This document shows positions 1-64,000 of a stretch of 64,000 bases of DNA, one piece after another. The position numbers were made by a program, and so were the translations under genes. This DNA comes from a virus (taxonomy: Duplodnaviria > Heunggongvirae > Uroviricota > Caudoviricetes), in IMG/VR virus record IMGVR_UViG_3300032167_007646. One strand, 5' to 3'. Positions within the stretch are counted from its first letter, which is position 1; each line of letters opens with the position of its first letter. The notes under the pieces were generated by a model. The model saw only the letters and a program-made list of their open reading frames with translations, had not been told where the DNA came from and ran no database searches.

Positions 1-197
1 CAATATATCAAAGTAGATTCTTCTTTATTTTCATCATTTTTTTCTTCAACAGTTAAATTATACCAATTTTTAGGAATTATTGGTACTTCATTCTTCAAAT
101 AAAAATAAGGAAGAAAATAAATAAACAAACCAATCAATATTAACAAAACAATAATGATTATACATATATTTCGTATACTTTTTTTTATCATTACCAT
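1..197 (-). CDS. Partial hypothetical membrane-anchored protein (runs off window edge)
   Basis: Manually translated: ATG at 195-197 with AGGAGT RBS; MVMIKKSIRNICIIIIVLLILIGLFIYFLPYFYLKNE..., one N-terminal TM segment, no stop before base 1. Confidence 0.7.
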   Translation of the reverse strand, partial: MVMIKKSIRNICIIIIVLLILIGLFIYFLPYFYLKNEVPIIPKNWYNLTVEEKNDENKEESTLIY

Positions 198-237
198 AAC
201 ACTCCTTAAAATTTCTATATCAAATAAACTAAAATTT

Positions 238-603
238 TTAAGATAAGTTACTATATAATAATTTTATTACTTTTTCTATATTCTCTTTACCATAAATATA
301 GCCCTCAAAAGTTTTTATTAAATTACCTTTCCTATCATAATACTTTATAACCCAAGTTTCGCCATCACAAGCACTTTTATAATCTCTAAAAGGTTCTTGT
401 CTATCAAAAATACTTGCCACTTTTACCATTTCAAACATACATAATTTAAATTCTTTTACATCACTTTTTCCAGATAAATTATGATTTTCAAAATATGTAC
501 CATTTCCTTCATAATTTAATACAAAATTACAACTTTTCAAAAAATCTTCTTTTGAACAAACCATACCACAATTATGTCTTTCTAATTCAAGCATTTTTAA
601 CAT
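238..603 (-). CDS. Hypothetical protein
   Basis: 121-aa ORF, co-oriented, normal composition. Confidence 0.7.
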   Translation of the reverse strand: MLKMLELERHNCGMVCSKEDFLKSCNFVLNYEGNGTYFENHNLSGKSDVKEFKLCMFEMVKVASIFDRQEPFRDYKSACDGETWVIKYYDRKGNLIKTFEGYIYGKENIEKVIKLLYSNLS

Positions 604-619
604 ACTTAAACCCCCTATA

Positions 620-808
620 TCATTTAATTTTACGAGTCTTTACAAACTTAATAGAATTATCACTCTTATCTCCATTTTCAAATGTTGGTAAAGGATTTAA
701 CCAATTTTCATATACACATTCTAACCCAACAAATAACACAACAATAGGTAAAATTATACCAAATATACAAATCAAAAATATATCAATCATTATAATGTCC
801 TTTCTCAC
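620..808 (-). CDS. Small hypothetical membrane protein
   Basis: 62 aa with one hydrophobic segment. Confidence 0.55.
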   Translation of the reverse strand: MRKDIIMIDIFLICIFGIILPIVVLFVGLECVYENWLNPLPTFENGDKSDNSIKFVKTRKIK

Positions 809-1337
809 ACATCTCTTTTACATACTTTTCAAAAGTACCAAAATAATTAGGTATTCTTATTTTTTTCAACACTTTTACTTCTTCTCCATCATCCTTATTC
901 AAATACTCACGAGTTATATCACCTATTATAACCGTATTATATAGAAATCGTCTTACTTTCTTTAAATTCTTTATTGTATATAAATAATGCTCTGTATAAC
1001 CATTTGTATTTTCATCAGGATGGAAATAAACAGATTTTTTATACTTAATAATATCATTTTCAATACTTATTTCATCTCTTTTTACAACATTACTATTCTT
1101 TAACCCATTAAAAAAGCAACACACACCTGTAATAATACCATACAAACCAATTGCTGTCAATGATACTAATAAAAAAGTTATTAAAGAAGTTCTTTCTGCT
1201 ACGGGAAAATTTCTACCAATAGGATTTATCATACTCATAAATGCAATACCCAAACCTACCATAGCAAAACCCATTAACAATTTTAACTTTCTTAAACTTT
1301 TAAAATCTGACTCTGAAAACTTAAAAACTTGTTTCAT
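783..1337 (-). CDS. Hypothetical 2-TM membrane protein
   Basis: Two hydrophobic helices then a soluble domain; coupled to upstream gene at 1337. Confidence 0.75.
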   Translation of the reverse strand: MKQVFKFSESDFKSLRKLKLLMGFAMVGLGIAFMSMINPIGRNFPVAERTSLITFLLVSLTAIGLYGIITGVCCFFNGLKNSNVVKRDEISIENDIIKYKKSVYFHPDENTNGYTEHYLYTIKNLKKVRRFLYNTVIIGDITREYLNKDDGEEVKVLKKIRIPNYFGTFEKYVKEMCEKGHYND

Positions 1338-1975
1338 TAAACCTCATCTCCCTCATTGAGAACACAAACTATATCATATAAACTATATACTTTTTTATCT
1401 TTCAAACTACGATAAGATGAACAAACATTACAATCTACATCACAAGAATTTAAATATCTTATATACATTAAATTATCTCTTTTATTCAAAGCCATTTCTA
1501 TCTCTTTATCATCTTGTAAATATTCTTCTGAATAAGGACTATTTACACCATTATAAATATCCCATAACAAGCTCTCTACAGTATTAAAACCAAAATTATC
1601 ACAAACAAAATCTCCATCTACTGAAAAAACTACAGCAGAATTTAATTTTTCATTATAGAAAACTATCTGTTGTGTTACATCTCTTTCAACAAAAAATTCA
1701 TTTACATCACATTCCAATTCTTGATTAAAAATATCATCTTTTCTTTTACAATATGAATTTGAAGAACACTTATCACAATATTTTTTATTATCTGCATAAT
1801 CATCTTTTCTCAAAATATTATCAATACTTTGCCTACCTGTTTCTTTATCTTCTCGAAAAGAACTCAAAGTATAACAACATTCCAAAGAACCTAAATATCT
1901 ATATCCTGTCTTCTTACCCAAATAAAATAAATTATCAAACTTTTCAAAATCATCAAAATACTTCATTATAACCAC
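1337..1975 (-). CDS. Hypothetical Cys-containing protein
   Basis: 212 aa; CDKCSSNSYC and CDVDCNVC clusters; probable ATG start at 1966 after GAGGTGG. Confidence 0.75.
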   Translation of the reverse strand: MVIMKYFDDFEKFDNLFYLGKKTGYRYLGSLECCYTLSSFREDKETGRQSIDNILRKDDYADNKKYCDKCSSNSYCKRKDDIFNQELECDVNEFFVERDVTQQIVFYNEKLNSAVVFSVDGDFVCDNFGFNTVESLLWDIYNGVNSPYSEEYLQDDKEIEMALNKRDNLMYIRYLNSCDVDCNVCSSYRSLKDKKVYSLYDIVCVLNEGDEV

Positions 1976-2020
1976 CTCAAAATTTAATATTCCTGATTTA
2001 TTTTATTTAATTGTCCACAA

Positions 2021-2033
2021 TTATGTCCAAATA
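2021..2033 (-). promoter_or_regulatory. Recurrent upstream motif (minus strand TTTGGACATAA); representative copy
   Basis: Exact + strand TTATGTCCAAA at 2021, 16495, 21312, 52252; variants at 2637, 6027, 18212, 22585, 26138, 27164, 38541, 40178, 60061, all upstream of minus-strand starts. Confidence 0.7.
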
Positions 2034-2053
2034 AATACTTAAGATGTTTATAA

Positions 2054-2575
2054 TCAAATTAACTCAATCAAATCTTCTTCATAAAAATAACCCATAAATC
2101 TATATTTTTGAGTAGGTATAACATCTTTTGACATCAAAAATTTCTTGAATTCCTCTTTATTTACCCATTTATATCCCATTGTCTCACCTTTTTGCAAAAC
2201 AATAGAATCTTTATCACAATCTACTTCACAAAGAAAAGAATAAAAGAAACAATGACCTTTATCAAAAATAAATTTTACTAACTCCTTAAAATTATTAGAT
2301 AAAATACCTGTTTCCTCAAATAATTCTCTCTTTATACAAGCATATTTATCTTCACCTTTTAAAGCACTACCACCCGCAGTTGCTTCATAATAACCACCAT
2401 AACATTCTTTTGATTTATCTCTATGCATTAAAAGAAAATCACCATCTTTATGTTTTACTATAACATCACATACTAAATGATATAAACCATCTGGTATTTC
2501 TTCACCTCTAACTAAATCTACACCTGCAAGTGTTTCATCTCTATAATAACCATCCCAAATTTCCAAATGAATCAC
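2054..2575 (-). CDS. NUDIX hydrolase
   Basis: Nudix box GGSALKGEDKYACIKRELFEETG (GX5EX7REUXEEXG). Confidence 0.9.
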   Translation of the reverse strand: MIHLEIWDGYYRDETLAGVDLVRGEEIPDGLYHLVCDVIVKHKDGDFLLMHRDKSKECYGGYYEATAGGSALKGEDKYACIKRELFEETGILSNNFKELVKFIFDKGHCFFYSFLCEVDCDKDSIVLQKGETMGYKWVNKEEFKKFLMSKDVIPTQKYRFMGYFYEEDLIELI

Positions 2576-2652
2576 TCCTTTTTCTTTAATATAAATTATA
2601 TTTTCATGACTTATTTTTTATTTTATACCTAATTATTTATGCCCAAATATAA

Positions 2653-2682
2653 AAATGGTGAAAGTATAATCTTTCACCATTT
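2653..2682 (-). terminator. Intrinsic terminator after galE
   Basis: 12-bp inverted repeat aaatggtgaaag/ctttcaccattt, 6-nt loop, T-run on minus strand. Confidence 0.8.
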
Positions 2683-2688
2683 AATTTC

Positions 2689-3690
2689 TTATTTCTTGTA
2701 CTCATTCTTTGTAAAACGCCAAGAATCTTCACACATTTCATCTATTCCTCTTAATGCTACCCAACCTAATTCTTCTTTTGATTTTGTTGTATCAGCATAA
2801 CACATAGCAATATCTCCTGGTCGTCTATCTACTACCTTATAAGCCAACTCTTTACCACAAGCCTTTTCATAAGCCTTTAACACTTCCATAACACTATAAC
2901 CATTACCTGTGCCCAAGTTCCAAATAAATACACCTGTTTTGTCTGTAATTTGTTCTAATGCTTTGATATGTCCTAAACTTAAATCTACTACATGAATATA
3001 ATCACGAACACCTGTACCATCTGGTGTATTATAATCATTACCAAATACATTTAGATGTTCTCTAATACCTCCCGCTACTTGCGCTATGTAAGGTACTAAA
3101 TTATTAGGAATACCATTAGGACTCTCACCTATTAAACCACTCTTATGAGCACCTATTGGATTAAAATATCTCAATAATGCAATAGACCAATCATTATCTG
3201 ATACAAAAATATCTTGTAAAATATTTTCAATCATTAACTTTGTACTACCATAAGGATTTGTTGTATGTAATGGAAAATCCTCTGTAATTGGAACAGTAGC
3301 AGGGTCTCCATAAACTGTTGCAGAAGAACTAAATACAATCTTTTTACAACCATACTTTCTCATTGTTTCACAAAGTATTAAAGTAGAACCTATATTATTA
3401 TGATAATATTCCATAGGTTTCTCTACTGATTCCCCTACTGCTTTAAGACCTGCAAAATGAATTACTGCGTCTATTTTATTTTCCTCAAAAATCTTTTCTA
3501 CTGCTGGTCTATCAAGCAAATCTGCTTCATAAAACTTAAAATCTTTACCTGTTATTAGCTTAATCTTATCAATCATTTCTGGTTTTGAATTACTAAAATT
3601 ATCTATAATAGCAATATCATAACCTGCATCAAGTAATTCAACAGAAGTATGACTACCTATAAAACCTGCTCCACCTGTTACTAAAATCAT
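2689..3690 (-). CDS. galE: UDP-glucose 4-epimerase
   Basis: GGAGFIGSH Rossmann motif, HFAGLKAVGES, YGSTK (YxxxK), LRYFNPIGAH, GTGVRDYIHV. Confidence 0.97.
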   Translation of the reverse strand: MILVTGGAGFIGSHTSVELLDAGYDIAIIDNFSNSKPEMIDKIKLITGKDFKFYEADLLDRPAVEKIFEENKIDAVIHFAGLKAVGESVEKPMEYYHNNIGSTLILCETMRKYGCKKIVFSSSATVYGDPATVPITEDFPLHTTNPYGSTKLMIENILQDIFVSDNDWSIALLRYFNPIGAHKSGLIGESPNGIPNNLVPYIAQVAGGIREHLNVFGNDYNTPDGTGVRDYIHVVDLSLGHIKALEQITDKTGVFIWNLGTGNGYSVMEVLKAYEKACGKELAYKVVDRRPGDIAMCYADTTKSKEELGWVALRGIDEMCEDSWRFTKNEYKK

Positions 3691-3711
3691 TTAGATTACC
3701 ACCTTTTCTTA

Positions 3712-5964
3712 TTATATTCTTTCATGAAATGTTCTTGCAATTACTTCTAATTGCTTTTCTCTATCTAACTTACAAAATTGAACTGCATAACCACTAACCC
3801 TAATAGTTAAATTAGGATATTCATCTGGATTATTCATAGCGTCAATTAACATATCTCTATTTAATACATTTACATTCAAATGATGTGCATTTTGAACAAA
3901 ATAACCATCTAAAATACCTACCAAATTTTCTATTTGATTTTCTTTTGTTTTTCCTAATGCAATAGGTGTAATTGTAAATGTATTTGAAATACCATCTTGA
4001 CAACAACCATAATTTAATTTAGCCACAGAATTTAATGATGCTAACGCACCATTACTATCACGCCCGTGCATTGGATTCGCTCCTGGTGCAAATGGCTGAC
4101 CTGCTTTTCTACCATCTGGTGTACTTCCTGTTTTCTTACCATATACAACATTTGAAGTAATTGTCAAAATACTTAATGTATGTTTAGCATTTCTATATGC
4201 TTTTGTTTTACATAACTCATTATAGAAAAACTCTGTAACCCATTTAGCAAAACCATCTACATAATCATCATCATTTCCATATTTAGGAAAGTCACCAACT
4301 GTTTCAAAATCAACAATTATTCCTCTTTCATCCTTGATAGGTTTTACTTTTGCATATTTAATTGCACTTAAACTATCCACTAATACACTCAAACCACTTA
4401 TACCAAATGCCATTAACCTTTCAGGCTCTACATCGTGTAAGGACATCATTAACCTTTCATAAGCATATTTATCATGCATATAATGGATAACATTCATTGT
4501 ATTTACATATAATTTAGCCATCCAAGAAGCATATTTTTCAAATGCTTTAATTACTTCATCAAAATCTAAAACTTCTTCATCAAATACTTTTCCTACAGGT
4601 GCTATCTGCTCACCATATTTTTCATCTTTACCACCATTTAATGCCATTAATAAAACCTTAGGTAAATTACATCTTGCACCAAAATATTGCATTTGCTTAC
4701 CTGTTTTCATTGCAGATACACAACAAGCAATAGAATAATCATCACCATAATCTTTACGCATTACATCATCATTTTCATACTGAATGGAATCTGTATCTAT
4801 TGACACCTGAGCACAAAATTTTTTAAACTCTTTTGGTAATTCTGATGACCATAATACTGTAATATTTGGTTCAGCACTTGGTCCTAAATTATACAATGTT
4901 TGCAAAAATCTATAATCTGTTTTTGTTACCATTGAATACCCTTCTTCTGTTACACCTGCCAAAGAACAAGTTACCCACACAGGGTCACCAGCAAATAATT
5001 CATCATATTCAGGAGTTCTCAAATGTCTAACTAATCTTAATTTAATAACAAAATCATCTATCAATTCTTGTGCTTCTTTTTCTGTTATTAAACCCTCTCT
5101 TAAATCTCTATCAATATAAATATCAATAAATGTAGATATTCTTCCAATACTATTTGCTGCACCATTTTGTTCTTTTACAGCACCTAAATAACCAAAATAT
5201 AACCATTGAATTGCTTCACGGGCATTATTAGCAGGCTTTGAAATATCACAACCATACATTTCTGCCATTTGTTTTAACTTTTCCATAAAATCAATTTGTT
5301 TAGCAATTTCTTCTATCAATCTTATATTTTCTTCGGACATATCACATCTATCAGCAATTCTTTTCTTGTCTTTTTTTCTTTCCTCTATAAGAAAATCCAT
5401 ACCATATAAAGCAATACGCCTATAATCACCTATGATTCTACCACGACCATAAGCATCTGGTAATCCTGTTAAAATTCCAGCATGCCTTGCCCTTTTCATT
5501 GTGTCTGAATAAACCCTAAATACACCTGTATTATGAGTTGTTCTATATTCAAAAGCATCTTTTATATGCTGACCTAATTCATAACCATTAGCTTCACACG
5601 CTTGAACAGCATTTCTAAAACCTGCAAAAGGTATTACTGCTCTCTTTAATGGTGCATCTGTTTGTAAACCTACAATTATATCATTCTCTTTATCAACATA
5701 CCCTGGCTTATAATTTAATAAAGAAGAAACAGTATTAGTATCTACATCTAATACTCCACCATTAGCCATTTCCATCTGCAACAAATATTGAACTTTATTT
5801 AATACCTTACTTGTTCTATCTGTTTTATCCTCTAAAAATGAACTATCACCCTCATATTTTGCATAATGTCTTTTTATAAAATCACTGACATTTATTTCTG
5901 TTTGCCACTTACCCTCTTTAAATCCTCTCCAACAAGAGTTCTTCCATAATTCCATAATTATCAC
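3712..5964 (-). CDS. pflB: Pyruvate formate-lyase (formate C-acetyltransferase)
   Basis: 750 aa; [17 protein letters not shown], catalytic IACCVS, glycyl-radical loop IRVSGYAV. Confidence 0.97.
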
Positions 5965-6075
5965 CTCTCTTAAAAAAATAAACTGCTTACTTTATAACAC
6001 ATAATTATAAAGTAAACAGTCTCAGTATATGTCCAATAACATATTTAAACTGTAGATGAAATATCAATAAAAATA

Positions 6076-6104
6076 TTGACAAAACAACTTATTTATGTTA
6101 TAAT
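6076..6104 (+). promoter_or_regulatory. Consensus sigmaA promoter for 6132-6461
   Basis: TTGACA (6076-6081), 17 nt, TATAAT (6099-6104), extended -10 TG. Confidence 0.85.
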
Positions 6105-6131
6105 ATAATTAAGAAAAGAGGTGAAAACATT

Positions 6132-6461
6132 ATGGATATCAAAAAAATTGATAAAATCATAAAAGAGTATGCAAAAGATAAATATACAATACATACTAAA
6201 TTTTCTAACAGTTCAAGAAGTTATTATGTACATCTTACAAACTCTAAGGGAATTACAATACATTTGAGATTTTCAGACCACTTGAATAGAAAAGGTATTG
6301 GTGATACATTCTTATACAAGGGAGAAAAGAAAAAAACTGAAAAGCAATTAAGACGATACATAGAAAAGAAAATAAAAACAATCGAACAGGTTTCACTTTA
6401 TAGAACATTCGATAAACTTGAGGGCAAAGAACCTATAAAACCACCAAAAATTAAAATATAA
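6132..6461 (+). CDS. Hypothetical basic protein with SxSxY...RxSDH motif; only credible plus-strand gene
   Basis: Own perfect promoter, GAGGTG RBS, terminator right after the stop; SRSYYVHL...HLRFSDH. Confidence 0.85.
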   Translation: MDIKKIDKIIKEYAKDKYTIHTKFSNSSRSYYVHLTNSKGITIHLRFSDHLNRKGIGDTFLYKGEKKKTEKQLRRYIEKKIKTIEQVSLYRTFDKLEGKEPIKPPKIKI

Positions 6462-6464
6462 TAA

Positions 6465-6498
6465 AAAGGCTACATTTATTTAATCAAATGTAGCCTTT
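6465..6498. terminator. Bidirectional terminator between convergent genes
   Basis: 13-bp inverted repeat aaaggctacattt/aaatgtagccttt. Confidence 0.85.
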
Positions 6499-6524
6499 AA
6501 ATTTTTATCAAAACAATCAAACCA

Positions 6525-6752
6525 TTATTCAAATGTTGGTAAAGAATCTAAATTATTATCTTCTTCTCCATCATTTACACCACGAACATACTTTGTACCC
6601 TCTCTATCTACTGCTGCAACACCGTCTAATTTACCATCTTTTGCATATTGATATGCTGTTTCTACATCAATTACTTCACCATTATCAAGCTTAAAAGCCT
6701 CATTAACTTCATGACCATCTACTGTGCCTTTTTTTACTGCTACTATTTTCAT
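6525..6752 (-). CDS. DUF3892-like small protein
   Basis: FKLDNGEV...YVRGVNDG...NNLDSLP pattern typical of DUF3892. Confidence 0.75.
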   Translation of the reverse strand: MKIVAVKKGTVDGHEVNEAFKLDNGEVIDVETAYQYAKDGKLDGVAAVDREGTKYVRGVNDGEEDNNLDSLPTFE

Positions 6753-6802
6753 ATTATCGCTCCTTTCTATACTTATTATTTACAAATATATTTAAAATAT
6801 AC

Positions 6803-6830
6803 AAAGGACTTTCAATTTTGAAAGTCCTTT
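6803..6830 (-). terminator. Terminator after rtcB
   Basis: aaaggactttca/tgaaagtccttt inverted repeat. Confidence 0.8.
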
Positions 6831-6845
6831 TACTATATATTTTTA

Positions 6846-7934
6846 CTAATCTTGTTTATAATTAAATACGGGAATTAAAATATTCTCTATTTCTACCAAT
6901 TCTTTCAATGATTCAGCAATATATTCTCTCTTTTTATAAACCATTGGAGCTTCTGATAATCCTGACTGATTTATATTATTTGAATATACACCTTTCATTT
7001 CTTTCTTAAATTCACTAACAGTAAACAAATCTTTTGATTCTGCCCTTGAACAAATCCTACCTGCACCGTGAGGAGCACTATAATTCCACTCTTCACAACC
7101 TTTACCTTTTCCTATAATAACACCACCATATATAGGGGAAGCAGAAATAGGAATTACAACTTTTTCATCTTTTTGTGCTGAAATAGCACCTTTACGAATA
7201 ATCTTATTTTCATCATCTATATAATTATGAATACTATGATATTCTTCCACAACTTTTACTTTCAAAAATTTACAAAGAATATCTATTATTGTCATTCTAT
7301 TTTCTTTTGCAAATTGTTGAGCAATTATACTATCTTGAATATACTGTTCTTTCAACTCACCCTCTAATTCAGAAAATATTCTTGTATTCTTTTGATTACC
7401 TTTATCTATGTAATAATCATAAACCTGCTGGCCTAACAATCTACTACCTGAATGAATTGTAAGCCAATAACAACCATCACTTGCTTTATCTAATTCTATA
7501 AAATGATTTCCACCACCAAGTTCACCTAATTTTGAATAACATCTATCTATATCTACTTGTTTTATACAGTTCAATTTTGAAAGATTTACATTATCCTGAT
7601 GTCTTGACACAATGGAATCAATTCTTTTCTTTTCAACTAAATTCTCTCTAACAACTGCGTCTAACTGACCTAATTCTATTCTCTTTGCATTCAACTTTAC
7701 AGTTACTATACCACAACCTATATCACTACCAATTAAACTAGGCAATATAACATTATCATAAGTAAATGTACTACCAATAGTTGTTCCTATCCCTGGACAA
7801 ACATCTGCCATTATTCTTATCTTACTATTTTCTAAACTATCCAAATCACATAAATGCTTTATCTGTTGAATACTAACATAATCTGCATCATCTATTATAA
7901 ATCTCGCTGAAGTATATTTACCTTTTATATTCAT
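6846..7934 (-). CDS. rtcB: RtcB-family RNA ligase
   Basis: IGSDIGCG, GGGNHFIE, IHSGSR, HNY, IRKGA, SAPHGAGR, EAPMVYK motifs. Confidence 0.93.
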   Translation of the reverse strand: MNIKGKYTSARFIIDDADYVSIQQIKHLCDLDSLENSKIRIMADVCPGIGTTIGSTFTYDNVILPSLIGSDIGCGIVTVKLNAKRIELGQLDAVVRENLVEKKRIDSIVSRHQDNVNLSKLNCIKQVDIDRCYSKLGELGGGNHFIELDKASDGCYWLTIHSGSRLLGQQVYDYYIDKGNQKNTRIFSELEGELKEQYIQDSIIAQQFAKENRMTIIDILCKFLKVKVVEEYHSIHNYIDDENKIIRKGAISAQKDEKVVIPISASPIYGGVIIGKGKGCEEWNYSAPHGAGRICSRAESKDLFTVSEFKKEMKGVYSNNINQSGLSEAPMVYKKREYIAESLKELVEIENILIPVFNYKQD

Positions 7935-7959
7935 CTAACTCACCCACCTACTATATTTT

Positions 7960-7988
7960 ATTATAACAAAAAATATAACAAAAGTCAA
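7960..7988 (-). promoter_or_regulatory. sigmaA-type promoter for rtcB
   Basis: Minus strand TTGACT, 17 nt, TGnTATAAT. Confidence 0.75.
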
Positions 7989-8000
7989 TAAGTATAAAAT

Positions 8001-8028
8001 AAAAAGGTCTTAATAATAAGACCTTTTT
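8001..8028 (-). terminator. Intrinsic terminator
   Basis: aaaaaggtctta/taagaccttttt inverted repeat. Confidence 0.8.
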
Positions 8029-8035
8029 ATTAACT

Positions 8036-8734
8036 TTATTTTTTTAATTTTATATCAGCAAAGACCAATGAACTATCTCCCTTTACTGCTCTACTCATTA
8101 TATGAATTTTTTTTGAATTTTTTAAGTCTATTTCAACTGTTTTTACTTCTCCTGGTTTTAAGTATATCTCTTCTAATGGATTATCCACACTCTCTTTATA
8201 ATCTACACCATCACTACTATCTCTAAATGGTATATTCACATCAAAATTACCTGTATTTTTTATTGTTAATTTTAAATTATTATACCCATCTGTATTTATA
8301 TATAGATATTCATGTGAAGCAGAATGAACTTTTTCCAAATAAACAACACTATCATAAACATCTGTTCCTATTTTACAAATACTTTTATCAGTAGTAAACT
8401 TATAAGATACACCTGAAACCAAATCTTCTGTCACCTTATACCAATCTTTTTCACCTAAAATAACTGTATTTGTTTCACCATCCCAATCAACAGGAATACC
8501 AAATTTTTCACAAACAGCCCTTACAGGTAAATAAGTTCTATTATTATAAGTAATAGGTCTTATTTCAGAACCATCTTCCTCAATTGGTACCCAAGCTTCA
8601 TTATCCACCTTCATACTCAAAGTGTTATCAATATAAGCAGTAATAGTAGTTAAATTAGTACCTGCTAAAACACCTACTGAAAAAATACTCACCATAAATA
8701 ATGACAAAAAAACAATTTTTAAACTTTTATTCAT
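8036..8734 (-). CDS. Secreted protein with copper-amine-oxidase-like N-terminal (stalk) domain
   Basis: Signal peptide (..VGVLA); PITYNNRTYLPVRAVCEKFGIPVDWDGETNTVIL is the clostridial stalk-domain pattern. Confidence 0.85.
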   Translation of the reverse strand: MNKSLKIVFLSLFMVSIFSVGVLAGTNLTTITAYIDNTLSMKVDNEAWVPIEEDGSEIRPITYNNRTYLPVRAVCEKFGIPVDWDGETNTVILGEKDWYKVTEDLVSGVSYKFTTDKSICKIGTDVYDSVVYLEKVHSASHEYLYINTDGYNNLKLTIKNTGNFDVNIPFRDSSDGVDYKESVDNPLEEIYLKPGEVKTVEIDLKNSKKIHIMSRAVKGDSSLVFADIKLKK

Positions 8735-8782
8735 TACAAATCCTCCTAAAATTTATTTATAATAATTTTCATTATTATCAAA

Positions 8783-9295
8783 TTAATATTTCTCTAAAAT
8801 CTCTATACAACTCTTCAACAATGTAAATTGTTGATTCAAATAACTCACACTACCTGATTGTAACTGCTGTTCATATTCATTATATTTTAACTTTGCAGAA
8901 CGTAATTCTATATCTCTTACACCTTTTAATACTGAATAAGCTTCTCTTTTTGAAACACTTACTGCAAGAGAACAAAAACCACCTTTTCTCATTATTTGAT
9001 TTATAGTATAAAATTCATTACCTACAACTTTCAAATCATATTCATATAAACAATATTCTGAAGCAACAGTACAAACTCTATTTATATCATTTACAAATCT
9101 TTTTAACAAATCCTCAGATATTTTATCTGTTCCAAAATGTAACCCTAATCTATGTATCTTCCCTAAAATAGCGGGATAAGAACGATTTGGAAAAGTACTT
9201 TGTAATTCTTCCTTACTTACCCCTTTTGCAACACATTTAATCAATCTATTTTCTTCTTCCCTAGTCCAATACAATCCCTTTTTCATCATTCTCAC
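8783..9295 (-). CDS. Myb/SANT-like HTH protein (putative DNA-binding regulator)
   Basis: WTREEENRLIK...EELQSTFPNRSYPAILGKIHRLGL. Confidence 0.6.
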   Translation of the reverse strand: MRMMKKGLYWTREEENRLIKCVAKGVSKEELQSTFPNRSYPAILGKIHRLGLHFGTDKISEDLLKRFVNDINRVCTVASEYCLYEYDLKVVGNEFYTINQIMRKGGFCSLAVSVSKREAYSVLKGVRDIELRSAKLKYNEYEQQLQSGSVSYLNQQFTLLKSCIEILEKY

Positions 9296-9317
9296 CTACC
9301 TTTTTCCTTAAAGTTAA

Positions 9318-10076
9318 TTATTTCTGAATTTGTATGCTCTTTGCAACTTTTGCTGCCATTTCTTCAGTTAATTTTGCACCTAAAAAACAGTAATGAGCAT
9401 CATGTGAAAATATTATAGTATTTTTATCTGCAATATTCAATTCCTTTGTATCATATGACATAAGACCATTTATTTTATTAAAAACAAATGGTAAACACAA
9501 ATGACTTAATTTTTCTACTTCCTTTGAATAACTTTCTGTATACCTTTCTAATGATAAACTACCATCATAATTTTGAAAAACATAAGGAGTATTATCAGTA
9601 TTTGCATATTTTCTAACTATTTTTCTATACTGAATTGTAAGACTTAATGACTCTACACCAAATTTAAAATTTAAAATATAACCTTTATCACATATTATTT
9701 TATATTTAGGACCTAAATATTTTATAACAGCTTTTTCAAATTCTTTAATACCCATTTCTTGACCAAATGTTTTTAATCTTTCTATTAATTCATTTACTCT
9801 ATCATTTGCACGAGAAGAAGCCATATATGCTTCACTAACAGCCTTTCTTTTTGACTCACAATCAACTATAGCCTCTGATAAAGTATTTAACAAAGAACGT
9901 AATTCAGGTTTCAATTTAGGAATTGAATAAGACATTGTATCAGGTATCATTCTTTTTTCACCATTTGGTTCTATTACCTCATAATAAGGTCCATTTGAAG
10001 TATTACAAACAACACCAATTACACCATTATCAAACTTTCTAATATCACCTAATTTTAATTCTTCCATATATAACAC
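9318..10076 (-). CDS. Hypothetical protein, paralog family A (SH3/KOW-like N-terminus + coiled coil)
   Basis: LKLGDIRKFDNGVIG N-terminus shared with 10082, 11512, 36003. Confidence 0.8.
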   Translation of the reverse strand: MLYMEELKLGDIRKFDNGVIGVVCNTSNGPYYEVIEPNGEKRMIPDTMSYSIPKLKPELRSLLNTLSEAIVDCESKRKAVSEAYMASSRANDRVNELIERLKTFGQEMGIKEFEKAVIKYLGPKYKIICDKGYILNFKFGVESLSLTIQYRKIVRKYANTDNTPYVFQNYDGSLSLERYTESYSKEVEKLSHLCLPFVFNKINGLMSYDTKELNIADKNTIIFSHDAHYCFLGAKLTEEMAAKVAKSIQIQK

Positions 10077-10081
10077 TCCTT

Positions 10082-10408
10082 TTAATAATCTTTACTATAT
10101 CCTAATTTTTCTTGAAGTATTTTTATATTACTATTATGACTATTTGCCTTAAACATATATTCACTTGATTTCTTATTTGCTTCTATCATACAAGTATATT
10201 CTTCTGCAATCTTTTTTAAAATTTCTTCTTGTTCTACTGTAACATCCGCTTTACCAACTACAGAGCCAAAAGAAATAGAGCGTTTCATACCATTAGACTG
10301 AAAAACATCATAATAAGATTCTCTTTTATTCACATAAACAACTATAGCATCAAAATGATTAGAATAAATACCAAACTTTCTTATATCTCCTACCTTTAAT
10401 GCTGCCAT
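10082..10408 (-). CDS. Hypothetical protein, paralog family A (short)
   Basis: LKVGDIRKFG...YYDVFQSNG. Confidence 0.75.
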   Translation of the reverse strand: MAALKVGDIRKFGIYSNHFDAIVVYVNKRESYYDVFQSNGMKRSISFGSVVGKADVTVEQEEILKKIAEEYTCMIEANKKSSEYMFKANSHNSNIKILQEKLGYSKDY

Positions 10409-10426
10409 AATATCACTTCCCTATAA

Positions 10427-10732
10427 TTACATTTTGTTTGCTAAATAAGAACTAAGAAACATAAAGTTTAAAATGTCACAGGTATATCTTTTACTATATT
10501 CTTCTACAATAGGCTTTGCATAAGCGTCTAATGCTTCATTAGGAATAATCACAATAACATATATAGTTTCAACTTTTCTACCGTCATATTTTGATTCTCT
10601 ACAAACAACACTTATATTTCTATTTGATATACCATCTGCCTTAAATCTATCTCTTATTTCCTTTGCAATACCTTTTGTTTTATTTGAAATCATATAAAGC
10701 ACCTCCTCAAAAACATATATTATCACACTCAC
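10427..10732 (-). CDS. Hypothetical protein, LPD29-like; paralog of 61425
   Basis: AKEIRDRFKADGISNRNISVVCR resembles ANEIRGTLKENGVPYGYVSVTCH. Confidence 0.6.
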   Translation of the reverse strand: MSVIIYVFEEVLYMISNKTKGIAKEIRDRFKADGISNRNISVVCRESKYDGRKVETIYVIVIIPNEALDAYAKPIVEEYSKRYTCDILNFMFLSSYLANKM

Positions 10733-11328
10733 TTTTTACTATTTTTACCCATAGTATAAGCCTGCATTAATGCCTCTTTTAAACCCCATACAGACACCTC
10801 ATGAAAATCTAAGCCATCAGAATTTCTTGTTTCTAATGTTTCAATACCTAAGACACTATTTGCAATGTTTTCTAAACCTTTATCCACAGACAACTTACCC
10901 TCTTTTACTGCTTTCATACTATCAGCAGTTGAACGTTTTAAATCATTCAAGGAAGTATGTGTATCTAGCCAATAAGCATACTGACATAAACTCTCACGAA
11001 TATTAGCATCTGTAAACATATATTTACTTAATGCTAACATTTTCCAAGACTTACCCTTCTTAACACTATATCTATATGTAAAAGTATAAGTACCATTTTT
11101 CTCTACAAAATCTATAATACTTAAACTTTCATTATCTGTTTCAATAGATAAATGGTTATTATCAGACAAATTAAAAGTATAACCATAATTTTTCATTAAA
11201 TTTTGCATTTGTATTTTTATATTTCTTGTTGACATATCAATCATCCTCCACTTTAAGATATATTCTACTTTCCTTCTTCTCCCATTCATATTGAGAAAAA
11301 TCCCCGTCCTCCGTTCTAAATCTACCAT
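10729..11328 (-). CDS. Protein with C-terminal DUF6900-like domain
   Basis: IANSVLGIETLETRNSDGLDFHEVSVWGLKEALMQAY. Confidence 0.8.
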   Translation of the reverse strand: MVDLERRTGIFLNMNGRRRKVEYILKWRMIDMSTRNIKIQMQNLMKNYGYTFNLSDNNHLSIETDNESLSIIDFVEKNGTYTFTYRYSVKKGKSWKMLALSKYMFTDANIRESLCQYAYWLDTHTSLNDLKRSTADSMKAVKEGKLSVDKGLENIANSVLGIETLETRNSDGLDFHEVSVWGLKEALMQAYTMGKNSKK

Positions 11329-11494
11329 ACATTAAATCAACTTCTGTTATTTCATGAAGTTCACCATCACCATTTTTCCAATAAAATCTATGATAATATT
11401 CAGGATTAAAAGTCTTTGGAGTTTCTTCCAATATTTCTTTTATCAAAATATCAAACATCTCTTTCAATGAAACATTCTTATAACTTATCATCAC
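11237..11494 (-). CDS. Hypothetical protein
   Basis: 85 aa with RBS; the overlap implies the 10729 gene really starts near 11235. Confidence 0.65.
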   Translation of the reverse strand: MMISYKNVSLKEMFDILIKEILEETPKTFNPEYYHRFYWKNGDGELHEITEVDLMYGRFRTEDGDFSQYEWEKKESRIYLKVEDD

Positions 11495-11511
11495 TTAACC
11501 CTCACTATTCC

Positions 11512-12306
11512 TTAATATATACTTCTTGCTATTGCTATTGCATTATCTTTTGTTAATTTACAAGTTGTCAAATGTAGTTTGTACTCTCTCTTATAAACTA
11601 AATCACCATATTCTACTTTTAAATTTACATTATTTCTATCAGCAACAAAGAAAAATCCTGAATTTTTTAATTGTTGCAAATCTACTGAAAAAATAGTTTC
11701 AGACTTTTTAGATAATTTTTCTAACAATAATTGATATGCTCTATGACCTTTATCAGCATAACGAACAACTTTACCATTATAACTTGTTACTCTATCTTTT
11801 ATAAAAGGATAATCTTCTTGTGTTACATTTTCTTTCAAATATCTTTCCTCTATAAAAATAATTTCTACCCTATCCATTTCTTTTACTTCTATTTTCATTC
11901 TATAAGGATTTTCCTTAAATATTTTTGTTCTAACTTCATCAGAAAAACTTTGATACAACATACCATAAAAATCATCTTTTGTAAATAATCCTTTTTCTGT
12001 TCTTAAAGATGCCTCTAATTTACCAAATTTTTCTGTTACTTCCTTATGTTTCTTTTCTAATTCTGCCATTTTTGTATTTATACCCGCTATCTCCCACAAA
12101 CAAGAAGATATTTCTTCTAATGTATTTCTTTCTCTCTCAGGTAATTTTGCTTCTTTATACATAAAAGATGTTGGTACACTAACTCTATCTCCATCTTTTG
12201 TAATAACAGTATATTTATTATTCATCATACCTGAAATTAAGCCTACTACACCATTCTCAAATTCTTTTATTTGTCCTATTCTTGCTTTTTCAATCATACT
12301 CATCAA
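11512..12306 (-). CDS. Hypothetical protein, paralog family A
   Basis: ARIGQIKEFENGVVGLI, then coiled coil. Confidence 0.8.
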   Translation of the reverse strand: MMSMIEKARIGQIKEFENGVVGLISGMMNNKYTVITKDGDRVSVPTSFMYKEAKLPERERNTLEEISSCLWEIAGINTKMAELEKKHKEVTEKFGKLEASLRTEKGLFTKDDFYGMLYQSFSDEVRTKIFKENPYRMKIEVKEMDRVEIIFIEERYLKENVTQEDYPFIKDRVTSYNGKVVRYADKGHRAYQLLLEKLSKKSETIFSVDLQQLKNSGFFFVADRNNVNLKVEYGDLVYKREYKLHLTTCKLTKDNAIAIARSIY

Positions 12307-12309
12307 CTC

Positions 12310-13080
12310 CTAATTTAGAATTTTACATCTTCTCAAACCATTCTCAAAATACTCTGGATTTAATTCAATACCTATACATTTCCTATCTAAATCAAGAGCA
12401 ACTTTACAAGTAGTAAAACTACCACTAAATGGGTCCAAAACAACATCACCTTTATTACTTGAGGCTAAAATAACCCTTTTTAATAGTTCTTCTGGTTTCT
12501 GTGTAGGATGATTTTGATATTCTGCCATTCTAAATCTAACCCTATTCATATTCCACACATTACCTGGAACTTTCTTTGTATTATAAGGTTGAGGAGGATT
12601 TTTTCTATAATCTATCAATTTCCTCTCACTACCTGTTTTTGCTTCTACCAATATATCTTCTGCATTAAAAGTATATTTAGATTTACTTGTTTTAGTACAC
12701 ATTATAATTGGCTCATATAAAGAACCAAATTTATTTTTTGCCTGCACTCCTGAACTATCATAAGTCCATACAATACGATTTACAACATTATAATTTTCTG
12801 ATACATAAATATCTAAATAAGGCATATATTGAGTTGAAGTCATTATGTAAAAAGTACCATTATCTTTTAATATTCTAAAACACTCATCTATCCAACTATA
12901 ACACCACTTCAAATACTCTTTATAATCTTTCCACTTATCAGAATCATTACCAAAATCTTTTCCTATATTATAAGGTGCATCAGCAAATATCAAATCTACT
13001 GTTTTATCATTTATATCTTTTAATGCTAATAAACAATCTTCATTATAAAATATATTATCATCAACTATACTTTTTATCAT
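12310..13080 (-). CDS. yhdJ: Beta-class DNA adenine methyltransferase, YhdJ-like
   Basis: LIFADAPYNIGK (motif IV variant), VWTYDSSGVQAK, EAKTGSERKLIDYRKNPPQPYN, HPTQKPEELL, VLDPFSGSFTT; strongly recalls E. coli YhdJ. Confidence 0.85.
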   Translation of the reverse strand: MIKSIVDDNIFYNEDCLLALKDINDKTVDLIFADAPYNIGKDFGNDSDKWKDYKEYLKWCYSWIDECFRILKDNGTFYIMTSTQYMPYLDIYVSENYNVVNRIVWTYDSSGVQAKNKFGSLYEPIIMCTKTSKSKYTFNAEDILVEAKTGSERKLIDYRKNPPQPYNTKKVPGNVWNMNRVRFRMAEYQNHPTQKPEELLKRVILASSNKGDVVLDPFSGSFTTCKVALDLDRKCIGIELNPEYFENGLRRCKILN

Positions 13081-13089
13081 CTCTAACCC

Positions 13090-13380
13090 CTACTTTGTAA
13101 AATGAATTATCAAATACTCCATTACTTCTACTAAATTCTTGAAAATCTTATTTACAGAAACCATACCTATGTGACCATTTACAGTATCTTTATAAATAAT
13201 CATCCAATCAACACTAGAAGTTTGACCATTTCTTTTTGGTGGTCTTAAAACAATTTCACCACTTGCATTAAAAGGTTCTAAACCTAACCATTTTGCAAAC
13301 TCATTTATATTCTTACTATTCCATCTCTTTATTTTACCACAATATTTAATTGCTTCTTGTCTTGTTTTCATATTTATCAC
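13090..13380 (-). CDS. Hypothetical protein
   Basis: 96-aa ORF in operon. Confidence 0.65.
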   Translation of the reverse strand: MINMKTRQEAIKYCGKIKRWNSKNINEFAKWLGLEPFNASGEIVLRPPKRNGQTSSVDWMIIYKDTVNGHIGMVSVNKIFKNLVEVMEYLIIHFTK

Positions 13381-13988
13381 CCTCTTAATATACTTTCAAC
13401 ATCTCTTTTTGCCTGTGGATAACTCTTATAATGAACACATTTAATTCCTAATTTATCTGCTGGTCTTAAATTTGATATTTTATCATCTATAAACAAACAT
13501 TGTTCAGGAATTAAATTAAAATCATTTATCATTTTCAAATAAATATTTATATCTGGTTTTATCATTTTCACATCACAAGACCATATACCACCATTAAACT
13601 TACCTACAAAATCTAATGCTTTCATATTTGCACCACGAACATAATCCGAATAATTTGAAAGAAATAATACCCTATATCCTCTTTTCTTATATTCTTCTAT
13701 CCAAGAATGTGCAAATGAATATTGTTTAACACATTCACCTATTCTACTAAAAGCATAAGTTATTTCTTTTCTATAATTAGGTGCAAAAGAAACACAATTC
13801 TCTAAAAATTGTTCTTTTGTATATCTACCTGCATCAAAATCTATGTAATTAGAATTTTCAAATATACATTTTGCAACTACTTTACAAGTCTTTTCATCAT
13901 CAAACAACCTTCTTAAAAATGCTTTATAATGCCAACTAACCAAAACACTACCTATATCAAAAATTATAGTTGTTATCAATGAAATCAC
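13377..13988 (-). CDS. HAD-family phosphatase (YihX-like)
   Basis: IIFDIGSVL, LSN, KPDINIY, LFIDDK motifs I-IV. Confidence 0.9.
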   Translation of the reverse strand: MISLITTIIFDIGSVLVSWHYKAFLRRLFDDEKTCKVVAKCIFENSNYIDFDAGRYTKEQFLENCVSFAPNYRKEITYAFSRIGECVKQYSFAHSWIEEYKKRGYRVLFLSNYSDYVRGANMKALDFVGKFNGGIWSCDVKMIKPDINIYLKMINDFNLIPEQCLFIDDKISNLRPADKLGIKCVHYKSYPQAKRDVESILRG

Positions 13989-13995
13989 TCCTACT

Positions 13996-14367
13996 TTATC
14001 TCTTTTTATTTACATAATTTATATATGACGCAAAATAACCATTCTTTAGATATTTAGAAGGTATTTTCAAACTATTTATTGCATCACATAATTTAGACAT
14101 TCTAATCCATTCACTAGTAAATAATTTTATTTCTTTTGTTGAAAACTTATCTTTTCCATCCACCCAAGCCTCTGCATTTAAACCTATTCTTCTATCCGTA
14201 GGAAAAGTAAAACTACACATTATATACTTATCTAAAAAAGGATATTTCAAATTAGAAAGAACTATTTTATCATTATTACAAGAATCTTTTTCAGGCATTA
14301 CAGAAATACAAAAACCTGCTTGATTACACAAATCCACAACTCTATCACATATATTTTCAATATCCAT
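13996..14367 (-). CDS. Hypothetical protein, paralog family B
   Basis: STKEIKLFTSEWIRMSKLCDAINSLKIP. Confidence 0.75.
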   Translation of the reverse strand: MDIENICDRVVDLCNQAGFCISVMPEKDSCNNDKIVLSNLKYPFLDKYIMCSFTFPTDRRIGLNAEAWVDGKDKFSTKEIKLFTSEWIRMSKLCDAINSLKIPSKYLKNGYFASYINYVNKKR

Positions 14368-14384
14368 AATAAAACCACCTTATA

Positions 14385-14786
14385 TTATAAAATTCTAAAA
14401 TGCTTCCCACATTTTTTATAAGATTTTTTTAATAACTCTTCTAATTTACCATTTTCTAAATACACTTTTGGAATTTTGATTGAATTTATCATATCTGATA
14501 TTTCACTTATTGCAACCCAATGTTTTGAAATCTTTTCAATTTCTTTTGTAGATAAATTAAAAATACCATTTATTGACATACAAGGTCTACAATTTATATA
14601 TTTACTATTTCTATTTACATCATCATCAAATGTTAAACAATTTAAAACCCATTTTGGTGCATAATAATATAAATAAATACCATAACTTTTACTAAATTGA
14701 TAATAATATAATGTAACTCTGTAACCTCTGTCAAAACAATATTTTACAAGATTATCTATTTGATATTCTATATCCATAATAAGCAC
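14385..14786 (-). CDS. Hypothetical protein, paralog family B
   Basis: STKEIEKISKHWVAISEISDMINSIKIP. Confidence 0.75.
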   Translation of the reverse strand: MLIMDIEYQIDNLVKYCFDRGYRVTLYYYQFSKSYGIYLYYYAPKWVLNCLTFDDDVNRNSKYINCRPCMSINGIFNLSTKEIEKISKHWVAISEISDMINSIKIPKVYLENGKLEELLKKSYKKCGKHFRIL

Positions 14787-14792
14787 CTACTC

Positions 14793-15209
14793 TTAATTCT
14801 TTATCACAAATCTTTTACCTATTTCCCTATATCCTTCAGACATAAAATTATAAAACCACTCATCACCTACGCCATTACCAACAAAGGTAGGCATTTTTAC
14901 AATATTTAATTCTTTATTAAAAGCATTTATTTTTAACCACATATCACATAAATCAATTATTTCTTTATCAGTTAATTCACCATATTTATCTATATATTCA
15001 CTTATAGCTACTGAAGCATACCAATATGTTAAACCACTCTGATTTGCAGAATACCAGGGTTTCACTAATTCAAAAATATTTTCATTAATCTCTGACTTAA
15101 CTTTCAGAAATAATTCTGTTGGATAATATTTATTTCTAACAGCATAAAATTTAAAACCATACTTTTCTGCTATCTCTATATACTTTTTTACCATATTTTT
15201 ATGAGTCAT
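14793..15209 (-). CDS. Hypothetical protein, paralog family B
   Basis: TDKEIIDLCDMWLKINAFNKELNIVKMP. Confidence 0.75.
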   Translation of the reverse strand: MTHKNMVKKYIEIAEKYGFKFYAVRNKYYPTELFLKVKSEINENIFELVKPWYSANQSGLTYWYASVAISEYIDKYGELTDKEIIDLCDMWLKINAFNKELNIVKMPTFVGNGVGDEWFYNFMSEGYREIGKRFVIKN

Positions 15210-15221
15210 AATAACAACCCC

Positions 15222-15617
15222 TTATTTTCTTTTTCTTGCCAATATATCCCTAACACATTCTTTTATTTCTTCAGGACTATCCTCAATTTTTAATTCATTT
15301 AATGTATTACAAGCATTTAATAGTCTTTTCCAATGAGCACAAACTACTTCAGCAAAATCACAAGTCATAAACCCTGAACCACCTGATAATCTACAAGGTT
15401 CTGCATAAAAATATAAACTACAAATCTTCTCATTATTTGAATAAAATTTCCTTAAATGCATTCTAACCCAGCTAGTAGGTTCAACAGAATTTTCATTATT
15501 TGGTACTATAAACAAGCTACCATACCCTAAATCAAAATGATAACCTAATTCTGTTATAACTGTATCTACTTTTTTTAATTTCTTTCTTAATTCTTGATTT
15601 AACATTACACTTTCCAC
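15222..15617 (-). CDS. Hypothetical protein, paralog family B (divergent)
   Basis: AEVVCAHWKRLLNACNTLNELKIE. Confidence 0.7.
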   Translation of the reverse strand: MESVMLNQELRKKLKKVDTVITELGYHFDLGYGSLFIVPNNENSVEPTSWVRMHLRKFYSNNEKICSLYFYAEPCRLSGGSGFMTCDFAEVVCAHWKRLLNACNTLNELKIEDSPEEIKECVRDILARKRK

Positions 15618-15817
15618 CCTTTGCTAAAATAAATACCTTTTAAAAAACTTAAACACTCATACGCATTATGCATACTTACTACTAATTTTTCTCCCGTTTT
15701 ATTATCAATCAATTCATAAATATCACAATTAAAATCAGGTCCTACACAAACAGTCAAATCCATATCTGTTTCATTATTTATTCTTTCTACCATTTTCTCA
15801 CATAATTTATATTCCAT
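15605..15817 (-). CDS. Hypothetical protein
   Basis: 70 aa with AGGAG RBS. Confidence 0.65.
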   Translation of the reverse strand: MEYKLCEKMVERINNETDMDLTVCVGPDFNCDIYELIDNKTGEKLVVSMHNAYECLSFLKGIYFSKGWKV

Positions 15818-15828
15818 AACTTAACTCC

Positions 15829-16428
15829 TTAAATATAATCCAAATACACCCTTTGATTCTCTGGTGCTTGATATAAATAATATCTTAAACACTTATCATA
15901 ATTCATAAAATACTCACTATTATTATGTGTTATTTCTGGATTATTTAATGTCTCATTCAAACAACGAACTATATTCTGTAACAATGTCTTATGTAAAGAC
16001 TGCATCCCTGGCATTATACCCTCTTTGAATAATAAATCATTTTTCATCCATAAAGGACAGCCTAACATATGCTTATCTACCTGCGAAACACCAAACAACC
16101 TATTCGCTAAATCTGCACTACTTCTACTACGAGGGTCATCATCAAAATACCTAATACCCTGTTGAGAAAACATATATAATGATTTCATAACTGTATAGTG
16201 CATTTTCATTATCATATTACTTGTTGTTATATCTTTTTTAAAGTCCTTTACTATTGTTGAATTAACATTATTCTCCATTAAAGTAAATACTGTTTTACTC
16301 TGTATTTTAACTGCTTTTAGCATTTTATGTTGCTCATACATATCAACTTGACTTAAAGTAACATTAGCCTGTGAACACAACTTAAATAATTTTGTGATTT
16401 CTTCCTCTAATCTTGTCATAACAATCAA
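15829..16428 (-). CDS. Hypothetical helical protein
   Basis: 199 aa, RBS, first gene of a motif-preceded unit. Confidence 0.75.
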   Translation of the reverse strand: MIVMTRLEEEITKLFKLCSQANVTLSQVDMYEQHKMLKAVKIQSKTVFTLMENNVNSTIVKDFKKDITTSNMIMKMHYTVMKSLYMFSQQGIRYFDDDPRSRSSADLANRLFGVSQVDKHMLGCPLWMKNDLLFKEGIMPGMQSLHKTLLQNIVRCLNETLNNPEITHNNSEYFMNYDKCLRYYLYQAPENQRVYLDYI

Positions 16429-16514
16429 CTCCTTATAAATCTGCTATACTAAATTATACTTATTAGACTGTTATTTATGTTTTTATTAACTTAATTATGT
16501 CCAAACTTTATTCA

Positions 16515-17000
16515 TTATTCTTCTACTAAAAGGTAAAAACCTTTCTTCAAATATAAAGAAAGAGCAACAGTATTATCTTCATCAACCTGTAAAAAAACAT
16601 CTGCCAAACCCTCTTCATATAATTTTTTTAATATACCATCTAAATAATAAGAACCTAAACCTTTTCCCCTATATTCATCAACTAAACAAAAGTCATATAA
16701 ACAAGCTGAATTTTCAAAATAATCCAAACAAAAACAACCTATATTCTTATCATCTCTTTGAATTAAAAATAAATCAAAAGAAGAAGTTAAATTAGAACAA
16801 AAATAAACAATATATAATAACCACCTAAATTTCGATATAATTTTTTTCTTTTTCAAATTTTTCTCAAAACAATCTATAAAAATAGAGGTATAAATTATAT
16901 AATCCTTTATTCTTTTACAGCAATAAAATGAGTTACCGTAATCAGTATCTACACAAGACAACAAATCTTTAACATAAAAAATATCATTACTTTTACTCAT
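16515..17000 (-). CDS. GNAT-family N-acetyltransferase
   Basis: YRGKGLGS acetyl-CoA motif A; LQVDEDNTVALSLYLKKGF. Confidence 0.85.
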   Translation of the reverse strand: MSKSNDIFYVKDLLSCVDTDYGNSFYCCKRIKDYIIYTSIFIDCFEKNLKKKKIISKFRWLLYIVYFCSNLTSSFDLFLIQRDDKNIGCFCLDYFENSACLYDFCLVDEYRGKGLGSYYLDGILKKLYEEGLADVFLQVDEDNTVALSLYLKKGFYLLVEE

Positions 17001-17668
17001 TTTATCACCTGTTTATCTTCTTCTAAAATCCTTAACACTTCTAATAATTCAGGTAAATAATCTGGCAAACTATTATATTCTTCTTCTTTAATTTCTACAT
17101 TTAATTTTCTAACATCTTGTAAAATAACTCTATAATATGCTACACAATCTCTGGAACCTTTTGTAACTGATACCAAATCTATGAAAGTATATGTATCTGT
17201 CTTTGATATTATATAAGGTGTATCAACTTCTTTATTAAATACTATAATTTCTGACCCATTAGTAGAATTTAAAGTTGTATTCAATTTCTCAACCAAATCA
17301 ATCATAATAGACTTATTAACATTATTATTAACTTCTAAAATAGTAGAAGTAATACTTATACAATTTTTACCAACATTAACAGAAGTCATAGAACCCTCAT
17401 TATTTACTTCTAAATTTGAATTATTATAAGCTAATAAATTATAACTTTTACCATTATAATCCATTGGCACAAAACTTAATTTACTCTCTGAACTTATCTC
17501 TACACCACTCTTTGTAATAGCATAATAATGTTCTATTCCCTTACAATATAACCCCTGTGAACCTATTACACCCAATATACAAAATAAAAGAAAACTAATT
17601 ACCAATACTACCAACATTTTCTTCATATTCCACAATTCCCCCATCATTATCTTCACTAACTTCCTCAC
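16997..17668 (-). CDS. Hypothetical exported/membrane-anchored protein
   Basis: MKKMLVVLVISFLLFCILG signal/TM; true start probably about 17626. Confidence 0.7.
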   Translation of the reverse strand: MRKLVKIMMGELWNMKKMLVVLVISFLLFCILGVIGSQGLYCKGIEHYYAITKSGVEISSESKLSFVPMDYNGKSYNLLAYNNSNLEVNNEGSMTSVNVGKNCISITSTILEVNNNVNKSIMIDLVEKLNTTLNSTNGSEIIVFNKEVDTPYIISKTDTYTFIDLVSVTKGSRDCVAYYRVILQDVRKLNVEIKEEEYNSLPDYLPELLEVLRILEEDKQVIK

Positions 17669-18143
17669 CCTCGCACCAAGAAGAATCTAAATGACACATA
17701 AATTCTACAACTTCTATAAGACACCAATTTAACAAAATTGCACAATTATCTACAATCTTTTTCAATGCTTCTACGGGTGTTAAATTTTGACTTAATTTCT
17801 TTATAAAAATCTCATCACTATTATAACATATATCAAACTCATTGTCAATATTCTTAAACAATTTATTTAAGTCTATATCACTTAAATACAAACCTTTAAC
17901 ATAACGAGATAATCTTAAATATGTCTCAATATTTTGATAACTCTCACTACTCACATGACCACTACAACTATCTAAAACAATAAAACCTTTTTTTTGCAAA
18001 TCCAAAACTATTGGCAATATAGTATCATCTACATCACACAAAGTTCCAGTACAATTTCTTATAGGACAAATAAATGTACCTTTAACTGACTTTAAGTAAC
18101 TTAAATCAAAACTATTACCACATTCTAAACATACATAAGCCAT
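17595..18143 (-). CDS. Hypothetical Zn-ribbon protein
   Basis: CLECG...CPIRNC N-terminus and KKGFIVLDSCSGH motif; acidic tail. Confidence 0.7.
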   Translation of the reverse strand: MAYVCLECGNSFDLSYLKSVKGTFICPIRNCTGTLCDVDDTILPIVLDLQKKGFIVLDSCSGHVSSESYQNIETYLRLSRYVKGLYLSDIDLNKLFKNIDNEFDICYNSDEIFIKKLSQNLTPVEALKKIVDNCAILLNWCLIEVVEFMCHLDSSWCEGEEVSEDNDGGIVEYEENVGSIGN

Positions 18144-18225
18144 AATATCACACCCTTTCTTTATTTTAAATTATAATAAACTGTTTATTTTTCTGTCCAT
18201 TTAAAATTACTTTTTGCCCAAATAA

Positions 18226-18249
18226 ATAGACAGCCAAAAGGCTGTCTAT
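18226..18249 (-). terminator. Intrinsic terminator
   Basis: atagacagcc-aaaa-ggctgtctat. Confidence 0.8.
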
Positions 18250-18264
18250 CTATTGAAATAAAAA

Positions 18265-18552
18265 TTATTCTATTTCTTTTCCATCATAAACTTTTTTTGA
18301 TTTACGAACTTCTTCTGCTGCCATATCCTCTACACTTAAAGAACATTTAGAACAAGAATTACCATAAATTTCATCCATAAGTTTTGTAGGATTTTCCTTT
18401 GCAAGAGCCTTAAGGTCTCTACCTGATTTTGTAGTTACTACTTTAACAGAAGTATCTTCACATTCAGAACATCTTCTATAAACCTTATAATGTCTTGCTT
18501 TACCATTTATTAACTTCTTGATAAAACCCATTTCTCTGCACCTCCTATACAA
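18265..18552 (-). CDS. Small Zn-finger-like protein
   Basis: CSEC and CSKC pairs. Confidence 0.65.
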   Translation of the reverse strand: MYRRCREMGFIKKLINGKARHYKVYRRCSECEDTSVKVVTTKSGRDLKALAKENPTKLMDEIYGNSCSKCSLSVEDMAAEEVRKSKKVYDGKEIE

Positions 18553-18613
18553 ACCACTCTAAAATGTGAACTTTTATATTAGAATACTCAACTCTTGGAG
18601 TATTTTTACAGTT

Positions 18614-19135
18614 TTATTCTTGTGATACTAATACTTCACAATATTTATAAATTTTCTCAAACATATCTTCAGGGAATTTAAATCTTGTTTCTTGCCTTAC
18701 CTTTACAAAATCTAAAAAATCTGTGCCATATTGCATAGAACGGGCATACCAATCACATACCATTTCCAGAATATCTAATTCACTCATCTTATCAAATTCC
18801 TCAAAATGTTCAGGATGATGTCTATTATTTTCCCAATGCTTTTCAATTACATCCTTTTCACTATTTGATAATTGAACATTTGGATTTATAAAAGCACTTT
18901 GATTACCATAAATGCTTGATAATAACTCTAATTCAGGTCCTATTAATTTTGAATTATCATGAATATTTGCCCTATTTAATAACATTATTGCTAAATCTTG
19001 CTCATTTATAGAATCCAAATATTTACTCATTTTAACACACGCAGAAATTACAAAAGACTTATGCAACATAGTTTCTTGTATATGAGAAAACATTTTTGAA
19101 TTCAAAGCATTATTACTATTACTTATCATACGCAA
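18614..19135 (-). CDS. HD-superfamily-like metal-dependent hydrolase (DUF5662-like)
   Basis: H...HDNSK...HW..NRHHPEHF...EMVCDWYAR metal-ligand pattern. Confidence 0.7.
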   Translation of the reverse strand: MRMISNSNNALNSKMFSHIQETMLHKSFVISACVKMSKYLDSINEQDLAIMLLNRANIHDNSKLIGPELELLSSIYGNQSAFINPNVQLSNSEKDVIEKHWENNRHHPEHFEEFDKMSELDILEMVCDWYARSMQYGTDFLDFVKVRQETRFKFPEDMFEKIYKYCEVLVSQE

Positions 19136-19137
19136 AC

Positions 19138-21261
19138 TTACTCCTTATTTTCTACCTTTAATTTTACAGATATATTAGAAGTCAATATAACATTATCTAA
19201 TCCATCAAACTGCATTATCATATTATATTTTCCTACTGATAACTCTGAAGCATCTATATATGGTCTTATATTATCCTTAGTAATTGAGGATAAAACAGAG
19301 TCCTCACCACTTATAACTATACTAAAAGTACTATCCTCTATAATGGCCTTATAATTACTATTTAAACCCCTTAATTCCACATTTTCTTTATTAAATGTTA
19401 TAGTACTCGTATTTAACAATTCAAAATGTAAAGTTATAATAACCTCATCATTTTCCCCTGCAAAATAAATACCATCTGACAAATAATCAGATATTTTTAT
19501 AGATTTCGCAAACTCATTATTTGTCAAGTTATTAACATCTATATTTATATCTGCCAAAATATCTAATACTTCTAAGGATGCAATTCTATCTTTATTTCCA
19601 GCTAATCTCACATTCTGTGGTTCAAAAGTAAAACTATCTACTTTATAACCACCTATAACTTCTTGACTCAATTCTATATTTATTGGTATTTCCTTTACAG
19701 GATAACTTTCACCATATGCTTTAACCTCATAATTATCAAATGTAAAATAATCATTAGATAACTCATTACCATTTCTATCATATACTATTGGTTCTGCATT
19801 ACCCTCAAATGTACCCACTGCGTCAGTAGTATCATAAGTATAAACTACCTTATCAACAGTATCTATTTTGGATTTACCACCTGTTAAAATAACCTTATCT
19901 ATATCACTATATAATACAGGAACAAAAGTTGAACTGCTCAATTCTGAATATCTTTCTAAAACAATAGGTACTTCTTTACTCACAATAGAGTCTAATTCTA
20001 CTGTTATTGTATCTCCTGCTAAAAATCTTATATCACAATTAGGAGCACCCTCTACATAACCCTGTAATAATACAGCATTAACATAGGATAATTTAGTCAA
20101 GTCTGCTACAACTTTTATATCTTCTTTATAAATCTTATCTACAACAGAACGATTTGCAGTTACTTCTACATCCACAAATTCTTCTGAAGTAATTTCAAAT
20201 GTTTTTCCTGTTGATTCTATAACCTGAGTATTAATCACCTCAATAGGAACATCATTAAAAACAACAGATGTCATAGGATTTGAAACATTCATAAGTAATA
20301 CCCAACCCACAACACCTACAACTATTGAAGATAAAGTTGCTACTATCTCATCTTTACTAAATAACTCTTTAATACTAAACTTATTAAACTTAAATTTAAC
20401 CTTTTCCTTTACCTGACTAACATCTGTTACTTCTTCTTTTTTCTGATATTTATAAAGTAATTCAGTTAATTTTTCTTTTGTTAAATTACCCTCTATTTTA
20501 CCATTATAAGAAAGAGAAACATTACCTGTTTCTTCTGAAACTATAATTACAACTGCGTCTGTAAACTCACTAGCACCAACTGCTGCACGATGGCGAGTAC
20601 CTAATTTTTTATTTATATTAGTTTTCTTAGTTAAAGGTAAATAACAAGTTGCTGCTGCTATTCTATCCTTTACAATAATCATAGCTCCATCATGCATTGG
20701 TGTGTTTTTTTCAAACATATTTATAATTAACTGTGAAGTTATTGTAGAATCTGTTTCTAACCCTGTTTCAATATACTCTGTTAAAGGTATATCTCTTTCT
20801 AATACAATCAAAGCACCTGTTTTAACCTCACCCATTGAAAAACACGCTTTTGAAAGTTCTGCAATACTTTTATCACTATAATACTTATATACTTCTTTAT
20901 CTTTCTTAAATAAAGAAATTATATCCAAATCACCAACTATATTTTTCTTACCTAAACTTTCAATAAATTTTCTTATCTCTGGTTGAAATACTATTATTAT
21001 TGCAAATAATAAAATAGTTAATACACTTTGGAATATTACTAATATAGCATCAAAATTCAAGAGATAAGCTACATTATAAAACAAAAATAAAATAAAAATA
21101 CCTTTTAACACTATCTTTGCTCTTGTATTCCTTAATCCTTTTATTATTTTATGTATTAAATATATCAATATAAAAATTTCTATAATATCTCCTAACCTAA
21201 ATGTAGGTATATAAACAGAAGATATCTCTTTTAATTGTGTTAAAAAATTCAAAAACCTCAC
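19138..21261 (-). CDS. cdaA: Diadenylate cyclase CdaA fused to YbbR/CdaR repeat domains
   Basis: 3 N-terminal TM helices, VFQPEIR, GALIV, catalytic HDGA and GTRHRAA, IIVSEETG; then a TM helix and several YbbR-like repeats (707 aa). Confidence 0.92.
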   Translation of the reverse strand: MRFLNFLTQLKEISSVYIPTFRLGDIIEIFILIYLIHKIIKGLRNTRAKIVLKGIFILFLFYNVAYLLNFDAILVIFQSVLTILLFAIIIVFQPEIRKFIESLGKKNIVGDLDIISLFKKDKEVYKYYSDKSIAELSKACFSMGEVKTGALIVLERDIPLTEYIETGLETDSTITSQLIINMFEKNTPMHDGAMIIVKDRIAAATCYLPLTKKTNINKKLGTRHRAAVGASEFTDAVVIIVSEETGNVSLSYNGKIEGNLTKEKLTELLYKYQKKEEVTDVSQVKEKVKFKFNKFSIKELFSKDEIVATLSSIVVGVVGWVLLMNVSNPMTSVVFNDVPIEVINTQVIESTGKTFEITSEEFVDVEVTANRSVVDKIYKEDIKVVADLTKLSYVNAVLLQGYVEGAPNCDIRFLAGDTITVELDSIVSKEVPIVLERYSELSSSTFVPVLYSDIDKVILTGGKSKIDTVDKVVYTYDTTDAVGTFEGNAEPIVYDRNGNELSNDYFTFDNYEVKAYGESYPVKEIPINIELSQEVIGGYKVDSFTFEPQNVRLAGNKDRIASLEVLDILADINIDVNNLTNNEFAKSIKISDYLSDGIYFAGENDEVIITLHFELLNTSTITFNKENVELRGLNSNYKAIIEDSTFSIVISGEDSVLSSITKDNIRPYIDASELSVGKYNMIMQFDGLDNVILTSNISVKLKVENKE

Positions 21262-21325
21262 CCCAAACCAAAAATATTATACTACAGTATAATATTTCCA
21301 ACTGTAGCCTTTTATGTCCAAATAA

Positions 21326-21363
21326 AAAAGACACAGATAATTTTTCTTTTTTCTGTGTCTTTT
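21326..21363 (-). terminator. Intrinsic terminator
   Basis: aaaagacacaga/tctgtgtctttt inverted repeat. Confidence 0.75.
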
Positions 21364-21398
21364 CAACTTCAATATTAATTTAACAATTTATTGAAAAA

Positions 21399-22196
21399 TC
21401 AGAGTTTTATTTGATTTTTTCTATACATAGATGCTAAATCTTTTCTATCAATATAAATAACATTATTACCCTCTAATGTAATCTTAAATGGAAAATAATC
21501 AAAATCTTTTTCCTTATAATTACATTCTTTCAAGTCACTTTGTAAAACACCAAGTAAATATGCCTTTCTAGGTCCACCAACTAATTCTTTTAATATATCA
21601 GTATCTATGATAATAGGTAAACCCCTATAACCACTTATTCTACTTGCGTGTAAAAAAGACATATAAATTAAATCAGTTGGAACAATATATTTTGCCCCTC
21701 TATTCCAGCACCATCTTAATAATAATCTTATTTCAGGTCTTATACTACGACACTTCAATATTTCTTCTTTTGACTTTAATTCTTGAATTATTTTTAATTC
21801 ATTAAAAGATAATGACATTGCATCTTGTAATTGAATATCTCTAAATACACCATTATTCATAGGTAAAGATATTTTTTCAGAAGTATTCTCAGTATTTACT
21901 ATACTAAAAGAGTCTCTTGAAAGTACTTCTACTTTCTTTCCGTCTTTTTCTACCCTTAATATCTTTTTTACTTCCTCATCCCATAATGGATATGTTCTTG
22001 CAATATTTCCAAAATGATAATGTTTTTTATCATCATAAGTTGTACAATAAACATACAAACCTAATGTATTATTTGAACAATAAGGTTTTTCTTTTTTAAT
22101 TAAAAAAGACTTCACATTATCTTCTTCTGAATCACAAAAACCATTATAATCTAATTCACTTAAATCTGCATAAAATTTATCTGACATAATACTCAC
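21399..22196 (-). CDS. Hypothetical protein
   Basis: 265-aa ORF with RBS. Confidence 0.75.
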   Translation of the reverse strand: MSIMSDKFYADLSELDYNGFCDSEEDNVKSFLIKKEKPYCSNNTLGLYVYCTTYDDKKHYHFGNIARTYPLWDEEVKKILRVEKDGKKVEVLSRDSFSIVNTENTSEKISLPMNNGVFRDIQLQDAMSLSFNELKIIQELKSKEEILKCRSIRPEIRLLLRWCWNRGAKYIVPTDLIYMSFLHASRISGYRGLPIIIDTDILKELVGGPRKAYLLGVLQSDLKECNYKEKDFDYFPFKITLEGNNVIYIDRKDLASMYRKNQIKL

Positions 22197-22206
22197 ACTC
22201 CTTTAA

Positions 22207-22551
22207 TTAACTCGCAAAAGGAGTAGCATATACTAAATCACCATTATTTATTTGTCTTTCTATAAAGTCCATAGTTTCAAAACAAAAATAGAAAGTATCT
22301 ATTCCTGATATAGTAATATACCAACAACCTTTATAAAAATCATCTTTTTTAGCAGTAGCTTTACTCTTAAATTTTTTTGTTAAATAATCTTCTATACAAG
22401 ATTTTGCCTGAGCATTTTTACCTAATTTTAGTTCTACAAGTTGACTATTACCTATAATAAAACCTGCATTATCTAATTGTGTTAAATAACCCTTAACTAC
22501 TTTACGAACTGTATTATTTTCAATAGGACTTTTTACTGCCATATTAAACAC
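22207..22551 (-). CDS. Hypothetical protein
   Basis: 114-aa ORF. Confidence 0.7.
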   Translation of the reverse strand: MFNMAVKSPIENNTVRKVVKGYLTQLDNAGFIIGNSQLVELKLGKNAQAKSCIEDYLTKKFKSKATAKKDDFYKGCWYITISGIDTFYFCFETMDFIERQINNGDLVYATPFAS

Positions 22552-22607
22552 TCCCCTATATTTATTCTAAACAAATATAAGTATTTATGCTCAAATTTCA
22601 TGTATTT

Positions 22608-23273
22608 TTATTTTTCAATATGTACTGATTTTACACCTTCTATTGATAATATTTCACTTTCTAAATCTGTTAAAATCTTTATATTTCTAACCAAAACAAC
22701 AAATTTTATTTCTATAAAATCACTTTTTATATTATCTACAAGACCAATATCTACAACTTCTAAACCATTATCAATTAAAAAATCCTGTAAATTATTTATT
22801 GTATTATCTAAACTTTCAACAAAAACACTTACATTTTTTCTTAATCCTTTTTTAGTAGTAAAGCCCAAAAAGTGTAAAGAACTATAAACTATAATTGTTG
22901 TTAAAATACCTGCTGAATAAAATCCACCACCTATTGCTAAACCCACACACGCAACAACCCATAATGTTGCAGCAGTAGTTAAACCCCTAACTGAAAAACC
23001 ATCTTTAAGTATTGCTCCTGCACCTAAAAAACCTATACCTGAAACCACTTGAGCACCTAAACGAGTTATATCAATAGTATTGTCTATTCTATGCATATAC
23101 TCACCTAAAAGCATAATTAAACAAGAGCCTAAACAAACTATCATATGTGTTCTAACCCCCGCTGGTCTATTCAATTTTTCTCTTTCCAAACCTATTATAC
23201 CACCTAATATAGCAGAAATAATAAGTCTAATAGATATGTATAAATTACTTAAAATTAAATCCAAAACCAACAC
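22608..23273 (-). CDS. mgtC: MgtC/SapB family membrane protein with C-terminal ACT-like domain
   Basis: IGLERE, AGVRTHMIV, RLGAQVVSGIGFLGAGAI, GLTTAATLW. Confidence 0.92.
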   Translation of the reverse strand: MLVLDLILSNLYISIRLIISAILGGIIGLEREKLNRPAGVRTHMIVCLGSCLIMLLGEYMHRIDNTIDITRLGAQVVSGIGFLGAGAILKDGFSVRGLTTAATLWVVACVGLAIGGGFYSAGILTTIIVYSSLHFLGFTTKKGLRKNVSVFVESLDNTINNLQDFLIDNGLEVVDIGLVDNIKSDFIEIKFVVLVRNIKILTDLESEILSIEGVKSVHIEK

Positions 23274-23280
23274 CCTTTAA

Positions 23281-23508
23281 TTAAACATAATTTTCAAACT
23301 TTGCATCTTCTTTACTTATAATAAATTCTTCATCATTACCAAATGAACGAACTTTAAAACCTCTTTTTCTATTTATCCAACATCTTTTTCCACCAACACT
23401 AATTGGTTTATTATAATATCTAAAATCATAATCAGTTAAAACATATAAACTAACAATTACTAAAGCTAACATAATTAAACCAACTATTACTTCACCTATT
23501 CCTATCAT
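23281..23508 (-). CDS. Small membrane protein
   Basis: N-terminal TM, 75 aa. Confidence 0.6.
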   Translation of the reverse strand: MIGIGEVIVGLIMLALVIVSLYVLTDYDFRYYNKPISVGGKRCWINRKRGFKVRSFGNDEEFIISKEDAKFENYV

Positions 23509-23518
23509 AATAAAAACC

Positions 23519-23710
23519 TCACTTCAAATAACTTGCCTTTGGTAATTCATCTACATATTTTGCAGATGTATTCCATTGACTTCTACATTTATTACAAAAC
23601 ACTATTTTCTTTTTTCCAGCATATCCTATAATCTCCCAATAAGATTTATCTTTTGGTACACAACAACAAGAATTTCCACTTGCTGAACTACCCATCCAAC
23701 CATTTGCCAT
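23519..23710 (-). CDS. Small Cys-rich hypothetical protein
   Basis: SCCC and CNKC motifs, 63 aa. Confidence 0.6.
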   Translation of the reverse strand: MANGWMGSSASGNSCCCVPKDKSYWEIIGYAGKKKIVFCNKCRSQWNTSAKYVDELPKASYLK

Positions 23711-23722
23711 TACAACACCCTC

Positions 23723-23929
23723 TTAATCAATTTTATATTTAGGTAAGCCATTTTTCTCAAAATATGCTATCATTTCATCTAAATTATCTTCATCTTCTTT
23801 TATATCAAAACTATTTATAATTTCCCTACTAATTCTTGTTGCTTTTGATTCTCTCAATGCAAAATAAGGTAATACAAAACCAACTATACCAATACAAATA
23901 CTTATAAATATCATACAACCAATTAACAT
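23723..23929 (-). CDS. Small membrane protein
   Basis: N-terminal TM, 68 aa. Confidence 0.6.
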   Translation of the reverse strand: MLIGCMIFISICIGIVGFVLPYFALRESKATRISREIINSFDIKEDEDNLDEMIAYFEKNGLPKYKID

Positions 23930-23943
23930 ACAAACACTCCAAA

Positions 23944-24555
23944 CTATTTAATTCTATTCATTATTTTATCAGTTTCTTCATACACTTTTTGAATTGTTTT
24001 GTCTGCGCTAAAATCATCTTTTTTACCATCACCTATTCTATTATGCATTTTTGTATAAACTAATGCTACTAACTCTCTTTCATAAAAACCATCAAATAAC
24101 CCTGGTCTATATCTTTTATTTAAATCAACTGCATCTATATATACATAATAATCCAAAGTAATAGAAGTACCCCTCTTTTTCATTCTTAAACCATAAGGCT
24201 TATTTATTACTTCAGTAAAACCATATTCCCTACAAACTTCTTCAAATATTTTTATTCTATTTAATTCTTCGTCTGTAAAAGGCTTTTTACGAGGTCTCTT
24301 ATGATTTACAAATTTATATGCCAAGTCCTCGTCAGACTTTATTCCATTTATAAATTCTCTATAACAATCTTTATGCACAGCAAAATTCAACTGTAATTCC
24401 TTACCTAACTGCCTAAATTTCATAGGTGGAACTACAATACAATATTCTTCTTCTCTCTTTACATATTGACCACAAATAGCGCAGACTTTATTATCTACGC
24501 TACTTTTAGGTCTAAATGTTATTACATCTTGATTCTTATTTGTTAATAACCACAT
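23944..24555 (-). CDS. Hypothetical protein with N-terminal Zn-finger
   Basis: CAIC...HKDC. Confidence 0.7.
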   Translation of the reverse strand: MWLLTNKNQDVITFRPKSSVDNKVCAICGQYVKREEEYCIVVPPMKFRQLGKELQLNFAVHKDCYREFINGIKSDEDLAYKFVNHKRPRKKPFTDEELNRIKIFEEVCREYGFTEVINKPYGLRMKKRGTSITLDYYVYIDAVDLNKRYRPGLFDGFYERELVALVYTKMHNRIGDGKKDDFSADKTIQKVYEETDKIMNRIK

Positions 24556-24564
24556 AAAATCACC

Positions 24565-24768
24565 TTATTTTGCCCTATAATAAATATCAGGATTACTTGT
24601 AACATTATAAATATAACTACCACAACGAACCAATAAAGCGTCTTTACCATAATATTTATCCTTCATACCTTTAATACTACCTGACGCTGAAAAATTAGGG
24701 TAATTATCTATACCTAATCTTTCTCCCTCTTTTACTGCTAAATACCTTGTTCTTGCCATAATAAACAA
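24565..24768 (-). CDS. Small hypothetical protein
   Basis: 67 aa with RBS. Confidence 0.65.
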   Translation of the reverse strand: MFIMARTRYLAVKEGERLGIDNYPNFSASGSIKGMKDKYYGKDALLVRCGSYIYNVTSNPDIYYRAK

Positions 24769-24783
24769 CTCCTTATAAGTTAA

Positions 24784-25308
24784 TTACTTCTTAATTCCAT
24801 AACCACCTACAAATTTACTTACCTCTGAACTAACAACAAATACTTCTTTATCGCAAAGTTCTCTTATATCTGCTATTACAGATTTAACATCTTTACGAGG
24901 TAAAACAATCATCACAACACTCATTGATTCTTTTGACCCTTTACCATCTAAAACAGTAAAACCTCTATCTGCTTTATTCAAATATTCAATTACTTTTTCC
25001 ACTTTATTACTCTTAACCATTAACTGAATACTTGAAGTTCCTAATGCTATTTTACCCTCTAAAACAGAACCAACATACATACCCGTAGAATAACCTAAAC
25101 AATAGAAAAATAACATTAAAGGTTCACCACTTAATGTATCTATAATTGCAGAAATAACCAAACCCCAAATAACACATTCCAAAAAACCTAATGCTGCAGC
25201 TTGAATTCTCTGTCCTTTTACCATAAATACCGTCTTTACAGAAGATATAGAAATTTCTAATATCTTTGCTAAACATACTATTAAACAAGAAAAAATAGTT
25301 TCTAACAT
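24784..25308 (-). CDS. DUF5698/DUF2179 family membrane protein
   Basis: AKILEISISSVKTVFMVKG...AAALGFLE..IW; C-terminal PII-like RGFTVLDGKG. Confidence 0.8.
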   Translation of the reverse strand: MLETIFSCLIVCLAKILEISISSVKTVFMVKGQRIQAAALGFLECVIWGLVISAIIDTLSGEPLMLFFYCLGYSTGMYVGSVLEGKIALGTSSIQLMVKSNKVEKVIEYLNKADRGFTVLDGKGSKESMSVVMIVLPRKDVKSVIADIRELCDKEVFVVSSEVSKFVGGYGIKK

Positions 25309-25320
25309 ATCCTTAACTCC

Positions 25321-25488
25321 TTATGAAAAAATATCTAAAATATCTAAAATAAAATCTAAAACTTCAAAGAAAAATCCTAATTTAGATTCTTTCTTTTCAC
25401 CTATATGGTCTTTATAAATTTTACCTTTACCTTGACCTATTAACTTACCTTTATCATCATATATCTGATTATTTCTAAATTCAACCAT
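25321..25488 (-). CDS. Small hypothetical protein (55 aa, absent from ORF track)
   Basis: MVEFRNNQIYDDKGKLIGQGKGKIYKDHIGEKKESKLGFFFEVLDFILDILDIFS; AGGTG RBS and own promoter. Confidence 0.65.
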   Translation of the reverse strand: MVEFRNNQIYDDKGKLIGQGKGKIYKDHIGEKKESKLGFFFEVLDFILDILDIFS

Positions 25489-25502
25489 ACATCATCACCT
25501 TT

Positions 25503-25531
25503 ATTATAACATAACTTTTTATATTTTTCAA
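25503..25531 (-). promoter_or_regulatory. sigmaA-type promoter
   Basis: TTGAAA, 17 nt, TGnTATAAT on minus strand. Confidence 0.7.
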
Positions 25532-25552
25532 TACCCATGTAAACAATTTTGA

Positions 25553-25669
25553 TTACATTTGACTTAAATAACAATAACCTACTATTAAACACATCATTAT
25601 AACACAAACTATTACAACCATTAAATAAAAAACTAATTTTCTCTCTTTACTCTTTTCTCTATCTTTCAT
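25553..25669 (-). CDS. 38-aa single-TM mini-protein (absent from ORF track)
   Basis: MKDREKSKERKLVFYLMVVIVCVIMMCLIVGYCYLSQM; GAGGT RBS overlapping the upstream stop. Confidence 0.55.
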   Translation of the reverse strand: MKDREKSKERKLVFYLMVVIVCVIMMCLIVGYCYLSQM

Positions 25670-25679
25670 ATTAAATACC

Positions 25680-26147
25680 TCATTTTACACGTAATCCAAA
25701 CCATACTCTACCTACACGACTATTCTTTGTCATAATTGCCGCTGTTTTTTGTGCATCTGACTTACTATATGTTTTAGCCTGATTTATATAAAAAGTATAT
25801 TCACCTCTACCATTACCTTTATACATTCTACTATACACGCCATCATCTGAAGCTATTATCCAAACTTGCTTTGACTCTGCATCTTTTTTTGCTAATCTTG
25901 CTTCTTCTTTTTCTTGTTTATCTAACATTCTTTCATAATATGCTTCTTCTTCTGGAGTCATTATATCAGCATTTCCATCATCATACTGTAATACATAATC
26001 ACCATTTTTATAAAAAGTACCCATATATCTATACCCATTACAATTACACCAATCTCGTGCTTCTATCTCATTATTAACAGATATGAAATGAACCATTATA
26101 ATCACTCCCTTACATTCTCTTAATTTAATATACCTATTTATGTCCAT
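25680..26147 (-). CDS. Hypothetical protein
   Basis: True start probably MVHFIS (about 26096, AGGGAG RBS). Confidence 0.7.
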   Translation of the reverse strand: MDINRYIKLRECKGVIIMVHFISVNNEIEARDWCNCNGYRYMGTFYKNGDYVLQYDDGNADIMTPEEEAYYERMLDKQEKEEARLAKKDAESKQVWIIASDDGVYSRMYKGNGRGEYTFYINQAKTYSKSDAQKTAAIMTKNSRVGRVWFGLRVK

Positions 26148-26153
26148 AAAAAC

Positions 26154-26182
26154 AGTGAGGTAAATTTTATTTATACCTCACT
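26154..26182 (-). terminator. Intrinsic terminator
   Basis: agtgaggta/tacctcact. Confidence 0.65.
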
Positions 26183-26193
26183 AAAAATTTATT

Positions 26194-27123
26194 TTATTCT
26201 AATTCTTTTTGTGAACTCTCACAATATTCTTTATTTAATTCAAAACCTAAATAATTCCTTTTTAACCTTTTAGCAACTCGACAAGTAGTACCACTACCTG
26301 AAAAAATATCTACAACTAAGTCACCTACACCTGTATAATATCTTATAGCCATTTCAGGTATTTCTTCAGGAAATGGAGCAGTATGCCCTACTGTATTTTC
26401 ACCTTTACAATTCACTTTTATTACAGGTGTTATTCTTACTATATCCCTTCTCCAACCATTTATAAAATCTCTATCTATTTCATTTTCTGGTTTTTGATAG
26501 TCATTCATCATAATACTTCTAATTGAAAATCTTTTTCCTCTACCTTTTTCTGACTTTGTAGGACAGTTAGGATTTTTACACTCCCAAGACTGAACACCTA
26601 TACTACTACAACTATTTGACTGCATTATCATTTCACCACAATCAGGACAAGGTATCTTTGTCTTATCTAATTTATGTTTAGCAAATACTAAAATATGTTC
26701 ATAACAATTCACAGGATATTGATAAAATGGATATGGAGGATTACCTAAATGTCTTTTACTTTGAGGTTCACCCTTATCCCAAATATAATCATCTATATAC
26801 TCAAAACCTATTTCTTCAAGCATCATAGTAAACATAGCACCTAATGGTAATCTCCTAACACTCCATTTTGCCTTACCTACTTGACAACTTATATCACCAA
26901 CATTAACTATAACATAATGATGATTTTTAACAGTTCTATAAGTCTCTATAAAAATATTTTTCATATCATTCATATAATCTTCAACAGTTTCCCATTGAGA
27001 ATACTCACGAGCATTAAAATAAGGTGGTGAAGTAACTATTAAATCTATACTATCATCACTCATATGTTTTAATCCGTCTAAACAATCTATATTATGTATC
27101 TTATTTAATTCCAAATAATTCAC
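26194..27123 (-). CDS. Beta-class DNA methyltransferase (N4-C/N6-A) with Cys-rich insertion
   Basis: LIVTSPPYF, HTAPFPEEI, VVDIFSGSGTT; insert CPDCG...WECKNPNC. Confidence 0.9.
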   Translation of the reverse strand: MNYLELNKIHNIDCLDGLKHMSDDSIDLIVTSPPYFNAREYSQWETVEDYMNDMKNIFIETYRTVKNHHYVIVNVGDISCQVGKAKWSVRRLPLGAMFTMMLEEIGFEYIDDYIWDKGEPQSKRHLGNPPYPFYQYPVNCYEHILVFAKHKLDKTKIPCPDCGEMIMQSNSCSSIGVQSWECKNPNCPTKSEKGRGKRFSIRSIMMNDYQKPENEIDRDFINGWRRDIVRITPVIKVNCKGENTVGHTAPFPEEIPEMAIRYYTGVGDLVVDIFSGSGTTCRVAKRLKRNYLGFELNKEYCESSQKELE

Positions 27124-27198
27124 CCCTCAAACTTTATATATTTATTTTCTTTTATGCATTGATTTATGTCCATATATAAATAAAAACAGAATAAAAAT

Positions 27199-27223
27199 AA
27201 AAGCGTAGATATCCTACGCTTTT
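27199..27223 (-). terminator. Intrinsic terminator
   Basis: aaaagcgtag/ctacgctttt. Confidence 0.8.
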
Positions 27224-27239
27224 ACAAATTCTATTATAT

Positions 27240-27851
27240 TTACTTAAACATTTTTGCAGGAATAATATCAACATTTGCCCTATGAACATACACAAGACCA
27301 TCATCAATATAAATCTTTGTAGTCTTTGGCAAATCAGCAGGAACTTCTGTATAACAGTCATCACCCTGAAACATACAAATAGGTGCTCCTGTCTGACTGA
27401 ATACTACTACTACACTCTTTTTACCAAATTCATTACGATAATTATTGATTACCCTATCTACACCCTGCAGACCTGTTGAAGCATTAGGTGTTGAAAGTGT
27501 ATCAGGTACTTGAAAGTCTGTAATCATATCTACACCCTCTTGTGCAAATACCAATGTATTACCTACATGTTCCCACTCATAACCATCAATAGTAATATCT
27601 ATGTACGAAGAGTCATTACCCATTGAATCAGTTCCACCCTCAAGAGAAATATTATCACCATTAAGGGTTAGAATTTTATTTCCAAAGTTATCATACTCCC
27701 AAACCTGATAGTCATTACCAAAGAGTTCACCCTTCCAACTTGCTATCAAACTCTTAAGTCCTGAACAACCTGTTAGACAGACAAGAACCAAAATAACTGC
27801 CATAACAACAATACACATTTTTGCAATATAACCTACAAATTTCCTATTCAT
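27240..27851 (-). CDS. Lipoprotein, DUF5052-like
   Basis: Lipobox LTGC; YDNFGNK, VVVFSQTGAPICMFQGD, PKTTKIYIDDG. Confidence 0.75.
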   Translation of the reverse strand: MNRKFVGYIAKMCIVVMAVILVLVCLTGCSGLKSLIASWKGELFGNDYQVWEYDNFGNKILTLNGDNISLEGGTDSMGNDSSYIDITIDGYEWEHVGNTLVFAQEGVDMITDFQVPDTLSTPNASTGLQGVDRVINNYRNEFGKKSVVVVFSQTGAPICMFQGDDCYTEVPADLPKTTKIYIDDGLVYVHRANVDIIPAKMFK

Positions 27852-27899
27852 TTTTTCTTTTCCTCCAAAACTAAAATATTAAGTTTTCACTTTATATTT

Positions 27900-27928
27900 A
27901 TTATACCACATTTACACACTTTTGTCAA
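27900..27928 (-). promoter_or_regulatory. Consensus sigmaA promoter
   Basis: TTGACA, 17 nt, TGnTATAAT. Confidence 0.85.
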
Positions 27929-27933
27929 GCTTT

Positions 27934-28608
27934 TTAATCCCATACAAAAACATTTTTTTCAATAAGTATATTTCCTTCTTCATCTTTTTTTAATTCAATA
28001 TTCATTTCTCTTACAGAAGAACAACTACCTATACCCTGTGTTTCATACTTTTTACCATATTCATTCTTAAATAATTCTAATTTATCTATTTTTACAACAG
28101 AATAATATTCACCTTTTCTATATACAGAAATTTTAGGATTTTCTTCTAAATATTTTTTCAATTCTTCTTTATTTACCTTAAATTCTTTCCAAGGCCATCT
28201 CCATAATTTACCTAATATATCCGCACATATTCCTTGAGGATTTCCTGAAATATGAAAACCATATTTATTTGTTATTGTTTCTGGCATAAAAGATAAATCT
28301 ATTTTCTCTTTACGTAAAGAAATCTCTAATAAACTTTCAAATCTCTTTAATGTTTTATAATCTTGCAAATGTGCATTTTTCACAGTTAGGCCTACTTCTT
28401 TTAGTACATTTTCCACAATTTTATCCACATTCTTTGCTGCATATAATCTCTTATATAAAATATCAGCTTCTTTCTTATTCATATATGATATATCACCCTT
28501 TGGGTCAACAACTTTAACTGTATTAGGGTTTTGTATTCTACCATCTATTCCTATTCGTGTCTTATCAGTATATACTTCATAAAACTTAAAATTACTTACC
28601 TGTTTCAT
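27934..28608 (-). CDS. Hypothetical protein
   Basis: 224 aa, AGGAG RBS. Confidence 0.75.
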   Translation of the reverse strand: MKQVSNFKFYEVYTDKTRIGIDGRIQNPNTVKVVDPKGDISYMNKKEADILYKRLYAAKNVDKIVENVLKEVGLTVKNAHLQDYKTLKRFESLLEISLRKEKIDLSFMPETITNKYGFHISGNPQGICADILGKLWRWPWKEFKVNKEELKKYLEENPKISVYRKGEYYSVVKIDKLELFKNEYGKKYETQGIGSCSSVREMNIELKKDEEGNILIEKNVFVWD

Positions 28609-28930
28609 AAAATCAACTCCTAATTTATTTTTACTACTTTAAAATAAGTTTAATTGTACCATCTAACTGTAGTTATAAAAATAATATGTCTCCATATTTA
28701 CAAAAATTTTATATTTTTTATAGATAAAATATTTTTATCATTACTTTATCACAAATATAATTTAACTTATAAAAATTATAAATATTTCTTCAAACAAGCA
28801 TAAAATAATATTGTTATTTCAATATTTTATTATTTAAAAATATAACATTATACTTTTTATTGCTATTTCAACAAATCATTCAATTTCTTTTAAAAAAGAT
28901 ATTTTATTTTAAAATATGATAAAAACAAAA

Positions 28931-28952
28931 GGTGAGTATTTAAATACCCACC
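28931..28952 (-). terminator. Probable terminator
   Basis: ggtgagtattt/aaatacccacc imperfect hairpin followed by T-run on minus strand. Confidence 0.55.
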
Positions 28953-28959
28953 CATAGTT

Positions 28960-29328
28960 TTAATTTTCATACAGCATAGCAGTACCATCAGAATACATAC
29001 CACCTACAAAGTTATAATTATACTTCTTTGCAACCTTTTTTGCTATCTCCCAGACCTGTTCCTTATTCACATCTTCACGAAAACTGTAATAAAATTGAAC
29101 TTCATTACCCAACTTATAAGTATTAGTTTCCTTATCATAGTCATTACAAAAACCACCCTTAAAAACTAATGCACGAAAACAATTAAATCTATTATATTTA
29201 GACTTATCATAATACTTAAAATAGTTTTCTTCTGTTGAATCACTATAACCATGAGTATAACAACACATATCTGGATATGCTTTTTGTATAGCACGAACTA
29301 TTGCTTCTACACATTTAAAATCCACCAT
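28960..29328 (-). CDS. Hypothetical protein
   Basis: 122 aa, RBS. Confidence 0.7.
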   Translation of the reverse strand: MVDFKCVEAIVRAIQKAYPDMCCYTHGYSDSTEENYFKYYDKSKYNRFNCFRALVFKGGFCNDYDKETNTYKLGNEVQFYYSFREDVNKEQVWEIAKKVAKKYNYNFVGGMYSDGTAMLYEN

Positions 29329-29341
29329 TAATAACTACTCC

Positions 29342-29572
29342 TTATAGATGATGATTATACTTAAATTGACTGTTATTGCCTTTTAACTTTATCTCACTTG
29401 TTTCAAAGCAACAACCATCTCTATCAATATGTTCAGTCCAAGCACAACCACCTTTTTCTTTCAAAAGTTTTTTAGCAGTTGTTATGCTTATACCCGTTTC
29501 ATATTCTTCACCATCAGAACTACGCCAATTATGTATTCTCATAATTAACCCCTCTTTGAATGAATAGTACAA
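29342..29572 (-). CDS. Small hypothetical protein
   Basis: True start probably MRIHNW (29542). Confidence 0.65.
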   Translation of the reverse strand: MYYSFKEGLIMRIHNWRSSDGEEYETGISITTAKKLLKEKGGCAWTEHIDRDGCCFETSEIKLKGNNSQFKYNHHL

Positions 29573-29751
29573 CCTCTAAATACCACTTCTTCATGTTCTG
29601 CCATACCATAGCCACGAAGTTCTGTACCTACATCAAAAGAAACATCTTTTGCTTCAACAGTAGTATAACCCTGTTCCCTACACTTTTCAGCAATAAGTTC
29701 CTTAATTTCAGTAGGAGTCAAACTAATAGTAATATTATTTCCAATCTTCAT
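29545..29751 (-). CDS. Small hypothetical protein
   Basis: 68 aa, GAGGTG RBS. Confidence 0.65.
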   Translation of the reverse strand: MKIGNNITISLTPTEIKELIAEKCREQGYTTVEAKDVSFDVGTELRGYGMAEHEEVVFRGCTIHSKRG

Positions 29752-29777
29752 TTTCTACACCTCTCTATTTTTATATT

Positions 29778-30047
29778 TTAACTATTATAAGCATCTATAA
29801 TTGCTTGTCTTTGTTCTGCATTTGGTTTACAAATGACAATCAGACCTGTTCTATCCTGATGAATATAATAAACATATTCAAAATTCAAATAGTTCTGATT
29901 ACTTCCCAAAGAAATTTCTACTGAACCTGTATATCTATGAACTAATGCAGGACAACTATCAATTTCCCTAATAGGCTCTTGATATACAGAAAGTTCTTTT
30001 ATTTCTCTACCTTTACTATACTTCTGTAAAAACTCACGAACTGTCAT
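29778..30047 (-). CDS. Small hypothetical protein
   Basis: 89 aa, GAGGTG RBS. Confidence 0.65.
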   Translation of the reverse strand: MTVREFLQKYSKGREIKELSVYQEPIREIDSCPALVHRYTGSVEISLGSNQNYLNFEYVYYIHQDRTGLIVICKPNAEQRQAIIDAYNS

Positions 30048-30060
30048 ATTATAGCACCTC

Positions 30061-30867
30061 TTACTTATTTATAATTGTAATAGGAGATTTTTCTACTCCA
30101 TCTTTTGATACCTGCCAATAATTACAAAGATTATTTTTATGTGCTCTATCAAACATATCTTCTGTAGCTGCAGTTAAAAATACAAAAGCAGTTAAACCTG
30201 GTCTTTCTCCATTTTCACTTGTAGTAAGATGATATACCTTATGCCAACCTGCTTCAATATACTTTTTAGCAATAGCATTTCTCAAAACTATGGGAAGTTC
30301 ACTATTTACTTGTGCCTCAAACCATTCAAACATAGGTTCATTTTCCTTAAGTTCCTTATCAATCTCATCTACATACTTATCAACCTTTGAAAGTGTTTTC
30401 AGTTCAATCAATTCTTTTGGACTAATAGCCATTTTTACATCTTCTCCTTTATTTAATACTTCTTTTAATTCCTCTTTTAATTCCATTTCTATTGATTTTC
30501 TTTTCCATTCTAATACTGTTTCATAGGAAGAAATCATATGATAGTCAAACTCTTTGTAATCTTCTGATTCCAACCACTTAACATATGAGTCTTTTGTCAA
30601 GAAAACAAAATGACTAACTCTTTCACCATCTTGTTCCATACCTACAAAAGCAACTACATACCAACCTGCATCAATATACTTTGCTGCAATTTCCTGACAA
30701 AACTCTTCAGAAAGTTCTACTTCTGTAAAAACACTATGCCAAGCAAACCATCTATGCTCATTTTGTTCTAACAAGTCTTTATTTATTAAACTAAGCCAAT
30801 AATCAAACTTTTCTTCTTTACTTATCTCTATTTTTCCTAATTCATCAGGACCATAAGCTCTTGCCAT
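30061..30867 (-). CDS. Paralog family C, two tandem domains
   Basis: KYIDAGW...FVFLT and KYIEAGW...TSENGERPGLTAFVFLT; internal MAISP start at 30432. Confidence 0.8.
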   Translation of the reverse strand: MARAYGPDELGKIEISKEEKFDYWLSLINKDLLEQNEHRWFAWHSVFTEVELSEEFCQEIAAKYIDAGWYVVAFVGMEQDGERVSHFVFLTKDSYVKWLESEDYKEFDYHMISSYETVLEWKRKSIEMELKEELKEVLNKGEDVKMAISPKELIELKTLSKVDKYVDEIDKELKENEPMFEWFEAQVNSELPIVLRNAIAKKYIEAGWHKVYHLTTSENGERPGLTAFVFLTAATEDMFDRAHKNNLCNYWQVSKDGVEKSPITIINK

Positions 30868-30868
30868 T

Positions 30869-31297
30869 TTATTTCACCTTACCCCTCAATACAGTATAAT
30901 CAAAATCACTATTTGGGAAACAACAAGGCATAGAATACTTAAAATATTCTGAACCAAATATATGATAACTTTCTATATTTGTCATTGTTTCAAAAAACTT
31001 AGGTATATCTTTTGCTTCCAAAAATGCAAAATATGTTACTTTTTCCCCTAAATCTTTATTCTCACTACTTGTTTGATGTACTACAACTTCCCAACCCGCC
31101 TTAATATATCTCTTTGCAATTTCATCTCTTATATCTGAGTTTAATTCATTATCAAAAATATAATCACGCCAAGAATAAAGACCTTTCTTACCACATAACA
31201 AATGCTTATCTATAATATCTTCCATTCTTTCAGCAAACTTTTCAATTTCCTTTTGATACATATATTCAACAGTTAATTCCTTAGGACTTATTGCCAT
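30869..31297 (-). CDS. Paralog family C
   Basis: MAISPKE...RYIKAGW...TSSEN. Confidence 0.8.
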   Translation of the reverse strand: MAISPKELTVEYMYQKEIEKFAERMEDIIDKHLLCGKKGLYSWRDYIFDNELNSDIRDEIAKRYIKAGWEVVVHQTSSENKDLGEKVTYFAFLEAKDIPKFFETMTNIESYHIFGSEYFKYSMPCCFPNSDFDYTVLRGKVK

Positions 31298-31709
31298 TTA
31301 AATCTCCCCATTTCTTTTCTTCATAAGAACTTTTAATTTTATCTTTAGTTATTACATAATATATTTTTCTCTTATCTAATGTATCCACATATTCCTTAAA
31401 AAAACTATCAATAGTATGTTCTGTCAAAAATGCAAAATATGTAATACCAGGTCTTTCACCATTTTCTGTTGATGTTTGATGAACAACCATATCCCAACCT
31501 GCATCAATATATTCTTTTGCTACAGCATTTCTTAAATCTTCTCGATATTCATTAGGAAGTATTACATCAAACCATTCACTATTTCTACATTCACCCGCAA
31601 ATCGTAATTTTTCATCTATTTTCTCAACAATTTCTTTCACTGCCTTTTTATCAAAACCTACTACATCCTTTGGACTTAATGCCATATTTATACCCCTCTC
31701 TTTACTCAT
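31281..31709 (-). CDS. Paralog family C
   Basis: MALSPKD (true start about 31685)...EYIDAGW...TSTENGERPGITYFAFLT. Confidence 0.8.
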   Translation of the reverse strand: MSKERGINMALSPKDVVGFDKKAVKEIVEKIDEKLRFAGECRNSEWFDVILPNEYREDLRNAVAKEYIDAGWDMVVHQTSTENGERPGITYFAFLTEHTIDSFFKEYVDTLDKRKIYYVITKDKIKSSYEEKKWGDLNGNKS

Positions 31710-32076
31710 TTACTCTTATCTGCTCTATTGAAGGCATATTTTTTGAATTACACCATTTTGGTTTTTCACTATGTTTATATCCATTTATTGAAGAAACATC
31801 ATTACCCACAAAGAAAACACCAATATTATATTCCTCTATAGATAACCAAACAGTATTATTTGTCATAATATTTCTTAAAATAACATGTCCACTTGTCTTT
31901 ATTTCAAGTTCAAATTCTTCACCATCACAAGCAACAATATCAACAGTACCTTTTCTTCTTAAATCAAAATAATCTTGATTACCTTCAGTAGTGTGAAAAA
32001 TTATTCCACCATAATGTAATTCTTTTATACCATTATTATATAATTCTTTTAGACTTAAACATACTTTTTTATCCAT
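31702..32076 (-). CDS. Hypothetical protein
   Basis: 124 aa, coupled to neighbours. Confidence 0.7.
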   Translation of the reverse strand: MDKKVCLSLKELYNNGIKELHYGGIIFHTTEGNQDYFDLRRKGTVDIVACDGEEFELEIKTSGHVILRNIMTNNTVWLSIEEYNIGVFFVGNDVSSINGYKHSEKPKWCNSKNMPSIEQIRVNE

Positions 32077-32257
32077 TATTTATAACCTCAAATCTTAAAA
32101 TATAACCTTCATTAAAATTCTGTTCAAACTTCCTTAAAGTAAACTCATCAAATTCCTTTTGTGTCATATGTATAAAAGGATTATTCTTTAATACTTTTTT
32201 TGTATCATGTATTTTTTCAACTTCTGGTTCTGAAAAATGAACATATTTAACTTTCAT
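32069..32257 (-). CDS. Small hypothetical protein
   Basis: 62 aa, AGGAG RBS, first gene after a sigmaA promoter. Confidence 0.65.
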   Translation of the reverse strand: MKVKYVHFSEPEVEKIHDTKKVLKNNPFIHMTQKEFDEFTLRKFEQNFNEGYILRFEVINNG

Positions 32258-32285
32258 ATCATTAACACTCCTTTATCTTAAATTA

Positions 32286-32314
32286 AGTATAACACAATTA
32301 TTACTTTTTGTCAA
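32286..32314 (-). promoter_or_regulatory. sigmaA promoter
   Basis: TTGACA, 17 nt, TGnTATACT. Confidence 0.8.
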
Positions 32315-32332
32315 TACTTTTTTTATAAAAAA

Positions 32333-32358
32333 TTAGAGATTGTATATGCAATCTCTAA
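32333..32358 (-). terminator. Intrinsic terminator
   Basis: ttagagattg/caatctctaa. Confidence 0.75.
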
Positions 32359-32379
32359 ATAAATTCAATCTTTTAATAT

Positions 32380-32742
32380 TTAAGGAATTCTTTTCTTTTT
32401 TACTACATCATATTTTAACTCTTGTTTATTTATAACATCTCTTACAAAATTATGACTTCCCAACTTAGTACAAAATACAAATTCTGTAGTATTCTCTACT
32501 TTGCCAAAATTTATTCTATAATATACAGTATCCCATCCTGCTTCTATATATTCTTCTGCAATATCTTTACAAATCTTATCACTTAAACCACCCTCTAAAA
32601 TGACTGTTACATAATCTGTAACGTCACCTTTGGTTAGTTCAAGCATAATCTTATCTATTTCTACTACTTTATTACTTACTATTTGTCTTAAACATTTATT
32701 TTCTTCTCTTAACTTATAAAATTCTTTTGGACTTACAGCCAT
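32380..32742 (-). CDS. Paralog family C
   Basis: MAVSPKE...EYIEAGW...FVFCT. Confidence 0.8.
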   Translation of the reverse strand: MAVSPKEFYKLREENKCLRQIVSNKVVEIDKIMLELTKGDVTDYVTVILEGGLSDKICKDIAEEYIEAGWDTVYYRINFGKVENTTEFVFCTKLGSHNFVRDVINKQELKYDVVKKKRIP

Positions 32743-32744
32743 AG

Positions 32745-33098
32745 TTAATCCTCCTTCTCAACTACCAAATAATCTCTTAATTCTGATTTACCTTTCGCAT
32801 AATCTTTATCTTTTCTTTTACAAAGAATAAATTTTGTAGATTTACTATTTTTAAAATCTAAAATATGAGAACAAACCATAGGCCAACCCTCATCTACATA
32901 TTCTTGACTTATCAATTCTCTTAATTCTTTACTTAATATTCCTGGTAAACAAACGACTACAAAACTACCTTTTGCTTTATCACCAACTGCTAATTTACGA
33001 AGTTTCTTATCCATTTCTTCTACTTTTTCTTTTACTATATCTTCTAATAAACATTGTCTATTTATTTCATTATAAAATTCTATTGGACTTAATGCCAT
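32745..33098 (-). CDS. Paralog family C
   Basis: MALSPIE...EYVDEGW. Confidence 0.78.
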   Translation of the reverse strand: MALSPIEFYNEINRQCLLEDIVKEKVEEMDKKLRKLAVGDKAKGSFVVVCLPGILSKELRELISQEYVDEGWPMVCSHILDFKNSKSTKFILCKRKDKDYAKGKSELRDYLVVEKED

Positions 33099-33100
33099 TT

Positions 33101-33760
33101 TTATCTATCCCCTTTAACTTTAAAACATTTTTCAATATTTTTTAATTCACCTACTACTAACAATGTTCTATCTACATCAAAAACAGTATTAGGTAATATA
33201 TTACAATTAAAAACTTTACCCATCTTAAATGCTAAAATATTTATACTATACTTTCTTCTTATATCTACTTCCGCAACAGTTTTTCCTATCCAAGAGTCAG
33301 GAATTGTAACTTCAAAAACACCAAAATTATCATCTATTTCCATATAATCCAATATATGGTCAGCAGTATATCTAATAGCAGCCCATTCTGCCACTTGTTC
33401 CTCTGGATAAACAACTTCATCTGCACCATTTCTTAATAAAAATTTTCTTTGAACTCCACGCTCTGCTCTTGCTACTACATACTGAGCACCTAATTCTTTT
33501 AATAAAGAAGTTGTTTCTAGTGATGCTTGAAAATCTTTTGCAATAGTTACAAAACAAACATCAAAATCACTTACACCTAATGTTCTTAAAAAATCTTCAT
33601 TTGTACTATCACCTATTTGAGCATTTGCAACTATTGATAACACACTATTGATTCTATCTTCTGAATTATCTATTGCCATAACTTCATGACCTAGTTCATA
33701 CATCTTTTCTGCAATATGCTTACCAAATCTACCCAATCCTACTATTAAAATTGATTTCAT
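33101..33760 (-). CDS. trkA: TrkA/KtrA K+ uptake regulatory subunit (RCK_N + RCK_C)
   Basis: VGLGRFG, GDSTNEDFL, LKELGA, GADEVVYPE. Confidence 0.95.
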   Translation of the reverse strand: MKSILIVGLGRFGKHIAEKMYELGHEVMAIDNSEDRINSVLSIVANAQIGDSTNEDFLRTLGVSDFDVCFVTIAKDFQASLETTSLLKELGAQYVVARAERGVQRKFLLRNGADEVVYPEEQVAEWAAIRYTADHILDYMEIDDNFGVFEVTIPDSWIGKTVAEVDIRRKYSINILAFKMGKVFNCNILPNTVFDVDRTLLVVGELKNIEKCFKVKGDR

Positions 33761-33771
33761 AATATACCACC

Positions 33772-35100
33772 TTACCCCACATTTACTTTTTCCATTGGTT
33801 TTTTAGATATATTTTTAACTTTTGGACTCAATGTTGCAAAAATTAAAGTTAAACAACCAACTCTACCAAAAAACATTAAAAACATTAGAATACACTTTGA
33901 TATAAAACCTAAACTTGATGTTATACCTAATGATAATCCTACTGTTCCTATTGCTGAAGCAGTTTCAAATAAACAAGTTAATAAATCCAAACCCTCTATC
34001 TTACTTATTATACAACCACTTACTATAAATAACATTATATACATTAATAATATACTACTTGCATTTTTCATTACACTATTATCTACACGCCTACCAAAAC
34101 ATTCTACATCTTCTTTCTTACGAAATGAAGAAAAAGCACTTAATATAAGTATTGCTATTGTAGTAGTTTTTAATCCACCCGCAGTAGAACCTGGTGAACC
34201 ACCTATTAACATTAAACATATTGTTAATAATTTACCTACCTCACTCATACTATTAAAATCTAATGAATTAAATCCTGCAGTTCTTGTTGTTACTGACTGA
34301 AATAAAGAACCTAATATTCTTTCACTACCTTGTAATTCATTAAATTCAAAAAAGTAAAAATATACTGCTGGAATAATTATTAAAAATACACTTGTAAATA
34401 ATACAATTTTACTTTGTAAACTATATCTTTTCAATCTAAAACCAAATTGCTTTATATCACTCCATACAGTAAATCCAAGACCACCCACTATTATTAAAAA
34501 CATTATCACAATATTTAAAATAATATTACTACTATACCCTGTCAATGAACAAAATTTATTCTCTACACTACCTAATAAATCAAACCCTGCATTACAAAAA
34601 GCGCTAATTGAATGAAATACAGATTTCCATATTCCCAGTACACCAAAATCTGTATAAAATACTGAAAACATAAATAATGCACCAAGTAATTCAATAATTA
34701 AAGTAATCTTTAATATAAATAATGTTAATTTTACTATACCACCAACTTGATGTGCTGAAATAGAATCTTGCATTAAACTTCTTTGTTGAATACCTACCTT
34801 TTTACCAGCAAATATCAATCCTAATAAAGATATTGTTACAACACCTAATCCACCTATTTGTATTAACAATAAAATTAAAAATTGTCCAAAATAAGACCAA
34901 TAACTTGCTGTATCAAATACAACTAAACCTGTAACACAAGTTGCAGAAATAGAAGTAAACAAACAATCTATATAAGAAGTCCACACACCATTTACATTAG
35001 ATATAGGTAACATTAATAAAATACTTCCAATTATTATTACACTCAAAAAACCTAATATAATCTGTTGAGAATAACTTAAATTTTTTATCTTTTTATTCAT
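33772..35100 (-). CDS. trkH: TrkH/KtrB K+ uptake membrane subunit
   Basis: Four MPM repeats with filter glycines: TCVTGL, FCNAGF, TRTAGF, IGTVGLS. Confidence 0.95.
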   Translation of the reverse strand: MNKKIKNLSYSQQIILGFLSVIIIGSILLMLPISNVNGVWTSYIDCLFTSISATCVTGLVVFDTASYWSYFGQFLILLLIQIGGLGVVTISLLGLIFAGKKVGIQQRSLMQDSISAHQVGGIVKLTLFILKITLIIELLGALFMFSVFYTDFGVLGIWKSVFHSISAFCNAGFDLLGSVENKFCSLTGYSSNIILNIVIMFLIIVGGLGFTVWSDIKQFGFRLKRYSLQSKIVLFTSVFLIIIPAVYFYFFEFNELQGSERILGSLFQSVTTRTAGFNSLDFNSMSEVGKLLTICLMLIGGSPGSTAGGLKTTTIAILILSAFSSFRKKEDVECFGRRVDNSVMKNASSILLMYIMLFIVSGCIISKIEGLDLLTCLFETASAIGTVGLSLGITSSLGFISKCILMFLMFFGRVGCLTLIFATLSPKVKNISKKPMEKVNVG

Positions 35101-35108
35101 TATAAAAC

Positions 35109-35612
35109 CTACTTTATCTTTTTATCTACAACAACTATTGTATCATTATGCCAACCACCATGAGCAACCAACAATATTTCTTGTATTTCAAATCCATATT
35201 TCTTACCTATACCACCACTATTCCAGCTACAAGTAATAACATAGCCTCCTGGTTTTACAATACGACCAATCTCAGCCTTTTGTTTTGACCAATATGAACT
35301 CTGTGTTGTTTGATAATTTACACTCATACCCAAATTCTTATAACATTCAGAGATTTGTCTGGGCGAATAAGGAGCATCATATAATACAGTATCAACAGAC
35401 TCATCCTCAAACATCTTTAAGAAATCAGTAGCATCCATATGATATGTAGTATCATATTGAGGGTCTAAATCATTTGTTATCGTCGCAAATTTATTACTAT
35501 TTGCAAAAGGGTCTATAATAACCCCATTTGCATATTTATTTATCAAATCACCTATTGCCTTTATACTAAAAGTATTACTATTTGGCATAGACCAAACTCT
35601 GTTTATTTCCAT
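35109..35612 (-). CDS. Small phage-type DNA adenine methyltransferase
   Basis: IIDPFAN (motif I), VLYDAPYSPRQ (motif IV variant), WNSGGIG, HGGWHND. Confidence 0.75.
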   Translation of the reverse strand: MEINRVWSMPNSNTFSIKAIGDLINKYANGVIIDPFANSNKFATITNDLDPQYDTTYHMDATDFLKMFEDESVDTVLYDAPYSPRQISECYKNLGMSVNYQTTQSSYWSKQKAEIGRIVKPGGYVITCSWNSGGIGKKYGFEIQEILLVAHGGWHNDTIVVVDKKIK

Positions 35613-35624
35613 AATTAAATCACC

Positions 35625-35987
35625 TTATCTATTCTTAACTGTTGTAACTGAAATATAATTACTACAATCAGGATTTTCAAGCCACTTCTTACGAGTTTCA
35701 TTTGTTAAAAATACATATTTTACTATCCAATTATATGTTTCAGCCTGTGTTTTCTCAATCTGATAAGCCACTTCAGCCCAACCATTTTGTAAATATTTAT
35801 AACAAACTTCTTCACAAACCTTATTCAAAGGTTCTTCTGTATCAAAATAAGTAATTCTACAAATATCTAATAATTTATATGTAGCACGCTCAATTATTTT
35901 TGCATCTAATTTCTCAACTATTTCATCTACTGTTTTCTGTAATAAAGCCTTTTGATGTTCTTCAAATCCACTTGGACTAATTGCCAT
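35625..35987 (-). CDS. Paralog family C
   Basis: MAISPSG...KYLQNGW...YVFLT. Confidence 0.78.
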   Translation of the reverse strand: MAISPSGFEEHQKALLQKTVDEIVEKLDAKIIERATYKLLDICRITYFDTEEPLNKVCEEVCYKYLQNGWAEVAYQIEKTQAETYNWIVKYVFLTNETRKKWLENPDCSNYISVTTVKNR

Positions 35988-36002
35988 TTTTATAACCCCC
36001 TA

Positions 36003-36767
36003 CTAATTTTTTGTAATTGTACTCTTAATAATATCTATTAAATCATCTGTTAATTTACTTGCTCTAAATCTATATACTGTACTATTATAGAAATATCCTT
36101 TTTCTTCATAGACAAATATATCTTTTTCTTCACTCACCATTACATTCTGCATATTAACAGATTTATTTAACTTTATAATATCCTTACTCATATAAAGTTC
36201 ACGACAAAGATTAGGTATATTATAATCTTTTACATTTAATTCCCAATTACCTGTTTCACTACCACCCACAGTTTCAGGAACAACTATATCATAATAATCT
36301 ACAATATCACTAACACACTTTTCTTGATATATTTCAACTCTAAAACAGCCACTGTGATATGTCATATCTACAGAACATTTTTCACTTAATTCTTTAATTA
36401 AATTTTTATCTAAACTTGCAGTAACTTTTTCAATAAATTCATCTATTCTATATTTACTACCTTTTAGTCTTAACTTTAACTGAATATCAGTTAAAATATT
36501 ATTTATCTGAAATAACTTATCATTCTCTATTTCTATTCTCTTTAATATAGAGTTCTTTTCAAACAAATAATCCTTATACTCTCTATAAATACTTGCTGTT
36601 TCACTATCCAAATCTATAAATGTATATGGAGTACCTTTTCTTACACTATTTATTTTTCCATCTTCACATAAAACACTATAATAATCAGGTTTTTCACTAA
36701 TAATCATACCTACTTCACCTGTACGAAATTTAAATATATCTCCAATACTTGCTTTATTCATTTTCAC
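36003..36767 (-). CDS. Hypothetical protein, paralog family A
   Basis: ASIGDIFKFRTGEVGMI...YYSVLCEDG, then coiled coil. Confidence 0.78.
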   Translation of the reverse strand: MKMNKASIGDIFKFRTGEVGMIISEKPDYYSVLCEDGKINSVRKGTPYTFIDLDSETASIYREYKDYLFEKNSILKRIEIENDKLFQINNILTDIQLKLRLKGSKYRIDEFIEKVTASLDKNLIKELSEKCSVDMTYHSGCFRVEIYQEKCVSDIVDYYDIVVPETVGGSETGNWELNVKDYNIPNLCRELYMSKDIIKLNKSVNMQNVMVSEEKDIFVYEEKGYFYNSTVYRFRASKLTDDLIDIIKSTITKN

Positions 36768-36790
36768 ACCACCTAAATTATTATAAAAAT

Positions 36791-36819
36791 ATTATACCAT
36801 AACTATTCCTATATGTCAA
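36791..36819 (-). promoter_or_regulatory. Consensus sigmaA promoter
   Basis: TTGACA, 17 nt, TGnTATAAT. Confidence 0.85.
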
Positions 36820-36846
36820 TACACACAAAATAAAAATATAATAAAA

Positions 36847-36871
36847 GTGCTGATACTCAAAGTATCAGCAC
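36847..36871 (-). terminator. Intrinsic terminator
   Basis: gtgctgatact/agtatcagcac. Confidence 0.8.
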
Positions 36872-36914
36872 CATTTTCAATTACCTGTTTCATCTTTTCT
36901 CATATTAAAACCCC

Positions 36915-37262
36915 TTATCTAACACAATGCCATTCACTAGTAATATGAGATTTTTCCCAAATTTCATAGGTTTCTTCTGTTAAAAATACAAATGTTGTAA
37001 GACCTTGTCTCTCACCATGTTCACCTGAAGTTCTATGATATATCTTTTTCCAACCCTCTTTTACATAAGCCTTTGAAACCTCATTACGTAATTCTTCAGA
37101 ATACTCACCCTCAACAATTACCTGAACCCAAGAGTACATCTGATTTCCAGCAGTCTTAATAAGTGCATCATCTATTTGTGTAATTACACTATCAAGTCTA
37201 CCCATATCAGAAGCCACCTTAATTCTTTGATATTCACTAGGTCCAATCATACCAACTACCAC
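36915..37262 (-). CDS. Paralog family C
   Basis: MIGPSE...AYVKEGW...TSGEHGERQGLTTFVFLT. Confidence 0.8.
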   Translation of the reverse strand: MVVGMIGPSEYQRIKVASDMGRLDSVITQIDDALIKTAGNQMYSWVQVIVEGEYSEELRNEVSKAYVKEGWKKIYHRTSGEHGERQGLTTFVFLTEETYEIWEKSHITSEWHCVR

Positions 37263-37306
37263 CTTTCACCTTAAAAATTTATAAGAATATCATTACTTTT
37301 ACTTAT

Positions 37307-37335
37307 ATTATAACAAAAAAAGTCTCTTTTGTCAA
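37307..37335 (-). promoter_or_regulatory. Consensus sigmaA promoter whose -35 lies in the loop of a terminator hairpin
   Basis: TTGACA (37330-37335), 17 nt, TGnTATAAT (37307-37312). Confidence 0.8.
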
Positions 37336-37344
37336 GAGACTTTT
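37318..37344 (-). terminator. Terminator after the 37352 methyltransferase
   Basis: aaaagtctc/gagactttt. Confidence 0.75.
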
Positions 37345-37351
37345 AAACTTT

Positions 37352-38080
37352 TTATTTTATATCTGAATAAATTTTACTTATTCTATCTATACTTTTTTCA
37401 AAATACTCTCCATTTAGCTCACAACCATAAAAATTCCTATCCAAATTAACACAAGCCAACGCTGTTGTTCCACTACCTGAAAAACAATCTAATACATTAT
37501 CTCCAATATTAGAATGTTTTTTAACCAATTCTTCTATTAAACCTAAAGGTTTTTGAGTAGGATGAAATCTATCTTTACTATGACAAATAGGATATTTATA
37601 AACACCTATATCATATTCACTATTAAAAGTTGGTTTTGACCCTTTTACACCAACAACTGCTATCTCACGAGAATTAGTTAAATAATTCACTTTACTATTA
37701 ATTGGAACAGGATTTGTCTTTTGCCATTCTATGAAACGTAACTGCTTAAATTTTGCATTCTCAAAATATTCTTTTAATTTAGTTATTTTCCATAAATCAT
37801 AAAAACAGATTAAAGTTCCACCTTTACGAAGTACCCTGTAACTATCCAATATAACTTTATCTAAACCTATGAAATTATTATCCCAATCACCAAAATCCAT
37901 AGACATTCTAAATCTATCAACATCTCTACCTGTTTTTTCACTTTTGGCAAAATTTGTTTCCCTTGAAACTTCATAAGGAGGGTCTATTAAGACTAAATCT
38001 ATACTATTTGACTCAAGAGTCTTTATATATTCAAAACAAGAAACATTCTTTAATTCTATATGTAAATCATTATTAGTCAA
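37352..38080 (-). CDS. Beta-class DNA adenine methyltransferase
   Basis: LVLIDPPYE, HPTQKPLGLI, VLDCFSGSGTT. Confidence 0.92.
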   Translation of the reverse strand: MTNNDLHIELKNVSCFEYIKTLESNSIDLVLIDPPYEVSRETNFAKSEKTGRDVDRFRMSMDFGDWDNNFIGLDKVILDSYRVLRKGGTLICFYDLWKITKLKEYFENAKFKQLRFIEWQKTNPVPINSKVNYLTNSREIAVVGVKGSKPTFNSEYDIGVYKYPICHSKDRFHPTQKPLGLIEELVKKHSNIGDNVLDCFSGSGTTALACVNLDRNFYGCELNGEYFEKSIDRISKIYSDIK

Positions 38081-38112
38081 AATAAAACCCCTCCTATAAA
38101 TAATTATAAATA

Positions 38113-38439
38113 TTACATTCCACTAAGACCTATAAGAGCAAGAATACTTGCACCACTTATAGCAATAACAAGAAGAGCTCCTAATATACCACAAATCTGT
38201 AAAGCAAAGAATACCCAAGGAAGCCAAGTAGGACAATCATCTGCTTTTAAAGGCTGACCATTTTTATCTGTCATAGTATTTTTAGCATGCTTATACATAT
38301 CAATAATAGTACCTACTCCACAGCAACCACCTGTTAAGAGCCAAATGATACCTGTACCAATTTTACCTAAATAAAATCTATGAATACCCCAGCATCCTAA
38401 AAATCCATTTAACAATGTTGAAACCAATTTACTTTTCAT
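38113..38439 (-). CDS. TM2/NINE domain membrane protein
   Basis: FLGCWGIHRFYLGKIGTGIIWLLTGG. Confidence 0.88.
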   Translation of the reverse strand: MKSKLVSTLLNGFLGCWGIHRFYLGKIGTGIIWLLTGGCCGVGTIIDMYKHAKNTMTDKNGQPLKADDCPTWLPWVFFALQICGILGALLVIAISGASILALIGLSGM

Positions 38440-38596
38440 TACCTTTTCACCACCTTTACGCTATGATATAGTATAAATGATTTTATATAAATCAAAGAAA
38501 TTGACTAATTTCATACTTTTATTTTACAAACTGTCCATCAATATGTCCAAAAAAGAACACAGATGCTTTTATATTATAACATCTGTGTTTTACAAA

Positions 38597-38809
38597 TTAT
38601 TTCTGTTTATGTTTTATATTATCAATTAAAAGTTCTGTTTCTTCTCTCCATTCCCCCATTATACCTACTTTTTCTATATAACCCCTCATATAAGAAACAA
38701 ATCTTTCTACTTCCACTACATTTTCCTTATACCCTAATTCTTCTTTAAAAATTTTACGCAAAGCTTCCAAAATAGATTCTTTAATATAATTTTCATATTC
38801 TACTTTCAT
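38597..38809 (-). CDS. Small hypothetical protein
   Basis: 70 aa, GAGGAGG RBS. Confidence 0.65.
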   Translation of the reverse strand: MKVEYENYIKESILEALRKIFKEELGYKENVVEVERFVSYMRGYIEKVGIMGEWREETELLIDNIKHKQK

Positions 38810-38831
38810 ATAGATAGCCTCCTCAATTTCT

Positions 38832-40163
38832 TTATAAAATAACTTCTTTTATAGTCATAAAATACCCCAATTCATTTATTTTATAAACTTCACAAACAAG
38901 TTCAATTTCCCCATTTGGTCCTACTTTATTTACAAAATGCTCTATCATATTATTCTCATCTGTTTCTCTATCTATATAACAAAGAACTGAAATAAATGTA
39001 AATTCTTCATTCTCACCTTTTAATGAAATATAAGGTTCATCTTCTCCTAAATTCATAGTTGCAATAGTACCTGATACTTTTATATTTTTATTTAAGTATT
39101 TTTCTTTTGTTTGTACTAAATCTAATTGTAAATCATTCTTTAACTCATCAAAAGAAACTTCTAATTCATACTCTGTACTACCCATTACTTCTGAAAAATA
39201 TTTAACATATTCTTCTGATGGACCCTCATCCACTACTTCTTCTAACTTAAAATATATTTCATTTATATCTAAATAATAATTACTACTATCTATATCTGAT
39301 ATATAACAAACCATACTTATTTCTTCTTTTTTATTATACTTTTTTAATTCTTCAATTTGCTTATTTCTTTCTTCTTCATCACTATCTAAATAACAAATAA
39401 TTTTTTTACTGTTATTTCTATCTAACGAAATTAGTGTTACATAAGGCTTATCTACATCTAACTTTAATTCACCTAAACCACCTTTTACTCTTACATCCTT
39501 ACCTAAATACTCTATTATTGCCTCTTCTTTACCCTCATTTAACTTTGCAATTAAATCATCCACAGAAACCTCTGTATCAAAATTTGTTATATGTTCTGAA
39601 TTATCATTATATTCTTTTGTGTCATCAAAATCTTTTGGACTTTCAAAATCAATATCATCATCATAACCGTCATTATCTAAATCACTATAATTATCTTCTT
39701 TTTTCTGTTTTTCTTCTTTTTCTTTCTTTTCCCCTCTATCTTCTAAACCATAATCTATTTTTTCTTCCACTACTTCAATGTCTTGAATTTTTATCTCATC
39801 TTCAACTTGATTTATTTTAAATATTGTAAGACCTACTGTAGCACCAACTATTATCATAACAATACATAAAATTAAACATATTATACAAGCAACTGCATCA
39901 ATAATCCAGGGTATATGATTCTTTACATCTTCAACTAAATTATTACCATTTTTATCAGTCATCTTATTACGACAAATATTTATATTATCTACTAACGTTC
40001 CTATACCAAAACAACCATGAGTTAATAACCATAAAATACCTGTTCCTATTTTACCTAAATAAAATCTATGAATACCAAAACCACCTAAAAAGAAACAAAG
40101 TAAAAAAGTAACTAATTTACTTTTCATACAATCAGTCCTCCTTAAATTTACAAAATTACCCAT
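38832..40163 (-). CDS. TM2 domain protein with acidic linker and two tRNA_anti-like OB-fold repeats
   Basis: FLGGFGIHRFYLGKIGTG (true start about 40127); repeats EVSVDDLI...YLGKDVRVKG and EVSFDELK...YLNKNIKVSG. Confidence 0.8.
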   Translation of the reverse strand: MGNFVNLRRTDCMKSKLVTFLLCFFLGGFGIHRFYLGKIGTGILWLLTHGCFGIGTLVDNINICRNKMTDKNGNNLVEDVKNHIPWIIDAVACIICLILCIVMIIVGATVGLTIFKINQVEDEIKIQDIEVVEEKIDYGLEDRGEKKEKEEKQKKEDNYSDLDNDGYDDDIDFESPKDFDDTKEYNDNSEHITNFDTEVSVDDLIAKLNEGKEEAIIEYLGKDVRVKGGLGELKLDVDKPYVTLISLDRNNSKKIICYLDSDEEERNKQIEELKKYNKKEEISMVCYISDIDSSNYYLDINEIYFKLEEVVDEGPSEEYVKYFSEVMGSTEYELEVSFDELKNDLQLDLVQTKEKYLNKNIKVSGTIATMNLGEDEPYISLKGENEEFTFISVLCYIDRETDENNMIEHFVNKVGPNGEIELVCEVYKINELGYFMTIKEVIL

Positions 40164-40199
40164 ATTATATTAGTTATTTTTGTCCAAATATAACAAAAA

Positions 40200-40223
40200 C
40201 AGTGGATGTAATCACATCCACTG
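40200..40223 (-). terminator. Probable terminator overlapping the stop of 40212
   Basis: cagtggatgt/acatccactg. Confidence 0.65.
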
Positions 40224-40868
40224 CTTCCTTTTTTTAGTACAATCTTTCCAACTCTTACTACCCAATCTACTTCTTGTAAGGTCATCCCATACAGTAGGTA
40301 AACTATAACCACTACGAGAGGGTCTTACATAATCCTTATATTCAGGAATACTATTTAATCTTCTCTCATTCATAGTATGAGGATGTCTGTAGGCTCTACA
40401 ACGAGAACCAATAGAACCCACACAAGGTACAGGGTCAGAACGATATTCATAAGGAATATCTCTATACCATCTATACTTTTTCTTCTTTTTCCAAAGATTT
40501 ATATAGTCAGTAATACCATTATCCCTATAAAAATCAATCTTTGATTTATATATACGAGGGTCAATAATACGATAATTGCCATCTACAAACATATATTGTT
40601 TATTATAAATAACATACTCAATATCTGAATGATAATCACCATTACTATCTGTATAACCCTTATGTCTAATAGGAAAATAATACTTATCATTTCCCATATT
40701 TATATTATCAAGATATGTATTACTATAAGTATTACCACACCAATTCTTTTGAGAATTTGCTGCTAAAAACTTTAACATATCATCAATACTAGGAAATGCG
40801 TGGGTATAATACCCATTATTCACATCATACAAATAAATCTTTTCACTTAAATTTTCAATCTTATACAT
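40212..40868 (-). CDS. Hypothetical basic protein with LPxxWDD...SWK...QW C-terminus
   Basis: YRHPHTMNERR...RPSR...LPTVWDDLTR...SWKDCTKKRKQW. Confidence 0.75.
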   Translation of the reverse strand: MYKIENLSEKIYLYDVNNGYYTHAFPSIDDMLKFLAANSQKNWCGNTYSNTYLDNINMGNDKYYFPIRHKGYTDSNGDYHSDIEYVIYNKQYMFVDGNYRIIDPRIYKSKIDFYRDNGITDYINLWKKKKKYRWYRDIPYEYRSDPVPCVGSIGSRCRAYRHPHTMNERRLNSIPEYKDYVRPSRSGYSLPTVWDDLTRSRLGSKSWKDCTKKRKQWM

Positions 40869-40957
40869 TATTAAGCAACCTCCTTTATTAAGTTACTTAA
40901 TAATCATTCCACACCTTCATAATTAACACTCCAATCTATTTATACTTAATTTTTCAC

Positions 40958-42388
40958 TTAAATAATATTTTTCCAATCTACAGCTTCTTCTAACAATGTA
41001 TCAGCAACCATTAAACCCTGTGCTGCTGCCTGTGCTAAACTACGAGTAAATCCTGCACCATCACCAATAGCATAATAACCACTATGACAGTCTAATTCAA
41101 ACTTATCATTTGTTTTAGGTCTTGCACTATAATACTTACATTCAATACCATAAAGTAATGTATCGTAATTTGCTGTTCCTGGTGCTATCTCATCCAAAGC
41201 ATGTAATGTTTCAATAATATTGTCCAACTGTCTCTTTGGTAAACATAAACTTAAATCACCTGCTACTGCACCTTTTAATGATGGTCTTACAGTAGATTTC
41301 TGAAGTCTATGTTCATCAGTCCTTCTACCATTCTCCAAATCACCTAAACGCTGCACAAGCACAGAACCACCACTAATCATGTTGGCCATACTTGCAACAT
41401 GTCTTGCATATTCAATAGGCTTATTAAATGGTTGTGTAAACTTAATAGTAGATAACAAAGCAAAGTTTGTATTTTCTGTCTTTTTATCCTCTGCTTTATA
41501 AGCATGACCATTAACTGTCAATACACCATTTGTATTCTCTATTACAACCTCACCTCTACCATTAAAGCAGAACATTCTAGTACTATCACCATATTTCTTA
41601 CTAATATAATGAATTTTAGGTTCATAGATTTTCTTTTCAAAATCTTCCCAAATAACTGCAGGAAGTTCTACACGCACACCTATATCAACTTGATTATTAG
41701 TTAATTCAATTCCTTGTGCCTGACACCAAGAACTAAAGAAATTACTACCTACTCTACCCACTGCAAATATAACCTTATCTACTAAATCATACCCTTCTAA
41801 ACCATTCTTTGATTTATTAGTAAAATAAATGCACTTTTTATCATCATTTGTTGAATTATCACCAACACAAGTTACATTACAGTTGGTCTTAATCTCTACA
41901 TTATCTAATCTTTCTAAAAACTCAATCATATTTACCATTGTTTCAAAATTAGCATCTGTACCTAAATGCTTACATTGTGATTGAGCCATATGTAAATCAT
42001 GTTGTAAACATAACTTCTTCAATTCATTATTTGGCATATATCTATCATTTGTTGCACCAAAATCTACAAGAATAGAGTCTGCTTCTTCTATATAATTTAA
42101 TACTTCATCTCTATCTCTAATATCTTGCAACCAACCGCCAAATTCAGTAGTTATATTATATTTACCATCACTAAAGGCACCTGCACCTGCCATACCCTCC
42201 ATAATAGCACAATGGTTACACTTAATACACTTATCCACTTTCTTTGCTAAAATAGGACAAGAACGCTTTTTAATAGGATTACCCTTTTCATAAATAATTA
42301 CTTTAATTTTTGGATTGTTAGTAGCCATCTTATAAGCAGCCATTAAACTACTAATTCCACCACCAATAATTCCAACTTTCATCCTCAT
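40958..42388 (-). CDS. FAD-dependent oxidoreductase (COG2509-like)
   Basis: IIGGGISS, YEKG, GMAGAGAFSDGK, AIGDGAGFTRSLAQAA. Confidence 0.9.
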   Translation of the reverse strand: MRMKVGIIGGGISSLMAAYKMATNNPKIKVIIYEKGNPIKKRSCPILAKKVDKCIKCNHCAIMEGMAGAGAFSDGKYNITTEFGGWLQDIRDRDEVLNYIEEADSILVDFGATNDRYMPNNELKKLCLQHDLHMAQSQCKHLGTDANFETMVNMIEFLERLDNVEIKTNCNVTCVGDNSTNDDKKCIYFTNKSKNGLEGYDLVDKVIFAVGRVGSNFFSSWCQAQGIELTNNQVDIGVRVELPAVIWEDFEKKIYEPKIHYISKKYGDSTRMFCFNGRGEVVIENTNGVLTVNGHAYKAEDKKTENTNFALLSTIKFTQPFNKPIEYARHVASMANMISGGSVLVQRLGDLENGRRTDEHRLQKSTVRPSLKGAVAGDLSLCLPKRQLDNIIETLHALDEIAPGTANYDTLLYGIECKYYSARPKTNDKFELDCHSGYYAIGDGAGFTRSLAQAAAQGLMVADTLLEEAVDWKNII

Positions 42389-42392
42389 AACC

Positions 42393-43277
42393 TCACTTCA
42401 AAATTGTAACTTTTTCACCCATTTGTCTTTCAAACGCACTATAGCAAGACATTTTAGGTGGTCTATCAAATACTGCAAAAACTATTTTATCAAAACTATT
42501 TTCAAACACTTCTAAATTTATTAAATCTATCCAATTCTTTGCTATAACATTTGGGTCATTATCAAATACACCACAGCCAAATGCACCTAAAATAAGAGTT
42601 TTACAACCTCTTTCTTTAAACTCTAGCAATATCTTAAACATACGATTTTTCATATCCCAATCAGACTCTTTTACACCATTTCTCATATCTACTCTTTTGA
42701 GAATTGCACCTCTGTTAATTGCTGGACAAGTTATAACATCTGCTAAAACATATTCTACATTTTTATAATCTCCATTCTTAAAGAAAGGTACTTTTGGAGA
42801 AAAAATCATATTATCTGTATAATCAGGTAATGGATGTTTAAAATTCTCTGTATAATACTGATGTGCTTCATCTGTCATTAAAGAATCATATAATGCTGAA
42901 CACAAACACAAACTTTCTTCTTGTGCTTTTGCACCTGTAAGCCAACCACCACCTGGATTTCTTGCAGAAGCAAAATTCAAAACACCAAGATTATCTGTAC
43001 CCTTTAATCTTAATATAGCATCAACTGTCTTTTCTGTTGTTAATTCTATATCTATTTTACTAAAATTGTCTAACTTATTATATAAATTAAATGAGGGATA
43101 TTTTTTATTTTCACTTATAAAACTTGTATTATATTTCATTCTGTCAATAGCACAACTAATATCAATAATTTTTCCATTATATGAATATCTACCACTTTTA
43201 CAAATTTCTAATACAGATTTTGCATTTGGAACTATTGCGAATCTATCTCTATCCATCATAATTACACCACCAATCAA
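42393..43277 (-). CDS. TIGR02452/DUF2263 macrodomain protein, bacterial-type poly(ADP-ribose) glycohydrolase
   Basis: VLNFASARNPGGGWLTGAKAQEESLC (GGG-X7-QEE), IFSPKVPFF, LILGAFGCGVF.N. Confidence 0.9.
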   Translation of the reverse strand: MIGGVIMMDRDRFAIVPNAKSVLEICKSGRYSYNGKIIDISCAIDRMKYNTSFISENKKYPSFNLYNKLDNFSKIDIELTTEKTVDAILRLKGTDNLGVLNFASARNPGGGWLTGAKAQEESLCLCSALYDSLMTDEAHQYYTENFKHPLPDYTDNMIFSPKVPFFKNGDYKNVEYVLADVITCPAINRGAILKRVDMRNGVKESDWDMKNRMFKILLEFKERGCKTLILGAFGCGVFDNDPNVIAKNWIDLINLEVFENSFDKIVFAVFDRPPKMSCYSAFERQMGEKVTILK

Positions 43278-44899
43278 TTTACTTTTTCTAATTTACTATT
43301 CTCAAATTTATAGCAATTATTACAAATTTCTATTATCTTTGGTCTATGAGTTACTATTACAACTGTCTTATCTTTTAATACACTTTTTATTAACTCAACC
43401 ATTTTTTCTTCTGTTTCTACATCTACATTACTTGTAGGTTCATCCAACAAATAAATTTCTTTATCTTTTCTTAATAAACCCCTAATTAAATTTAATCTTT
43501 GTCTTTGACCTGTTGAAACAAAGACACCCCTCTCACCTAATAAAGTATCTAAACCATATTTTTGTCTATCAAACCAATCTTTTAACCCTACCTGTTCTAT
43601 ATAATCTATCAACAATTCATCTGAAATATTTTCACTACCTAAAACTAAATTATCCCTTAAACTCATATCTAATATTTCAGTATCTTGCGCTATAAATACA
43701 CACTCTAAACGCTTATCTGTCTTTTCACCATTTATATACACATTATCTGTCTCTATTTCACCTGATAATATATGAAGTAAAGTAGTTTTACCTTGACCTG
43801 ATTCACCATAAATACAAGTAATATCACCTCTATTTAATTCAAACAAAGGAATATTTATATGTACTAACTTATCTATATTTTCTTTTTCTATTTGATAAGT
43901 AAAATCTAAATTCTCTATTTTTGCACTTACAAAATCATTCTCATCTAATTGATTTCTCTTATTCATATCTGCAACTACTTCATCTAATTTTTTCTTTGCA
44001 CCCAAAAATTCCATATTTTTTTCAAAGGTTACAGAAAAATGTTTTGCAATATGAACCAATTGTAACCCTACAACAGATATTAAAGAGAAAAAGCCAACTG
44101 CATCAAATGAAGTACCTTGTAAAAAATTAAAGTATATTAACAAACAAATAGGTACAAACATAAATATTGACATTTTAAAGAAACAGAAAAAGAATTCTTT
44201 TGTCATACTATATTTTATAGTTCTTCTTCTACAGTCCTCAACTCTTTCTACCATTTTACTATCTATAAAATCAAAACCTTGCATTTTTTGAACTGTACCT
44301 ATATTTATAACTGTATCAGCAACTAACTTATTTCTTAAACCCTCTGCTTCTGTTAATTCACTTGCTCTTTTCTTTACAAATCTACTTCCTATTATTTGAA
44401 AAGTTACAGCCAACAATATTAAAAAAACAAATACTAAACCTAAACTCCAATGAAAATCCCATATTTTATAACTAAAGAATAAAATATAAAACAATGATAA
44501 AGGAAATTGCTGAACAGTCTGTGTATAAGCATTAACTTGACGAGCAATCATTTTTGTTAATAAACCACTTATATATCCTGTATTATATTTTTTAAGAACA
44601 GTAGGCTTTATATTATATATTTTCTTAAAGTATAATGAACTTACACCATTTTCAATACTTGTTAAAGACATATCATTATAACAATCTGCTATAAACTCTA
44701 ATACAGCCCAAATAAAGAAAAATAAAGCATAATGCAAAATTAATATAGGTAAATTTTCTATATCATTTACAACTTTTTCAGTTAATCCTGCTAATATTAA
44801 AACATAATTACAACTAAATATAGACCATAAAGCAGAAAAACAAACTTCTATTATAGGTCTCCATTTTGGTATTCCCTGAAATACTTTCACTATACTCAC
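43274..44899 (-). CDS. ABC exporter, fused permease + ATPase
   Basis: Multiple TMs; Walker A GESGQGKTT, signature VSTGQRQR, Walker B LLDEPT, H-loop VTHR. Confidence 0.92.
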   Translation of the reverse strand: MSIVKVFQGIPKWRPIIEVCFSALWSIFSCNYVLILAGLTEKVVNDIENLPILILHYALFFFIWAVLEFIADCYNDMSLTSIENGVSSLYFKKIYNIKPTVLKKYNTGYISGLLTKMIARQVNAYTQTVQQFPLSLFYILFFSYKIWDFHWSLGLVFVFLILLAVTFQIIGSRFVKKRASELTEAEGLRNKLVADTVINIGTVQKMQGFDFIDSKMVERVEDCRRRTIKYSMTKEFFFCFFKMSIFMFVPICLLIYFNFLQGTSFDAVGFFSLISVVGLQLVHIAKHFSVTFEKNMEFLGAKKKLDEVVADMNKRNQLDENDFVSAKIENLDFTYQIEKENIDKLVHINIPLFELNRGDITCIYGESGQGKTTLLHILSGEIETDNVYINGEKTDKRLECVFIAQDTEILDMSLRDNLVLGSENISDELLIDYIEQVGLKDWFDRQKYGLDTLLGERGVFVSTGQRQRLNLIRGLLRKDKEIYLLDEPTSNVDVETEEKMVELIKSVLKDKTVVIVTHRPKIIEICNNCYKFENSKLEKVN

Positions 44900-44927
44900 C
44901 TACTTTATCACACATCATACCTATTTA

Positions 44928-44956
44928 ATTATATCATATTTAAAAATGTTTGTCAA
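44928..44956 (-). promoter_or_regulatory. Consensus sigmaA promoter for the ABC-PARG-FAD operon
   Basis: TTGACA, 17 nt, TGnTATAAT. Confidence 0.85.
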
Positions 44957-44969
44957 TATATAACAAAAG

Positions 44970-45003
44970 AAAAGCTATTCAAAGTTTACTCTGAATAGCT
45001 TTT
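44970..45003 (-). terminator. Terminator after adhesin gene
   Basis: aaaagctattca/tgaatagctttt. Confidence 0.8.
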
Positions 45004-45015
45004 ATATATTAATTG

Positions 45016-48000
45016 TTACTCTTTTTTATTTTTTAATATTACGATATATGCCCCAAAAGAACCTAAAATAAGCATTAGGCCTATTAATCTATAATATTTA
45101 TAACCATTACCACCTGTATTTGGTATAGTATCAGATTCTATAGTATCATAATAATTTTCAAAAACTATATATCCATCAACTGTTGTTTCCAAATCAGGAC
45201 TAATAGTTATTACACCATCTAATCCTACAATTACTGTATATACAGTTTCATCCAATTTATAATTTGCTGGTGCTTTTATTTCTTTAAGATAATAAGTCTC
45301 ACCTAAAGTTAATGCAGGAAAATAATATAAACCATTATCATAGTCAATAGAATTTTCTATTAAATCAGTACATTCAAAATCTGAATATAATCCAAACTCT
45401 GCAGCATACAATAATTTATTATTATCCCCATCTACTTTTTGAATTGTAAATGAACCTTTTCTATTTGCTATAAATATATTTGCAACGTGGTCTCTACACT
45501 CAAAATAAGTAATAAATTTACCTGCTAATCTTTCTGCACTATCACCTTTATCTACAGATAAGAAAAAGTATCTATTTTCACCATTTGAAAAATAACCATC
45601 TGGCACACTTACTTCTCTTACTTTTAACAAAGTATTCAAAGGTAATAGTAAACCATCTTCATTATTTAACCAAATAATTTGTCCATTTTCATCAGTTGTT
45701 TTATTACTCAATAAAACCCAAGGGTCTAACATTTGATTATTTATATAATCTAAAACTTCTTCTTTAGAAGATAAAGAGTTTAATGACTCTAATTCTTCAA
45801 CAGTTAAAGTTCTCATTTTATACAATTCAAATTCAGCACCTTGCAATTTTAATTCCAAATCATTAGCGTCATATTTATGAATTATAATTTCTGTTACATT
45901 TGCGTCAACATTACCCTCTGGCTGCACTATTGTTATATCATTAGATATATCATCACCTAAATTCTTAAATCCTGAAATATGTGCATTATTACTTATTGTT
46001 ACAGTTTGACCTGATATACCTATTATTCTTACTGAATAACTTACCCTATAATAATTTTGTACTACATCATTATCAATAATACAAGTCATTGTATGAATAC
46101 CAGGGTCATATAATAATCTAAACAAATCTTCATCCAAAGCATACCAATTTTCTTTATCATCACTATACTCTACAACTACAGAATCAGTTAAAAGATTCAT
46201 ATCTTTTGTCATTTCATCTATAATATGAATTCTATTTATACCCTCTAATAATGGATTTATAGCTTCTACAATAACTTCATATTTAGCAAGATATTTATTT
46301 GTATTATCTGGTACTTGCACCATTTGCTTCTCTAATACAGTATGTTTATACTCATATACTGAATTACTTAAACTTTCTAATTCACCAGTATTTAAATAAG
46401 CATAAGATTCATTACCTAAATTATATCTATATATACCCTCATTATTTAATTTATTTACATCTAAAGCCACTTTATACCTAATTATTGGAGAATAATAACG
46501 ACGACTCCATTCTTCTGTATACCAACAATAATTTGGAGTTATACCATAATAAGGTATTTCTAGTTCAAAACCAAAATCTGACTGCTCTTTTATAGTTGCC
46601 ATAGGAACAGAAACATAAATAGGATTATCAGATTCATCTTGCGTAGAATCCAAAAAATAATTTGCATTCTCATTTATATTTAATAAATTACTCTCCCAAG
46701 CATATTCACTATCTTCAAAAGGATATAAATAATAACTTAAATTTTCTGTATCTTTATTTATATCATCTACCCAATATACTTCTAATGAATCTTCCACATA
46801 TTTTGCATAAGTAATATCTTCAAGAGTATCTATATAAGTAAATCCTTTACCCTCTGAATAATTCATTACATTATGACGTATTTCATAAGTTAAAATTAAC
46901 TCTTTACCATCTGGACTTAATTCCTCATTTATAACATTTTTTCTAAAATACTTATAATTATTTCTACTTTGAACAATTAAAGTACTTTCTCCTCTTAATG
47001 GACCTACCCAACCATTTGTATACCAATCACAAAAATTCTTATGAATCTTAAAATCTTCCTTTGCACCCTCCAAAGTCATAGGAAATTCTAAATGTATATA
47101 CAAATCTTCTGGATATGCTGATAAACCACCATAAGAAAAGTCATCTGCATTATTATCATCCGCTAATGAGAAATATATATTAGGTGAGGGACCACCCTCA
47201 TAATTCTTATTATTTGTTCTATCAAAGAAAAGCAATCTATTTAAGATAGTATCAGTAATATCCTCACCATTTTTTGTTTTTATAGTAAAATCTATACCTA
47301 AATTTCTCGCTTCTTCTTGACTATATAATATATAAGAACCATATAAATCTGGAGTATCCAACTTCAACTTATCTATATAAGTAATATCACCATTTTCCTT
47401 AAATGGTGTATAATCTTCAAAAAAGAAATCTGATAATGGCTTATCCGCAGGTACAAACCAATCAATATACCAAGTTGTATATAAATTACCATGCTCATCT
47501 GATTTAATACCTGTATTACCCTTCTTAATTGTTGAAGGTTTATCTATAACCACAGTTTCATCAATAAATCCATTTTTTTCTACTTTTGAATGATTTACAA
47601 CATATTTACCGTCATTTTGCTCTAATTTTTCACTATACGTTGTAGCATATTCTATCATTACATACAATATACTACATTCCAAATCAGGTAATAAATATTT
47701 AAAAGATTTACCATACCAATAAATTGCTGAACCATCTGTTATAGGAAAATTATCCTCTGTTAAAGAATCAAATTCTTCTTGTGAATTACACTCTATCCAA
47801 GGAATTCTTTTATATACATCATCATATCCTTCCTCTGTACTATAAGCAATTATACTACCACCCTGATATGGAAATACATAATCTATTTCCTCTGATAATG
47901 TATCTGTAATTAAATAACCACCATAATCTATATGTTCATCAGAATACATACTTAGGTTCCAGTCAACATAACCTCTTCCATTTTTATAATTATCCAAATA

Positions 48001-49629
48001 AACTATTTTATCTATTAAATCTATTTCTTCAAAATAAAAATAATCTGAATCACTAAAAGTTTCATCTTCCATAATAATATCAATACTATTATTTATTTGT
48101 ACACTATCTAAATCTTCTAAATGATAATACTCAAAAAAATCAGTCTCTATACATACATTATATTTTAACTCTGCAAATACATCAACAGGAATATTAAAAG
48201 GTTCTTCAAAAATAATCTCTGTTTTTATTTTTTCTTCATCTTTTATATATTCAATAGTAATTTCATTATTTGGTATTACATATTCAGTCAAAGTACCCTG
48301 TTTATCAGTTATTTCAAGTCTTATATCCTCTATAACTAATATATCCTCTAACTCTTTATCTTTATACTCCAAATAAGTTTCAAAAACTTCATAACCATAT
48401 GCAAACTCTAAAATATCTATAATAGATTGTACTTCTATATTTGTATAATTATTTATTCTTACATTATAAGAGATAATATTTTTACCTCTTTCCCAATTTG
48501 GATGACCAAAAGAACCCAAATCTGTTCCTTCTTTTAAAATTTCACCTTTTGATTTATCTAATTTTATAGTTATAATATTACCTTTACCTAAATCAATAGT
48601 AACACTATCACCATTTGTATTATTCCATAAACCAGAAAATTCTAAATTCCATTTTATTACAGACTGTTGAACACCTTCATCATTTAAAACAACATATATT
48701 TTACCATCTGAACTAATATGATAATCACCATAAATTATTCCATCTGAACCTACTAATTGTCCATCAATAGGATTTCCTACAGTGATACCCGCAAATTCCC
48801 AAACATAAAATTTATTTAGCTCCAATAAATTTGAACTTGTAGCAAACTGTAAAGTTAAATCTACATCAAAATCCAAATATACATTCATATCAGAGGGAGC
48901 TTCACCTGCTATTAGGTCATATCTATTATCTTCTGATATAATATAAGCAGCTATCAGAAATTCATCCATACTATGAAAATCTGCAATATCATAAATATTA
49001 CCACCTATTTCTATGGTGTCTGATAAGAAAGAAACATCATTAGACATAAGTTCAACAGAAGTTAATTCATCCAACATCTCTACTGATGTATCAAAAACAA
49101 CTTCTTTTTCTTCTATCTTAATCGCTTCCTCACTTTCATTACTGCTATTTTCTTTTGAAGATACTTCTTCATCTTTCAAAACTTCCTCAGTTTCAATAAT
49201 ATTCTCATTAGAAATTTCAATTTTATCTTCTTCAAATTCTTTTTGATTCTCTATCACTTCTTCAAAAGAATTTTCTAAATTCTCAACTGAATTTTCTAAA
49301 CTTACCTCAACTTCTCCATTATCTGAGGTCAAAGGTTTACTATCTTCCTCACTCATATTCAAAATTGTTACATCTCCATTAGATTCTGAATTTTCACTAT
49401 AATTATTATTTAGTTCTTCTTCTTCATCTAAAATCATTAAAGGATTATGTAAACCCATTTTCTTAAATTCTGCTAAACTCTCCTTATTATCTATAATAGT
49501 ATTTATGACTACTATATCAGAGTCATCTAAAGTATCTAACGCAAAAATAGAAACAGTATTAAAAATATTTAAAGAAAATAATAAGAAAGCAATCAAAAAT
49601 GATATTATTCTATTTATAAATTCTTTCAT
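45016..49629 (-). CDS. Large sortase-anchored adhesin / pilus tip protein
   Basis: Signal peptide, acidic linker, Ig-like repeats, SpaA/Cna-B domains (KLQGAEFELY, YYLKEIKAPANY), IPNTGG sorting signal + TM + basic tail. Confidence 0.88.
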   Translation of the reverse strand: MKEFINRIISFLIAFLLFSLNIFNTVSIFALDTLDDSDIVVINTIIDNKESLAEFKKMGLHNPLMILDEEEELNNNYSENSESNGDVTILNMSEEDSKPLTSDNGEVEVSLENSVENLENSFEEVIENQKEFEEDKIEISNENIIETEEVLKDEEVSSKENSSNESEEAIKIEEKEVVFDTSVEMLDELTSVELMSNDVSFLSDTIEIGGNIYDIADFHSMDEFLIAAYIISEDNRYDLIAGEAPSDMNVYLDFDVDLTLQFATSSNLLELNKFYVWEFAGITVGNPIDGQLVGSDGIIYGDYHISSDGKIYVVLNDEGVQQSVIKWNLEFSGLWNNTNGDSVTIDLGKGNIITIKLDKSKGEILKEGTDLGSFGHPNWERGKNIISYNVRINNYTNIEVQSIIDILEFAYGYEVFETYLEYKDKELEDILVIEDIRLEITDKQGTLTEYVIPNNEITIEYIKDEEKIKTEIIFEEPFNIPVDVFAELKYNVCIETDFFEYYHLEDLDSVQINNSIDIIMEDETFSDSDYFYFEEIDLIDKIVYLDNYKNGRGYVDWNLSMYSDEHIDYGGYLITDTLSEEIDYVFPYQGGSIIAYSTEEGYDDVYKRIPWIECNSQEEFDSLTEDNFPITDGSAIYWYGKSFKYLLPDLECSILYVMIEYATTYSEKLEQNDGKYVVNHSKVEKNGFIDETVVIDKPSTIKKGNTGIKSDEHGNLYTTWYIDWFVPADKPLSDFFFEDYTPFKENGDITYIDKLKLDTPDLYGSYILYSQEEARNLGIDFTIKTKNGEDITDTILNRLLFFDRTNNKNYEGGPSPNIYFSLADDNNADDFSYGGLSAYPEDLYIHLEFPMTLEGAKEDFKIHKNFCDWYTNGWVGPLRGESTLIVQSRNNYKYFRKNVINEELSPDGKELILTYEIRHNVMNYSEGKGFTYIDTLEDITYAKYVEDSLEVYWVDDINKDTENLSYYLYPFEDSEYAWESNLLNINENANYFLDSTQDESDNPIYVSVPMATIKEQSDFGFELEIPYYGITPNYCWYTEEWSRRYYSPIIRYKVALDVNKLNNEGIYRYNLGNESYAYLNTGELESLSNSVYEYKHTVLEKQMVQVPDNTNKYLAKYEVIVEAINPLLEGINRIHIIDEMTKDMNLLTDSVVVEYSDDKENWYALDEDLFRLLYDPGIHTMTCIIDNDVVQNYYRVSYSVRIIGISGQTVTISNNAHISGFKNLGDDISNDITIVQPEGNVDANVTEIIIHKYDANDLELKLQGAEFELYKMRTLTVEELESLNSLSSKEEVLDYINNQMLDPWVLLSNKTTDENGQIIWLNNEDGLLLPLNTLLKVREVSVPDGYFSNGENRYFFLSVDKGDSAERLAGKFITYFECRDHVANIFIANRKGSFTIQKVDGDNNKLLYAAEFGLYSDFECTDLIENSIDYDNGLYYFPALTLGETYYLKEIKAPANYKLDETVYTVIVGLDGVITISPDLETTVDGYIVFENYYDTIESDTIPNTGGNGYKYYRLIGLMLILGSFGAYIVILKNKKE

Positions 49630-49655
49630 ATTAACACCACTTTTCTATATATTAA

Positions 49656-50351
49656 TTACTCTACAACTCTTTCACCACGAACTATTAACCTTTGTGTTCC
49701 TACTCCAGGTGGAGTACAAGTAATCAAACTTACATATTCTTTACCCTCTATTATATTTAAACACTCTAAATCCTCAGGTTCCACTATATCTACATTATCA
49801 ACTTTATATTTATACTTTTCACCTAAAACTGTTATGAAAAAAGAATCACCATTCTTCATTTGGTCTAAATCTGTTAATAATCTAGCAGTAGCTAAAGCAG
49901 TATGCCCACATATAGCCACATGAGTATTTATTTTACCTGTTGGAAAAGAAGTATATTCCATATGTCCTACACCTACTGATAATTCTGGTCCTTCTGTCCC
50001 ATGATATATCGCTAATTCTACATTTATTTTAGGTATCTCTAATACACCCATTACCCCATCATTATGTAAATTTAAGATTGAATTGTAATCATCTAATTCA
50101 CCATTTATAAATTTTGCTTTTGCTCTACGAATATCATTTATCTTAAACAATTCTTCATTGTAAGCGTTTGCTCTATTTATTTCAACATCTTTCTCTGTTA
50201 TAGGCATTTTAGAAACATACTCACCATATTCTTTTATTACAAAACTTTGGTTTCTTCTATTTACAAAATCACTTATTTCAGGATAAAAAGTTACTATTAA
50301 ACCTACTAATACAAAAAGTATACTTATTACACAAATTAGATTTTTTTTCAT
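49656..50351 (-). CDS. srtC: Class C (pilus) sortase
   Basis: MGVLEIPKINV, GHTAL, LITCTP, RLIVRG catalytic H/C/R. Confidence 0.93.
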   Translation of the reverse strand: MKKNLICVISILFVLVGLIVTFYPEISDFVNRRNQSFVIKEYGEYVSKMPITEKDVEINRANAYNEELFKINDIRRAKAKFINGELDDYNSILNLHNDGVMGVLEIPKINVELAIYHGTEGPELSVGVGHMEYTSFPTGKINTHVAICGHTALATARLLTDLDQMKNGDSFFITVLGEKYKYKVDNVDIVEPEDLECLNIIEGKEYVSLITCTPPGVGTQRLIVRGERVVE

Positions 50352-50383
50352 ACTCTTAACCCCTTAACCTAAAAATAAGAAAT

Positions 50384-50412
50384 GAACCCCTCACCCTCTG
50401 AATGAGGGGTTC
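50384..50412 (-). terminator. Hairpin between pilin and sortase genes
   Basis: gaacccctca/tgaggggttc. Confidence 0.7.
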
Positions 50413-50421
50413 TATATAAAA

Positions 50422-52032
50422 TTAGTTATTTACTTTCTTATCTTTTGAACGATAAAGGAAAAAGAGAACACCACAAGCAATTACAAGCATACTTAAGCCA
50501 TATACCTTAAATGGTAATGTACCACTACCACCTGTTTGAGGTAATGAACCACCAACACTATTATTAATAGTTACAACTACATTACCTGGCATTTCAGAAT
50601 CTTCATCTTCAACTGAGAATGATGAAGTTATTGTAGCAAGGTTCTGTCTATGAGTTGTTTCAAACTTATCATCTTTTGCATCACCATCTACTGTATATAC
50701 AGCATTAATATTTGCATTAATATTACCTAATAATGGATTATAACCTGCAGGAGCCGCTGTTTCTTTAATATAATAAGTAGCTGCGTCTAATCCTAAAATT
50801 GTCATAATACCTGTATTATCTGTTGTAATTTCAGTAACAGCATCCACAGTTCCACTTGTTACTACTTCATATACATTATTTGTAGAAGTTTCTTTTAAAT
50901 ATACAGGATTATTATTAGCTGCATCAGAGAATAACTTAAATGAAGCACCTTCCAAATAATCACTTGTATTATTAGCATCTACTTTATGAATACTCATACT
51001 ATAAGAATAAACTATTGTATTATCCCAAGCAGTAGTATTTCTTTCACTTGTATTATAAGGGTCACTGCTATATGTTAACATTGCTCTTGATAAATTACCA
51101 CCTTGACCTGTCTCACCATTTCTTAATACAAATTTTGAAGAATCTACATTAGCAGTATAAACTATATCCACACCTGTAATACCATTTGCAACAGCATTTT
51201 TCATACCACTAAATATAATTGATACAGTATTAGCCGCTGAATCTTCTTCTACAGTATATGTAATACTAGCAGGAGTAGCTACAGTAGCACTTGCTGAATT
51301 CTTAAAAACCACACTTTCTATATCATCAAATACAATACCTTTTTCTAACTCTATATCAATAGTATAATCATATTGTGTATAACCCCTCATATCAGTTATT
51401 GAACCTGTTAATTTATATTCAATAGGCTCATCAAAAGAAATATCAGTAATATCTATATAACTATCTGAATCATCATCATATACTTTCATAAGTAAAGTAG
51501 GAGCACTTGACTTTACTGCTACTGTCTCATTTTTTGTAGCTACTTCTAGAATAGCCAATGAACGAGCCTCATGAACACTTGTTTCTTCTACAATTAAATA
51601 ATAACCTTTACTTTGTACCTGAATACTTTTAGTACCTGAACCTGCAGGGTCAATAGGATTACCTATAGCATAGTTCATAATTTCTGCTGCAAAGGCATCT
51701 ATATCAGCAGCAGTTGTTAAACTTGAAACATACTCAACAGCACTATTTTTACCTTTACCTGCTAAAAACTCTGGAGTAAAATATCCAGCAAAATCAGGGT
51801 TTAATGTATAACCTATTTTTTCATTCTCACCCTCACCTGTTGATGTTGCAGAGAAAATCATATACGCATCATATGTATCTCCATCTGTTCCTGTAAGAGT
51901 AATTGTATAAACTTCAGCAGCAGATACATTTACACAAACAAGAGAAAACAACATCATAATAACTAATAATGAACTAAAAATTCTTTTCATCTTTTTGTCA
52001 GCCTTACACCACATAAGGCTTCCTCCTCTCAA
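50422..52032 (-). CDS. Major (backbone) pilin, SpaH/EbpB-like
   Basis: Signal peptide, VAVKSSAP pilin-like Lys, E-box YYIKETAAPAGYN, LPQTGG + TM + basic tail. Confidence 0.9.
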   Translation of the reverse strand: MRGGSLMWCKADKKMKRIFSSLLVIMMLFSLVCVNVSAAEVYTITLTGTDGDTYDAYMIFSATSTGEGENEKIGYTLNPDFAGYFTPEFLAGKGKNSAVEYVSSLTTAADIDAFAAEIMNYAIGNPIDPAGSGTKSIQVQSKGYYLIVEETSVHEARSLAILEVATKNETVAVKSSAPTLLMKVYDDDSDSYIDITDISFDEPIEYKLTGSITDMRGYTQYDYTIDIELEKGIVFDDIESVVFKNSASATVATPASITYTVEEDSAANTVSIIFSGMKNAVANGITGVDIVYTANVDSSKFVLRNGETGQGGNLSRAMLTYSSDPYNTSERNTTAWDNTIVYSYSMSIHKVDANNTSDYLEGASFKLFSDAANNNPVYLKETSTNNVYEVVTSGTVDAVTEITTDNTGIMTILGLDAATYYIKETAAPAGYNPLLGNINANINAVYTVDGDAKDDKFETTHRQNLATITSSFSVEDEDSEMPGNVVVTINNSVGGSLPQTGGSGTLPFKVYGLSMLVIACGVLFFLYRSKDKKVNN

Positions 52033-52065
52033 ATTTTATTTTTTTTATTTTTAAATTACAATAAA

Positions 52066-52094
52066 ATAACCTTGTAACAAAGTTACAAGGTTAT
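52066..52094. repeat. Perfect 13-bp inverted repeat upstream of pilin (operator or hairpin)
   Basis: ataaccttgtaac-aaa-gttacaaggttat. Confidence 0.7.
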
Positions 52095-52300
52095 GGTTTT
52101 TATATAAGTAAATTTAGGCATAGGACATCTACAAAAGGAATTAATTTCCTTTTATAACAATATTTAATTCACTTCTTCAAATAACCAATAAACTTATAAC
52201 AGAGTTACAAAAATTATCTACTGTTATACTAATTATTTTATCAGTTATCATTTATGTCCAAATTATAACATACTGAGCATATATTTTCTTTATTATGTTA

Positions 52301-52333
52301 AAAGAGTATTGTAATATGTTTACAATACCCTTT
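52301..52333 (-). terminator. Probable terminator
   Basis: aaagagtattgta/tacaatacccttt. Confidence 0.6.
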
Positions 52334-52349
52334 TATTTCAACAACTTAA

Positions 52350-53510
52350 TTACTTTAATACAAATATGTATTTACCCTGTAATTTATCTACAAATTTACT
52401 TGCACTCTTTTCTATTTTCTTCTTACTAATAGGTATAAAATCCAAATTACTTAAAGATTTCTTTTCTTTATAATCCATAAAATATTCTTCATGTCTTATT
52501 CCATTTATATCACAATATTTTATTAAATTATTTACCAATTCTTTTGTTATTCTTATATAATTATCAAACACACGATTATATACCATATTATAAATACTAC
52601 TATATACAAAATAATCATAATCTTTTATATGCTTTTTCATAGTATCTAAAAACATCTTTTTATATTCAGGGTCCTCTTTATCAAAAGTTGTTGCATCTAT
52701 TTCAAATTGAACAGTAAAATTCAAATCATTATCTTTTGCAAACTTCTTATACTTATCAATAGTTTTTTCACTACCATATTCACAAATCAATATAGCATAT
52801 TCAGTATCCTCTGCTTTACCATTTTTTTCAGGGTTATAATCAAATTTATCAAATGATAATACCTTTTCTTCCATCCATTTTGGAAAACTTATAGAACTAA
52901 ACCAACCATCTACATAAACACTAAAAATATCATTTTTACCATTCACTAATTCTCCTACTAAATCAAAACTACTTATACGCATATATAAAGTTAAATCTTT
53001 ATTTGTATGCTCTGGTTTTAATTGAACTACTGGTATATCCTCTCTCTTTGTATCACCTTTACCTGTAATATAAGGAACATTATCTCTAACCCTTACACTA
53101 AAATTAGTAGGATTACAATAAGAACATAAATTTTGTATATCTTCAATTCTTACCTTTTTCTTCTCATTGAATGTGGGAAAAATAATATATCCACCTACAA
53201 TGACACCATTTCTTTCTATTAAACTCTCAATTTGAATATCATTATTTATAGGATTACCATCCATATCATACATAGGTAAATCTTTTAATTGTTTTGAACC
53301 ATTAGAAATTATATTACATTTTTCATCTACACTAAAATCACAAGATTTACATTTCTTTATTAACTTCTTTGCTTCATCAATGCTAAAATGAGAAATAATC
53401 CAATCTTTAGACCCCTGCATACCTAATTCTGATGGTTTTCCTTTCAACATTAAACCAACTAATCCCCAACCTTTATCAATTATTGTACCTAATACTTTCA
53501 TATATAACAC
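52350..53510 (-). CDS. Hypothetical protein
   Basis: 386-aa ORF with RBS. Confidence 0.8.
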   Translation of the reverse strand: MLYMKVLGTIIDKGWGLVGLMLKGKPSELGMQGSKDWIISHFSIDEAKKLIKKCKSCDFSVDEKCNIISNGSKQLKDLPMYDMDGNPINNDIQIESLIERNGVIVGGYIIFPTFNEKKKVRIEDIQNLCSYCNPTNFSVRVRDNVPYITGKGDTKREDIPVVQLKPEHTNKDLTLYMRISSFDLVGELVNGKNDIFSVYVDGWFSSISFPKWMEEKVLSFDKFDYNPEKNGKAEDTEYAILICEYGSEKTIDKYKKFAKDNDLNFTVQFEIDATTFDKEDPEYKKMFLDTMKKHIKDYDYFVYSSIYNMVYNRVFDNYIRITKELVNNLIKYCDINGIRHEEYFMDYKEKKSLSNLDFIPISKKKIEKSASKFVDKLQGKYIFVLK

Positions 53511-53514
53511 TCCT

Positions 53515-54192
53515 TTATAACTTCATAAATCCCCATTCTAATAAATTTCTTAAAAAATAAACATATATAAATCTACCAAATATTGCTAATATTAACGAAT
53601 AAATTAAAATCTTAAACGATTGTTTTGGGTTATTCCATAACACTAATAAAGCCAAAACCCAATTCACTGCTTCCATACCATTATATCTAAAATTAAAATA
53701 ATCAAAACCAAATGAAAAAGCCATTACAAAAAATACTGCTAAAATTACAGAAGATAAAAAAGTTGCCATTTTACCTGTACCCCTTGCATACCAACATAGG
53801 ATTGAAGGAATAGGAGAAGCAAAAGCCAATATCAACCAATAAATAATAACTCTCTCAAACACAAAACCCTCTATAAAATATGTAGCAGTATAATAACTCA
53901 ATAACATACCTATAAAAAACACAAAAACATTTATGACTGCTCTTAAAGGAGTTTTACTGACTACACTTATTGTTAAAGCACATAATAACCATATTGACAT
54001 TCTACTAAAAAATGCACCTAAATCAAAAACCATAAATATCTCATGAATGTACTCTAACTCTATAAAATCTAAAATTCTTGAAATCAAACCCAATAGAATA
54101 CCTATTGTAAATGATATATAAGTATTAAATACTTTATTTCCAAAAGGTCTGTCTATAATTGGTTTTCTTATTTTTTCTAATAACCTTACCAT
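53515..54192 (-). CDS. Polytopic membrane protein, DUF6518-like
   Basis: About 7 TM; SKTPLRAVINVFVFFIGMLLSYY. Confidence 0.7.
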   Translation of the reverse strand: MVRLLEKIRKPIIDRPFGNKVFNTYISFTIGILLGLISRILDFIELEYIHEIFMVFDLGAFFSRMSIWLLCALTISVVSKTPLRAVINVFVFFIGMLLSYYTATYFIEGFVFERVIIYWLILAFASPIPSILCWYARGTGKMATFLSSVILAVFFVMAFSFGFDYFNFRYNGMEAVNWVLALLVLWNNPKQSFKILIYSLILAIFGRFIYVYFLRNLLEWGFMKL

Positions 54193-54217
54193 TTACACCA
54201 CCCCTCTAACTTATAAT

Positions 54218-54242
54218 AGGCGTAGAGATAAACTCTACGCCT
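54218..54242 (-). terminator. Terminator ending the PARP operon
   Basis: aggcgtagag/ctctacgcct. Confidence 0.75.
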
Positions 54243-54251
54243 ATCTAATTT

Positions 54252-57200
54252 TTAACTATTTAAACCTAATTTCTTTACTGCACTATCAAAATATTTCTTT
54301 TGTTTATCTGAACATCTACCTGTCTTTGATATTGTTGTTGAAACACCCTTTTCTATATCACTTAATGTCTTAAAATCAGAATGAGCCACTACTTTACAAG
54401 CAAGTGCCTTTATATCATCACTCTCTTGAACATCTTTCTTATCATCTGCAACCTCATCTGATTTTATAATACCTAATTTAACACAAGCCCTATTTATATA
54501 ATAAAGTTGTTTTTCAGAACAAGTTTTCTTTTGACTTACAGTTTCAGATATACCTTTTTCCAAACTATCTAATGTATTGAAATCAGGATGCTCTTTTAAT
54601 TTTTCAGCCTTTTGAACTCCTGTTAAACCTGATTTATCTCTACCACCCTCGTCCTCTACTAATACATCTTCAATATTTAATTGATTTGGTTTTGGTAAAT
54701 TATTATGTTCTGTTGCTAAATCAATAGCAGTTGCACCATATTTCATTAAGATTTTCCAAATATTTTTAACATCATGTTTTAACAAGTAGTATCTACCTAA
54801 AATATCCGATAACTCAACAATTTCTAATTTAGTTAATTGCATTTTATCCATTTCTCTTAAGTCTTTTAATACCCTATATGTTAATTCAAAATGATTATAA
54901 ATAAGATTATGATTATAACATTCAGCCCTTAAAGCATTTCTATATTTCTTTAATTTTCTACCATCTAATGAACCTACTACATTACAATCTGCCACTATTT
55001 CTTCTACACCATTATTCCAATCATTTCTATCAACACAACTCATTAAAACTTCTAAAAATCTCTCTAATTCTTTTGCTGAATCCTGATATTTTACTTCATT
55101 AAACGCTACAGCCCTTCTTATACCATTATCTGAATATCCACTATAACGACCTGTTCTTCTCTCTGCTGCAACATTCACTTCATGATATTTAATATGTTCA
55201 TCTAAATATCTCTTTACTCTTTCTAATACAGGACCTTTAATAAGTTCATCTTGCTTTCTTTCTTCCTCTTTTGCCTTATATTCCTCTATTAAAGGAATTA
55301 AAGAGGTTTCAATTACCATATAAAAAGCACTAACATTATTATACCACTTTATAGAATTAAAGAATTCACCTGCATCCATATCACTATGATGATACTTAAA
55401 ATCACCACTACCATTTTCATTATATTTTTCATTCAATGCAGTTCTATACTTTTCAACACCTATAAATGAACTGTTTTTCTTTAATTCTTTAAGAACATCT
55501 ATTCCATTCTGATACAATAACCTATAATGTTTTTCAAAAGTTATTTTATCATTCTTCAATCCAATAAATAATTCTTTTAAAGCATTATATAAGTTTTCAA
55601 AATCATCACTGTAGTCAGATATACACTTATTATAAATTTCTTCTGGTATAGCCTGTTTAAGTTCATCTATCACACTATCTGTATGTAATGGACTATCCAT
55701 ATTGCAGAAATTAACATATGCTAATGACGCTGCTGAACCCCTTTCAAATAATCTCTTTTCCTTAAAGATTATAGAAAGAACACCTAATGTAAATGTATCT
55801 AAATCTGGAGTATCTAATAATCTCTTTAAGTCATTCTTCAAGGCACCCAAATTTAAATAATCATACAATTTTTCTTCTTCTGCTTCTTGTTTAGCATTAC
55901 TATAAGTTTCCATTATATCTTTCAACATATCAGCATAAGGAGCCATTATCTTAAATGCTACTAAATCATATAAATTCTTCTGTTTCATATAAGGTTGCAT
56001 TTTCTTATTAGCACGCTTAGCAATCAATAAATCACAATAATCCTCAAAATACTCCCTATTTGTTTTCTCTTGATTTACAACTAAATCATCATAATCTACA
56101 AATAAGTCTGCACGATTATTTGCTTCTTTATAATCCTTTAAGTTAGATACTAACTCGCCAAGAATATTATATAATTCTCCACAATCTTTCTTAAATTTCT
56201 TAAAGTTACCTTTATATTTTTTCAAAATTGCCTTATAAAATTCTTCTCTTGGTGGGTATTCTTGTGTAGCTAAACGCATAACCTTATCCTTATCTAAATT
56301 CATTAAATTATAATGCTGACAAGTCATAATAGTATGTTCTATACCCTTTGAAGTTGTAATTAAAGAACATAAAAATTGTGCTATTTCTTCTTCTGTTTCT
56401 AAATAAGCAACACATTTTAATAACTTCTGAATATTAACTAAAGATTCCTTTATAATATTTCTATATCCACCTTGTATTACCCTAAAATATCTTGAAACAT
56501 TAAAAGGTATAATATCTGCATTAAATTTAGCATCTAAATTATAACGACCTTTTTCTATCTTTGAAGTACCATCTATATCTATACCTATCCTCTTATCTAC
56601 ACCATCTAACATATATTTAGAATAACCCTCATCCATATTCTCTGGTCTTTTAATAACAGGTTTGCTACTCATAAACATTGTCATACAATCATTTATATAA
56701 TTTATAACCCTATTATACCCATACGCATCTTTTGACATTATCTTATCTAATTCTTCCTCAGATATTAAACCTTTATTTACAAGTGTTTTAATATCTTTTA
56801 TAGCCATTAATTTTGTTACCATTGTTTCCCAAGTTAATACAGCCTTATAAAAAGAAACTTGACCATTTATATTCCAATATTTCAATTCAGGGTCTCTCTC
56901 ACTTACTTTCATCTTTTCAGATAAATAACTTGTTATAAATTCTGTAAATGCTGTTTTTAATAAACTACTTTTTGCAAGATTATAAGATATTAACAAATCC
57001 TGTGTATATTTCAAATAGTCAGGATGATGTTGTCTTGTAGCCTTACTTATAATTCTATTTAATCTATCACACAAAGATTTTGGAATAGGTAATCCAACTT
57101 CAACAAACTTCAAAGCATATTTTACATAACCTGCTGTATTCATTTGACTTTTATCTTCTTCTTTAACAGGTATTTTAACAACTTTTCTATCCTCTATTTT

Positions 57201-58034
57201 ATTATATAAATTAGGGTCTAAATCTCCATTTAAACAAGAAATTATATTCTCCTTTATCCACTCCAAAGGTTTTTCTGTTTTAGTTCCATCACCAAATTTT
57301 ATAGGATATAAACCTGTTTCTTTATTTTCAACAAGAGTATCACCATTCCATTTTACTAAAAATGTAGTTAAATCACGCAAACCTTCTACTCCATCTTTTA
57401 ATAAAACTTCACCTGTATGACCTGCCATATATTTATAATACTCTTTCTGCCATTTCTTTTCCATAATAATAGCAATTATCTTTATATCTCTTAATGTTTT
57501 AGACTGAATAGTTCTCATAGAAGCTAAACTTGTCTTATCTATATTGAAAAAGTCTGCTGCACAGTTACAACCAAATCTTAAAACCTCATGAGTTTTCTTA
57601 TTCGCAGCAAAATGAGCATATCTTACAGGGCGAGGACATAAATCACACTTATGTCCATTATTTTTACCCGCATCTGTCATTCCATCATATACCCAATCTT
57701 CCAAATTAAACTTCTTTATACCCATTTCCTCTGTCAATTTCTTTATTTTCTCTTTTATTTTTTGATTTCTCTGTTCTATCTGTAATTCAACAGTACCATT
57801 CAAATCCTTATATAATTCCACAGAAAAACCCCTAAAATATGAGTCTAATAATTGTCTTTGAACAGGATTAAATAAAGCATAAACTTCTTCACTCTCATCA
57901 CCCTTATAACGATTTTCAATAGCATCCATTACAACTCTATCAAATTCCTCTTTTGTTTCCTGCTCTCTCTGAATCTCTTCATCACTTTTAGTTATCTGCA
58001 TATCTTTTGCATCATCTATATACAAACGAGACAT
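54252..58034 (-). CDS. 1260-aa hypothetical protein with N-terminal Zn-binding motif and two C-terminal ~50-aa repeats
   Basis: WVYDG...CDLC...RYAH...FGCNC; repeats HPDFNTLDSLEKGI...CSEKQ..Y...KLG and HSDFKTLSDIEKGV...CSDKQ..Y...KLG. Confidence 0.85.
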   Translation of the reverse strand: MSRLYIDDAKDMQITKSDEEIQREQETKEEFDRVVMDAIENRYKGDESEEVYALFNPVQRQLLDSYFRGFSVELYKDLNGTVELQIEQRNQKIKEKIKKLTEEMGIKKFNLEDWVYDGMTDAGKNNGHKCDLCPRPVRYAHFAANKKTHEVLRFGCNCAADFFNIDKTSLASMRTIQSKTLRDIKIIAIIMEKKWQKEYYKYMAGHTGEVLLKDGVEGLRDLTTFLVKWNGDTLVENKETGLYPIKFGDGTKTEKPLEWIKENIISCLNGDLDPNLYNKIEDRKVVKIPVKEEDKSQMNTAGYVKYALKFVEVGLPIPKSLCDRLNRIISKATRQHHPDYLKYTQDLLISYNLAKSSLLKTAFTEFITSYLSEKMKVSERDPELKYWNINGQVSFYKAVLTWETMVTKLMAIKDIKTLVNKGLISEEELDKIMSKDAYGYNRVINYINDCMTMFMSSKPVIKRPENMDEGYSKYMLDGVDKRIGIDIDGTSKIEKGRYNLDAKFNADIIPFNVSRYFRVIQGGYRNIIKESLVNIQKLLKCVAYLETEEEIAQFLCSLITTSKGIEHTIMTCQHYNLMNLDKDKVMRLATQEYPPREEFYKAILKKYKGNFKKFKKDCGELYNILGELVSNLKDYKEANNRADLFVDYDDLVVNQEKTNREYFEDYCDLLIAKRANKKMQPYMKQKNLYDLVAFKIMAPYADMLKDIMETYSNAKQEAEEEKLYDYLNLGALKNDLKRLLDTPDLDTFTLGVLSIIFKEKRLFERGSAASLAYVNFCNMDSPLHTDSVIDELKQAIPEEIYNKCISDYSDDFENLYNALKELFIGLKNDKITFEKHYRLLYQNGIDVLKELKKNSSFIGVEKYRTALNEKYNENGSGDFKYHHSDMDAGEFFNSIKWYNNVSAFYMVIETSLIPLIEEYKAKEEERKQDELIKGPVLERVKRYLDEHIKYHEVNVAAERRTGRYSGYSDNGIRRAVAFNEVKYQDSAKELERFLEVLMSCVDRNDWNNGVEEIVADCNVVGSLDGRKLKKYRNALRAECYNHNLIYNHFELTYRVLKDLREMDKMQLTKLEIVELSDILGRYYLLKHDVKNIWKILMKYGATAIDLATEHNNLPKPNQLNIEDVLVEDEGGRDKSGLTGVQKAEKLKEHPDFNTLDSLEKGISETVSQKKTCSEKQLYYINRACVKLGIIKSDEVADDKKDVQESDDIKALACKVVAHSDFKTLSDIEKGVSTTISKTGRCSDKQKKYFDSAVKKLGLNS

Positions 58035-58052
58035 TCAAACCACTCCTTTCAA

Positions 58053-59600
58053 CTAATTTCCTATCTCTACTTCTACAATATATCTTATTTTATATCTGTT
58101 CTGATTATATACTATAAATTCATTATGAAATAAAGAATAATAATTTGTCTTAAACATTTGATAAAACTTTTCTTTACTTATCTTCAAATCTTTTGTTCCA
58201 CCAATACCCTTTATATCACAACCATACTTAAAAGCATCTTGACCTACACCCATAACACTATTACAACCCGTAGGTGCATGAGCAAAATTACGAGCATGCA
58301 TTTCCATGTGCATTTTACCTAATGCTACATCACATAATAACAAGAAATATCTATTACCTTTATTACGAGTACCACCAAAACGAGAAGTAGAATACTGTAA
58401 TGCTTTTGAATATTCTCCAAAATATACTCCTGGACCAAACATAGCGCCTGTCAACTGAATATTAGGTCCTAAATTTGCAGGAAGTTTAATACTTGTAGAT
58501 AAAATACCCAATAAATTTGCACCTCTAGTTCCATGAAATAATGAAACTACATTACCACAACTTGCATCAAATTGAGGTGCATTTAACTGATTTACCTCAT
58601 AAACATTTACTAATCTTGTTCTTAAATGGTGATTATCTAATTGTTCTTTCTTCATTTTCTCTTTAATTGAATTAAATATACCCTCATCTGTTACAAGAGT
58701 TATTTCACTATTTAACCCTTTATATTTTGTTGTAGTATCAACATCATAATTAGTATTTAATACAGCATTTGATAAACCTACTTCCAATATTTCCAATAAA
58801 TCATATTGTTCCATCAATTTTTCACCTGTATCTAATAACCAATCTGTTGAACCTCTACTTATAACACGAGGTATTGTCATATTATACATATTAGATAATT
58901 CTGCTATATCATTACGAAGTTTCTCAATATTCCTTTTAGCAGTCGCTAATTTATTTTGAACTTCACTTATTTGCTTTAATATTTCTCTACCCCTTAATAT
59001 CATTTTATGATTTATCATACCAAGAGGGTTTTCTGAACTTTGGAATTGTTCAGGATTTATAGACCTTTTAATAGTCTGATTAGCCTCAGCATAAATGGTT
59101 TCCACCAATTTTGATACTTTTGGAGAAATAGCTTTAATTTCTGTTTTCTTTTCTGGTTTTGTTGCCTTTAATTCCTCTGCTAACTCCTTATTTTTATCAA
59201 TTATACCCTTTGCAACATTACTATCTAAAACATTTTTCTCTGTTACAAAACCTTTTGCTGCTGCACTACAGTTAGGATAAATAGAAATGACTTCAACTTC
59301 TTGATAACCCTCTTTTAACCTTTTCTTACATTCATCCAAATAAATATTTTTTACCATTATCTCACTTGCAAATCTTCTAATTCTTGCCTGTATATCATCT
59401 GAACCTAAACGACCACTAGTTATTGCTAAATAACACATTTTTCCATCTTTTAGAATTTCTATATTACAAAATTTATTACTTACTTTATTAGTCTTTATAT
59501 CACCTTTTGAATAAATATAAGATGCTATTTTCATACATTCTACATTTACATTTGTATAAACTTTATCAATATCACCAATTATTTTTATATTATCAGCCAT
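58053..59600 (-). CDS. Poly(ADP-ribose) polymerase (WGR-like + regulatory + catalytic domains)
   Basis: SNKFC.IE...SGRLG (WGR-like); MYNMTIPR (regulatory); FHGTRG, GAMFGPGVYF, ALQYS, LLLCDVALGK, HNEFIVY (H-Y-E triad). Confidence 0.93.
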   Translation of the reverse strand: MADNIKIIGDIDKVYTNVNVECMKIASYIYSKGDIKTNKVSNKFCNIEILKDGKMCYLAITSGRLGSDDIQARIRRFASEIMVKNIYLDECKKRLKEGYQEVEVISIYPNCSAAAKGFVTEKNVLDSNVAKGIIDKNKELAEELKATKPEKKTEIKAISPKVSKLVETIYAEANQTIKRSINPEQFQSSENPLGMINHKMILRGREILKQISEVQNKLATAKRNIEKLRNDIAELSNMYNMTIPRVISRGSTDWLLDTGEKLMEQYDLLEILEVGLSNAVLNTNYDVDTTTKYKGLNSEITLVTDEGIFNSIKEKMKKEQLDNHHLRTRLVNVYEVNQLNAPQFDASCGNVVSLFHGTRGANLLGILSTSIKLPANLGPNIQLTGAMFGPGVYFGEYSKALQYSTSRFGGTRNKGNRYFLLLCDVALGKMHMEMHARNFAHAPTGCNSVMGVGQDAFKYGCDIKGIGGTKDLKISKEKFYQMFKTNYYSLFHNEFIVYNQNRYKIRYIVEVEIGN

Positions 59601-59621
59601 TTGTATTCACCCTCTTTCACA

Positions 59622-60014
59622 TTATACACCATATTCTCTTTTAATACGATTTTCTAAACTTTCTAAATAATTTGTTACACAACCTAATTGAAAATTTCTT
59701 GAAGTCCTATCCCTTCTACGAGCCGCATTCTCCCATAATCTCTTATGACCTAATACAGAACTTATATCTGAATGGAATAAACCATTTGTTGAAGTATAAT
59801 CTATAATTTCTTTATCAGTTCTACCATTAAATTCTATACCATTACTACTTAATATTGCTTTACACAAATTTAATAAAGATAAATCCATATTTTTAACTAT
59901 TTCATCACAATCTGAATTACCCCACCAATAAGGAGAATATCTATAACTTTCTACAAATATTCTCTGTTGTTTTGCATGTTCTATATAACTTTTCGCTGAC
60001 ATCATAATTATCAC
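59622..60014 (-). CDS. Hypothetical protein, paralog family D
   Basis: YIEHAKQQRIFVES...LLNLCK...LWENAARR. Confidence 0.78.
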   Translation of the reverse strand: MIIMMSAKSYIEHAKQQRIFVESYRYSPYWWGNSDCDEIVKNMDLSLLNLCKAILSSNGIEFNGRTDKEIIDYTSTNGLFHSDISSVLGHKRLWENAARRRDRTSRNFQLGCVTNYLESLENRIKREYGV

Positions 60015-60080
60015 CTTTTTTCTATTTATTTACTTTAAAATAAAATAAACTGTCATTTATTTATGCTCAAAAATTTTCTT

Positions 60081-60461
60081 TTATATTAATCTACATTCTT
60101 TTACTACTAATTTTTCAAAATTCTCCAACGCTTCAACAACATTCTCTAAATAATAATATCTACTTGTTTTACGTCTTGTTGCACCCTCCCATAAGTCTAT
60201 TTCACTTTTAACTCTATGCACAAATAGAGAATAATTCTGTCTTGAACCTACAAAAGTTATAATAGATTCTTCTGGCTCTTCTTGAAAAGGAATATTATTA
60301 TAAACCAACAAAATTTTACACAAATTTAAAAGGGCTAATTTCATATTCCTTTTAATATCATTAAATTCAGAACTACCTATATAATAAAAATCATCTCTAT
60401 GACTTTTTACAAATTCTTTTTGTTTTTGATAATGTTCAAAATATGTATTTAATGATAACAT
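60081..60461 (-). CDS. Hypothetical protein, paralog family D
   Basis: YFEHYQKQKEFVKS...LLNLCK...LWEGATRR. Confidence 0.78.
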   Translation of the reverse strand: MLSLNTYFEHYQKQKEFVKSHRDDFYYIGSSEFNDIKRNMKLALLNLCKILLVYNNIPFQEEPEESIITFVGSRQNYSLFVHRVKSEIDLWEGATRRKTSRYYYLENVVEALENFEKLVVKECRLI

Positions 60462-60479
60462 AAAATCAACCCCTAATTT

Positions 60480-61055
60480 TTATTTCTCATATCTTTGTGT
60501 TAATTCAAACATAAATTCATTTACACTTATCAAATCATAATAATGTTTTGTTGCTCTACCCTCACCTGTTGTTTTCTTCTTTACAGATTTACGAAGATTA
60601 GTCATCTCTTTTTGATAAGTTTTCTGTAATTCTTGACCTGATAAACCTAATGCTTGTAAATGTTTATACAAATTATCTCCAACAACTGTACCTGAAAAAT
60701 AACCTAATTTCTTTAATTCCTCTTTACTATAACTTTTTTCTTCTGGTACTTTCTTACCATTATTTATATAATCTGATACAGCTTTCAAAACATGTTCATC
60801 TTTATAATAATATTTTATACCATGACCCTCGCCAAACTTAAATTTGTCAGCAACTTTTTTTACATAATCAAAACATTCTCTATGCATTTCCAATGCTCTC
60901 TCATTTTGATATGTTCCACCACATACTGCATCTAAAATAAACGAACTTACCCTACTACCTGACATATAACCATTATTATGAGCGTCCTGTGGTGTAAAAA
61001 TCTTATTGCTATCTACACCTGGTATTAAAATTTTACCTTGCCTCATCACAATCAC
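60480..61055 (-). CDS. Hypothetical protein with two family-E (putative wHTH) repeats
   Basis: DAHNNGYMS...KYYYKDEHV and ELKKLGYFS...KHYYDLISV. Confidence 0.72.
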   Translation of the reverse strand: MIVMRQGKILIPGVDSNKIFTPQDAHNNGYMSGSRVSSFILDAVCGGTYQNERALEMHRECFDYVKKVADKFKFGEGHGIKYYYKDEHVLKAVSDYINNGKKVPEEKSYSKEELKKLGYFSGTVVGDNLYKHLQALGLSGQELQKTYQKEMTNLRKSVKKKTTGEGRATKHYYDLISVNEFMFELTQRYEK

Positions 61056-61058
61056 CCC

Positions 61059-61421
61059 TTAAAAATATAATGTTTTTATCATATTCTCTAATGTTAATAT
61101 TTCATATTGATGACTCTCACGCCATAATTGAACTTTATTATAATCATTATACCATTCCATACCTACACCTAATATACTTAAACTATCATGAAGTCCAGGT
61201 AATTTACTTATTTTCCAAGGCCTTCCTATCTCATCTACTACTAATTGCTTTATTAACTGAACATCCATACCATAATCTCTACCCATTAAATGAGCACAAA
61301 CTACTAATTTTGCCATACTTGAATTATCACCCGCACCCCAACTACCTAATGGATAACACTCTATAGCATTTAATAACTGCAATAAATCTACTTTATTTCT
61401 TCTTCCAAACATTATTATCAC
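61059..61421 (-). CDS. Hypothetical protein
   Basis: 120-aa ORF. Confidence 0.7.
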   Translation of the reverse strand: MIIMFGRRNKVDLLQLLNAIECYPLGSWGAGDNSSMAKLVVCAHLMGRDYGMDVQLIKQLVVDEIGRPWKISKLPGLHDSLSILGVGMEWYNDYNKVQLWRESHQYEILTLENMIKTLYF

Positions 61422-61424
61422 TCC

Positions 61425-61691
61425 TTATAAACTTAATCCTATATACAAAGTATTTGACTTATATTTATCTGATAACGCTTTATGATAATCACAAATAAAA
61501 TTCAACAAATACATACCATTTGGTAATCTATGTTCACCTGCTTTTAATAACTTTATTCTTATTTCTTCTACAATACCATTATCTGTTCTAACTTGATGAC
61601 AAGTAACACTAACATAACCATAAGGAACACCATTTTCTTTCAATGTACCCCTTATTTCATTTGCTATTGCCTTTACTCTACCTGATAACAT
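61425..61691 (-). CDS. Hypothetical protein, LPD29-like; paralog of 10427
   Basis: ANEIRGTLKENGVPYGYVSVTCH. Confidence 0.65.
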   Translation of the reverse strand: MLSGRVKAIANEIRGTLKENGVPYGYVSVTCHQVRTDNGIVEEIRIKLLKAGEHRLPNGMYLLNFICDYHKALSDKYKSNTLYIGLSL

Positions 61692-61702
61692 ATTAACACC
61701 TC

Positions 61703-62440
61703 TTATTCTGCATAAAATTCTTTTATTATACCTGCTATTCTTGGGGGAGCTACATAATCTTTATATTCATCCATTTTTGCTAAAAAAGTTAATTCTTTGA
61801 CAGTTAATTTTTTTGCTATATTTATGGCTGTGGATACACCATTAAAATCTTTTGTCATAGGTAAAGAACAATACACATTAAATGTTTTAGTAGAGGAAGT
61901 TGAAGGTGTTACTAAACCTATATAATATTTTTTATTTGAAGTATTTTTATTTACAGAAAAATCATCCAAATATTCAGTTAATTGAGTTATTTGAATAGAA
62001 ATGCGTTCAGAAAAAGTATCTACTGATTCATTAGCACGCTTTACTACCTCAAATTTAACTTTAACACTATTATTTTTTAAATAAAGGTCTTCCAAAATGG
62101 ATTTCCACTTCTTTTCTACAATAGAATTCTTCTCTTCAAAAGTTAAAGAAGTCCAACTTTCTTTAAAGCCTATTGAACCTTTATATTTACTATTACCATT
62201 CGTATAATAATTTTGTGCTAAACCATTTATCCACTCATTTATTCTAATATTTACACCATTTACAACAGTATTAAAACCATCTATATAACGACTTGAATAT
62301 GTATGATTTGTAGCATCATGCATATTATCAAATGTCATTTCAGGCACTTTGGGACTTTCTAATATTTCTTTTTTAGTACCTTTATATCTTTCACTTTTTT
62401 TATAGTCAACATTACCTAAATTTAAAGCCATATTAAACAC
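61703..62440 (-). CDS. Hypothetical protein
   Basis: 245-aa ORF. Confidence 0.75.
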   Translation of the reverse strand: MFNMALNLGNVDYKKSERYKGTKKEILESPKVPEMTFDNMHDATNHTYSSRYIDGFNTVVNGVNIRINEWINGLAQNYYTNGNSKYKGSIGFKESWTSLTFEEKNSIVEKKWKSILEDLYLKNNSVKVKFEVVKRANESVDTFSERISIQITQLTEYLDDFSVNKNTSNKKYYIGLVTPSTSSTKTFNVYCSLPMTKDFNGVSTAINIAKKLTVKELTFLAKMDEYKDYVAPPRIAGIIKEFYAE

Positions 62441-62488
62441 AACCTCTCTATATTTTTTAATTTTTTACATTTATTTTTTACCTTATCA

Positions 62489-62525
62489 ATGTCAATTAGG
62501 TTTGTGAAACAAACCTAATTGACAT
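62489..62525 (-). terminator. Strong hairpin / terminator
   Basis: 17-bp perfect inverted repeat atgtcaattaggtttgt/acaaacctaattgacat. Confidence 0.8.
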
Positions 62526-62534
62526 CGATTTTAT

Positions 62535-62927
62535 TTACGCTACCATATTCCAATTTACCAACAATTCTGGTAAATTTCTTACTACAGCATTATTTCTATA
62601 TAAATTCTCTAAACCACCTACAACATAAAACGAATTTGCTGTTACACCCAATATTTTACACGCTTCTTCAAAAGTAGGAATTTTATTAGTACTATAACCC
62701 ATAATACCATACATTGTTAAGATACAGTAATCATAACTATATGGGGAAGTCATAGAAGTAGCCTGCGCCATTAAAACTAACTTTGCATGCTTTTCTTCTA
62801 ACTCATAAGGTCTTTGTTTACGAGCAATAGGATAAGTTACCAATATCTTCTCAAATTGTTCTTTTATACTTTTTTTTGTTATTCTTTCATTTCTGGCTAA
62901 TTTTACATTCTCAAACATATTTACCAC
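62535..62927 (-). CDS. Hypothetical protein
   Basis: 130 aa; PTFEEACKILGV motif. Confidence 0.7.
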   Translation of the reverse strand: MVNMFENVKLARNERITKKSIKEQFEKILVTYPIARKQRPYELEEKHAKLVLMAQATSMTSPYSYDYCILTMYGIMGYSTNKIPTFEEACKILGVTANSFYVVGGLENLYRNNAVVRNLPELLVNWNMVA

Positions 62928-62932
62928 CCCTT

Positions 62933-63457
62933 TTATAGAATACCTAATTCATCTGCTATCACTTTATATACTTCAAAACACTTATAATCTCCTACAATGT
63001 CATTTTTATTTTCTATTCTTGGTATTCTTTTTATTATAATTTCAGTACGACTTTGACCAAACTTTAATTCACGAAGAATACCCCTAATACTTTTTTCATC
63101 TGTAATTTCATCCCCTAATTTAAATAAATCATATATCATATGAAAATAATGAAAATTTGAAAAGACATAAGGATTACGAGAATTATATAATTCATAAGCA
63201 TTTAATATTGCAAATATATCATTCTCATTATAATAATATATACCCTTTTTACCATTTGGAAACTTTATTTTCCTTACATTATTCTTTATGTAATATGCAC
63301 ATTTTTCTACATTCTCATTAAAATACATTATATTTATTTTACAAATACAAGCCTTTATTTGAACCATTAACTCTTTTACATCTATATACCCTAAACGCTT
63401 TGCATCAGCAAAACTTTGAATTTTTGAACCATCTACACAAGCAATTATTTCTTTCAT
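62933..63457 (-). CDS. Hypothetical protein, family E
   Basis: DAKRLGYID...KIKFPNGKKGIYYYNENDI. Confidence 0.72.
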   Translation of the reverse strand: MKEIIACVDGSKIQSFADAKRLGYIDVKELMVQIKACICKINIMYFNENVEKCAYYIKNNVRKIKFPNGKKGIYYYNENDIFAILNAYELYNSRNPYVFSNFHYFHMIYDLFKLGDEITDEKSIRGILRELKFGQSRTEIIIKRIPRIENKNDIVGDYKCFEVYKVIADELGIL

Positions 63458-63474
63458 ATATATACACCTACTTA

Positions 63475-63804
63475 TTATAAAATATCACCATATTTTTTTA
63501 CTACTTTATCCTTTAATGCTGCAGGATAAAAAGGTAGATGATTATAGCAATAATCATATACACTTATTGGATTACACAATGATTTAACTATACCTAACGA
63601 ATCTCTATTATCACAAATATAAATAAAATATTTTGCCTCTACTAAACCTAAATAATAAAAATCCTTATTACTTACCCTTTTATTTTCCTTTATATTTTTT
63701 ATTGATACACCAACCCTATCCACTACCAAATCAATATTCTTTTCATATAATTTCTTTGTTTCTCTTATATAATTACGCAAAGTCAATTCTTTCAATTTTA
63801 ACAA
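63475..63804 (-). CDS. Hypothetical protein (possibly family E)
   Basis: 109 aa; KDFYYLGLVE. Confidence 0.65.
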   Translation of the reverse strand: MLKLKELTLRNYIRETKKLYEKNIDLVVDRVGVSIKNIKENKRVSNKDFYYLGLVEAKYFIYICDNRDSLGIVKSLCNPISVYDYCYNHLPFYPAALKDKVVKKYGDIL

Positions 63805-63808
63805 CCCC

Positions 63809-64000
63809 TTATCTAAAGCGTTTATTATAAATCATTAACAATTCTCTTAATTCATAAATATTTCTATCACAACCAAATTTATCACATATCCAACCTATGT
63901 CTAAATAATTCTTCTTATTTAATCCTAATTTATCACACGATTCTTGATAATTAGGTAACATATCTACTTTATAATCTTTTATTCTACAAATTGTTTCCAT
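63809..64000 (-). CDS. Small hypothetical protein at window edge
   Basis: 63 aa; PNYQESCDKLGL resembles the 62535 motif. Confidence 0.55.
   Translation of the reverse strand: METICRIKDYKVDMLPNYQESCDKLGLNKKNYLDIGWICDKFGCDRNIYELRELLMIYNKRFR

Follow-up and report, generated by a model that had tools for sequence, protein, structure and literature searches.

The question raised by this locus is whether a short sequence that recurs ahead of genes in an uncultured gut megaphage marks a second class of transcription units, and what would read it. The stretch analysed (the window) comprises 64,000 nucleotides, and an earlier note on this DNA had proposed a two-tier transcription programme, with the recurrent sequence and perfect sigmaA promoters serving different units. 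Early host-type promoters accompanied by a phage-specific class are textbook phage biology, so the finding reported here is useful rather than surprising. To our knowledge, gene regulation has not been studied in the megaphages of gut Firmicutes, which are known almost solely from metagenomes. A conserved box provides a means of splitting their genomes into regulons from sequence alone, and a handle on the expression timing of host-like genes, among them those for pyruvate formate-lyase, c-di-AMP cyclase, PARP/PARG, the pilus, and Mg and K transport. In the window, a 13-base motif, M1 (TTTGGACATAAAT on the gene strand), is the mark of about half of the promoter regions. It is therefore well supported that, in addition to host-type promoters, transcription in this phage has a second class of its own, with M1 as the promoter-associated, element-specific cis-element.

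The exact 11-mer TTATGTCCAAA was found on the + strand at 2021, 16495, 21312 and 52252, that is, four times in the window compared with 0.13 expected, and none of 100 shuffles reached four; fewer than one copy by chance had indeed been anticipated. When one mismatch was allowed, 13 matches were recovered (3.85 expected, no shuffle at 13), and the nine close variants described earlier were all present, all 13 listed sites being real. In an unbiased count of 7-mers in gene-strand intergenic DNA, the leading words were TGGACAT, TTGGACA, GGACATA and TTTGGAC, along with TGTTATA, which comes from the extended -10 found in the sigmaA class. Enrichment of the motif is strong. The consensus core of M1 reads (T)TTGGACATAAAT(A), with TGGACA as its hexamer.

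All M1 sites of the window lie on the minus strand. TTTGGACATAATT is found at 2019..2031, upstream of 1337-1975, where TGGACA recurs 12 bp downstream (TGTCCA on the + strand, 2012-2017), and again at 16493..16505, upstream of 15829-16428, where orthologous boxes are retained in the relatives L090 and L091. Directly past a terminator, TTTGGGCATAAAT (2635..2647) precedes a NUDIX gene (2054-2575). The box of pflB (3712-5964), ATTGGACATATAC at 6025..6037, is flanked by CTACAGTT, which lies 21 bp upstream at 6048-6055, and by ACTGTT, which lies 9 nt downstream. A tandem of TTTGGGCAAAAAG and AATGGACAGAAAA, 21 bp apart (18189..18222), stands upstream of 17595-18143; ACAGTT (18179-18184) follows 9 nt past its proximal TGGACA, and the 21-bp tandem is retained in L003 and L005. 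Past a terminator, TTTGGACATAAAA (21310..21322) precedes a cdaA-ybbR fusion gene (19138-21261), and in this promoter region CTACAGTT (21300-21307) lies 9 nt past TGGACA and makes a 7-bp inverted repeat with an ACTGTAG located 12 nt further on (CTACAGT-N12-ACTGTAG). Two sites read TTTGAGCATAAAT: 22583..22595, upstream of 22207-22551, and 60059..60071, upstream of the 59622-60014/PARP/1260-aa unit and with ACAGTT (60048-60053) 10 nt past the hexamer. Two others read TATGGACATAAAT: 26136..26148, which comes directly after a terminator and precedes the 25680 gene (real start ~44 nt past the hexamer), and 27162..27174, past a terminator and upstream of a DNA methyltransferase gene (26194-27123). 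Terminators are also followed by TTTGGACATATTG (38532..38551), upstream of a TM2 gene (38113-38439) and accompanied, 12 bp downstream, by another TGGACA whose bases overlap ACAGTT (38529-38534), and by TTTGGACAAAAAT (40176..40188), upstream of a TM2/tRNA_anti-like gene (38832-40163). The consensus TTTGGACATAAAT itself (52250..52262) lies ~240 nt upstream of a pilin gene (50422-52032) that has a long leader with two hairpins.

Several promoters thus carry two or three boxes, ~12, 20-21 or 41 bp apart, where 0.06 would be expected per offset. The second TGTCCA copies that the earlier note had placed 12 or 21 bp away were recovered at 2012 and 38532 (12 bp off) and at 18194 (21 bp off), as was AACTGT at 21300, 38529 and 60048, with further copies at 6048 and 18179. 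A second box type, M2, which reads (CT)ACAGTT, is present in some M1 arrays, and ACAGTT lies exactly 9 nt past TGGACA in at least three independent promoters. Periods of 20-21 bp connect an M1 either with an M2 or with another M1; two M2 copies are never spaced in this way.

Placement was assessed over 91.8 kb of the phage (the window plus L093, L097 and L099), whose whole genome measures at least 301 kb. Seventeen boxes were accepted in these ~92 kb, every one of them intergenic and on the gene strand. With a motif matrix built from the window, 15 boxes score at least 15 in the 91.8 kb, all on the gene strand and in true intergenic DNA, which makes up 8.5% of this sequence; four of the 15 lie outside the window, and three, initially labelled as coding, were placed in gaps by separate gene calls. 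No antisense match in the 91.8 kb reaches 12.5. As had been remarked before, boxes often stand just past a terminator: a strong hairpin ends within ~25 nt upstream of 8-9 of the 17, and a new promoter is therefore needed there. The distance from the end of the hexamer to the start codon has a median of 57 nt (44-78 in 13/17), and the corresponding value for the -35 hexamer of the sigmaA class is 58 nt (43-79 in 12/16). At a weak site, TATGGACAAAAAA, found 15.4 kb past the low-coordinate end of the window, only 37 nt separate the box from the start codon, which is too close for a -35 role.

The contrasting class is formed by rigid TTGACA-17-TGnTATAAT promoters, of which ~25 instances were found, never in the same unit as M1. 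The window contains 8-9 perfect promoters of the TTGACA/T-17-TGnTATAAT form, all without the box: on the minus strand, a TTGACA-17-TGnTATAAT promoter at 44928..44956 and others with first hexamers at 37335, 36819, 32314, 27928, 17848, 7988 and 1160, and on the plus strand, one at 6077-6105. Conversely, the gaps bearing M1 have no TTGACA -35 hexamer. The zero overlap between 13 boxes and 8 sigmaA promoters in ~34 intergenic gaps has a hypergeometric probability of ~0.01, and the mutual exclusivity claimed for the motif and TTGACA-17-TATAAT was in this way confirmed.

The motif is also conserved in related megaphages whose CdaA is 53-85% identical. In five orthologous gaps of L092, the 85% relative, M1 shows 97% identity compared with 83% in the flanks (Fisher p = 0.0016), and in relatives at 53-57% (L003, L090 and L091) it is retained in orthologous gaps with diverged spacers. 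As a counterpoint, three high-scoring antisense copies occur within coding DNA of relatives, at 3591 and 12853 in L003 and at 12897 in L091. Placement, conservation and the exclusion of sigmaA promoters thus uphold the part of the two-tier reading that concerns a second class of transcription units, but not its MotA analogy or its appeal to canonical Spo0A, both considered below; the two tiers may also be ordered in time.

As to what reads the box, our preferred reading is that M1, in the -35 zone, serves a phage-encoded DNA-binding factor, which is more probably an activator than a sigma factor. Each box would open a transcription unit, usually straight past the terminator of the preceding one. 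A phage-encoded protein would bind it, singly or as two to three copies on one helix face, and would bring in the host RNA polymerase at a -10 that is weak and variable, as a class-II-type activator replacing -35 recognition, with the TGGACA core at the -35-equivalent position. M2, which shares these arrays, may have the second of two paralogous candidates as its reader. We assign a probability of roughly 0.4 to this reading, in which M1 is the box by which a phage-encoded activator recognizes a second class of promoters, specific to the phage, with the winged-helix/zinc-ribbon proteins described below as the best candidates. The variable geometry of the sites would fit an operator equally well.

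It is possible, if somewhat unlikely, that M1 is instead the extended -35 element of promoters read by an alternative sigma factor that the phage encodes in another part of its genome (at least 301 kb), in a switch of the SPO1 gp28 type. TGGACA is one position off TTGACA and lies at a -35-equivalent distance from start codons, the orientation of the boxes is strictly that of the gene strand, and the G is invariant, whereas a sigmaA -35 weakened at random should show mismatches at varied positions; moreover, the M2-bearing subset has -10-like hexamers (TAAAAT, AATAAT, TATAAT) 16-18 nt past TGGACA. However, the -10 block at a fixed spacer that characterizes promoters of alternative sigma-70-family factors was not seen at M1 sites: TAnnnT-like hexamers are scattered at offsets of 8-23, and neither a second informative block nor a sharp offset peak or fixed spacer emerged from the 22-23 sites examined, 22 of them aligned. 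In-phase tandem boxes and an inverted copy would be unexpected for a -35 element, and no Sigma70 domain above the Pfam cut-off was found in the proteins scanned or already annotated over 92 kb of the phage genome (at least 301 kb) and ~110 kb of relatives; the remainder of the genome may nevertheless encode a phage sigma factor or RNA polymerase. That M1 is a mere weak variant of the sigmaA -35, giving low constitutive expression with no extra factor, appears very improbable. TGGACA does match TTGACA at 5/6 positions, and AT-rich -10-like hexamers are plentiful downstream, but the 13 conserved positions extend well past a -35 hexamer and are kept over 53-85% relatives, the mismatch is identical at every site, and the sigmaA class of this phage is extremely rigid.

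Known systems offer functional analogues. The MotA box of T4, (a/t)(a/t)(a/t)TGCTT(t/c)A, is centred at -30, 12 ± 1 bp from a good -10, and functions in sigma appropriation by AsiA/MotA. The T4 middle promoters are comparable in logic only, as a second promoter class in which a phage-specific box takes the place of the -35 hexamer; the likeness to a MotA box drawn in the earlier note fails on sequence, the consensus TTTGGACATAAAT being different, and on spacing, the -10-like hexamers lying at offsets 8-23 past the hexamer, and M1 also occurs in tandem. The MotA box was accordingly rejected. Neither MotA nor AsiA homologues appeared among the Pfam/PHROG matches over 92 kb of the genome of at least 301 kb. 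In PhoB/PhoP-type boxes, at least two direct repeats TT(A/T/C)ACA with a period of ~11 bp replace the -35 on the coding strand and are read by a winged-helix protein. Like M1, these direct repeats are co-oriented, are built around ACA and occupy the -35 zone where promoters lack a -35 hexamer, but M1 is mostly single, with spacings of 12, 20-21 and 41 bp, and its candidate readers are not of the OmpR family. The late promoter A3 of phi29 and Nf, a -35-less phage promoter that depends on a phage DNA-binding protein, p4, bound upstream, likewise stands beside strong host-type early promoters (PMC2731898). The site of p4 is defined, lies upstream and serves a single promoter region (PMC2731898), whereas M1 is a 13-bp box that occupies the -35 zone at no fewer than 17 units, in places as an in-phase array. 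No p4 homologue was seen in the phage sequence examined.

A host regulator (Spo0A or another response regulator) tying phage genes to host physiology would be a very unlikely reader of M1. Sites of LytTR (AgrA-type) regulators are 9-bp direct repeats 12-13 bp apart. The AgrA site ACAGTTAAG begins with ACAGTT (PMC11039898). An M2-M2 direct repeat of the LytTR type was not seen, and no LytTR domain was found in the scanned proteins. The 0A box of Spo0A, TGTCGAA, of which imperfect copies are tolerated, looks like a -35 hexamer into which one base has been inserted, occurs in tandem copies 3 bp apart (10-bp period) and is used by Firmicute phages, including phi29 and Nf (PMC2731898). The reverse complement of the M1 core, TGTCCAA, is one base off this box. 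M1 sites, in contrast, read TGTCC, TGCCC or TGCTC, the G at position 5 being present in 0/17; TGTCGAA is absent from the window (1.27 expected), and tandem spacings are 12, 20-21 and 41 bp instead of the 10-bp period (PMC2731898). Canonical Spo0A, named earlier as a possible reader, is thus disfavoured. In a weak test, the 12-mer had at most four copies in each of 401 Clostridia genomes, equal to the reversed control.

Returning to a phage-encoded activator, the regulators inside the window that the earlier note had named gave no DNA-binding or sigma signal, bar a weak, sub-threshold GcrA/D5-like match at 8783-9295, and better candidates lie outside it. The best candidates are two paralogous winged-helix and zinc-ribbon proteins (224 aa and 434 aa) encoded at L097 5264-5938 and 9035-10339, past the low-coordinate end of the window and hence downstream in gene orientation. 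Both contain HTH_11/MarR-type winged helices and zinc ribbons, and the predicted model of the 224-aa paralogue resembles regulators of the MarR/CRP/DtxR type. The family is very rare, with 7 relatives at E < 1e-10 among 1.84 billion representatives. The densest box arrays stand before these two genes, 10-15 kb outside the window: three direct repeats, spaced 22 and 19 bp, and a palindrome with 10-bp arms before the 434-aa gene, next to a helicase gene, and, before the 224-aa gene, a pair of boxes with a further copy in inverted orientation. Both arrays are retained in a 79% relative. Binding could be tested directly, with the box as a defined oligonucleotide and the two candidate proteins. These arrays are the one link between the boxes and the winged-helix proteins.

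The same arrays bear on the view that M1 and M2 are operators or iteron-like sites of RepL-like winged-helix proteins, through which weak sigmaA promoters would be repressed or gated in time; the sites may in addition mark an origin of replication close to the genes of these proteins. Both candidates have RepL-like matches, and by PHROG profiles the winged helix is nearest to replication initiators; as in plasmid and phage iterons with autoregulated winged-helix initiators, several in-phase direct repeats precede the genes for the 434-aa and 224-aa proteins, and the box varies in its placement with respect to -10-like hexamers, which, like the inverted repeat of the cdaA promoter region, points in the same direction. 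Iterons, however, would be confined to the origin or initiator region, and at least 14 further boxes are dispersed over 80 kb, at many unrelated promoters. Seventeen single boxes, co-oriented with their genes, at the same distance from start codons and in -35-less gaps, are atypical both of iterons and of repressors that act on promoters complete in other respects, and we regard this view as unlikely.

If the candidates activate their own promoters, their first expression requires another source. Their combination of winged helix and zinc ribbon recalls the domain order of archaeal TFE and eukaryotic TFIIE-alpha. A bolder and rather doubtful proposal is that both paralogues are promoter-specificity factors of a new kind, one for M1 and the other for M2, which would jointly replace -35 recognition by host sigmaA at an auxiliary-gene regulon of Firmicute megaphages. 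One copy of M2, CTACAGTT at 28665..28672 on the minus strand, stands apart from any canonical M1 in a 351-nt gap upstream of 27934-28608, with a degenerate GAGACATAT 16 nt upstream in the same gap.

The plus-strand motif TTATGTCCAAA, in which the earlier note had seen the mark of a second tier of transcription, was found four times in the window against 0.13 copies expected, and 13 times against 3.85 when one mismatch was allowed; all the site coordinates recorded in that note proved correct on checking. Read on the gene strand, the motif is TTTGGACATAA, and the alignment of 13 sites gave TTTGGACATAAAT(A), a 13-base box with a TGGACA core denoted here as M1, in which variation was confined to the segment TG[G/A][A/G]CA and to the A/T tail. 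Intergenic enrichment was borne out by a blind tally of 7-mers over the 3.9 kb between genes, which ranked TGGACAT, TTGGACA, GGACATA and TTTGGAC at the top; the only other 7-mer ranking beside those derived from M1 was TGTTATA, the extended -10 signature of the host-type (sigmaA) promoters. In the literature, the motif string matched primers only.

A matrix derived from the 13 window sites was scanned over 91.8 kb of this phage, comprising the window and three stretches of further sequence (L093, L097 and L099). All 15 matches scoring at least 15 are truly intergenic and on the gene strand (three were initially labelled as coding by longest-ORF calls, and separate gene calls placed all three in gaps). 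Two more accepted boxes, scoring 12.5-12.8, bring the total to 17, four of which are outside the window used for the matrix. The only other matches at the 12.5 level were two coding ones, and no antisense match of at least 12.5 was found in the 91.8 kb. Since intergenic DNA makes up 8.5% of the sequence, this placement is not attributable to chance. Furthermore, for 8-9 of the 17 boxes, some 25 nt or less separates the T-run of a strong terminator hairpin from the start of the box; because the terminator directly precedes the box, a new promoter must be present in these gaps, from every one of which the TTGACA hexamer is absent. A polar motif of the Chi or KOPS type was considered and dropped, as such motifs would occur in coding DNA too. 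High-scoring antisense copies, one of them perfect, were seen within coding DNA of related megaphages (L003 3591 and 12853, L091 12897), and these may represent chance occurrences or antisense promoters.

The host-type class, in contrast, is rigid, with about 25 instances of TTGACA/T, exactly 17 nt and TGnTATAAT. The proposed mutual exclusion of the two signals held, as no transcription unit carries both, and the probability of zero overlap between M1 and host-type promoters was about 0.01 for the window alone. A generic sigma70 scan, uninformative in AT-rich DNA, gave 136 sites against 138 expected. Two TTGACA-17-TGnTATAAT promoters were located inside coding sequence, one at 1132-1160 and the other, perfect and kept in the relative L092, at 17820-17848 on the minus strand, within the coding sequence 17595-18143.

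The end of TGGACA is found at a median of 57 nt from the start codon (44-78 nt in 13 of 17 sites), and the host-type -35 hexamer at a median of 58 nt (43-79 nt in 12 of 16); these nearly equal medians place M1 in the -35 zone. One weak site is too near its start codon for such a role. No conserved element at a fixed distance downstream of M1 was detected in the aligned sites, and -10-like hexamers are scattered 8-23 nt after TGGACA, with weak peaks at 8, 18, 20 and 23.

Relatives of the phage were reached through the CdaA-YbbR protein. In L092 (85% protein identity), M1 is kept at 63 of 65 positions in five orthologous gaps, compared to 394 of 475 positions in the flanks (p = 0.0016). The cdaA gap of L003 (57%) contains GTTGAGCATAAAT and then CTACAGTT, the remainder of the gap having diverged, and further M1 boxes stand upstream of other genes. 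In L090 and L091 (53-56%), M1 precedes the orthologous ABC-transporter gene, a 196-aa gene after an acetyltransferase and a third gene, and L005 (54%) presents degenerate copies only. The box has been lost from some orthologous gaps, such as the pflB gap of L003, and this therefore denotes turnover, as expected of promoters. By enrichment, placement and conservation, M1 is a real, phage-specific motif that every comparative criterion marks as functional and that sets apart a second class of promoters, as the earlier note had proposed; the suggested likeness to a T4 MotA box did not survive, since M1 differs from it in both sequence and geometry.

Some M1 promoters contain more than one box. 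Extra M1 boxes lie 12 bp off at 2012, 38532 and L003 20276, and 20-21 bp off at 18194-18222, in its orthologues in L003 and L005, and before a gene for a 224-aa regulator, so that the second TGTCCA copies noticed before at 12 bp (2012, 38532) and 21 bp (18194-18222) are indeed present. Three further extra boxes are 41 bp off, the expectation being 0.06 per offset. A second type of box, M2, reads (CT)ACAGTT. At least three independent promoters have it exactly 9 nt after TGGACA, and a fourth has it at 10 nt. In two promoters M2 stands upstream of M1 by 20-21 bp, and the orthologous L090 and L091 gaps have it about 40 nt downstream of M1, with both blocks kept and the spacer changed. The M2 hexamer is mildly enriched (6 of 30 gene-strand copies are intergenic, against about 1.8 expected), and M2 is credible because of its fixed register with M1. 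ACAGTT is common to M2 and the AgrA site ACAGTTAAG (PMC11039898); neither an M2-M2 repeat nor a LytTR protein was seen. A perfect 7-bp inverted repeat, CTACAGT-12 nt-ACTGTAG, is situated at 21282-21307, a short way downstream of M1 at cdaA, and is kept in L092.

Regarding the protein that might read these boxes, the in-window regulators put forward in the earlier note yielded no sigma or HTH signal, except for a weak GcrA/D5-like match at 8783-9295. Two paralogous genes are located 10-15 kb beyond the low-coordinate end of the window, on L097; in both products, a winged helix (HTH_11/MarR/RepL-like) leads into a helical part and a zinc ribbon. Upstream of the 224-aa gene (L097 5264-5938) come, in order, CTACAGTT, TTTGACATTT in inverted orientation, TTTGACATAAAT, then TTTGGACATATTT at 20 bp and ACAGTT 9 nt further on, an array kept in a 79% relative. 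Upstream of the 434-aa gene (L097 9035-10339) are CTACAGTT and three boxes spaced 22 and 19 bp. The family is very small, with seven relatives below 1e-10 among 1.84 billion representatives, and a fold search with the model of the 224-aa protein (pLDDT 69) recovered generic MarR/CRP/DtxR winged helices only. At L097 8990-9015 (about 14 kb past the low-coordinate end of the window), after the M1 array and before the 434-aa gene, a palindrome with 10-bp arms (TATACTATTT, 4 nt, AAATAGTATA) is possibly a separate operator.

We tentatively favor, with a probability of about 0.42, the reading of M1 as an activator box in the -35 zone, the winged-helix/zinc-ribbon paralogues being the best candidate readers. 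The class would resemble phi29 A3 (PMC2731898), where transcription from a phage promoter lacking a -35 requires a DNA-binding protein of the phage, and this type of system is well known in phage biology. The alternative likeness is to a sigma switch, in which an alternative sigma factor would read M1; this is somewhat doubtful, as multiple boxes in phase, together with an inverted copy, speak for a DNA-binding protein rather than sigma -35 recognition. Sigma-54 (GG-N10-GC) and the sporulation sigma factors (E, K, F and G) were dropped as readers. So was a T4-late-like arrangement, with M1 as the -10 (CATAAATA versus TATAAATA, 7/8 positions) and ACAGTT as the initial transcribed sequence. This arrangement suits the 9-nt spacing, but at the L090 and L091 ABC-gene promoters about 40 nt separate M1 from M2, and the tandem boxes are left unexplained.

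That M1 is an operator or iteron appears unlikely, an iteron-like role near the regulator genes being retained as a reading because PHROG profiles put the winged helix nearest replication initiators. Recognition by a host regulator is improbable. The Spo0A box has the consensus TGTCGAA and is paired with a 3-bp gap (PMC2731898), whereas position 5 of that heptamer is always C at the M1 sites, the tandem periods differ from that pairing and the window contains no TGTCGAA, so that a canonical site for Spo0A, a regulator named in the earlier note, does not fit. Moreover, across 401 Clostridia genomes the 12-mer occurs about as often as expected by chance, a weak test given that the exact 12-mer matches one window site only. 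Similarly little credence is given to M1 being a bare weak sigmaA promoter. A single change separates TGGACA from TTGACA, and this change is invariant across sites.

Within L099 7906-8100 (about window 65552-65360, just outside), a perfect M1 is followed by some 155 nt without an ORF and then by a terminator hairpin; the M1 class may here drive a small RNA or a leader. Between the pilin gene and its M1 box lies a leader of about 240 nt with two hairpins (window 52033-52262), and attenuation of pilus expression is possible, because the second hairpin, immediately before the start codon, resembles a terminator.

The window (27.5% G+C, about 90 genes on the minus strand and one on the plus) belongs to an uncultured megaphage whose host is a low-GC Gram-positive bacterium, as deduced from its gene mix, from a 301,593-bp contig recording an identical CdaA protein and from its occurrence in animal faecal or gut metagenomes. 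Phage-type genes (three orphan N6/N4 DNA methyltransferases and several PHROG families) coexist with host-like ones, namely pyruvate formate-lyase, NUDIX, a CdaA-YbbR fusion, MgtC, TrkA/TrkH, an ABC exporter, PARP, PARG and a sortase with LPXTG pilins. CdaA relatives are found on contigs of up to 395 kb. The 20 public runs containing window DNA are all DNA runs from animal faeces or gut, with no RNA run among those listed. No close relative turned up in scans of viral contigs, phage and plasmid records gave trivial matches only, and the look-up of a 109-aa protein (63475-63804) had its sole match on a 979-bp contig. A single metagenome scan and a genome scan with the CdaA alignment returned bacterial loci only, those from the metagenome having 34-58% GC, and these loci were uninformative about the motif.

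The phage-encoded diadenylate cyclase CdaA, fused to YbbR domains, occupies 19138-21261, an architecture present in more than 700 relatives. Its phage clade spans 45-100% identity, on contigs up to 395 kb, and the closest bacterial copies (43-50%) come mostly from Lachnospiraceae and other Clostridia. Despite the phage cdaA, no Rfam family, the c-di-AMP riboswitch included, reached its gathering score across 1-64000. The three methyltransferases (12310-13080, 26194-27123 and 37352-38080) are paralogous (phrog_67) and fall inside 26 kb; one directly follows an M1 box (27174), one belongs to the M1 unit at 38551 and one is part of a long operon.

What the first reader, a model, noticed from the sequence alone, without database searches (positions are those of the whole stretch)
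18614..21324. CdaA-CdaR fusion diadenylate cyclase coupled to an HD-type hydrolase
Seen: one 707-aa ORF with 3 TM, a DAC domain (HDGA, RHR), a TM and YbbR repeats; 2 bp downstream an H/HD/HH/D protein begins. No glmM follows. Established: in Bacillota cdaA and cdaR are usually separate genes in a cdaA-cdaR-glmM operon, and HD domains include c-di-AMP phosphodiesterases (PgpH). Inference: a mobile c-di-AMP synthesis (and maybe degradation) module that could rewire host osmoregulation or cell-wall control, act in nucleotide-signal conflict, or affect mammalian STING sensing if the host is a gut organism.
Basis: partly seen in the sequence, partly recalled or inferred. Interest (0 to 1): 0.7.

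Follow-up and report, generated by a model that had tools for sequence, protein, structure and literature searches.

The report
Mobile c-di-AMP cyclase with HD partner
A very large, virus-like DNA element from animal-gut bacteria carries its own intact enzyme for making the bacterial signal c-di-AMP, joined to its usual sensor and always paired with a small uncharacterised hydrolase, which suggests that the element controls its host's salt and water balance.

Summary
ORF 19138-21261 (minus strand, 707 aa) is a complete CdaA diadenylate cyclase with three TM helices, a DAC domain and intact HDGA and GTRHR motifs. It is fused through a fourth TM helix to a CdaR-like ectodomain. Two bases after its stop, a 173-aa H/HD/H/HH/D protein begins. 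Independent assemblies show the fusion without indels or stops, and almost all strain variants are synonymous.

The fusion itself is ordinary. At least 728 database proteins share it, one of them chromosomal in Thomasclavelia, and this scan met it in 8 other genomes. This copy falls in a distinct clade nested among the fused forms.

Three things are new:
- The carrier is a 27% GC, one-strand, orphan-rich giant element. I could not show that it is a phage.
- The HD gene (Pfam DUF5662) shares contigs with the cyclase in 14 of 40 clade clusters.
- The same element encodes a KtrA/C-KtrB/D-type K+ uptake pair, a classic c-di-AMP target.

DUF5662 folds most like HD-GYP/PgpH cyclic-dinucleotide phosphodiesterases. 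However, it is common in big phages that have no cyclase, so a role in degrading c-di-AMP is plausible but unproven. The mammalian STING idea was not tested.

The parts
21329..21360 (-). Terminator-like hairpin (9-bp arms at 21360-21352 and 21337-21329, then a T run) that closes the upstream gene and separates it from cdaAR.
   Evidence: Sequence. RNA fold: -15.4 kcal/mol, z -5.09, 0 of 200 shuffles as good. The consensus scan did not call it, because the loop is longer than 8.
21262..21320 (-). Leader with a weak promoter-like site (TGGACA-18-AATATT, 9 of 12) and a GGGGTGAGG ribosome-binding stretch.
   Evidence: Promoter-like sites are no more frequent than in shuffles (43 found against 35.9 +/- 6.2), so this is weak evidence.
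19138..21261 (-). cdaAR: the fused CdaA-CdaR diadenylate cyclase gene, 707 aa. An alternative TTG start at 21252 would give 704 aa.
20947..21204 (-). Three N-terminal TM helices (residues about 20-105).
   Evidence: Hydropathy, AF2 helices 23-42, 47-67 and 71-105, Pfam CdaA_N 9.6e-5.
20449..20874 (-). Cytoplasmic DAC catalytic domain (residues about 130-271), with HDGA at 190-193 and GTRHR at 221-225.
   Evidence: Pfam DAC 3e-41. The motifs are invariant in alignments A1 and A2. The domain aligns to solved CdaA 9g69_C at 1.1e-49.
20281..20448 (-). Low-confidence linker (residues 272-302) and the fourth TM helix (303-327), which carries the chain back across the membrane.
   Evidence: pLDDT below 50 at residues 277-301.
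19141..20280 (-). Extracytoplasmic CdaR-like region (residues 328-707): three recognisable YbbR repeats plus a fourth beta domain of similar size.
18614..19135 (-). DUF5662 HD-type metal phosphohydrolase, 173 aa from the TTG start or 171 aa from the ATG at 19129. It is translationally coupled to cdaAR.
33101..35100 (-). Candidate target on the same element, not part of the operon: a KtrA/KtrC-like RCK protein (33101-33760) and a TrkH/KtrB-type K+ translocating subunit (33772-35100).
   Evidence: Pfam TrkA_N + TrkA_C and TrkH. TIGR00933 scores 329.7 bits. PDB KtrC 6i8v matches at 5.5e-43 and the c-di-AMP-bound KtrA RCK_C chain 4xtt at 4.2e-10.

Best explanation
A large, low-GC, mobile-element-like replicon of Gram-positive animal-gut bacteria carries an intact two-gene unit that is under purifying selection. 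The replicon is probably a giant phage, but this is not shown here.

Gene 1 is a membrane diadenylate cyclase with its CdaR-type sensor domain fused in cis. The DAC domain faces the cytoplasm and the YbbR repeats face outward. It gives the element its own, envelope-sensing source of c-di-AMP.

The likeliest use is to set the host's K+ and osmolyte uptake, turgor and cell-wall state while the element is carried or replicates. This would include gating of the element's own KtrA/C-KtrB/D-type K+ uptake system.

Gene 2 (DUF5662) is a small dinuclear-type HD phosphohydrolase. It is translated from the same mRNA and most likely hydrolyses c-di-AMP or its product pApA, so that the pair forms a make-and-break module.

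Shown: the gene structure, domain identity, motif integrity, selection, and linkage within the clade. Inferred: enzyme activities, direction of regulation, physiological role, and phage identity.
For: Cyclase identity and integrity:
- TIGR00159 scores above its equivalog cut-off.
- DGA and RHR motifs are invariant in 28 and 36 aligned homologues.
- The protein aligns to solved CdaA structures.

Topology is self-consistent: three TM helices, a cytoplasmic DAC domain, a fourth TM helix and outward YbbR repeats.

Purifying selection: 31 variant alleles in cdaAR across four runs cause only 6 distinct amino-acid changes, and 5 of 5 variants in the HD gene are silent.

Coupling: there is a 2-nt gap, and AAGGAG lies 5 nt before the TTG start.

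Linkage:
- 14 of the 40 close-clade cyclase clusters (P0002-P0041) share an identical longest-contig length with a DUF5662 cluster. Some of these contigs are only 3.8-6 kb. One sister-group protein, P0069, does so as well.
- In all 15 pairs the two identities fall together, from 92/85% to 42/36%.

HD fold: the seven best VIA-align matches are all cyclic-dinucleotide phosphodiesterases (HD-GYP enzymes, PgpH with c-di-AMP, V-cGAP3) at Z 7.0-9.5. Generic HD hydrolases score about 5.8-6.0.

The H/HD/H/HH/D pattern is conserved.

Candidate targets in cis: a KtrA/C-like RCK_C protein with a TrkH partner. RCK_C domains of KtrA and KtrC bind c-di-AMP (PMC8517857, passages read).

Second context clue: in the nearest viral DUF5662 locus, L164 (47% identity, 233-kb IMG/VR contig), the gene lies just downstream of an OpuA-type glycine-betaine ABC transporter with CBS domains.
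Against: - DUF5662 is a large family (5189 representative clusters at E <= 1e-3). It is found in phages without any cyclase: 0 of 48 viral loci have a DAC hit within 10 kb, and 0 of 5 whole viral records do.
- None of 163 cdaA loci has a DUF5662 gene.
- Its neighbours elsewhere are varied. They include RlaP RNA-repair nucleotidyltransferase in 12 of 48 loci, dUTPase, thymidylate synthase and ADP-ribosylglycohydrolase. Unchecked earlier notes of this scan add NAD-salvage genes.
- The structural Z-scores (8-9.5) lie in the range that the tool warns is common for helical proteins. Foldseek found no PDB match at E <= 0.001.
- There is no sequence-level link to Pfam HD families or to solved HD proteins.
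- No c-di-AMP riboswitch is present in the window.
- Linkage inside one clade may be inherited synteny only.
- No structural phage gene lies in the window.
Confidence: 0.4

Rival explanations
1. The cyclase works as described, but the DUF5662 protein has nothing specific to do with c-di-AMP. It is a general phage nucleotide phosphohydrolase. It might degrade host cyclic di- or oligonucleotide immune signals, or act on NAD/ADP-ribose-derived nucleotides, dNMPs or RNA ends. On this reading its position after cdaAR is synteny inherited within one lineage.
For: - 0 of 48 viral DUF5662 loci and 0 of 5 whole viral records have a DAC gene.
- Neighbours differ between phage lineages: RlaP in 12 of 48 loci, dUTPase, ThyA/X-like, pyrophosphatase, ADP-ribosylglycohydrolase.
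- Earlier notes of this scan link DUF5662 to NAMPT, PncA/PncB cassettes and a deoxyribosyltransferase (unchecked AI notes).
- Iyer et al. 2021 predict that jumbo-phage HD-GYP enzymes counter cyclic-nucleotide defence signals (PMC7824862, section 3.4.8, passages read).
- The window also holds PARP, PARG and NUDIX genes.
Against: - The 2-nt spacing with a shared ribosome-binding context.
- Co-occurrence on the same contigs, with identities that fall together, in 15 pairs.
- The closest viral homologue sits beside a c-di-AMP-regulated class of osmolyte transporter.
Confidence: 0.35
2. Compensation or guard-evasion pair. DUF5662 is a broad cyclic-dinucleotide phosphodiesterase used against host CBASS-like signalling. 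Because it would also destroy the host's essential c-di-AMP, and could trip guard systems that watch for loss of c-di-AMP, the element co-expresses its own cyclase to keep the pool up.
For: - The fold is closest to broad-family cyclic-dinucleotide phosphodiesterases.
- DUF5662 is widespread in large phages.
- The operon with a cyclase is seen only in this Gram-positive lineage.
- The Panoptes system kills cells when 2'3'-c-di-AMP is depleted by phage sponges or phosphodiesterases, and its effector is partly stabilised by 3'3'-c-di-AMP (PMC12657230, passages read).
Against: This is entirely inferential. No defence system or CBASS context was examined. CdaA makes 3'3'-c-di-AMP (recalled), not the 2'3' isomer used by Panoptes. 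A make-and-break futile cycle would cost ATP.
Confidence: 0.1
3. The replicon is not mobile. The window is part of the chromosome or a chromid of an uncultured, very low-GC Bacillota lineage, and cdaAR is simply its housekeeping c-di-AMP synthase in the fused form typical of its relatives.
For: - Cellular-type genes lie in the window: pyruvate formate-lyase, Ktr, MgtC, sortase with pilins, an ABC transporter.
- Clade members lie on contigs of up to 652,170 bp.
- No capsid, portal or terminase family is found among the 80 ORFs.
- No relatives were found in IMG/VR with three protein queries, nor in GenBank phages.
- The gene nests among fused forms, one of which is chromosomal.
Against: - 52 of 80 ORFs have no Pfam family.
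- All 80 ORFs lie on one strand.
- The window holds four DNA methyltransferases plus PARP and PARG.
- There is no tRNA, rRNA or ribosomal-protein gene in 64 kb.
- Earlier agents saw inteins in a helicase and a methyltransferase and an sRNA array elsewhere on the same replicon (unchecked notes).
- No canonical glmM partner is present.
Confidence: 0.12
4. The fusion is an assembly or sequencing artefact, a lost stop or a frameshift between separate cdaA and cdaR genes.
For: In the 75 of 80 genome loci (mostly Lachnospiraceae) where both parts were found, the two genes are separate, overlapping ORFs. A single indel could in principle fuse them.
Against: - Six 707-aa cluster members (one is the window's own sequence) come from three sources.
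- Two independent contigs span the region with 0 gaps, and no stop arises in any of the four runs.
- All 40 listed clade relatives (P0002-P0041) are single chains of 544-714 aa.
- The best full-length stand-alone CdaA is at most 54% identical.
Confidence: 0.01

Closest known systems
CdaA-CdaR-GlmM module of Bacillota (B. subtilis, L. monocytogenes, S. aureus DacA/YbbR/GlmM)
   Same: The cyclase family is the same (TIGR00159 above cut-off; solved CdaA chains match at 1e-33 to 1e-49). It has three TM helices plus a DAC domain. The partner is YbbR-type, with one TM helix and outward repeats.
   Different: Cyclase and regulator form one polypeptide. No glmM is present in the 64-kb window, and a DUF5662 gene occupies the downstream position. 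The carrier is a mobile-element-like replicon. That the canonical operon is cdaA-cdaR-glmM is recalled. In the 75 of 80 genome loci (mostly Lachnospiraceae) with both parts, the genes are separate.
Fused CdaA-YbbR proteins of cellular genomes, for example the 693-aa 'diadenylate cyclase CdaA' of Thomasclavelia cocleata (P0077)
   Same: The architecture and length are the same. The window protein lies on the fused side of the tree, and its clade is nested among such proteins. 728 proteins match in the 388-1238 aa band, and 115 of the 120 listed carry both DAC and YbbR.
   Different: Overall identity is only 36% (49% in the cyclase half, 28% in the CdaR half). The window belongs to a separate clade (SH-aLRT 100) whose members travel with DUF5662.
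PgpH (7TMR-HD) c-di-AMP phosphodiesterase of Listeria monocytogenes, HD domain, PDB 4s1b
   Same: The fold is similar (Z 8.0, rmsd 4.0 A over 133 residues). The order of putative metal ligands is the same, H, HD, H, HH, D (the PgpH pattern is recalled).
   Different: DUF5662 is 173 aa, soluble, with no 7TM receptor module. It has no Pfam HD or 7TMR-HD hit, only 12% identity, and a much shorter H-to-HH spacing. Its activity is untested.
HD-GYP phosphodiesterases, including those predicted in jumbo phages as counter-nucleotide enzymes (Iyer et al. 2021, PMC7824862)
   Same: These are the best structural matches: Bd1817 at Z 9.5, DvhD HD-GYP with c-di-GMP at Z 9.5 and rmsd 3.1 A over 139 residues, PA4781 at 8.1, PmGH at 7.5, V-cGAP3 at 7.0. 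The protein is found in many large phages.
   Different: There is no GYP motif; the conserved stretch reads HW..N.HHPEH. There is no Pfam HD-family hit. Whether the phage proteins named in that paper are DUF5662 members was not checked.
KtrAB/KtrCD K+ uptake systems gated by c-di-AMP
   Same: The element's 219-aa protein matches B. subtilis KtrC (5.5e-43) and KtrA over their full length, and the c-di-AMP-bound RCK_C chain 4xtt (4.2e-10). Its neighbour is a TrkH-family subunit.
   Different: The pair lies 12 kb from cdaAR and is not in the same operon. The c-di-AMP-binding residues could not be checked, because the structural paper PMC4481236 is not held.

Membership tests
CdaA (TIGR00159; Pfam CdaA_N + DAC) | Score at or above the curated equivalog cut-off | tested here: met
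   216.6 bits against a cut-off of 188.8. Pfam DAC 140.2 bits against 27.
CdaA (TIGR00159; Pfam CdaA_N + DAC) | Three N-terminal transmembrane helices before the DAC domain | tested here: met
   Hydropathy peaks. AF2 helices at 23-42, 47-67 and 71-105. The CdaA_N hit at 22.9 bits is just under its 23.8 cut-off.
CdaA (TIGR00159; Pfam CdaA_N + DAC) | Catalytic DGA and RHR motifs | tested here: met
   HDGA at 190-193 and GTRHR at 221-225. They are invariant in A1 and A2 and aligned to the same motifs of 9g69_C.
CdaA (TIGR00159; Pfam CdaA_N + DAC) | Synthesis of c-di-AMP from ATP | not testable with these tools
   Needs expression and LC-MS.
CdaR (YbbR-domain regulator) | One TM helix followed by extracytoplasmic YbbR repeats | tested here: met
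   TM helix at 303-327. YbbR 1.3e-12 on the whole protein. Three of four C-terminal segments match YbbR.
CdaR (YbbR-domain regulator) | Four YbbR domains, as in B. subtilis CdaR (recalled) | tested here: inconclusive
   Three segments match. The fourth (residues 606-707) is beta-rich and of similar size, but has no YbbR hit.
Canonical cdaA-cdaR-glmM operon | Separate cdaA and cdaR genes | tested here: not met
   A single 707-aa ORF, confirmed in independent contigs.
Canonical cdaA-cdaR-glmM operon | glmM directly downstream | tested here: not met
   The downstream gene is DUF5662. No phosphoglucomutase-family Pfam hit occurs in any of the 80 ORFs.
PgpH-type (7TMR-HD) c-di-AMP phosphodiesterase | 7TM receptor module plus a Pfam HD-family domain | tested here: not met
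   The protein is 173 aa with only DUF5662. None of the 43 family members has an HD-family hit.
PgpH-type (7TMR-HD) c-di-AMP phosphodiesterase | H, HD, H, HH, D metal-ligand pattern (pattern recalled) | tested here: met
   H25 (at least 90%), and invariant H59-D60, H100, H106-H107 and D128.
PgpH-type (7TMR-HD) c-di-AMP phosphodiesterase | Fold of the catalytic HD domain | tested here: inconclusive
   Z 8.0, rmsd 4.0 A over 133 residues to 4s1b_A. Foldseek gives E 0.6. The tool warns that Z under about 13 is common for helical proteins.
PgpH-type (7TMR-HD) c-di-AMP phosphodiesterase | Hydrolysis of c-di-AMP to pApA | not testable with these tools
   Needs an enzyme assay.
HD-GYP phosphodiesterases | GYP motif after the HHE stretch | tested here: not met
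   No GYP in the window protein or in the consensus. The conserved stretch is HW..N.HHPEH.
HD-GYP phosphodiesterases | Fold | tested here: inconclusive
   Top matches are 3tm8 at Z 9.5, 9rbz at Z 9.5 (rmsd 3.1 A over 139 residues) and 4r8z at Z 8.1. These fall below the tool's caution line for helical folds.
DUF5662 (PF18907) | Score above the Pfam gathering cut-off | tested here: met
   86.5 bits against 27. All 43 of 43 aligned homologues match.
Tailed phage genome | Terminase, portal, major capsid or tail genes | tested here: inconclusive
   None of the 80 window ORFs hits a PHROG of a structural or packaging category. Only 64 kb of a replicon of at least 301,593 bp could be read.
KtrA/KtrC RCK gating subunit | TrkA_N + TrkA_C (RCK_C) architecture of about 220 aa, next to a TrkH/KtrB subunit | tested here: met

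The most novel reading that the evidence does not exclude
The element carries a self-contained c-di-AMP circuit: an envelope-sensing cyclase, a new minimal HD-GYP/PgpH-like phosphodiesterase family (DUF5662), and a c-di-AMP-gated Ktr K+ channel. With it, a giant phage would take over host turgor control.

More broadly, DUF5662 may be an unrecognised, very widespread phage family of cyclic-dinucleotide phosphodiesterases. In this Gram-positive lineage it would have to be paired with a cyclase to spare, or to mimic, the essential c-di-AMP pool and so evade depletion-sensing guards.
Probability: 0.15. Interest if true: 0.85.

Novelty: new variant of a known kind. Interest (0 to 1): 0.55.

Why it matters
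c-di-AMP is the master regulator of K+ and osmolyte balance and of cell-wall homeostasis in Gram-positive bacteria. Known cyclases are treated as chromosomal housekeeping genes.

An intact, selected CdaA-CdaR gene kept by a whole clade of giant mobile elements from animal guts would be a case of a mobile element bringing its own essential second-messenger synthase. The same element also carries its own Ktr K+ uptake system.

I found no paper describing a phage- or mobile-element-borne CdaA:
- The four-term search on phage, phage-encoded, diadenylate cyclase and c-di-AMP found 3 papers. By listing and abstract starts, none describes one, and only the Listeria preprint was opened.
- The 'diadenylate' plus 'jumbo' search found papers that are off-topic by listing.
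- The 224-genome jumbo-phage survey PMC7824862 contains neither 'diadenylate', 'DisA' nor 'potassium'.

A 2026 preprint reports that c-di-AMP accumulation represses prophage production in Listeria (abstract read). Element-made c-di-AMP could therefore also act on rival prophages.

Separately, DUF5662 is a large family (5189 representative clusters) that no paper in the searched library mentions (0 papers). Its fold points to cyclic-dinucleotide phosphodiesterases. Assaying one member would annotate thousands of phage genes.

Tried and rejected
- Context of close relatives. Linkage therefore rests on matching contig lengths.
- Genome-contig scan.
- Searches for relatives of the element. IMG/VR with the cyclase, the upstream 265-aa protein and the 1260-aa PARP partner found none. 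GenBank phages gave only one 303-bp blastn match, 66.8% identical, to a Staphylococcus record that looks like cdaA, and no match for the 1260-aa protein. PLSDB plasmids gave 0 records covering at least 80%.
- 'Phage' records that matched cdaA or the PFL gene looked like bacterial fragments, so I did not use them.
- No whole genome is held for this window.
- c-di-AMP (ydaO-type) riboswitch. There was no Rfam match at gathering scores, and only an irrelevant sub-threshold sRNA hit at E <= 0.5.
- HD protein by sequence. PDB phmmer and profile searches gave nothing meaningful. PHROGs and NCBIfam gave no family. Foldseek against the PDB gave no match at E <= 0.001. BFVD returned only uncharacterised proteins.
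- Domain fusions of DUF5662. Of the 24 longer representatives scanned, 23 carry no second Pfam family and one carries a GNAT domain. A recurrent N-terminal extension of 160-190 aa matches nothing in the window.
- Complex prediction of the DAC domain with the HD protein returned no verdict.
- Expression: no RNA holder was listed.
- Atlas search: it returned only generic DAC+YbbR clusters from other phyla.
- KtrA c-di-AMP-binding residues: the structural paper is not held.
- Taxon names for unnamed fused homologues: none were given, so the host lineage could not be narrowed beyond Gram-positive (sortase and pilins).

Full report
**Observation**

The window is 27% GC. It holds 80 ORFs of at least 70 aa, all on the minus strand, covering 91% of the sequence.

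The finding consists of ORF 19138..21261 (-), 707 aa from a GTG start, and ORF 18614..19135 (-), 173 aa. A TTG nine bases downstream of the GTG would give 704 aa, the length of the closest relative. The cyclase gene stops with TAA at 19140-19138. Two bases later a TTG opens the second frame, with AAGGAG five bases upstream. An ATG two codons further on (19129) is where homologues begin.

A 9-bp hairpin with a T run lies upstream of the cyclase gene at 21360-21324. It folds at -15.4 kcal/mol, z -5.09, and closes the preceding gene. A weak promoter-like site follows.

**The long protein**

- Family matches: Pfam DAC (3e-41), YbbR (1.3e-12) and CdaA_N (9.6e-5), and NCBIfam TIGR00159 'diadenylate cyclase CdaA' at 216.6 bits against a cut-off of 188.8.
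- Membrane helices: hydropathy and an AlphaFold2 model built on 36 relatives (mean pLDDT 75.7) agree on three N-terminal TM helices, a DAC domain at 130-271, a disordered linker at 277-301, a fourth helix at 303-327 and a beta-rich region at 330-705.
- Ectodomain: when the beta-rich region is cut into four parts, three match YbbR and the last does not.
- Motifs: HDGA (190-193) and GTRHR (221-225) are present, are invariant among relatives, and align with the same motifs of solved CdaA chains. The best is 9g69_C at 1.1e-49 over residues 25-271.
- Topology: it is coherent. The cytoplasmic C-terminus of CdaA is joined to the cytoplasmic N-terminus of a CdaR-type protein.
- glmM: no phosphoglucomutase-type gene occurs anywhere in the window.

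**Is the fusion real?**

The 90% cluster holds six 707-aa sequences from JGI, ENA and Logan assemblies.

Of 24 listed sequencing runs, 20 hold at least 57% of the sampled words of 18500-21400. They come from 14 studies of animal faeces, gut or sheep metagenomes, and three may be the source sample.

I laid four runs that were not flagged as a possible source:
- A 121,890-nt contig (X6) and a 7,220-nt contig (X9) each cover the whole stretch, with 17 and 19 substitutions and no gap.
- A third contig (X16) covers 18500-20626, which includes the junction.
- No insertion or deletion was listed.

Applying each run's substitutions gives no stop codon. The 31 variant alleles in the cyclase gene cause 6 distinct amino-acid changes, and 5 of 5 variants in the HD gene are silent. 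Both genes are therefore under purifying selection.

**How unusual is the fusion?**

It is not unusual.
- A search restricted to proteins of 388-1238 aa found 728 matches. All 120 listed carry DAC and 115 carry YbbR. One is named, a 693-aa 'diadenylate cyclase CdaA' of Thomasclavelia cocleata seen on 41 contigs.
- This scan has reported CdaA-YbbR fusions in at least 8 other genomes, and in each the follow-up judged the fusion common.
- Split genes do exist. In 80 species-representative loci, mostly Lachnospiraceae, none is fused. In the 75 where both parts were found, cdaA (285-317 aa) and cdaR are separate, overlapping ORFs.
- A sample of 401 genomes from the same phylum gave 354 with a match. 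The 150 listed rows are cdaA alone or cdaA-cdaR read through one or, in two rows, two stops. A further 232 matches were not listed.
- Among proteins under 388 aa, the best stand-alone CdaA is at most 54% identical. The one exception is a 288-aa fragment on a 1,158-bp contig.

I built a tree of 101 rows: the window, 76 fused proteins and 24 concatenated split pairs. I left out nine near-duplicate or truncated fused rows, the P0076-P0120 proteins other than eleven picked representatives (this drops the near-identical P0078-P0090), and two of every three split loci. The method was IQ-TREE quick search with LG+G4, SH-aLRT support and a midpoint root.
- The split pairs fall on one side and all fused proteins on the other (support 100).
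- The window plus 33 relatives (P0002-P0041, 45-85% identical) form one clade (support 100) nested among other fused groups.

The element's gene therefore descends from an already fused lineage. It is not a recent fusion, and at the depth sampled it is not a recent capture from a named host.

**The carrier**

Features typical of a mobile element:
- 52 of the 80 ORFs have no Pfam family.
- There are four DNA methyltransferases, a PARP with PARG, NUDIX, RtcB, pyruvate formate-lyase, a sortase with two SpaA-type pilins (which implies a Gram-positive host), an ABC transporter, an MgtC protein and a Ktr-type K+ uptake pair.
- There is no tRNA and no Rfam family.

Phage identity is not shown:
- No PHROG of a structural or packaging category hits any ORF.
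- I found no relatives in IMG/VR, GenBank phages or PLSDB.
- Earlier agents of this scan, working on other parts of the same replicon, called it a large phage-like element. I treat that as a lead.
- From this window I can say 'mobile-element-like, probably a giant phage'. Clade members lie on contigs of 163-652 kb.

**The HD protein**

It is Pfam DUF5662 (86.5 bits), with no PHROG or NCBIfam family. In 43 aligned homologues H59, D60, K63, E68, H100, N104, H106, H107, P108, E109, E124, D128 and W129 are invariant, and H25 is nearly so. This gives the order H, HD, H, HH, D, which I recall as the ligand pattern of dinuclear HD enzymes such as PgpH and HD-GYP.

The AlphaFold2 model is confident (pLDDT 93.2). 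Structure comparisons gave the following:
- Foldseek found no PDB match at E <= 0.001. Its top two rows were an HD-GYP domain and PgpH with c-di-AMP.
- VIA-align against 48,161 chains put seven cyclic-dinucleotide phosphodiesterases on top: Bd1817 9.5, DvhD HD-GYP 9.5 and 8.4, PA4781 8.1, PgpH 8.0, PmGH 7.5 and V-cGAP3 7.0.
- Generic HD hydrolases (YfbR, DatZ, OxsA) follow at about 5.8-6.0.
- The tool warns that such Z values are common for helical proteins, so this is a lead and not a proof.

There is no GYP motif, no 7TM module and no sequence-level link to HD families.

**Is the HD gene a partner of the cyclase?**

Within the clade, yes.
- 14 of the 40 cyclase clusters P0002-P0041 share an identical longest-contig length with a DUF5662 cluster: 12 directly and 2 through members listed. 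P0069 of a sister group does so as well.
- Several of these contigs are only 3,821-6,059 bp, so the two genes must lie close together.
- In all 15 pairs the HD protein is the more conserved, and the two identities fall together, from 92/85% to 42/36%.
- The other 26 clusters could not be judged.

Outside the clade, no.
- 0 of 163 cdaA loci hold a DUF5662 gene, and 0 of 48 IMG/VR loci with DUF5662 hold a DAC gene within 10 kb.
- 0 of 5 whole viral records hold one; four of these are at least 90% complete.
- DUF5662 is a large family, with 5189 representative clusters at E <= 1e-3. Many lie on viral contigs of 130-408 kb.
- Its neighbours vary: an RlaP RNA-repair nucleotidyltransferase in 12 of 48 loci (one lineage, GC 47-50%), a helicase, dUTPase, thymidylate synthase, pyrophosphatase, ADP-ribosylglycohydrolase and a terminase.
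- Earlier notes of this scan add NAMPT, PncA/PncB cassettes and a deoxyribosyltransferase (unchecked).

One observation pulls the other way. The closest viral homologue (L164, 47% identity, a 233-kb contig) is a 330-aa DUF5662 protein. It lies just downstream, on the same strand, of an OpuA-type glycine-betaine ABC transporter. That transporter's ATPase matches L. lactis OpuA, including its CBS domains, at 8e-68. I recall this as a c-di-AMP-regulated class of transporter.

**Likely mechanism**

The cyclase half is almost certainly active. The fused CdaR ectodomain would couple its output to the state of the envelope at fixed 1:1 stoichiometry.

c-di-AMP binds subunits of K+ transporters, including KtrAB and KtrCD, through RCK_C domains, and lowers K+ and osmolyte uptake (PMC8517857, passages read). 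The element encodes a KtrA/C-like protein with a TrkH partner 12 kb away.

I therefore commit to this reading: an element-controlled c-di-AMP source that sets K+, osmolyte and turgor state, with DUF5662 as the probable 'break'. My confidence is 0.4 for the whole module and about 0.8 for the cyclase alone.

The rivals are:
- DUF5662 as an unrelated phage nucleotide hydrolase or anti-signalling phosphodiesterase (0.35). Iyer et al. 2021 predict such a role for jumbo-phage HD-GYP enzymes.
- A compensation or guard-evasion pair (0.1). The Panoptes paper shows that depletion of 2'3'-c-di-AMP by phage enzymes triggers cell death.
- A chromosomal housekeeping gene of an unknown low-GC bacterium (0.12).
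- An artefact (0.01).

**Novelty**

The fused cyclase is a new member of a known kind. The new variant is its retention by a clade of giant mobile-element-like replicons, in an operon with DUF5662 in place of glmM, together with a Ktr system.

On the literature:
- The search for phage-encoded diadenylate cyclases found three papers. By listing and abstract starts, none describes one.
- 'Diadenylate' with 'jumbo' gave only off-topic papers.
- 'DUF5662' gave none.
- The jumbo-phage survey PMC7824862 contains none of 'diadenylate', 'DisA' or 'potassium'.
- A 2026 preprint reports that c-di-AMP accumulation represses prophage and monocin genes in Listeria (abstract read).
- Supplements were not consulted.

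Noticed in passing
window 33101-35100 (-): The element carries a KtrA/KtrC-like RCK protein (219 aa) and a TrkH/KtrB-type subunit (442 aa), that is, its own K+ uptake system. Both also hit PHROG families of unknown function (phrog_22554, phrog_14873), so some known phages carry similar genes.
   Followed up: partly
window 22608-23273 (-) and 24784-25308 (-): An MgtC/SapB-family membrane protein with a weak ACT-like tail, and a DUF5698+DUF2179 membrane protein, lie 1.3 and 3.5 kb upstream of the cyclase gene. They are further ion- or membrane-related cargo of unknown role.
   Followed up: no
L164 5692-10474 (+), IMG/VR contig of 233,248 bp: A giant viral contig encodes an OpuA-type glycine-betaine ABC transporter: an ATPase with CBS domains and a fused permease/binding protein. 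Two small ORFs and a 330-aa DUF5662 protein follow on the same strand. The whole record has no DAC gene.
   Followed up: partly
L179-L200 (12 of 48 viral DUF5662 loci): In one phage lineage (GC 47-50%), DUF5662 sits directly after an RlaP (PF10127) RNA-repair nucleotidyltransferase. The window itself carries an RtcB ligase at 6846-7934.
   Followed up: partly
proteins P0331, P0335, P0336, P0337, P0345, P0348, P0374, P0395, P0415: About nine of the best 150 DUF5662 representatives carry a related N-terminal extension of 160-190 aa that has no Pfam family. It is an unnamed domain that recurs with DUF5662. The 330-aa L164 protein has a similar length, but its N-terminal part was not compared with this extension.
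   Followed up: partly
window 13996-15617 (-): Four consecutive ORFs of 123-138 aa with no Pfam or PHROG hit share a C-terminal pattern (...W...I...N.L.I/MP...NG...). They look like a tandem family of paralogues.
   Followed up: no
window 3712-5964 (-): A full-length pyruvate formate-lyase (PFL-like plus Gly_radical). No radical-SAM activase was detected among the window's ORFs.
   Followed up: no
window 45016-52032 (-): A sortase flanked by a 1537-aa and a 536-aa SpaA/Cna-B-type pilin-like protein. This is Gram-positive pilus cargo on the element.
   Followed up: no
G001:C18:31234-31692 (Blautia ammoniilytica genome): A cultured Blautia genome holds a DUF5662 gene (124 bits), so the family is not confined to free phage contigs. 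Its context (prophage or not) was not examined.
   Followed up: no
GenBank 'phages' collection records hit: Many short 'Bacteriophage sp.' and '... phage' records that match cdaA or pyruvate formate-lyase look like bacterial chromosomal fragments filed as phage. Hits in that collection need care.
   Followed up: no

Follow-up and report, generated by a model that had tools for sequence, protein, structure and literature searches.

Organisation of the family C genes

Our analysis showed that seven genes lying between positions 30061 and 37250 of the window, by which we mean the whole 64-kb stretch of a very large gut phage analysed here, encode eight homologous alpha/beta domains (family C; the count is that of the window). 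The sequence-only reading of this DNA had proposed eight domain copies in seven genes, and all seven open reading frames are present on the minus strand, as are all features listed below, and align as eight domains. The genes belong to three operons framed by consensus sigma-A promoters and terminators, and a Shine-Dalgarno sequence lies upstream of every one of them. Gene G (36915..37250, 111 aa, HMM E-value 2e-36) carries the canonical hairpin (TSGEHGERQGLT) and is served alone by a sigma-A-type promoter at 37307..37335 (TTGACA, 17 nt, TG-n-TATAAT; 12/12 consensus with an extended -10); a hairpin terminator with a 12-bp stem and then a T run follows at 36846..36872. Its start was corrected from 37262 to 37250, where a Shine-Dalgarno sequence, AGGTGG, is found 8-13 nt upstream of the ATG and the protein has the 111 aa of ortholog cluster P0034.

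The second promoter, at 36791..36819 (12/12 match with TG), heads an operon consisting of a 254-aa gene, gene F, a methylase, TrkH, TrkA and genes E and D, and closed by a hairpin terminator at 32333..32358. All three family C proteins of this operon have derived hairpin loops: F (35625..35987, 120 aa; leave-one-out E-value 6.5e-16, dN/dS 0.13-0.16), whose loop varies more than any other segment across 14 F-clade sequences, E (32745..33098, 117 aa; 3.8e-16, dN/dS 0.09-0.15) and D (32380..32742, 120 aa; 2.2e-24, dN/dS 0.05-0.07). The third promoter, at 32286..32314 (11/12 with TG), drives a 62-aa gene, a 124-aa gene, genes C, B and A and four more small genes, as far as a hairpin terminator at 28930..28953. 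Gene C (31281..31685, 134 aa, dN/dS 0.43) has a canonical hairpin (TSTENGERPGIT), and its start was moved from 31709 to 31685, which has the Shine-Dalgarno sequence GAGAGGGG upstream and agrees with orthologs of 134-135 aa. Gene B (30869..31297, 142 aa; leave-one-out E-value 1.6e-23, dN/dS 0.08-0.12) keeps the hairpin in part and has a 3-residue insertion. Gene A (30061..30867, 268 aa) consists of two fused domains, both detected by the HMM, the N-terminal one (~30472-30867) derived and the C-terminal one (30061-30432) canonical. The latter retains its own Shine-Dalgarno sequence and ATGGCTATTAGTCC start, and the counterpart of gene A in sister contig L039 and in cluster P0007 is a single-domain form. 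The two domains of gene A do not form a convincing pseudo-dimer, since the model has a pTM of 0.53 and a disordered linker (pLDDT below 50).

The strong sigma-A promoters announced at 32286, 36791 and 37307 are thus all present, with 11-12 of 12 consensus positions and the TG, but they are not specific to the array: near-perfect sigma-A promoters are scattered over the entire 64 kb, which makes the label 'early' a generic one. The first genes behind the promoter at 32286 are two unrelated small genes, and the first behind that at 36791 is the 254-aa gene. The array sits among accessory genes, including two DNA methyltransferases and TrkH/TrkA, and the host of this large phage is likely to be a Firmicute.

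A compact domain with a conserved helix end and a variable hairpin

The relationship between the eight domains is well outside the noise of the window. When each domain was omitted in turn from the HMM, it was recovered with an E-value of 6.5e-16 to 1.7e-29, versus above 0.1 for the best unrelated open reading frame of the 64 kb, which establishes the significance of the paralogy at the profile level. BLASTP alignments were obtained for 22 of the 28 domain pairs (E-values 1e-20 to 2.3), with a paralog identity of 24-41%. Four residues, P5, Y60, G64 and W65, are invariant in all eight domains, in line with the common Y/G/W motif noted from the sequence alone. The other motifs recorded at that stage were also recovered: the MA[ILV]SP start, said to occur in most copies, in six domains, the TS.E(N/H)GE loop in the second domain of A and in B, C and G, and F[AV]FLT-like strands in all domains. 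The conserved DNA at the domain starts corresponds to a six-copy direct-repeat family (D2), in which the serine codon of the start motif is AGT in 6/6 copies, compared to 42% of serine codons in the window as a whole.

In the core of the domain, about 85 aa long and confidently predicted, an N-terminal helix capped by S-P-x-E is followed by a strand, then by a second helix that ends in Y-x-x-[AG]-G-W and finally by a beta-hairpin; the window copies extend this core at the C-terminus by a further helix and strand (about 30 aa). The canonical feature of the family is the hairpin, HxTSSENGERPGLT, the segment that is best conserved across distant phages. Within the window it is kept by the second domain of A, by C and by G, partly kept by B and replaced in the other four domains. 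Among 192 distant members, Y60, G64 and W65 are conserved in 96%, 99% and 97%, respectively, and the hairpin residues in 55-80%; H70 is present in 67% of them. That the best-conserved residues are structural and that the hairpin has been replaced wholesale in four window domains fit an interface better than an active site. The window proteins have a pI of 4.7-6.6 and a net charge of -0.4 to -14, and the median pI of the family is 5.4.

Family C in other phages

An exhaustive HMMER search recovered 252 cluster representatives (50% identity), all of them unnamed metagenomic proteins, which extends the family well beyond the window. Many of these relatives are encoded on phage contigs of 50-290 kb, nearly always as a single copy and often next to genes for replication or DNA modification, with one contig (L037) carrying two tandem copies. 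The best-matching ESM Atlas clusters are 72-100% viral; only one locus was found among the reference genomes of 185,579 species, and one unannotated record among 50,697 phage records. Family C is therefore an undescribed, phage-restricted small alpha/beta domain, and the array is a real, unannotated set of paralogs behind host-type sigma-A consensus promoters. The unnamed Atlas and metagenomic clusters (e.g. P0035, P0045 and P0082) contain the same domain (HMM E-values 1e-5 to 1e-30; TM-scores 0.61/0.80 and 0.58/0.71), with the Y-x-x-A-G-W helix end and the SSENGERPG hairpin, but unlike the window copies many of their members are only 85-95 aa long and end directly after the hairpin, without the C-terminal helix and strand. 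Single-copy members elsewhere are closest to the canonical-loop paralogs (35-55% identity), and the profile used to search for related loci was itself built from canonical-loop members and is biased towards them. Cluster P0057 has a tandem two-domain form whose domains are sisters in the tree. A Pfam search with ten fused or extended members found one GNAT fusion (P0149), possibly a gene-calling artefact, and an Atlas search with the C-terminal extension of P0088 gave no match.

The impression that these proteins belong to no recognised family holds for curated libraries, but not for metagenomic data, where hundreds of unnamed relatives exist. The seven window proteins had no match better than E 0.03 in Pfam-A, PHROGs v4, NCBIfam 20 or PADLOC 2.0, and none of these libraries assigned them to a known housekeeping family; for 35 diverse members, no curated family was matched by more than one member (best E-values 0.002-0.008). 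One paralog gave a single weak match to a McrBC inhibitor PHROG (E 0.03). In hmmsearch against PDB sequences the best match was to an unrelated periplasmic binding protein (E 0.018), and no catalytic family was found in the Pfam, PHROGs, NCBIfam, PADLOC or PDB profile searches. Structure prediction followed by Foldseek likewise gave no convincing known fold, with nothing at E <= 0.001 in PDB and BFVD and a best E-value of 0.019 in two AlphaFold DB libraries. The best VIA-align score, Z 5.9 for the C-terminal domain of KCTD7, lies within the stated background of the tool (Z below 6).

Several specific candidates were rejected. Class I SAM-dependent methyltransferases (RlmF, RlmJ, METTL16) align over the last ~80 residues only (TM 0.33-0.42, E >= 0.02), and the C-terminal match to RlmF and RlmJ was set aside as reflecting a common beta-alpha-beta-beta arrangement; the domain also spans 85-120 aa and lacks both a glycine-rich and a (D/N)PPY motif. 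The proteins are not acidic enough to be DNA-mimic anti-restriction proteins such as Ocr, ArdA or Arn. A resemblance of the family hairpin to the one at the C-terminus of Ugi, an inhibitor of uracil-DNA glycosylase, was considered and dropped; no Ugi chain was found either in the profile search of the PDB (E <= 10) or among the 50 Foldseek matches listed.

Old duplications and variable copy number

Every paralog is under purifying selection. Gene-wide dN/dS between orthologs ranges from 0.05 to 0.43, matching the range of the flanking control genes, and thus gives no gene-wide signal of ongoing diversifying selection; the suggestion that these proteins are diversifying against variable targets is not supported at the level of whole genes. 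Judging from the identity between paralogs (24-41%), the duplications are old. The window paralogs do not form one clade in a 156-row family tree, and since 88 of the 153 branches of this tree are open, it dates the duplications only uncertainly in relation to other phage lineages.

Individual copies are nevertheless dispensable, as sister phages sharing 87-91% DNA identity carry different numbers of them. The stretch from TrkA to an 89-aa gene encodes six domains both in the window and in L027, compared to five in L029 and three in L039 (DNA identity 87-94%). Gene C is absent from sister contigs L029, L004 and L039, and gene D from L039. Two of the indels among sister phages have their breakpoints precisely at the start motif, the conserved ATGGC..AGTCC.

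Possible roles of family C

In the reading that we prefer, with a probability of about 40%, family C proteins would be soluble binding proteins without enzymatic activity, expressed early through host sigma-A promoters, with an accessory role that is most likely in host takeover or counter-defence. The exposed hairpin would probably contact a conserved partner. Three copies (C, G and the second domain of A) may have retained this contact site, and the other five (B, D, E, F and the first domain of A) may have rebuilt it, presumably to bind different partners. The accessory copies would be kept by purifying selection when present, and whole units would be gained or lost by recombination at the start motif. 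An anti-defence or host-takeover role is plausible for what are so far candidates only, and the lack of gene-wide positive selection weighs against it. A bolder version, which we consider unlikely, sees family C as a phage-specific scaffold whose hairpin would neutralise a conserved bacterial component, with eight loop-redesigned modules directed against host defence or physiology and reshuffled between strains by unit-wise recombination at the 14-nt motif, which would make it the bacteriophage equivalent of multigene families in poxviruses and African swine fever virus.

The gene neighbourhoods in other phages fit an accessory role in DNA metabolism equally well. Family C proteins could act in the replication, repair or modification of phage DNA, as accessory subunits or regulators, the hairpin docking on a clamp, helicase or methylase and the extra copies serving different enzymes of a very large genome, an explanation that we take seriously but regard as doubtful. 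In L001, a DinG-like helicase and PolB are encoded at most ~3 kb from the gene, a sliding clamp adjoins the gene in L002 (with a 7-nt gene overlap) and L013, and other neighbours include NAD ligase (L003), a DNA methylase (L007), a DHH/RecJ-like phosphoesterase (L009) and a Suv3-like helicase (L017); in the window, the copies flank the two DNA methyltransferases. However, no neighbour family recurs, BLAST clustering of the neighbour genes of 21 loci gave no conserved partner, and three other large contigs have only small unknown genes as neighbours. Annotation covered the largest neighbouring open reading frames only, which in early regions tend to be replication genes anyway, and the free loss of copies between sister phages would be unusual for parts of the replisome.

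It is improbable that family C proteins are small nucleic-acid-binding regulators of phage or host translation or transcription, built as an alpha/beta sandwich like Alba, R3H or IF3-C: the weak structural neighbours that suggest it (Alba-like, R3H, Jag/KhpB, ribosomal S24e and IF3-C, Z 3.5-4.9) are all at background level, the proteins are acidic to neutral and the conserved columns show no basic patch. Least probable is a small enzyme using the H-x-T-S ... E-N-G-E-R loop, such as a half-size phosphoesterase with a dimeric active site that degrades signalling nucleotides and has loop-less paralogs as inactive decoys: H70, T72, E75, E78 and R79 of canonical members, which also carry S73, could form a catalytic site, and the origin of two-domain forms at least twice (gene A and P0057) hints at a dimeric working unit, but the His and Thr are found in only 67-69% of distant members versus 96-99% for the structural Y, G and W, the domains of gene A are not confidently packed, and no 2H, HUH or other hydrolase fold was matched at a meaningful score. 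As for 2H phosphoesterases proper (LigT, Acb1-like), two H-x-T/S motifs in two symmetric lobes would be expected, each domain has one H-x-T-S, its His is lost in 4/8 window domains, and no 2H protein is among the fold matches listed.

Comparison with known systems

Several known viral gene sets offer points of comparison. Like viral 'genomic accordions' (e.g. poxvirus gene amplification), family C consists of tandem small accessory paralogs whose copy number varies between very close relatives. Accordions are recent, near-identical amplifications under positive selection, whereas family C copies are ancient and under purifying selection, and they vary in that old units have been gained or lost at a short start motif that is conserved. 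In the host-takeover module of Bacillus phage SPO1, strong sigma-A promoters drive many small early genes, which are not known to be paralogs of one another. Family C resembles it in its short operons encoding small proteins of unknown fold, with consensus host-type promoters and a terminator closing each operon, in a large phage; no sequence relationship was seen between the two (no PHROGs match). A third case is the family of paralogous head/inner-body proteins of phiKZ (gp92-97, 153, 162 and 163; PF12699), several copies of which individually tolerate disruption, suggesting redundancy (bioRxiv 10.1101/2025.11.23.690004). Both are multi-copy families of very large phages, but the phiKZ proteins are virion proteins with a Pfam family, whereas family C, which gave no match in Pfam, is encoded in accessory operons driven by sigma-A promoters rather than in a structural module.

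Many genes of large phages have no known function, and family C is a clean and tractable example, offering a compact domain, a sharply defined conserved loop and hundreds of natural variants, with a natural series from canonical to rebuilt loops in one genome. If the hairpin is an interface, these proteins would be phage effectors of a new class and would supply a specificity series ready for use; if they are instead replisome accessory factors, they would be an unrecognised conserved component of large-phage replication modules. The breakpoints at the start motif also suggest a simple route by which whole paralog genes may be added or dropped without harm to their neighbours.

A phage-specific domain family

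Our analysis showed that family C, a small alpha/beta domain, is a real, unannotated and phage-specific domain family, and that the copy set of this lineage is unusually large and varies among close relatives. As the sequence-only reading had proposed, eight copies lie in seven ORFs between 30061 and 37262, all of which are on the minus strand: leave-one-out profiles recovered each omitted domain at E values of 6.5e-16 to 1.7e-29, while none of the non-family ORFs in a six-frame translation of the window scored better than E 0.1, and there is no ninth copy within its 64 kb. Gene A (30061-30867) contains two domains, N-terminal A-N and C-terminal A-C; at rising coordinates on the same strand lie B (30869-31297), C (31281-31685), D (32380-32742), E (32745-33098), F (35625-35987) and G (36915-37250). 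All have a Shine-Dalgarno sequence 6-13 nt 5' of the start, and this spacing, together with ortholog lengths, places the true starts of C and G at 31685 and 37250, respectively.

No family in Pfam, PHROGs, NCBIfam or PADLOC was assigned to the window proteins or to 35 diverse members, and every cluster carrying a source name is labelled 'hypothetical protein'. A word-indexed search with the eight domains yielded only 32 clusters, mostly sister-phage orthologs, and a second one, run with a broader profile, yielded 68; when 1.84 billion cluster representatives were searched exhaustively with HMMER, 252 scored at E ≤ 0.001 and 52 of these at E ≤ 1e-10. The contigs of many of these clusters are 50-290 kb long, and the ESM Atlas clusters most similar by features or shape are 72-100% viral. 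In curated and reference collections the family is seldom found: a scan of 185,579 reference prokaryote species for its canonical motif gave a single occurrence, on a MAG contig of 10 kb, and 50,697 deposited phage records gave one as well, on an unannotated faecal contig. At about 20 distinct loci elsewhere the family C gene is single-copy, and one contig (L037) has two adjacent copies.

Organization and transcription of the array

The window has a G+C content of 27% and nearly all of its genes are on the minus strand; those checked encode RtcB, a 750-aa protein matching phrog_21327, an ABC transporter, two DNA methyltransferases and TrkH/TrkA. The array comprises three transcription units, all on the minus strand, as defined by four hairpin terminators and three consensus sigma-A promoters, each with an extended -10. 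The first runs from a promoter at 37335-37307 through G to a terminator at 36872-36846. The second (promoter 36819-36791, terminator 32358-32333) comprises, in order, a 254-aa gene, F, a 167-aa methylase gene, TrkH, TrkA, E and D, and the third (promoter 32314-32286, terminator 28953-28930) genes of 62 and 124 aa, C, B, A and four small genes. The strong sigma-A promoters previously noted at the array are thus present, but they are not specific to it, since promoters of equal quality are found along the whole window: about ten intergenic promoters on the minus strand of positions 1-64000 match 11-12 of 12 consensus positions, most with the extended -10 TG (examples outside the array are at 44956, 27928, 17848 and 7988), and a single one, at 6076, is on the plus strand. 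With promoters spread in this way, the entire window looks dependent on the host RNA polymerase, and the array shares this general character of the region rather than being singled out by its promoters.

Two features border the array. A hairpin with an 11-bp stem at 37318-37344, which scores as a terminator in either orientation, overlaps the -35 box of the perfect promoter that precedes G and may terminate transcription of the upstream methylase gene right at that promoter. Just upstream of the array, two neighbouring minus-strand genes (38113-38439 and 38832-40163) share an N-terminal TM2-type membrane motif, FLGxxGIHRFYLGKIGTGIxWLLT, and constitute a second, smaller paralog pair; their sister-locus products contain PF05154 (TM2), the longer one also a tRNA_anti-like domain.

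Old duplications and differences in copy number

The duplications are old, as the paralogs are 24-41% identical and scattered through a poorly resolved family tree. In comparisons of the window with contigs of sister phages, every paralog had a dN/dS of 0.05-0.43, with C the highest, versus 0.00-0.31 for 12 flanking control genes; these near-control values indicate that each copy is a maintained gene. The diversifying selection suggested earlier is therefore not seen as a gene-wide signal; the anti-defence role suggested along with it is a candidate function.

Sister phages with 87-94% DNA identity differ in copy number. In the interval from TrkA to an 89-aa gene, the window and sister contig L027 both carry E, D, C, B, A-N and A-C; C is missing from L029, and the set in L039 is limited to E, B and A-C as a single domain. 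A fourth sister, L004, is without C like L029 and keeps B and the two-domain A. The 167-aa DNA methylase, TrkH and TrkA genes form a cassette inside the array (33101-35612, minus strand) that is absent from L004, leaving F, E and D contiguous there, with breakpoints just past the stop codon of F and just ahead of the start of E.

The conservation of start-region DNA pointed out earlier proved to be that of a six-copy direct-repeat family spanning the Shine-Dalgarno sequence and ATGGC..AGTCC, whose serine codon is AGT in 6/6 copies (AGT accounts for 42% of serine codons in the window). Two sister-contig indels break exactly within this start motif. In L039, the region upstream of A runs on into the start of A-C, and the two BLAST segments overlap by 8 nt. 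In L029, L004 and L039, similarity to the window picks up again precisely at B's ATG codon, and 5' of it these contigs have a Shine-Dalgarno context resembling that upstream of C in the window. What is new, and in our view moderately interesting, is the domain family together with this neat, putative route for the gain and loss of its copies.

Gene A represents a further variation. Inside its 268-aa ORF, at 30405-30468 on the minus strand, an AGGAG Shine-Dalgarno lies 11 nt 5' of A-C's own ATGGCTATTAGTCC start. Since A-C keeps this Shine-Dalgarno and ATG, A is a read-through fusion of two neighbouring genes, and A-C may also be translated separately; in L039 and in the metagenomic cluster P0007 it is a stand-alone 123-aa gene. 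Tandem two-domain forms have arisen independently elsewhere, as in P0057, whose two domains are sisters in the family tree.

Other exchanges were seen nearby. Homology of the 124-aa gene (31702-32076, minus strand) to the sister contigs ends within the gene, at 31799, and the sisters carry a 95-96-aa gene and a 42-aa ORF in its place, so that its 3' part was exchanged together with C. In L029 (13740-14672) and L039 (2140-3072), D (or E) is separated from the 62-aa gene's promoter by a 310-aa gene without a Pfam match; this gene is absent from the window, where the corresponding site is at about 32337-32380.

A variable loop on a conserved core

The AlphaFold model of C (mean pLDDT 76, core blocks 87-92) opens with a long N-terminal helix and a strand; a second helix leads into a beta-hairpin, after which come a third helix and short strands. 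Many distant members have only 85-95 aa and end directly after the hairpin, so the last helix and strands extend the domain in this lineage and some others. Conservation among 192 distant members is highest at P5 (88%), Y60 (96%), G64 (99%), W65 (97%) and V68 (84%), followed by the positions of the hairpin, H-x-T-S-S-E-N-G-E-R-P-G-L-T (55-80% per position); the N-terminal S-P-x-E looks like a helix cap. The structural positions are kept in all eight window domains. Of these, A-C, C and G have an intact hairpin; B has kept part of it, with an insertion of three residues, and A-N, D, E and F have a different sequence in its place. Single-copy members of other phages are nearest to A-C, G or C (35-55% identity), and these three thus look closest to the ancestral form. 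Across the 14 sequences of the F clade, conservation is lowest in the loop, where the mean majority frequency is 0.58, versus 0.81-0.87 in the flanking elements.

Our tentative reading, to which we give a probability of roughly 0.4, is that family C is a small, accessory binding protein. This fits better than an enzyme or a core replication component because the structural residues are near-invariant while an exposed, conserved loop is replaced wholesale in paralogs under purifying selection, and because the proteins are mildly acidic, give no enzyme-family signal, are restricted to phages and are freely gained and lost. The main rival, that the domain is a docking factor for DNA-metabolism enzymes, is rather unlikely. 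Annotated large neighbours at other loci include a DinG-like helicase with PolB, a sliding clamp, NAD ligase, a DNA methylase, a DHH phosphoesterase, a Suv3-like helicase and a DUF2828/DUF7788 protein; no neighbour family recurs around the loci at the BLAST level, and on three other large contigs the member is surrounded only by small genes without annotation.

The predicted fold is uninformative on function. Foldseek gave no match at E ≤ 0.001 in PDB or BFVD and a best E of 0.019 in two AlphaFold DB libraries, the matches above TM 0.5 are solely unnamed viral clusters of the same family, and the element order of the long form, strand-helix-strand-strand-helix-strand, is common to generic two-layer alpha/beta sandwiches. 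The best hit of an exhaustive VIA-align search (Z 5.9) is within the tool's stated background, as are the next (Z 3.5-4.9), to Alba-, R3H-, IF3-C-like, Rep/relaxase and palm-like domains; nucleic-acid binding is a distinctly improbable reading. A small dimeric enzyme is less probable still.

Two members stand apart. P0149 (231 aa, on a 2-kb Logan contig) is the one instance of an N-terminal fusion to a GNAT acetyltransferase (Pfam E 1e-8), which may be a gene-calling artefact. P0097 is on a 148-kb contig (L038; NCBI JAWWAS010000001.1) deposited under the name of a Nitrosopumilaceae archaeon MAG; among the genes around it are Thg1, NT5C, YqeY and one with a faint match to Gp23, and the contig looks viral rather than cellular.
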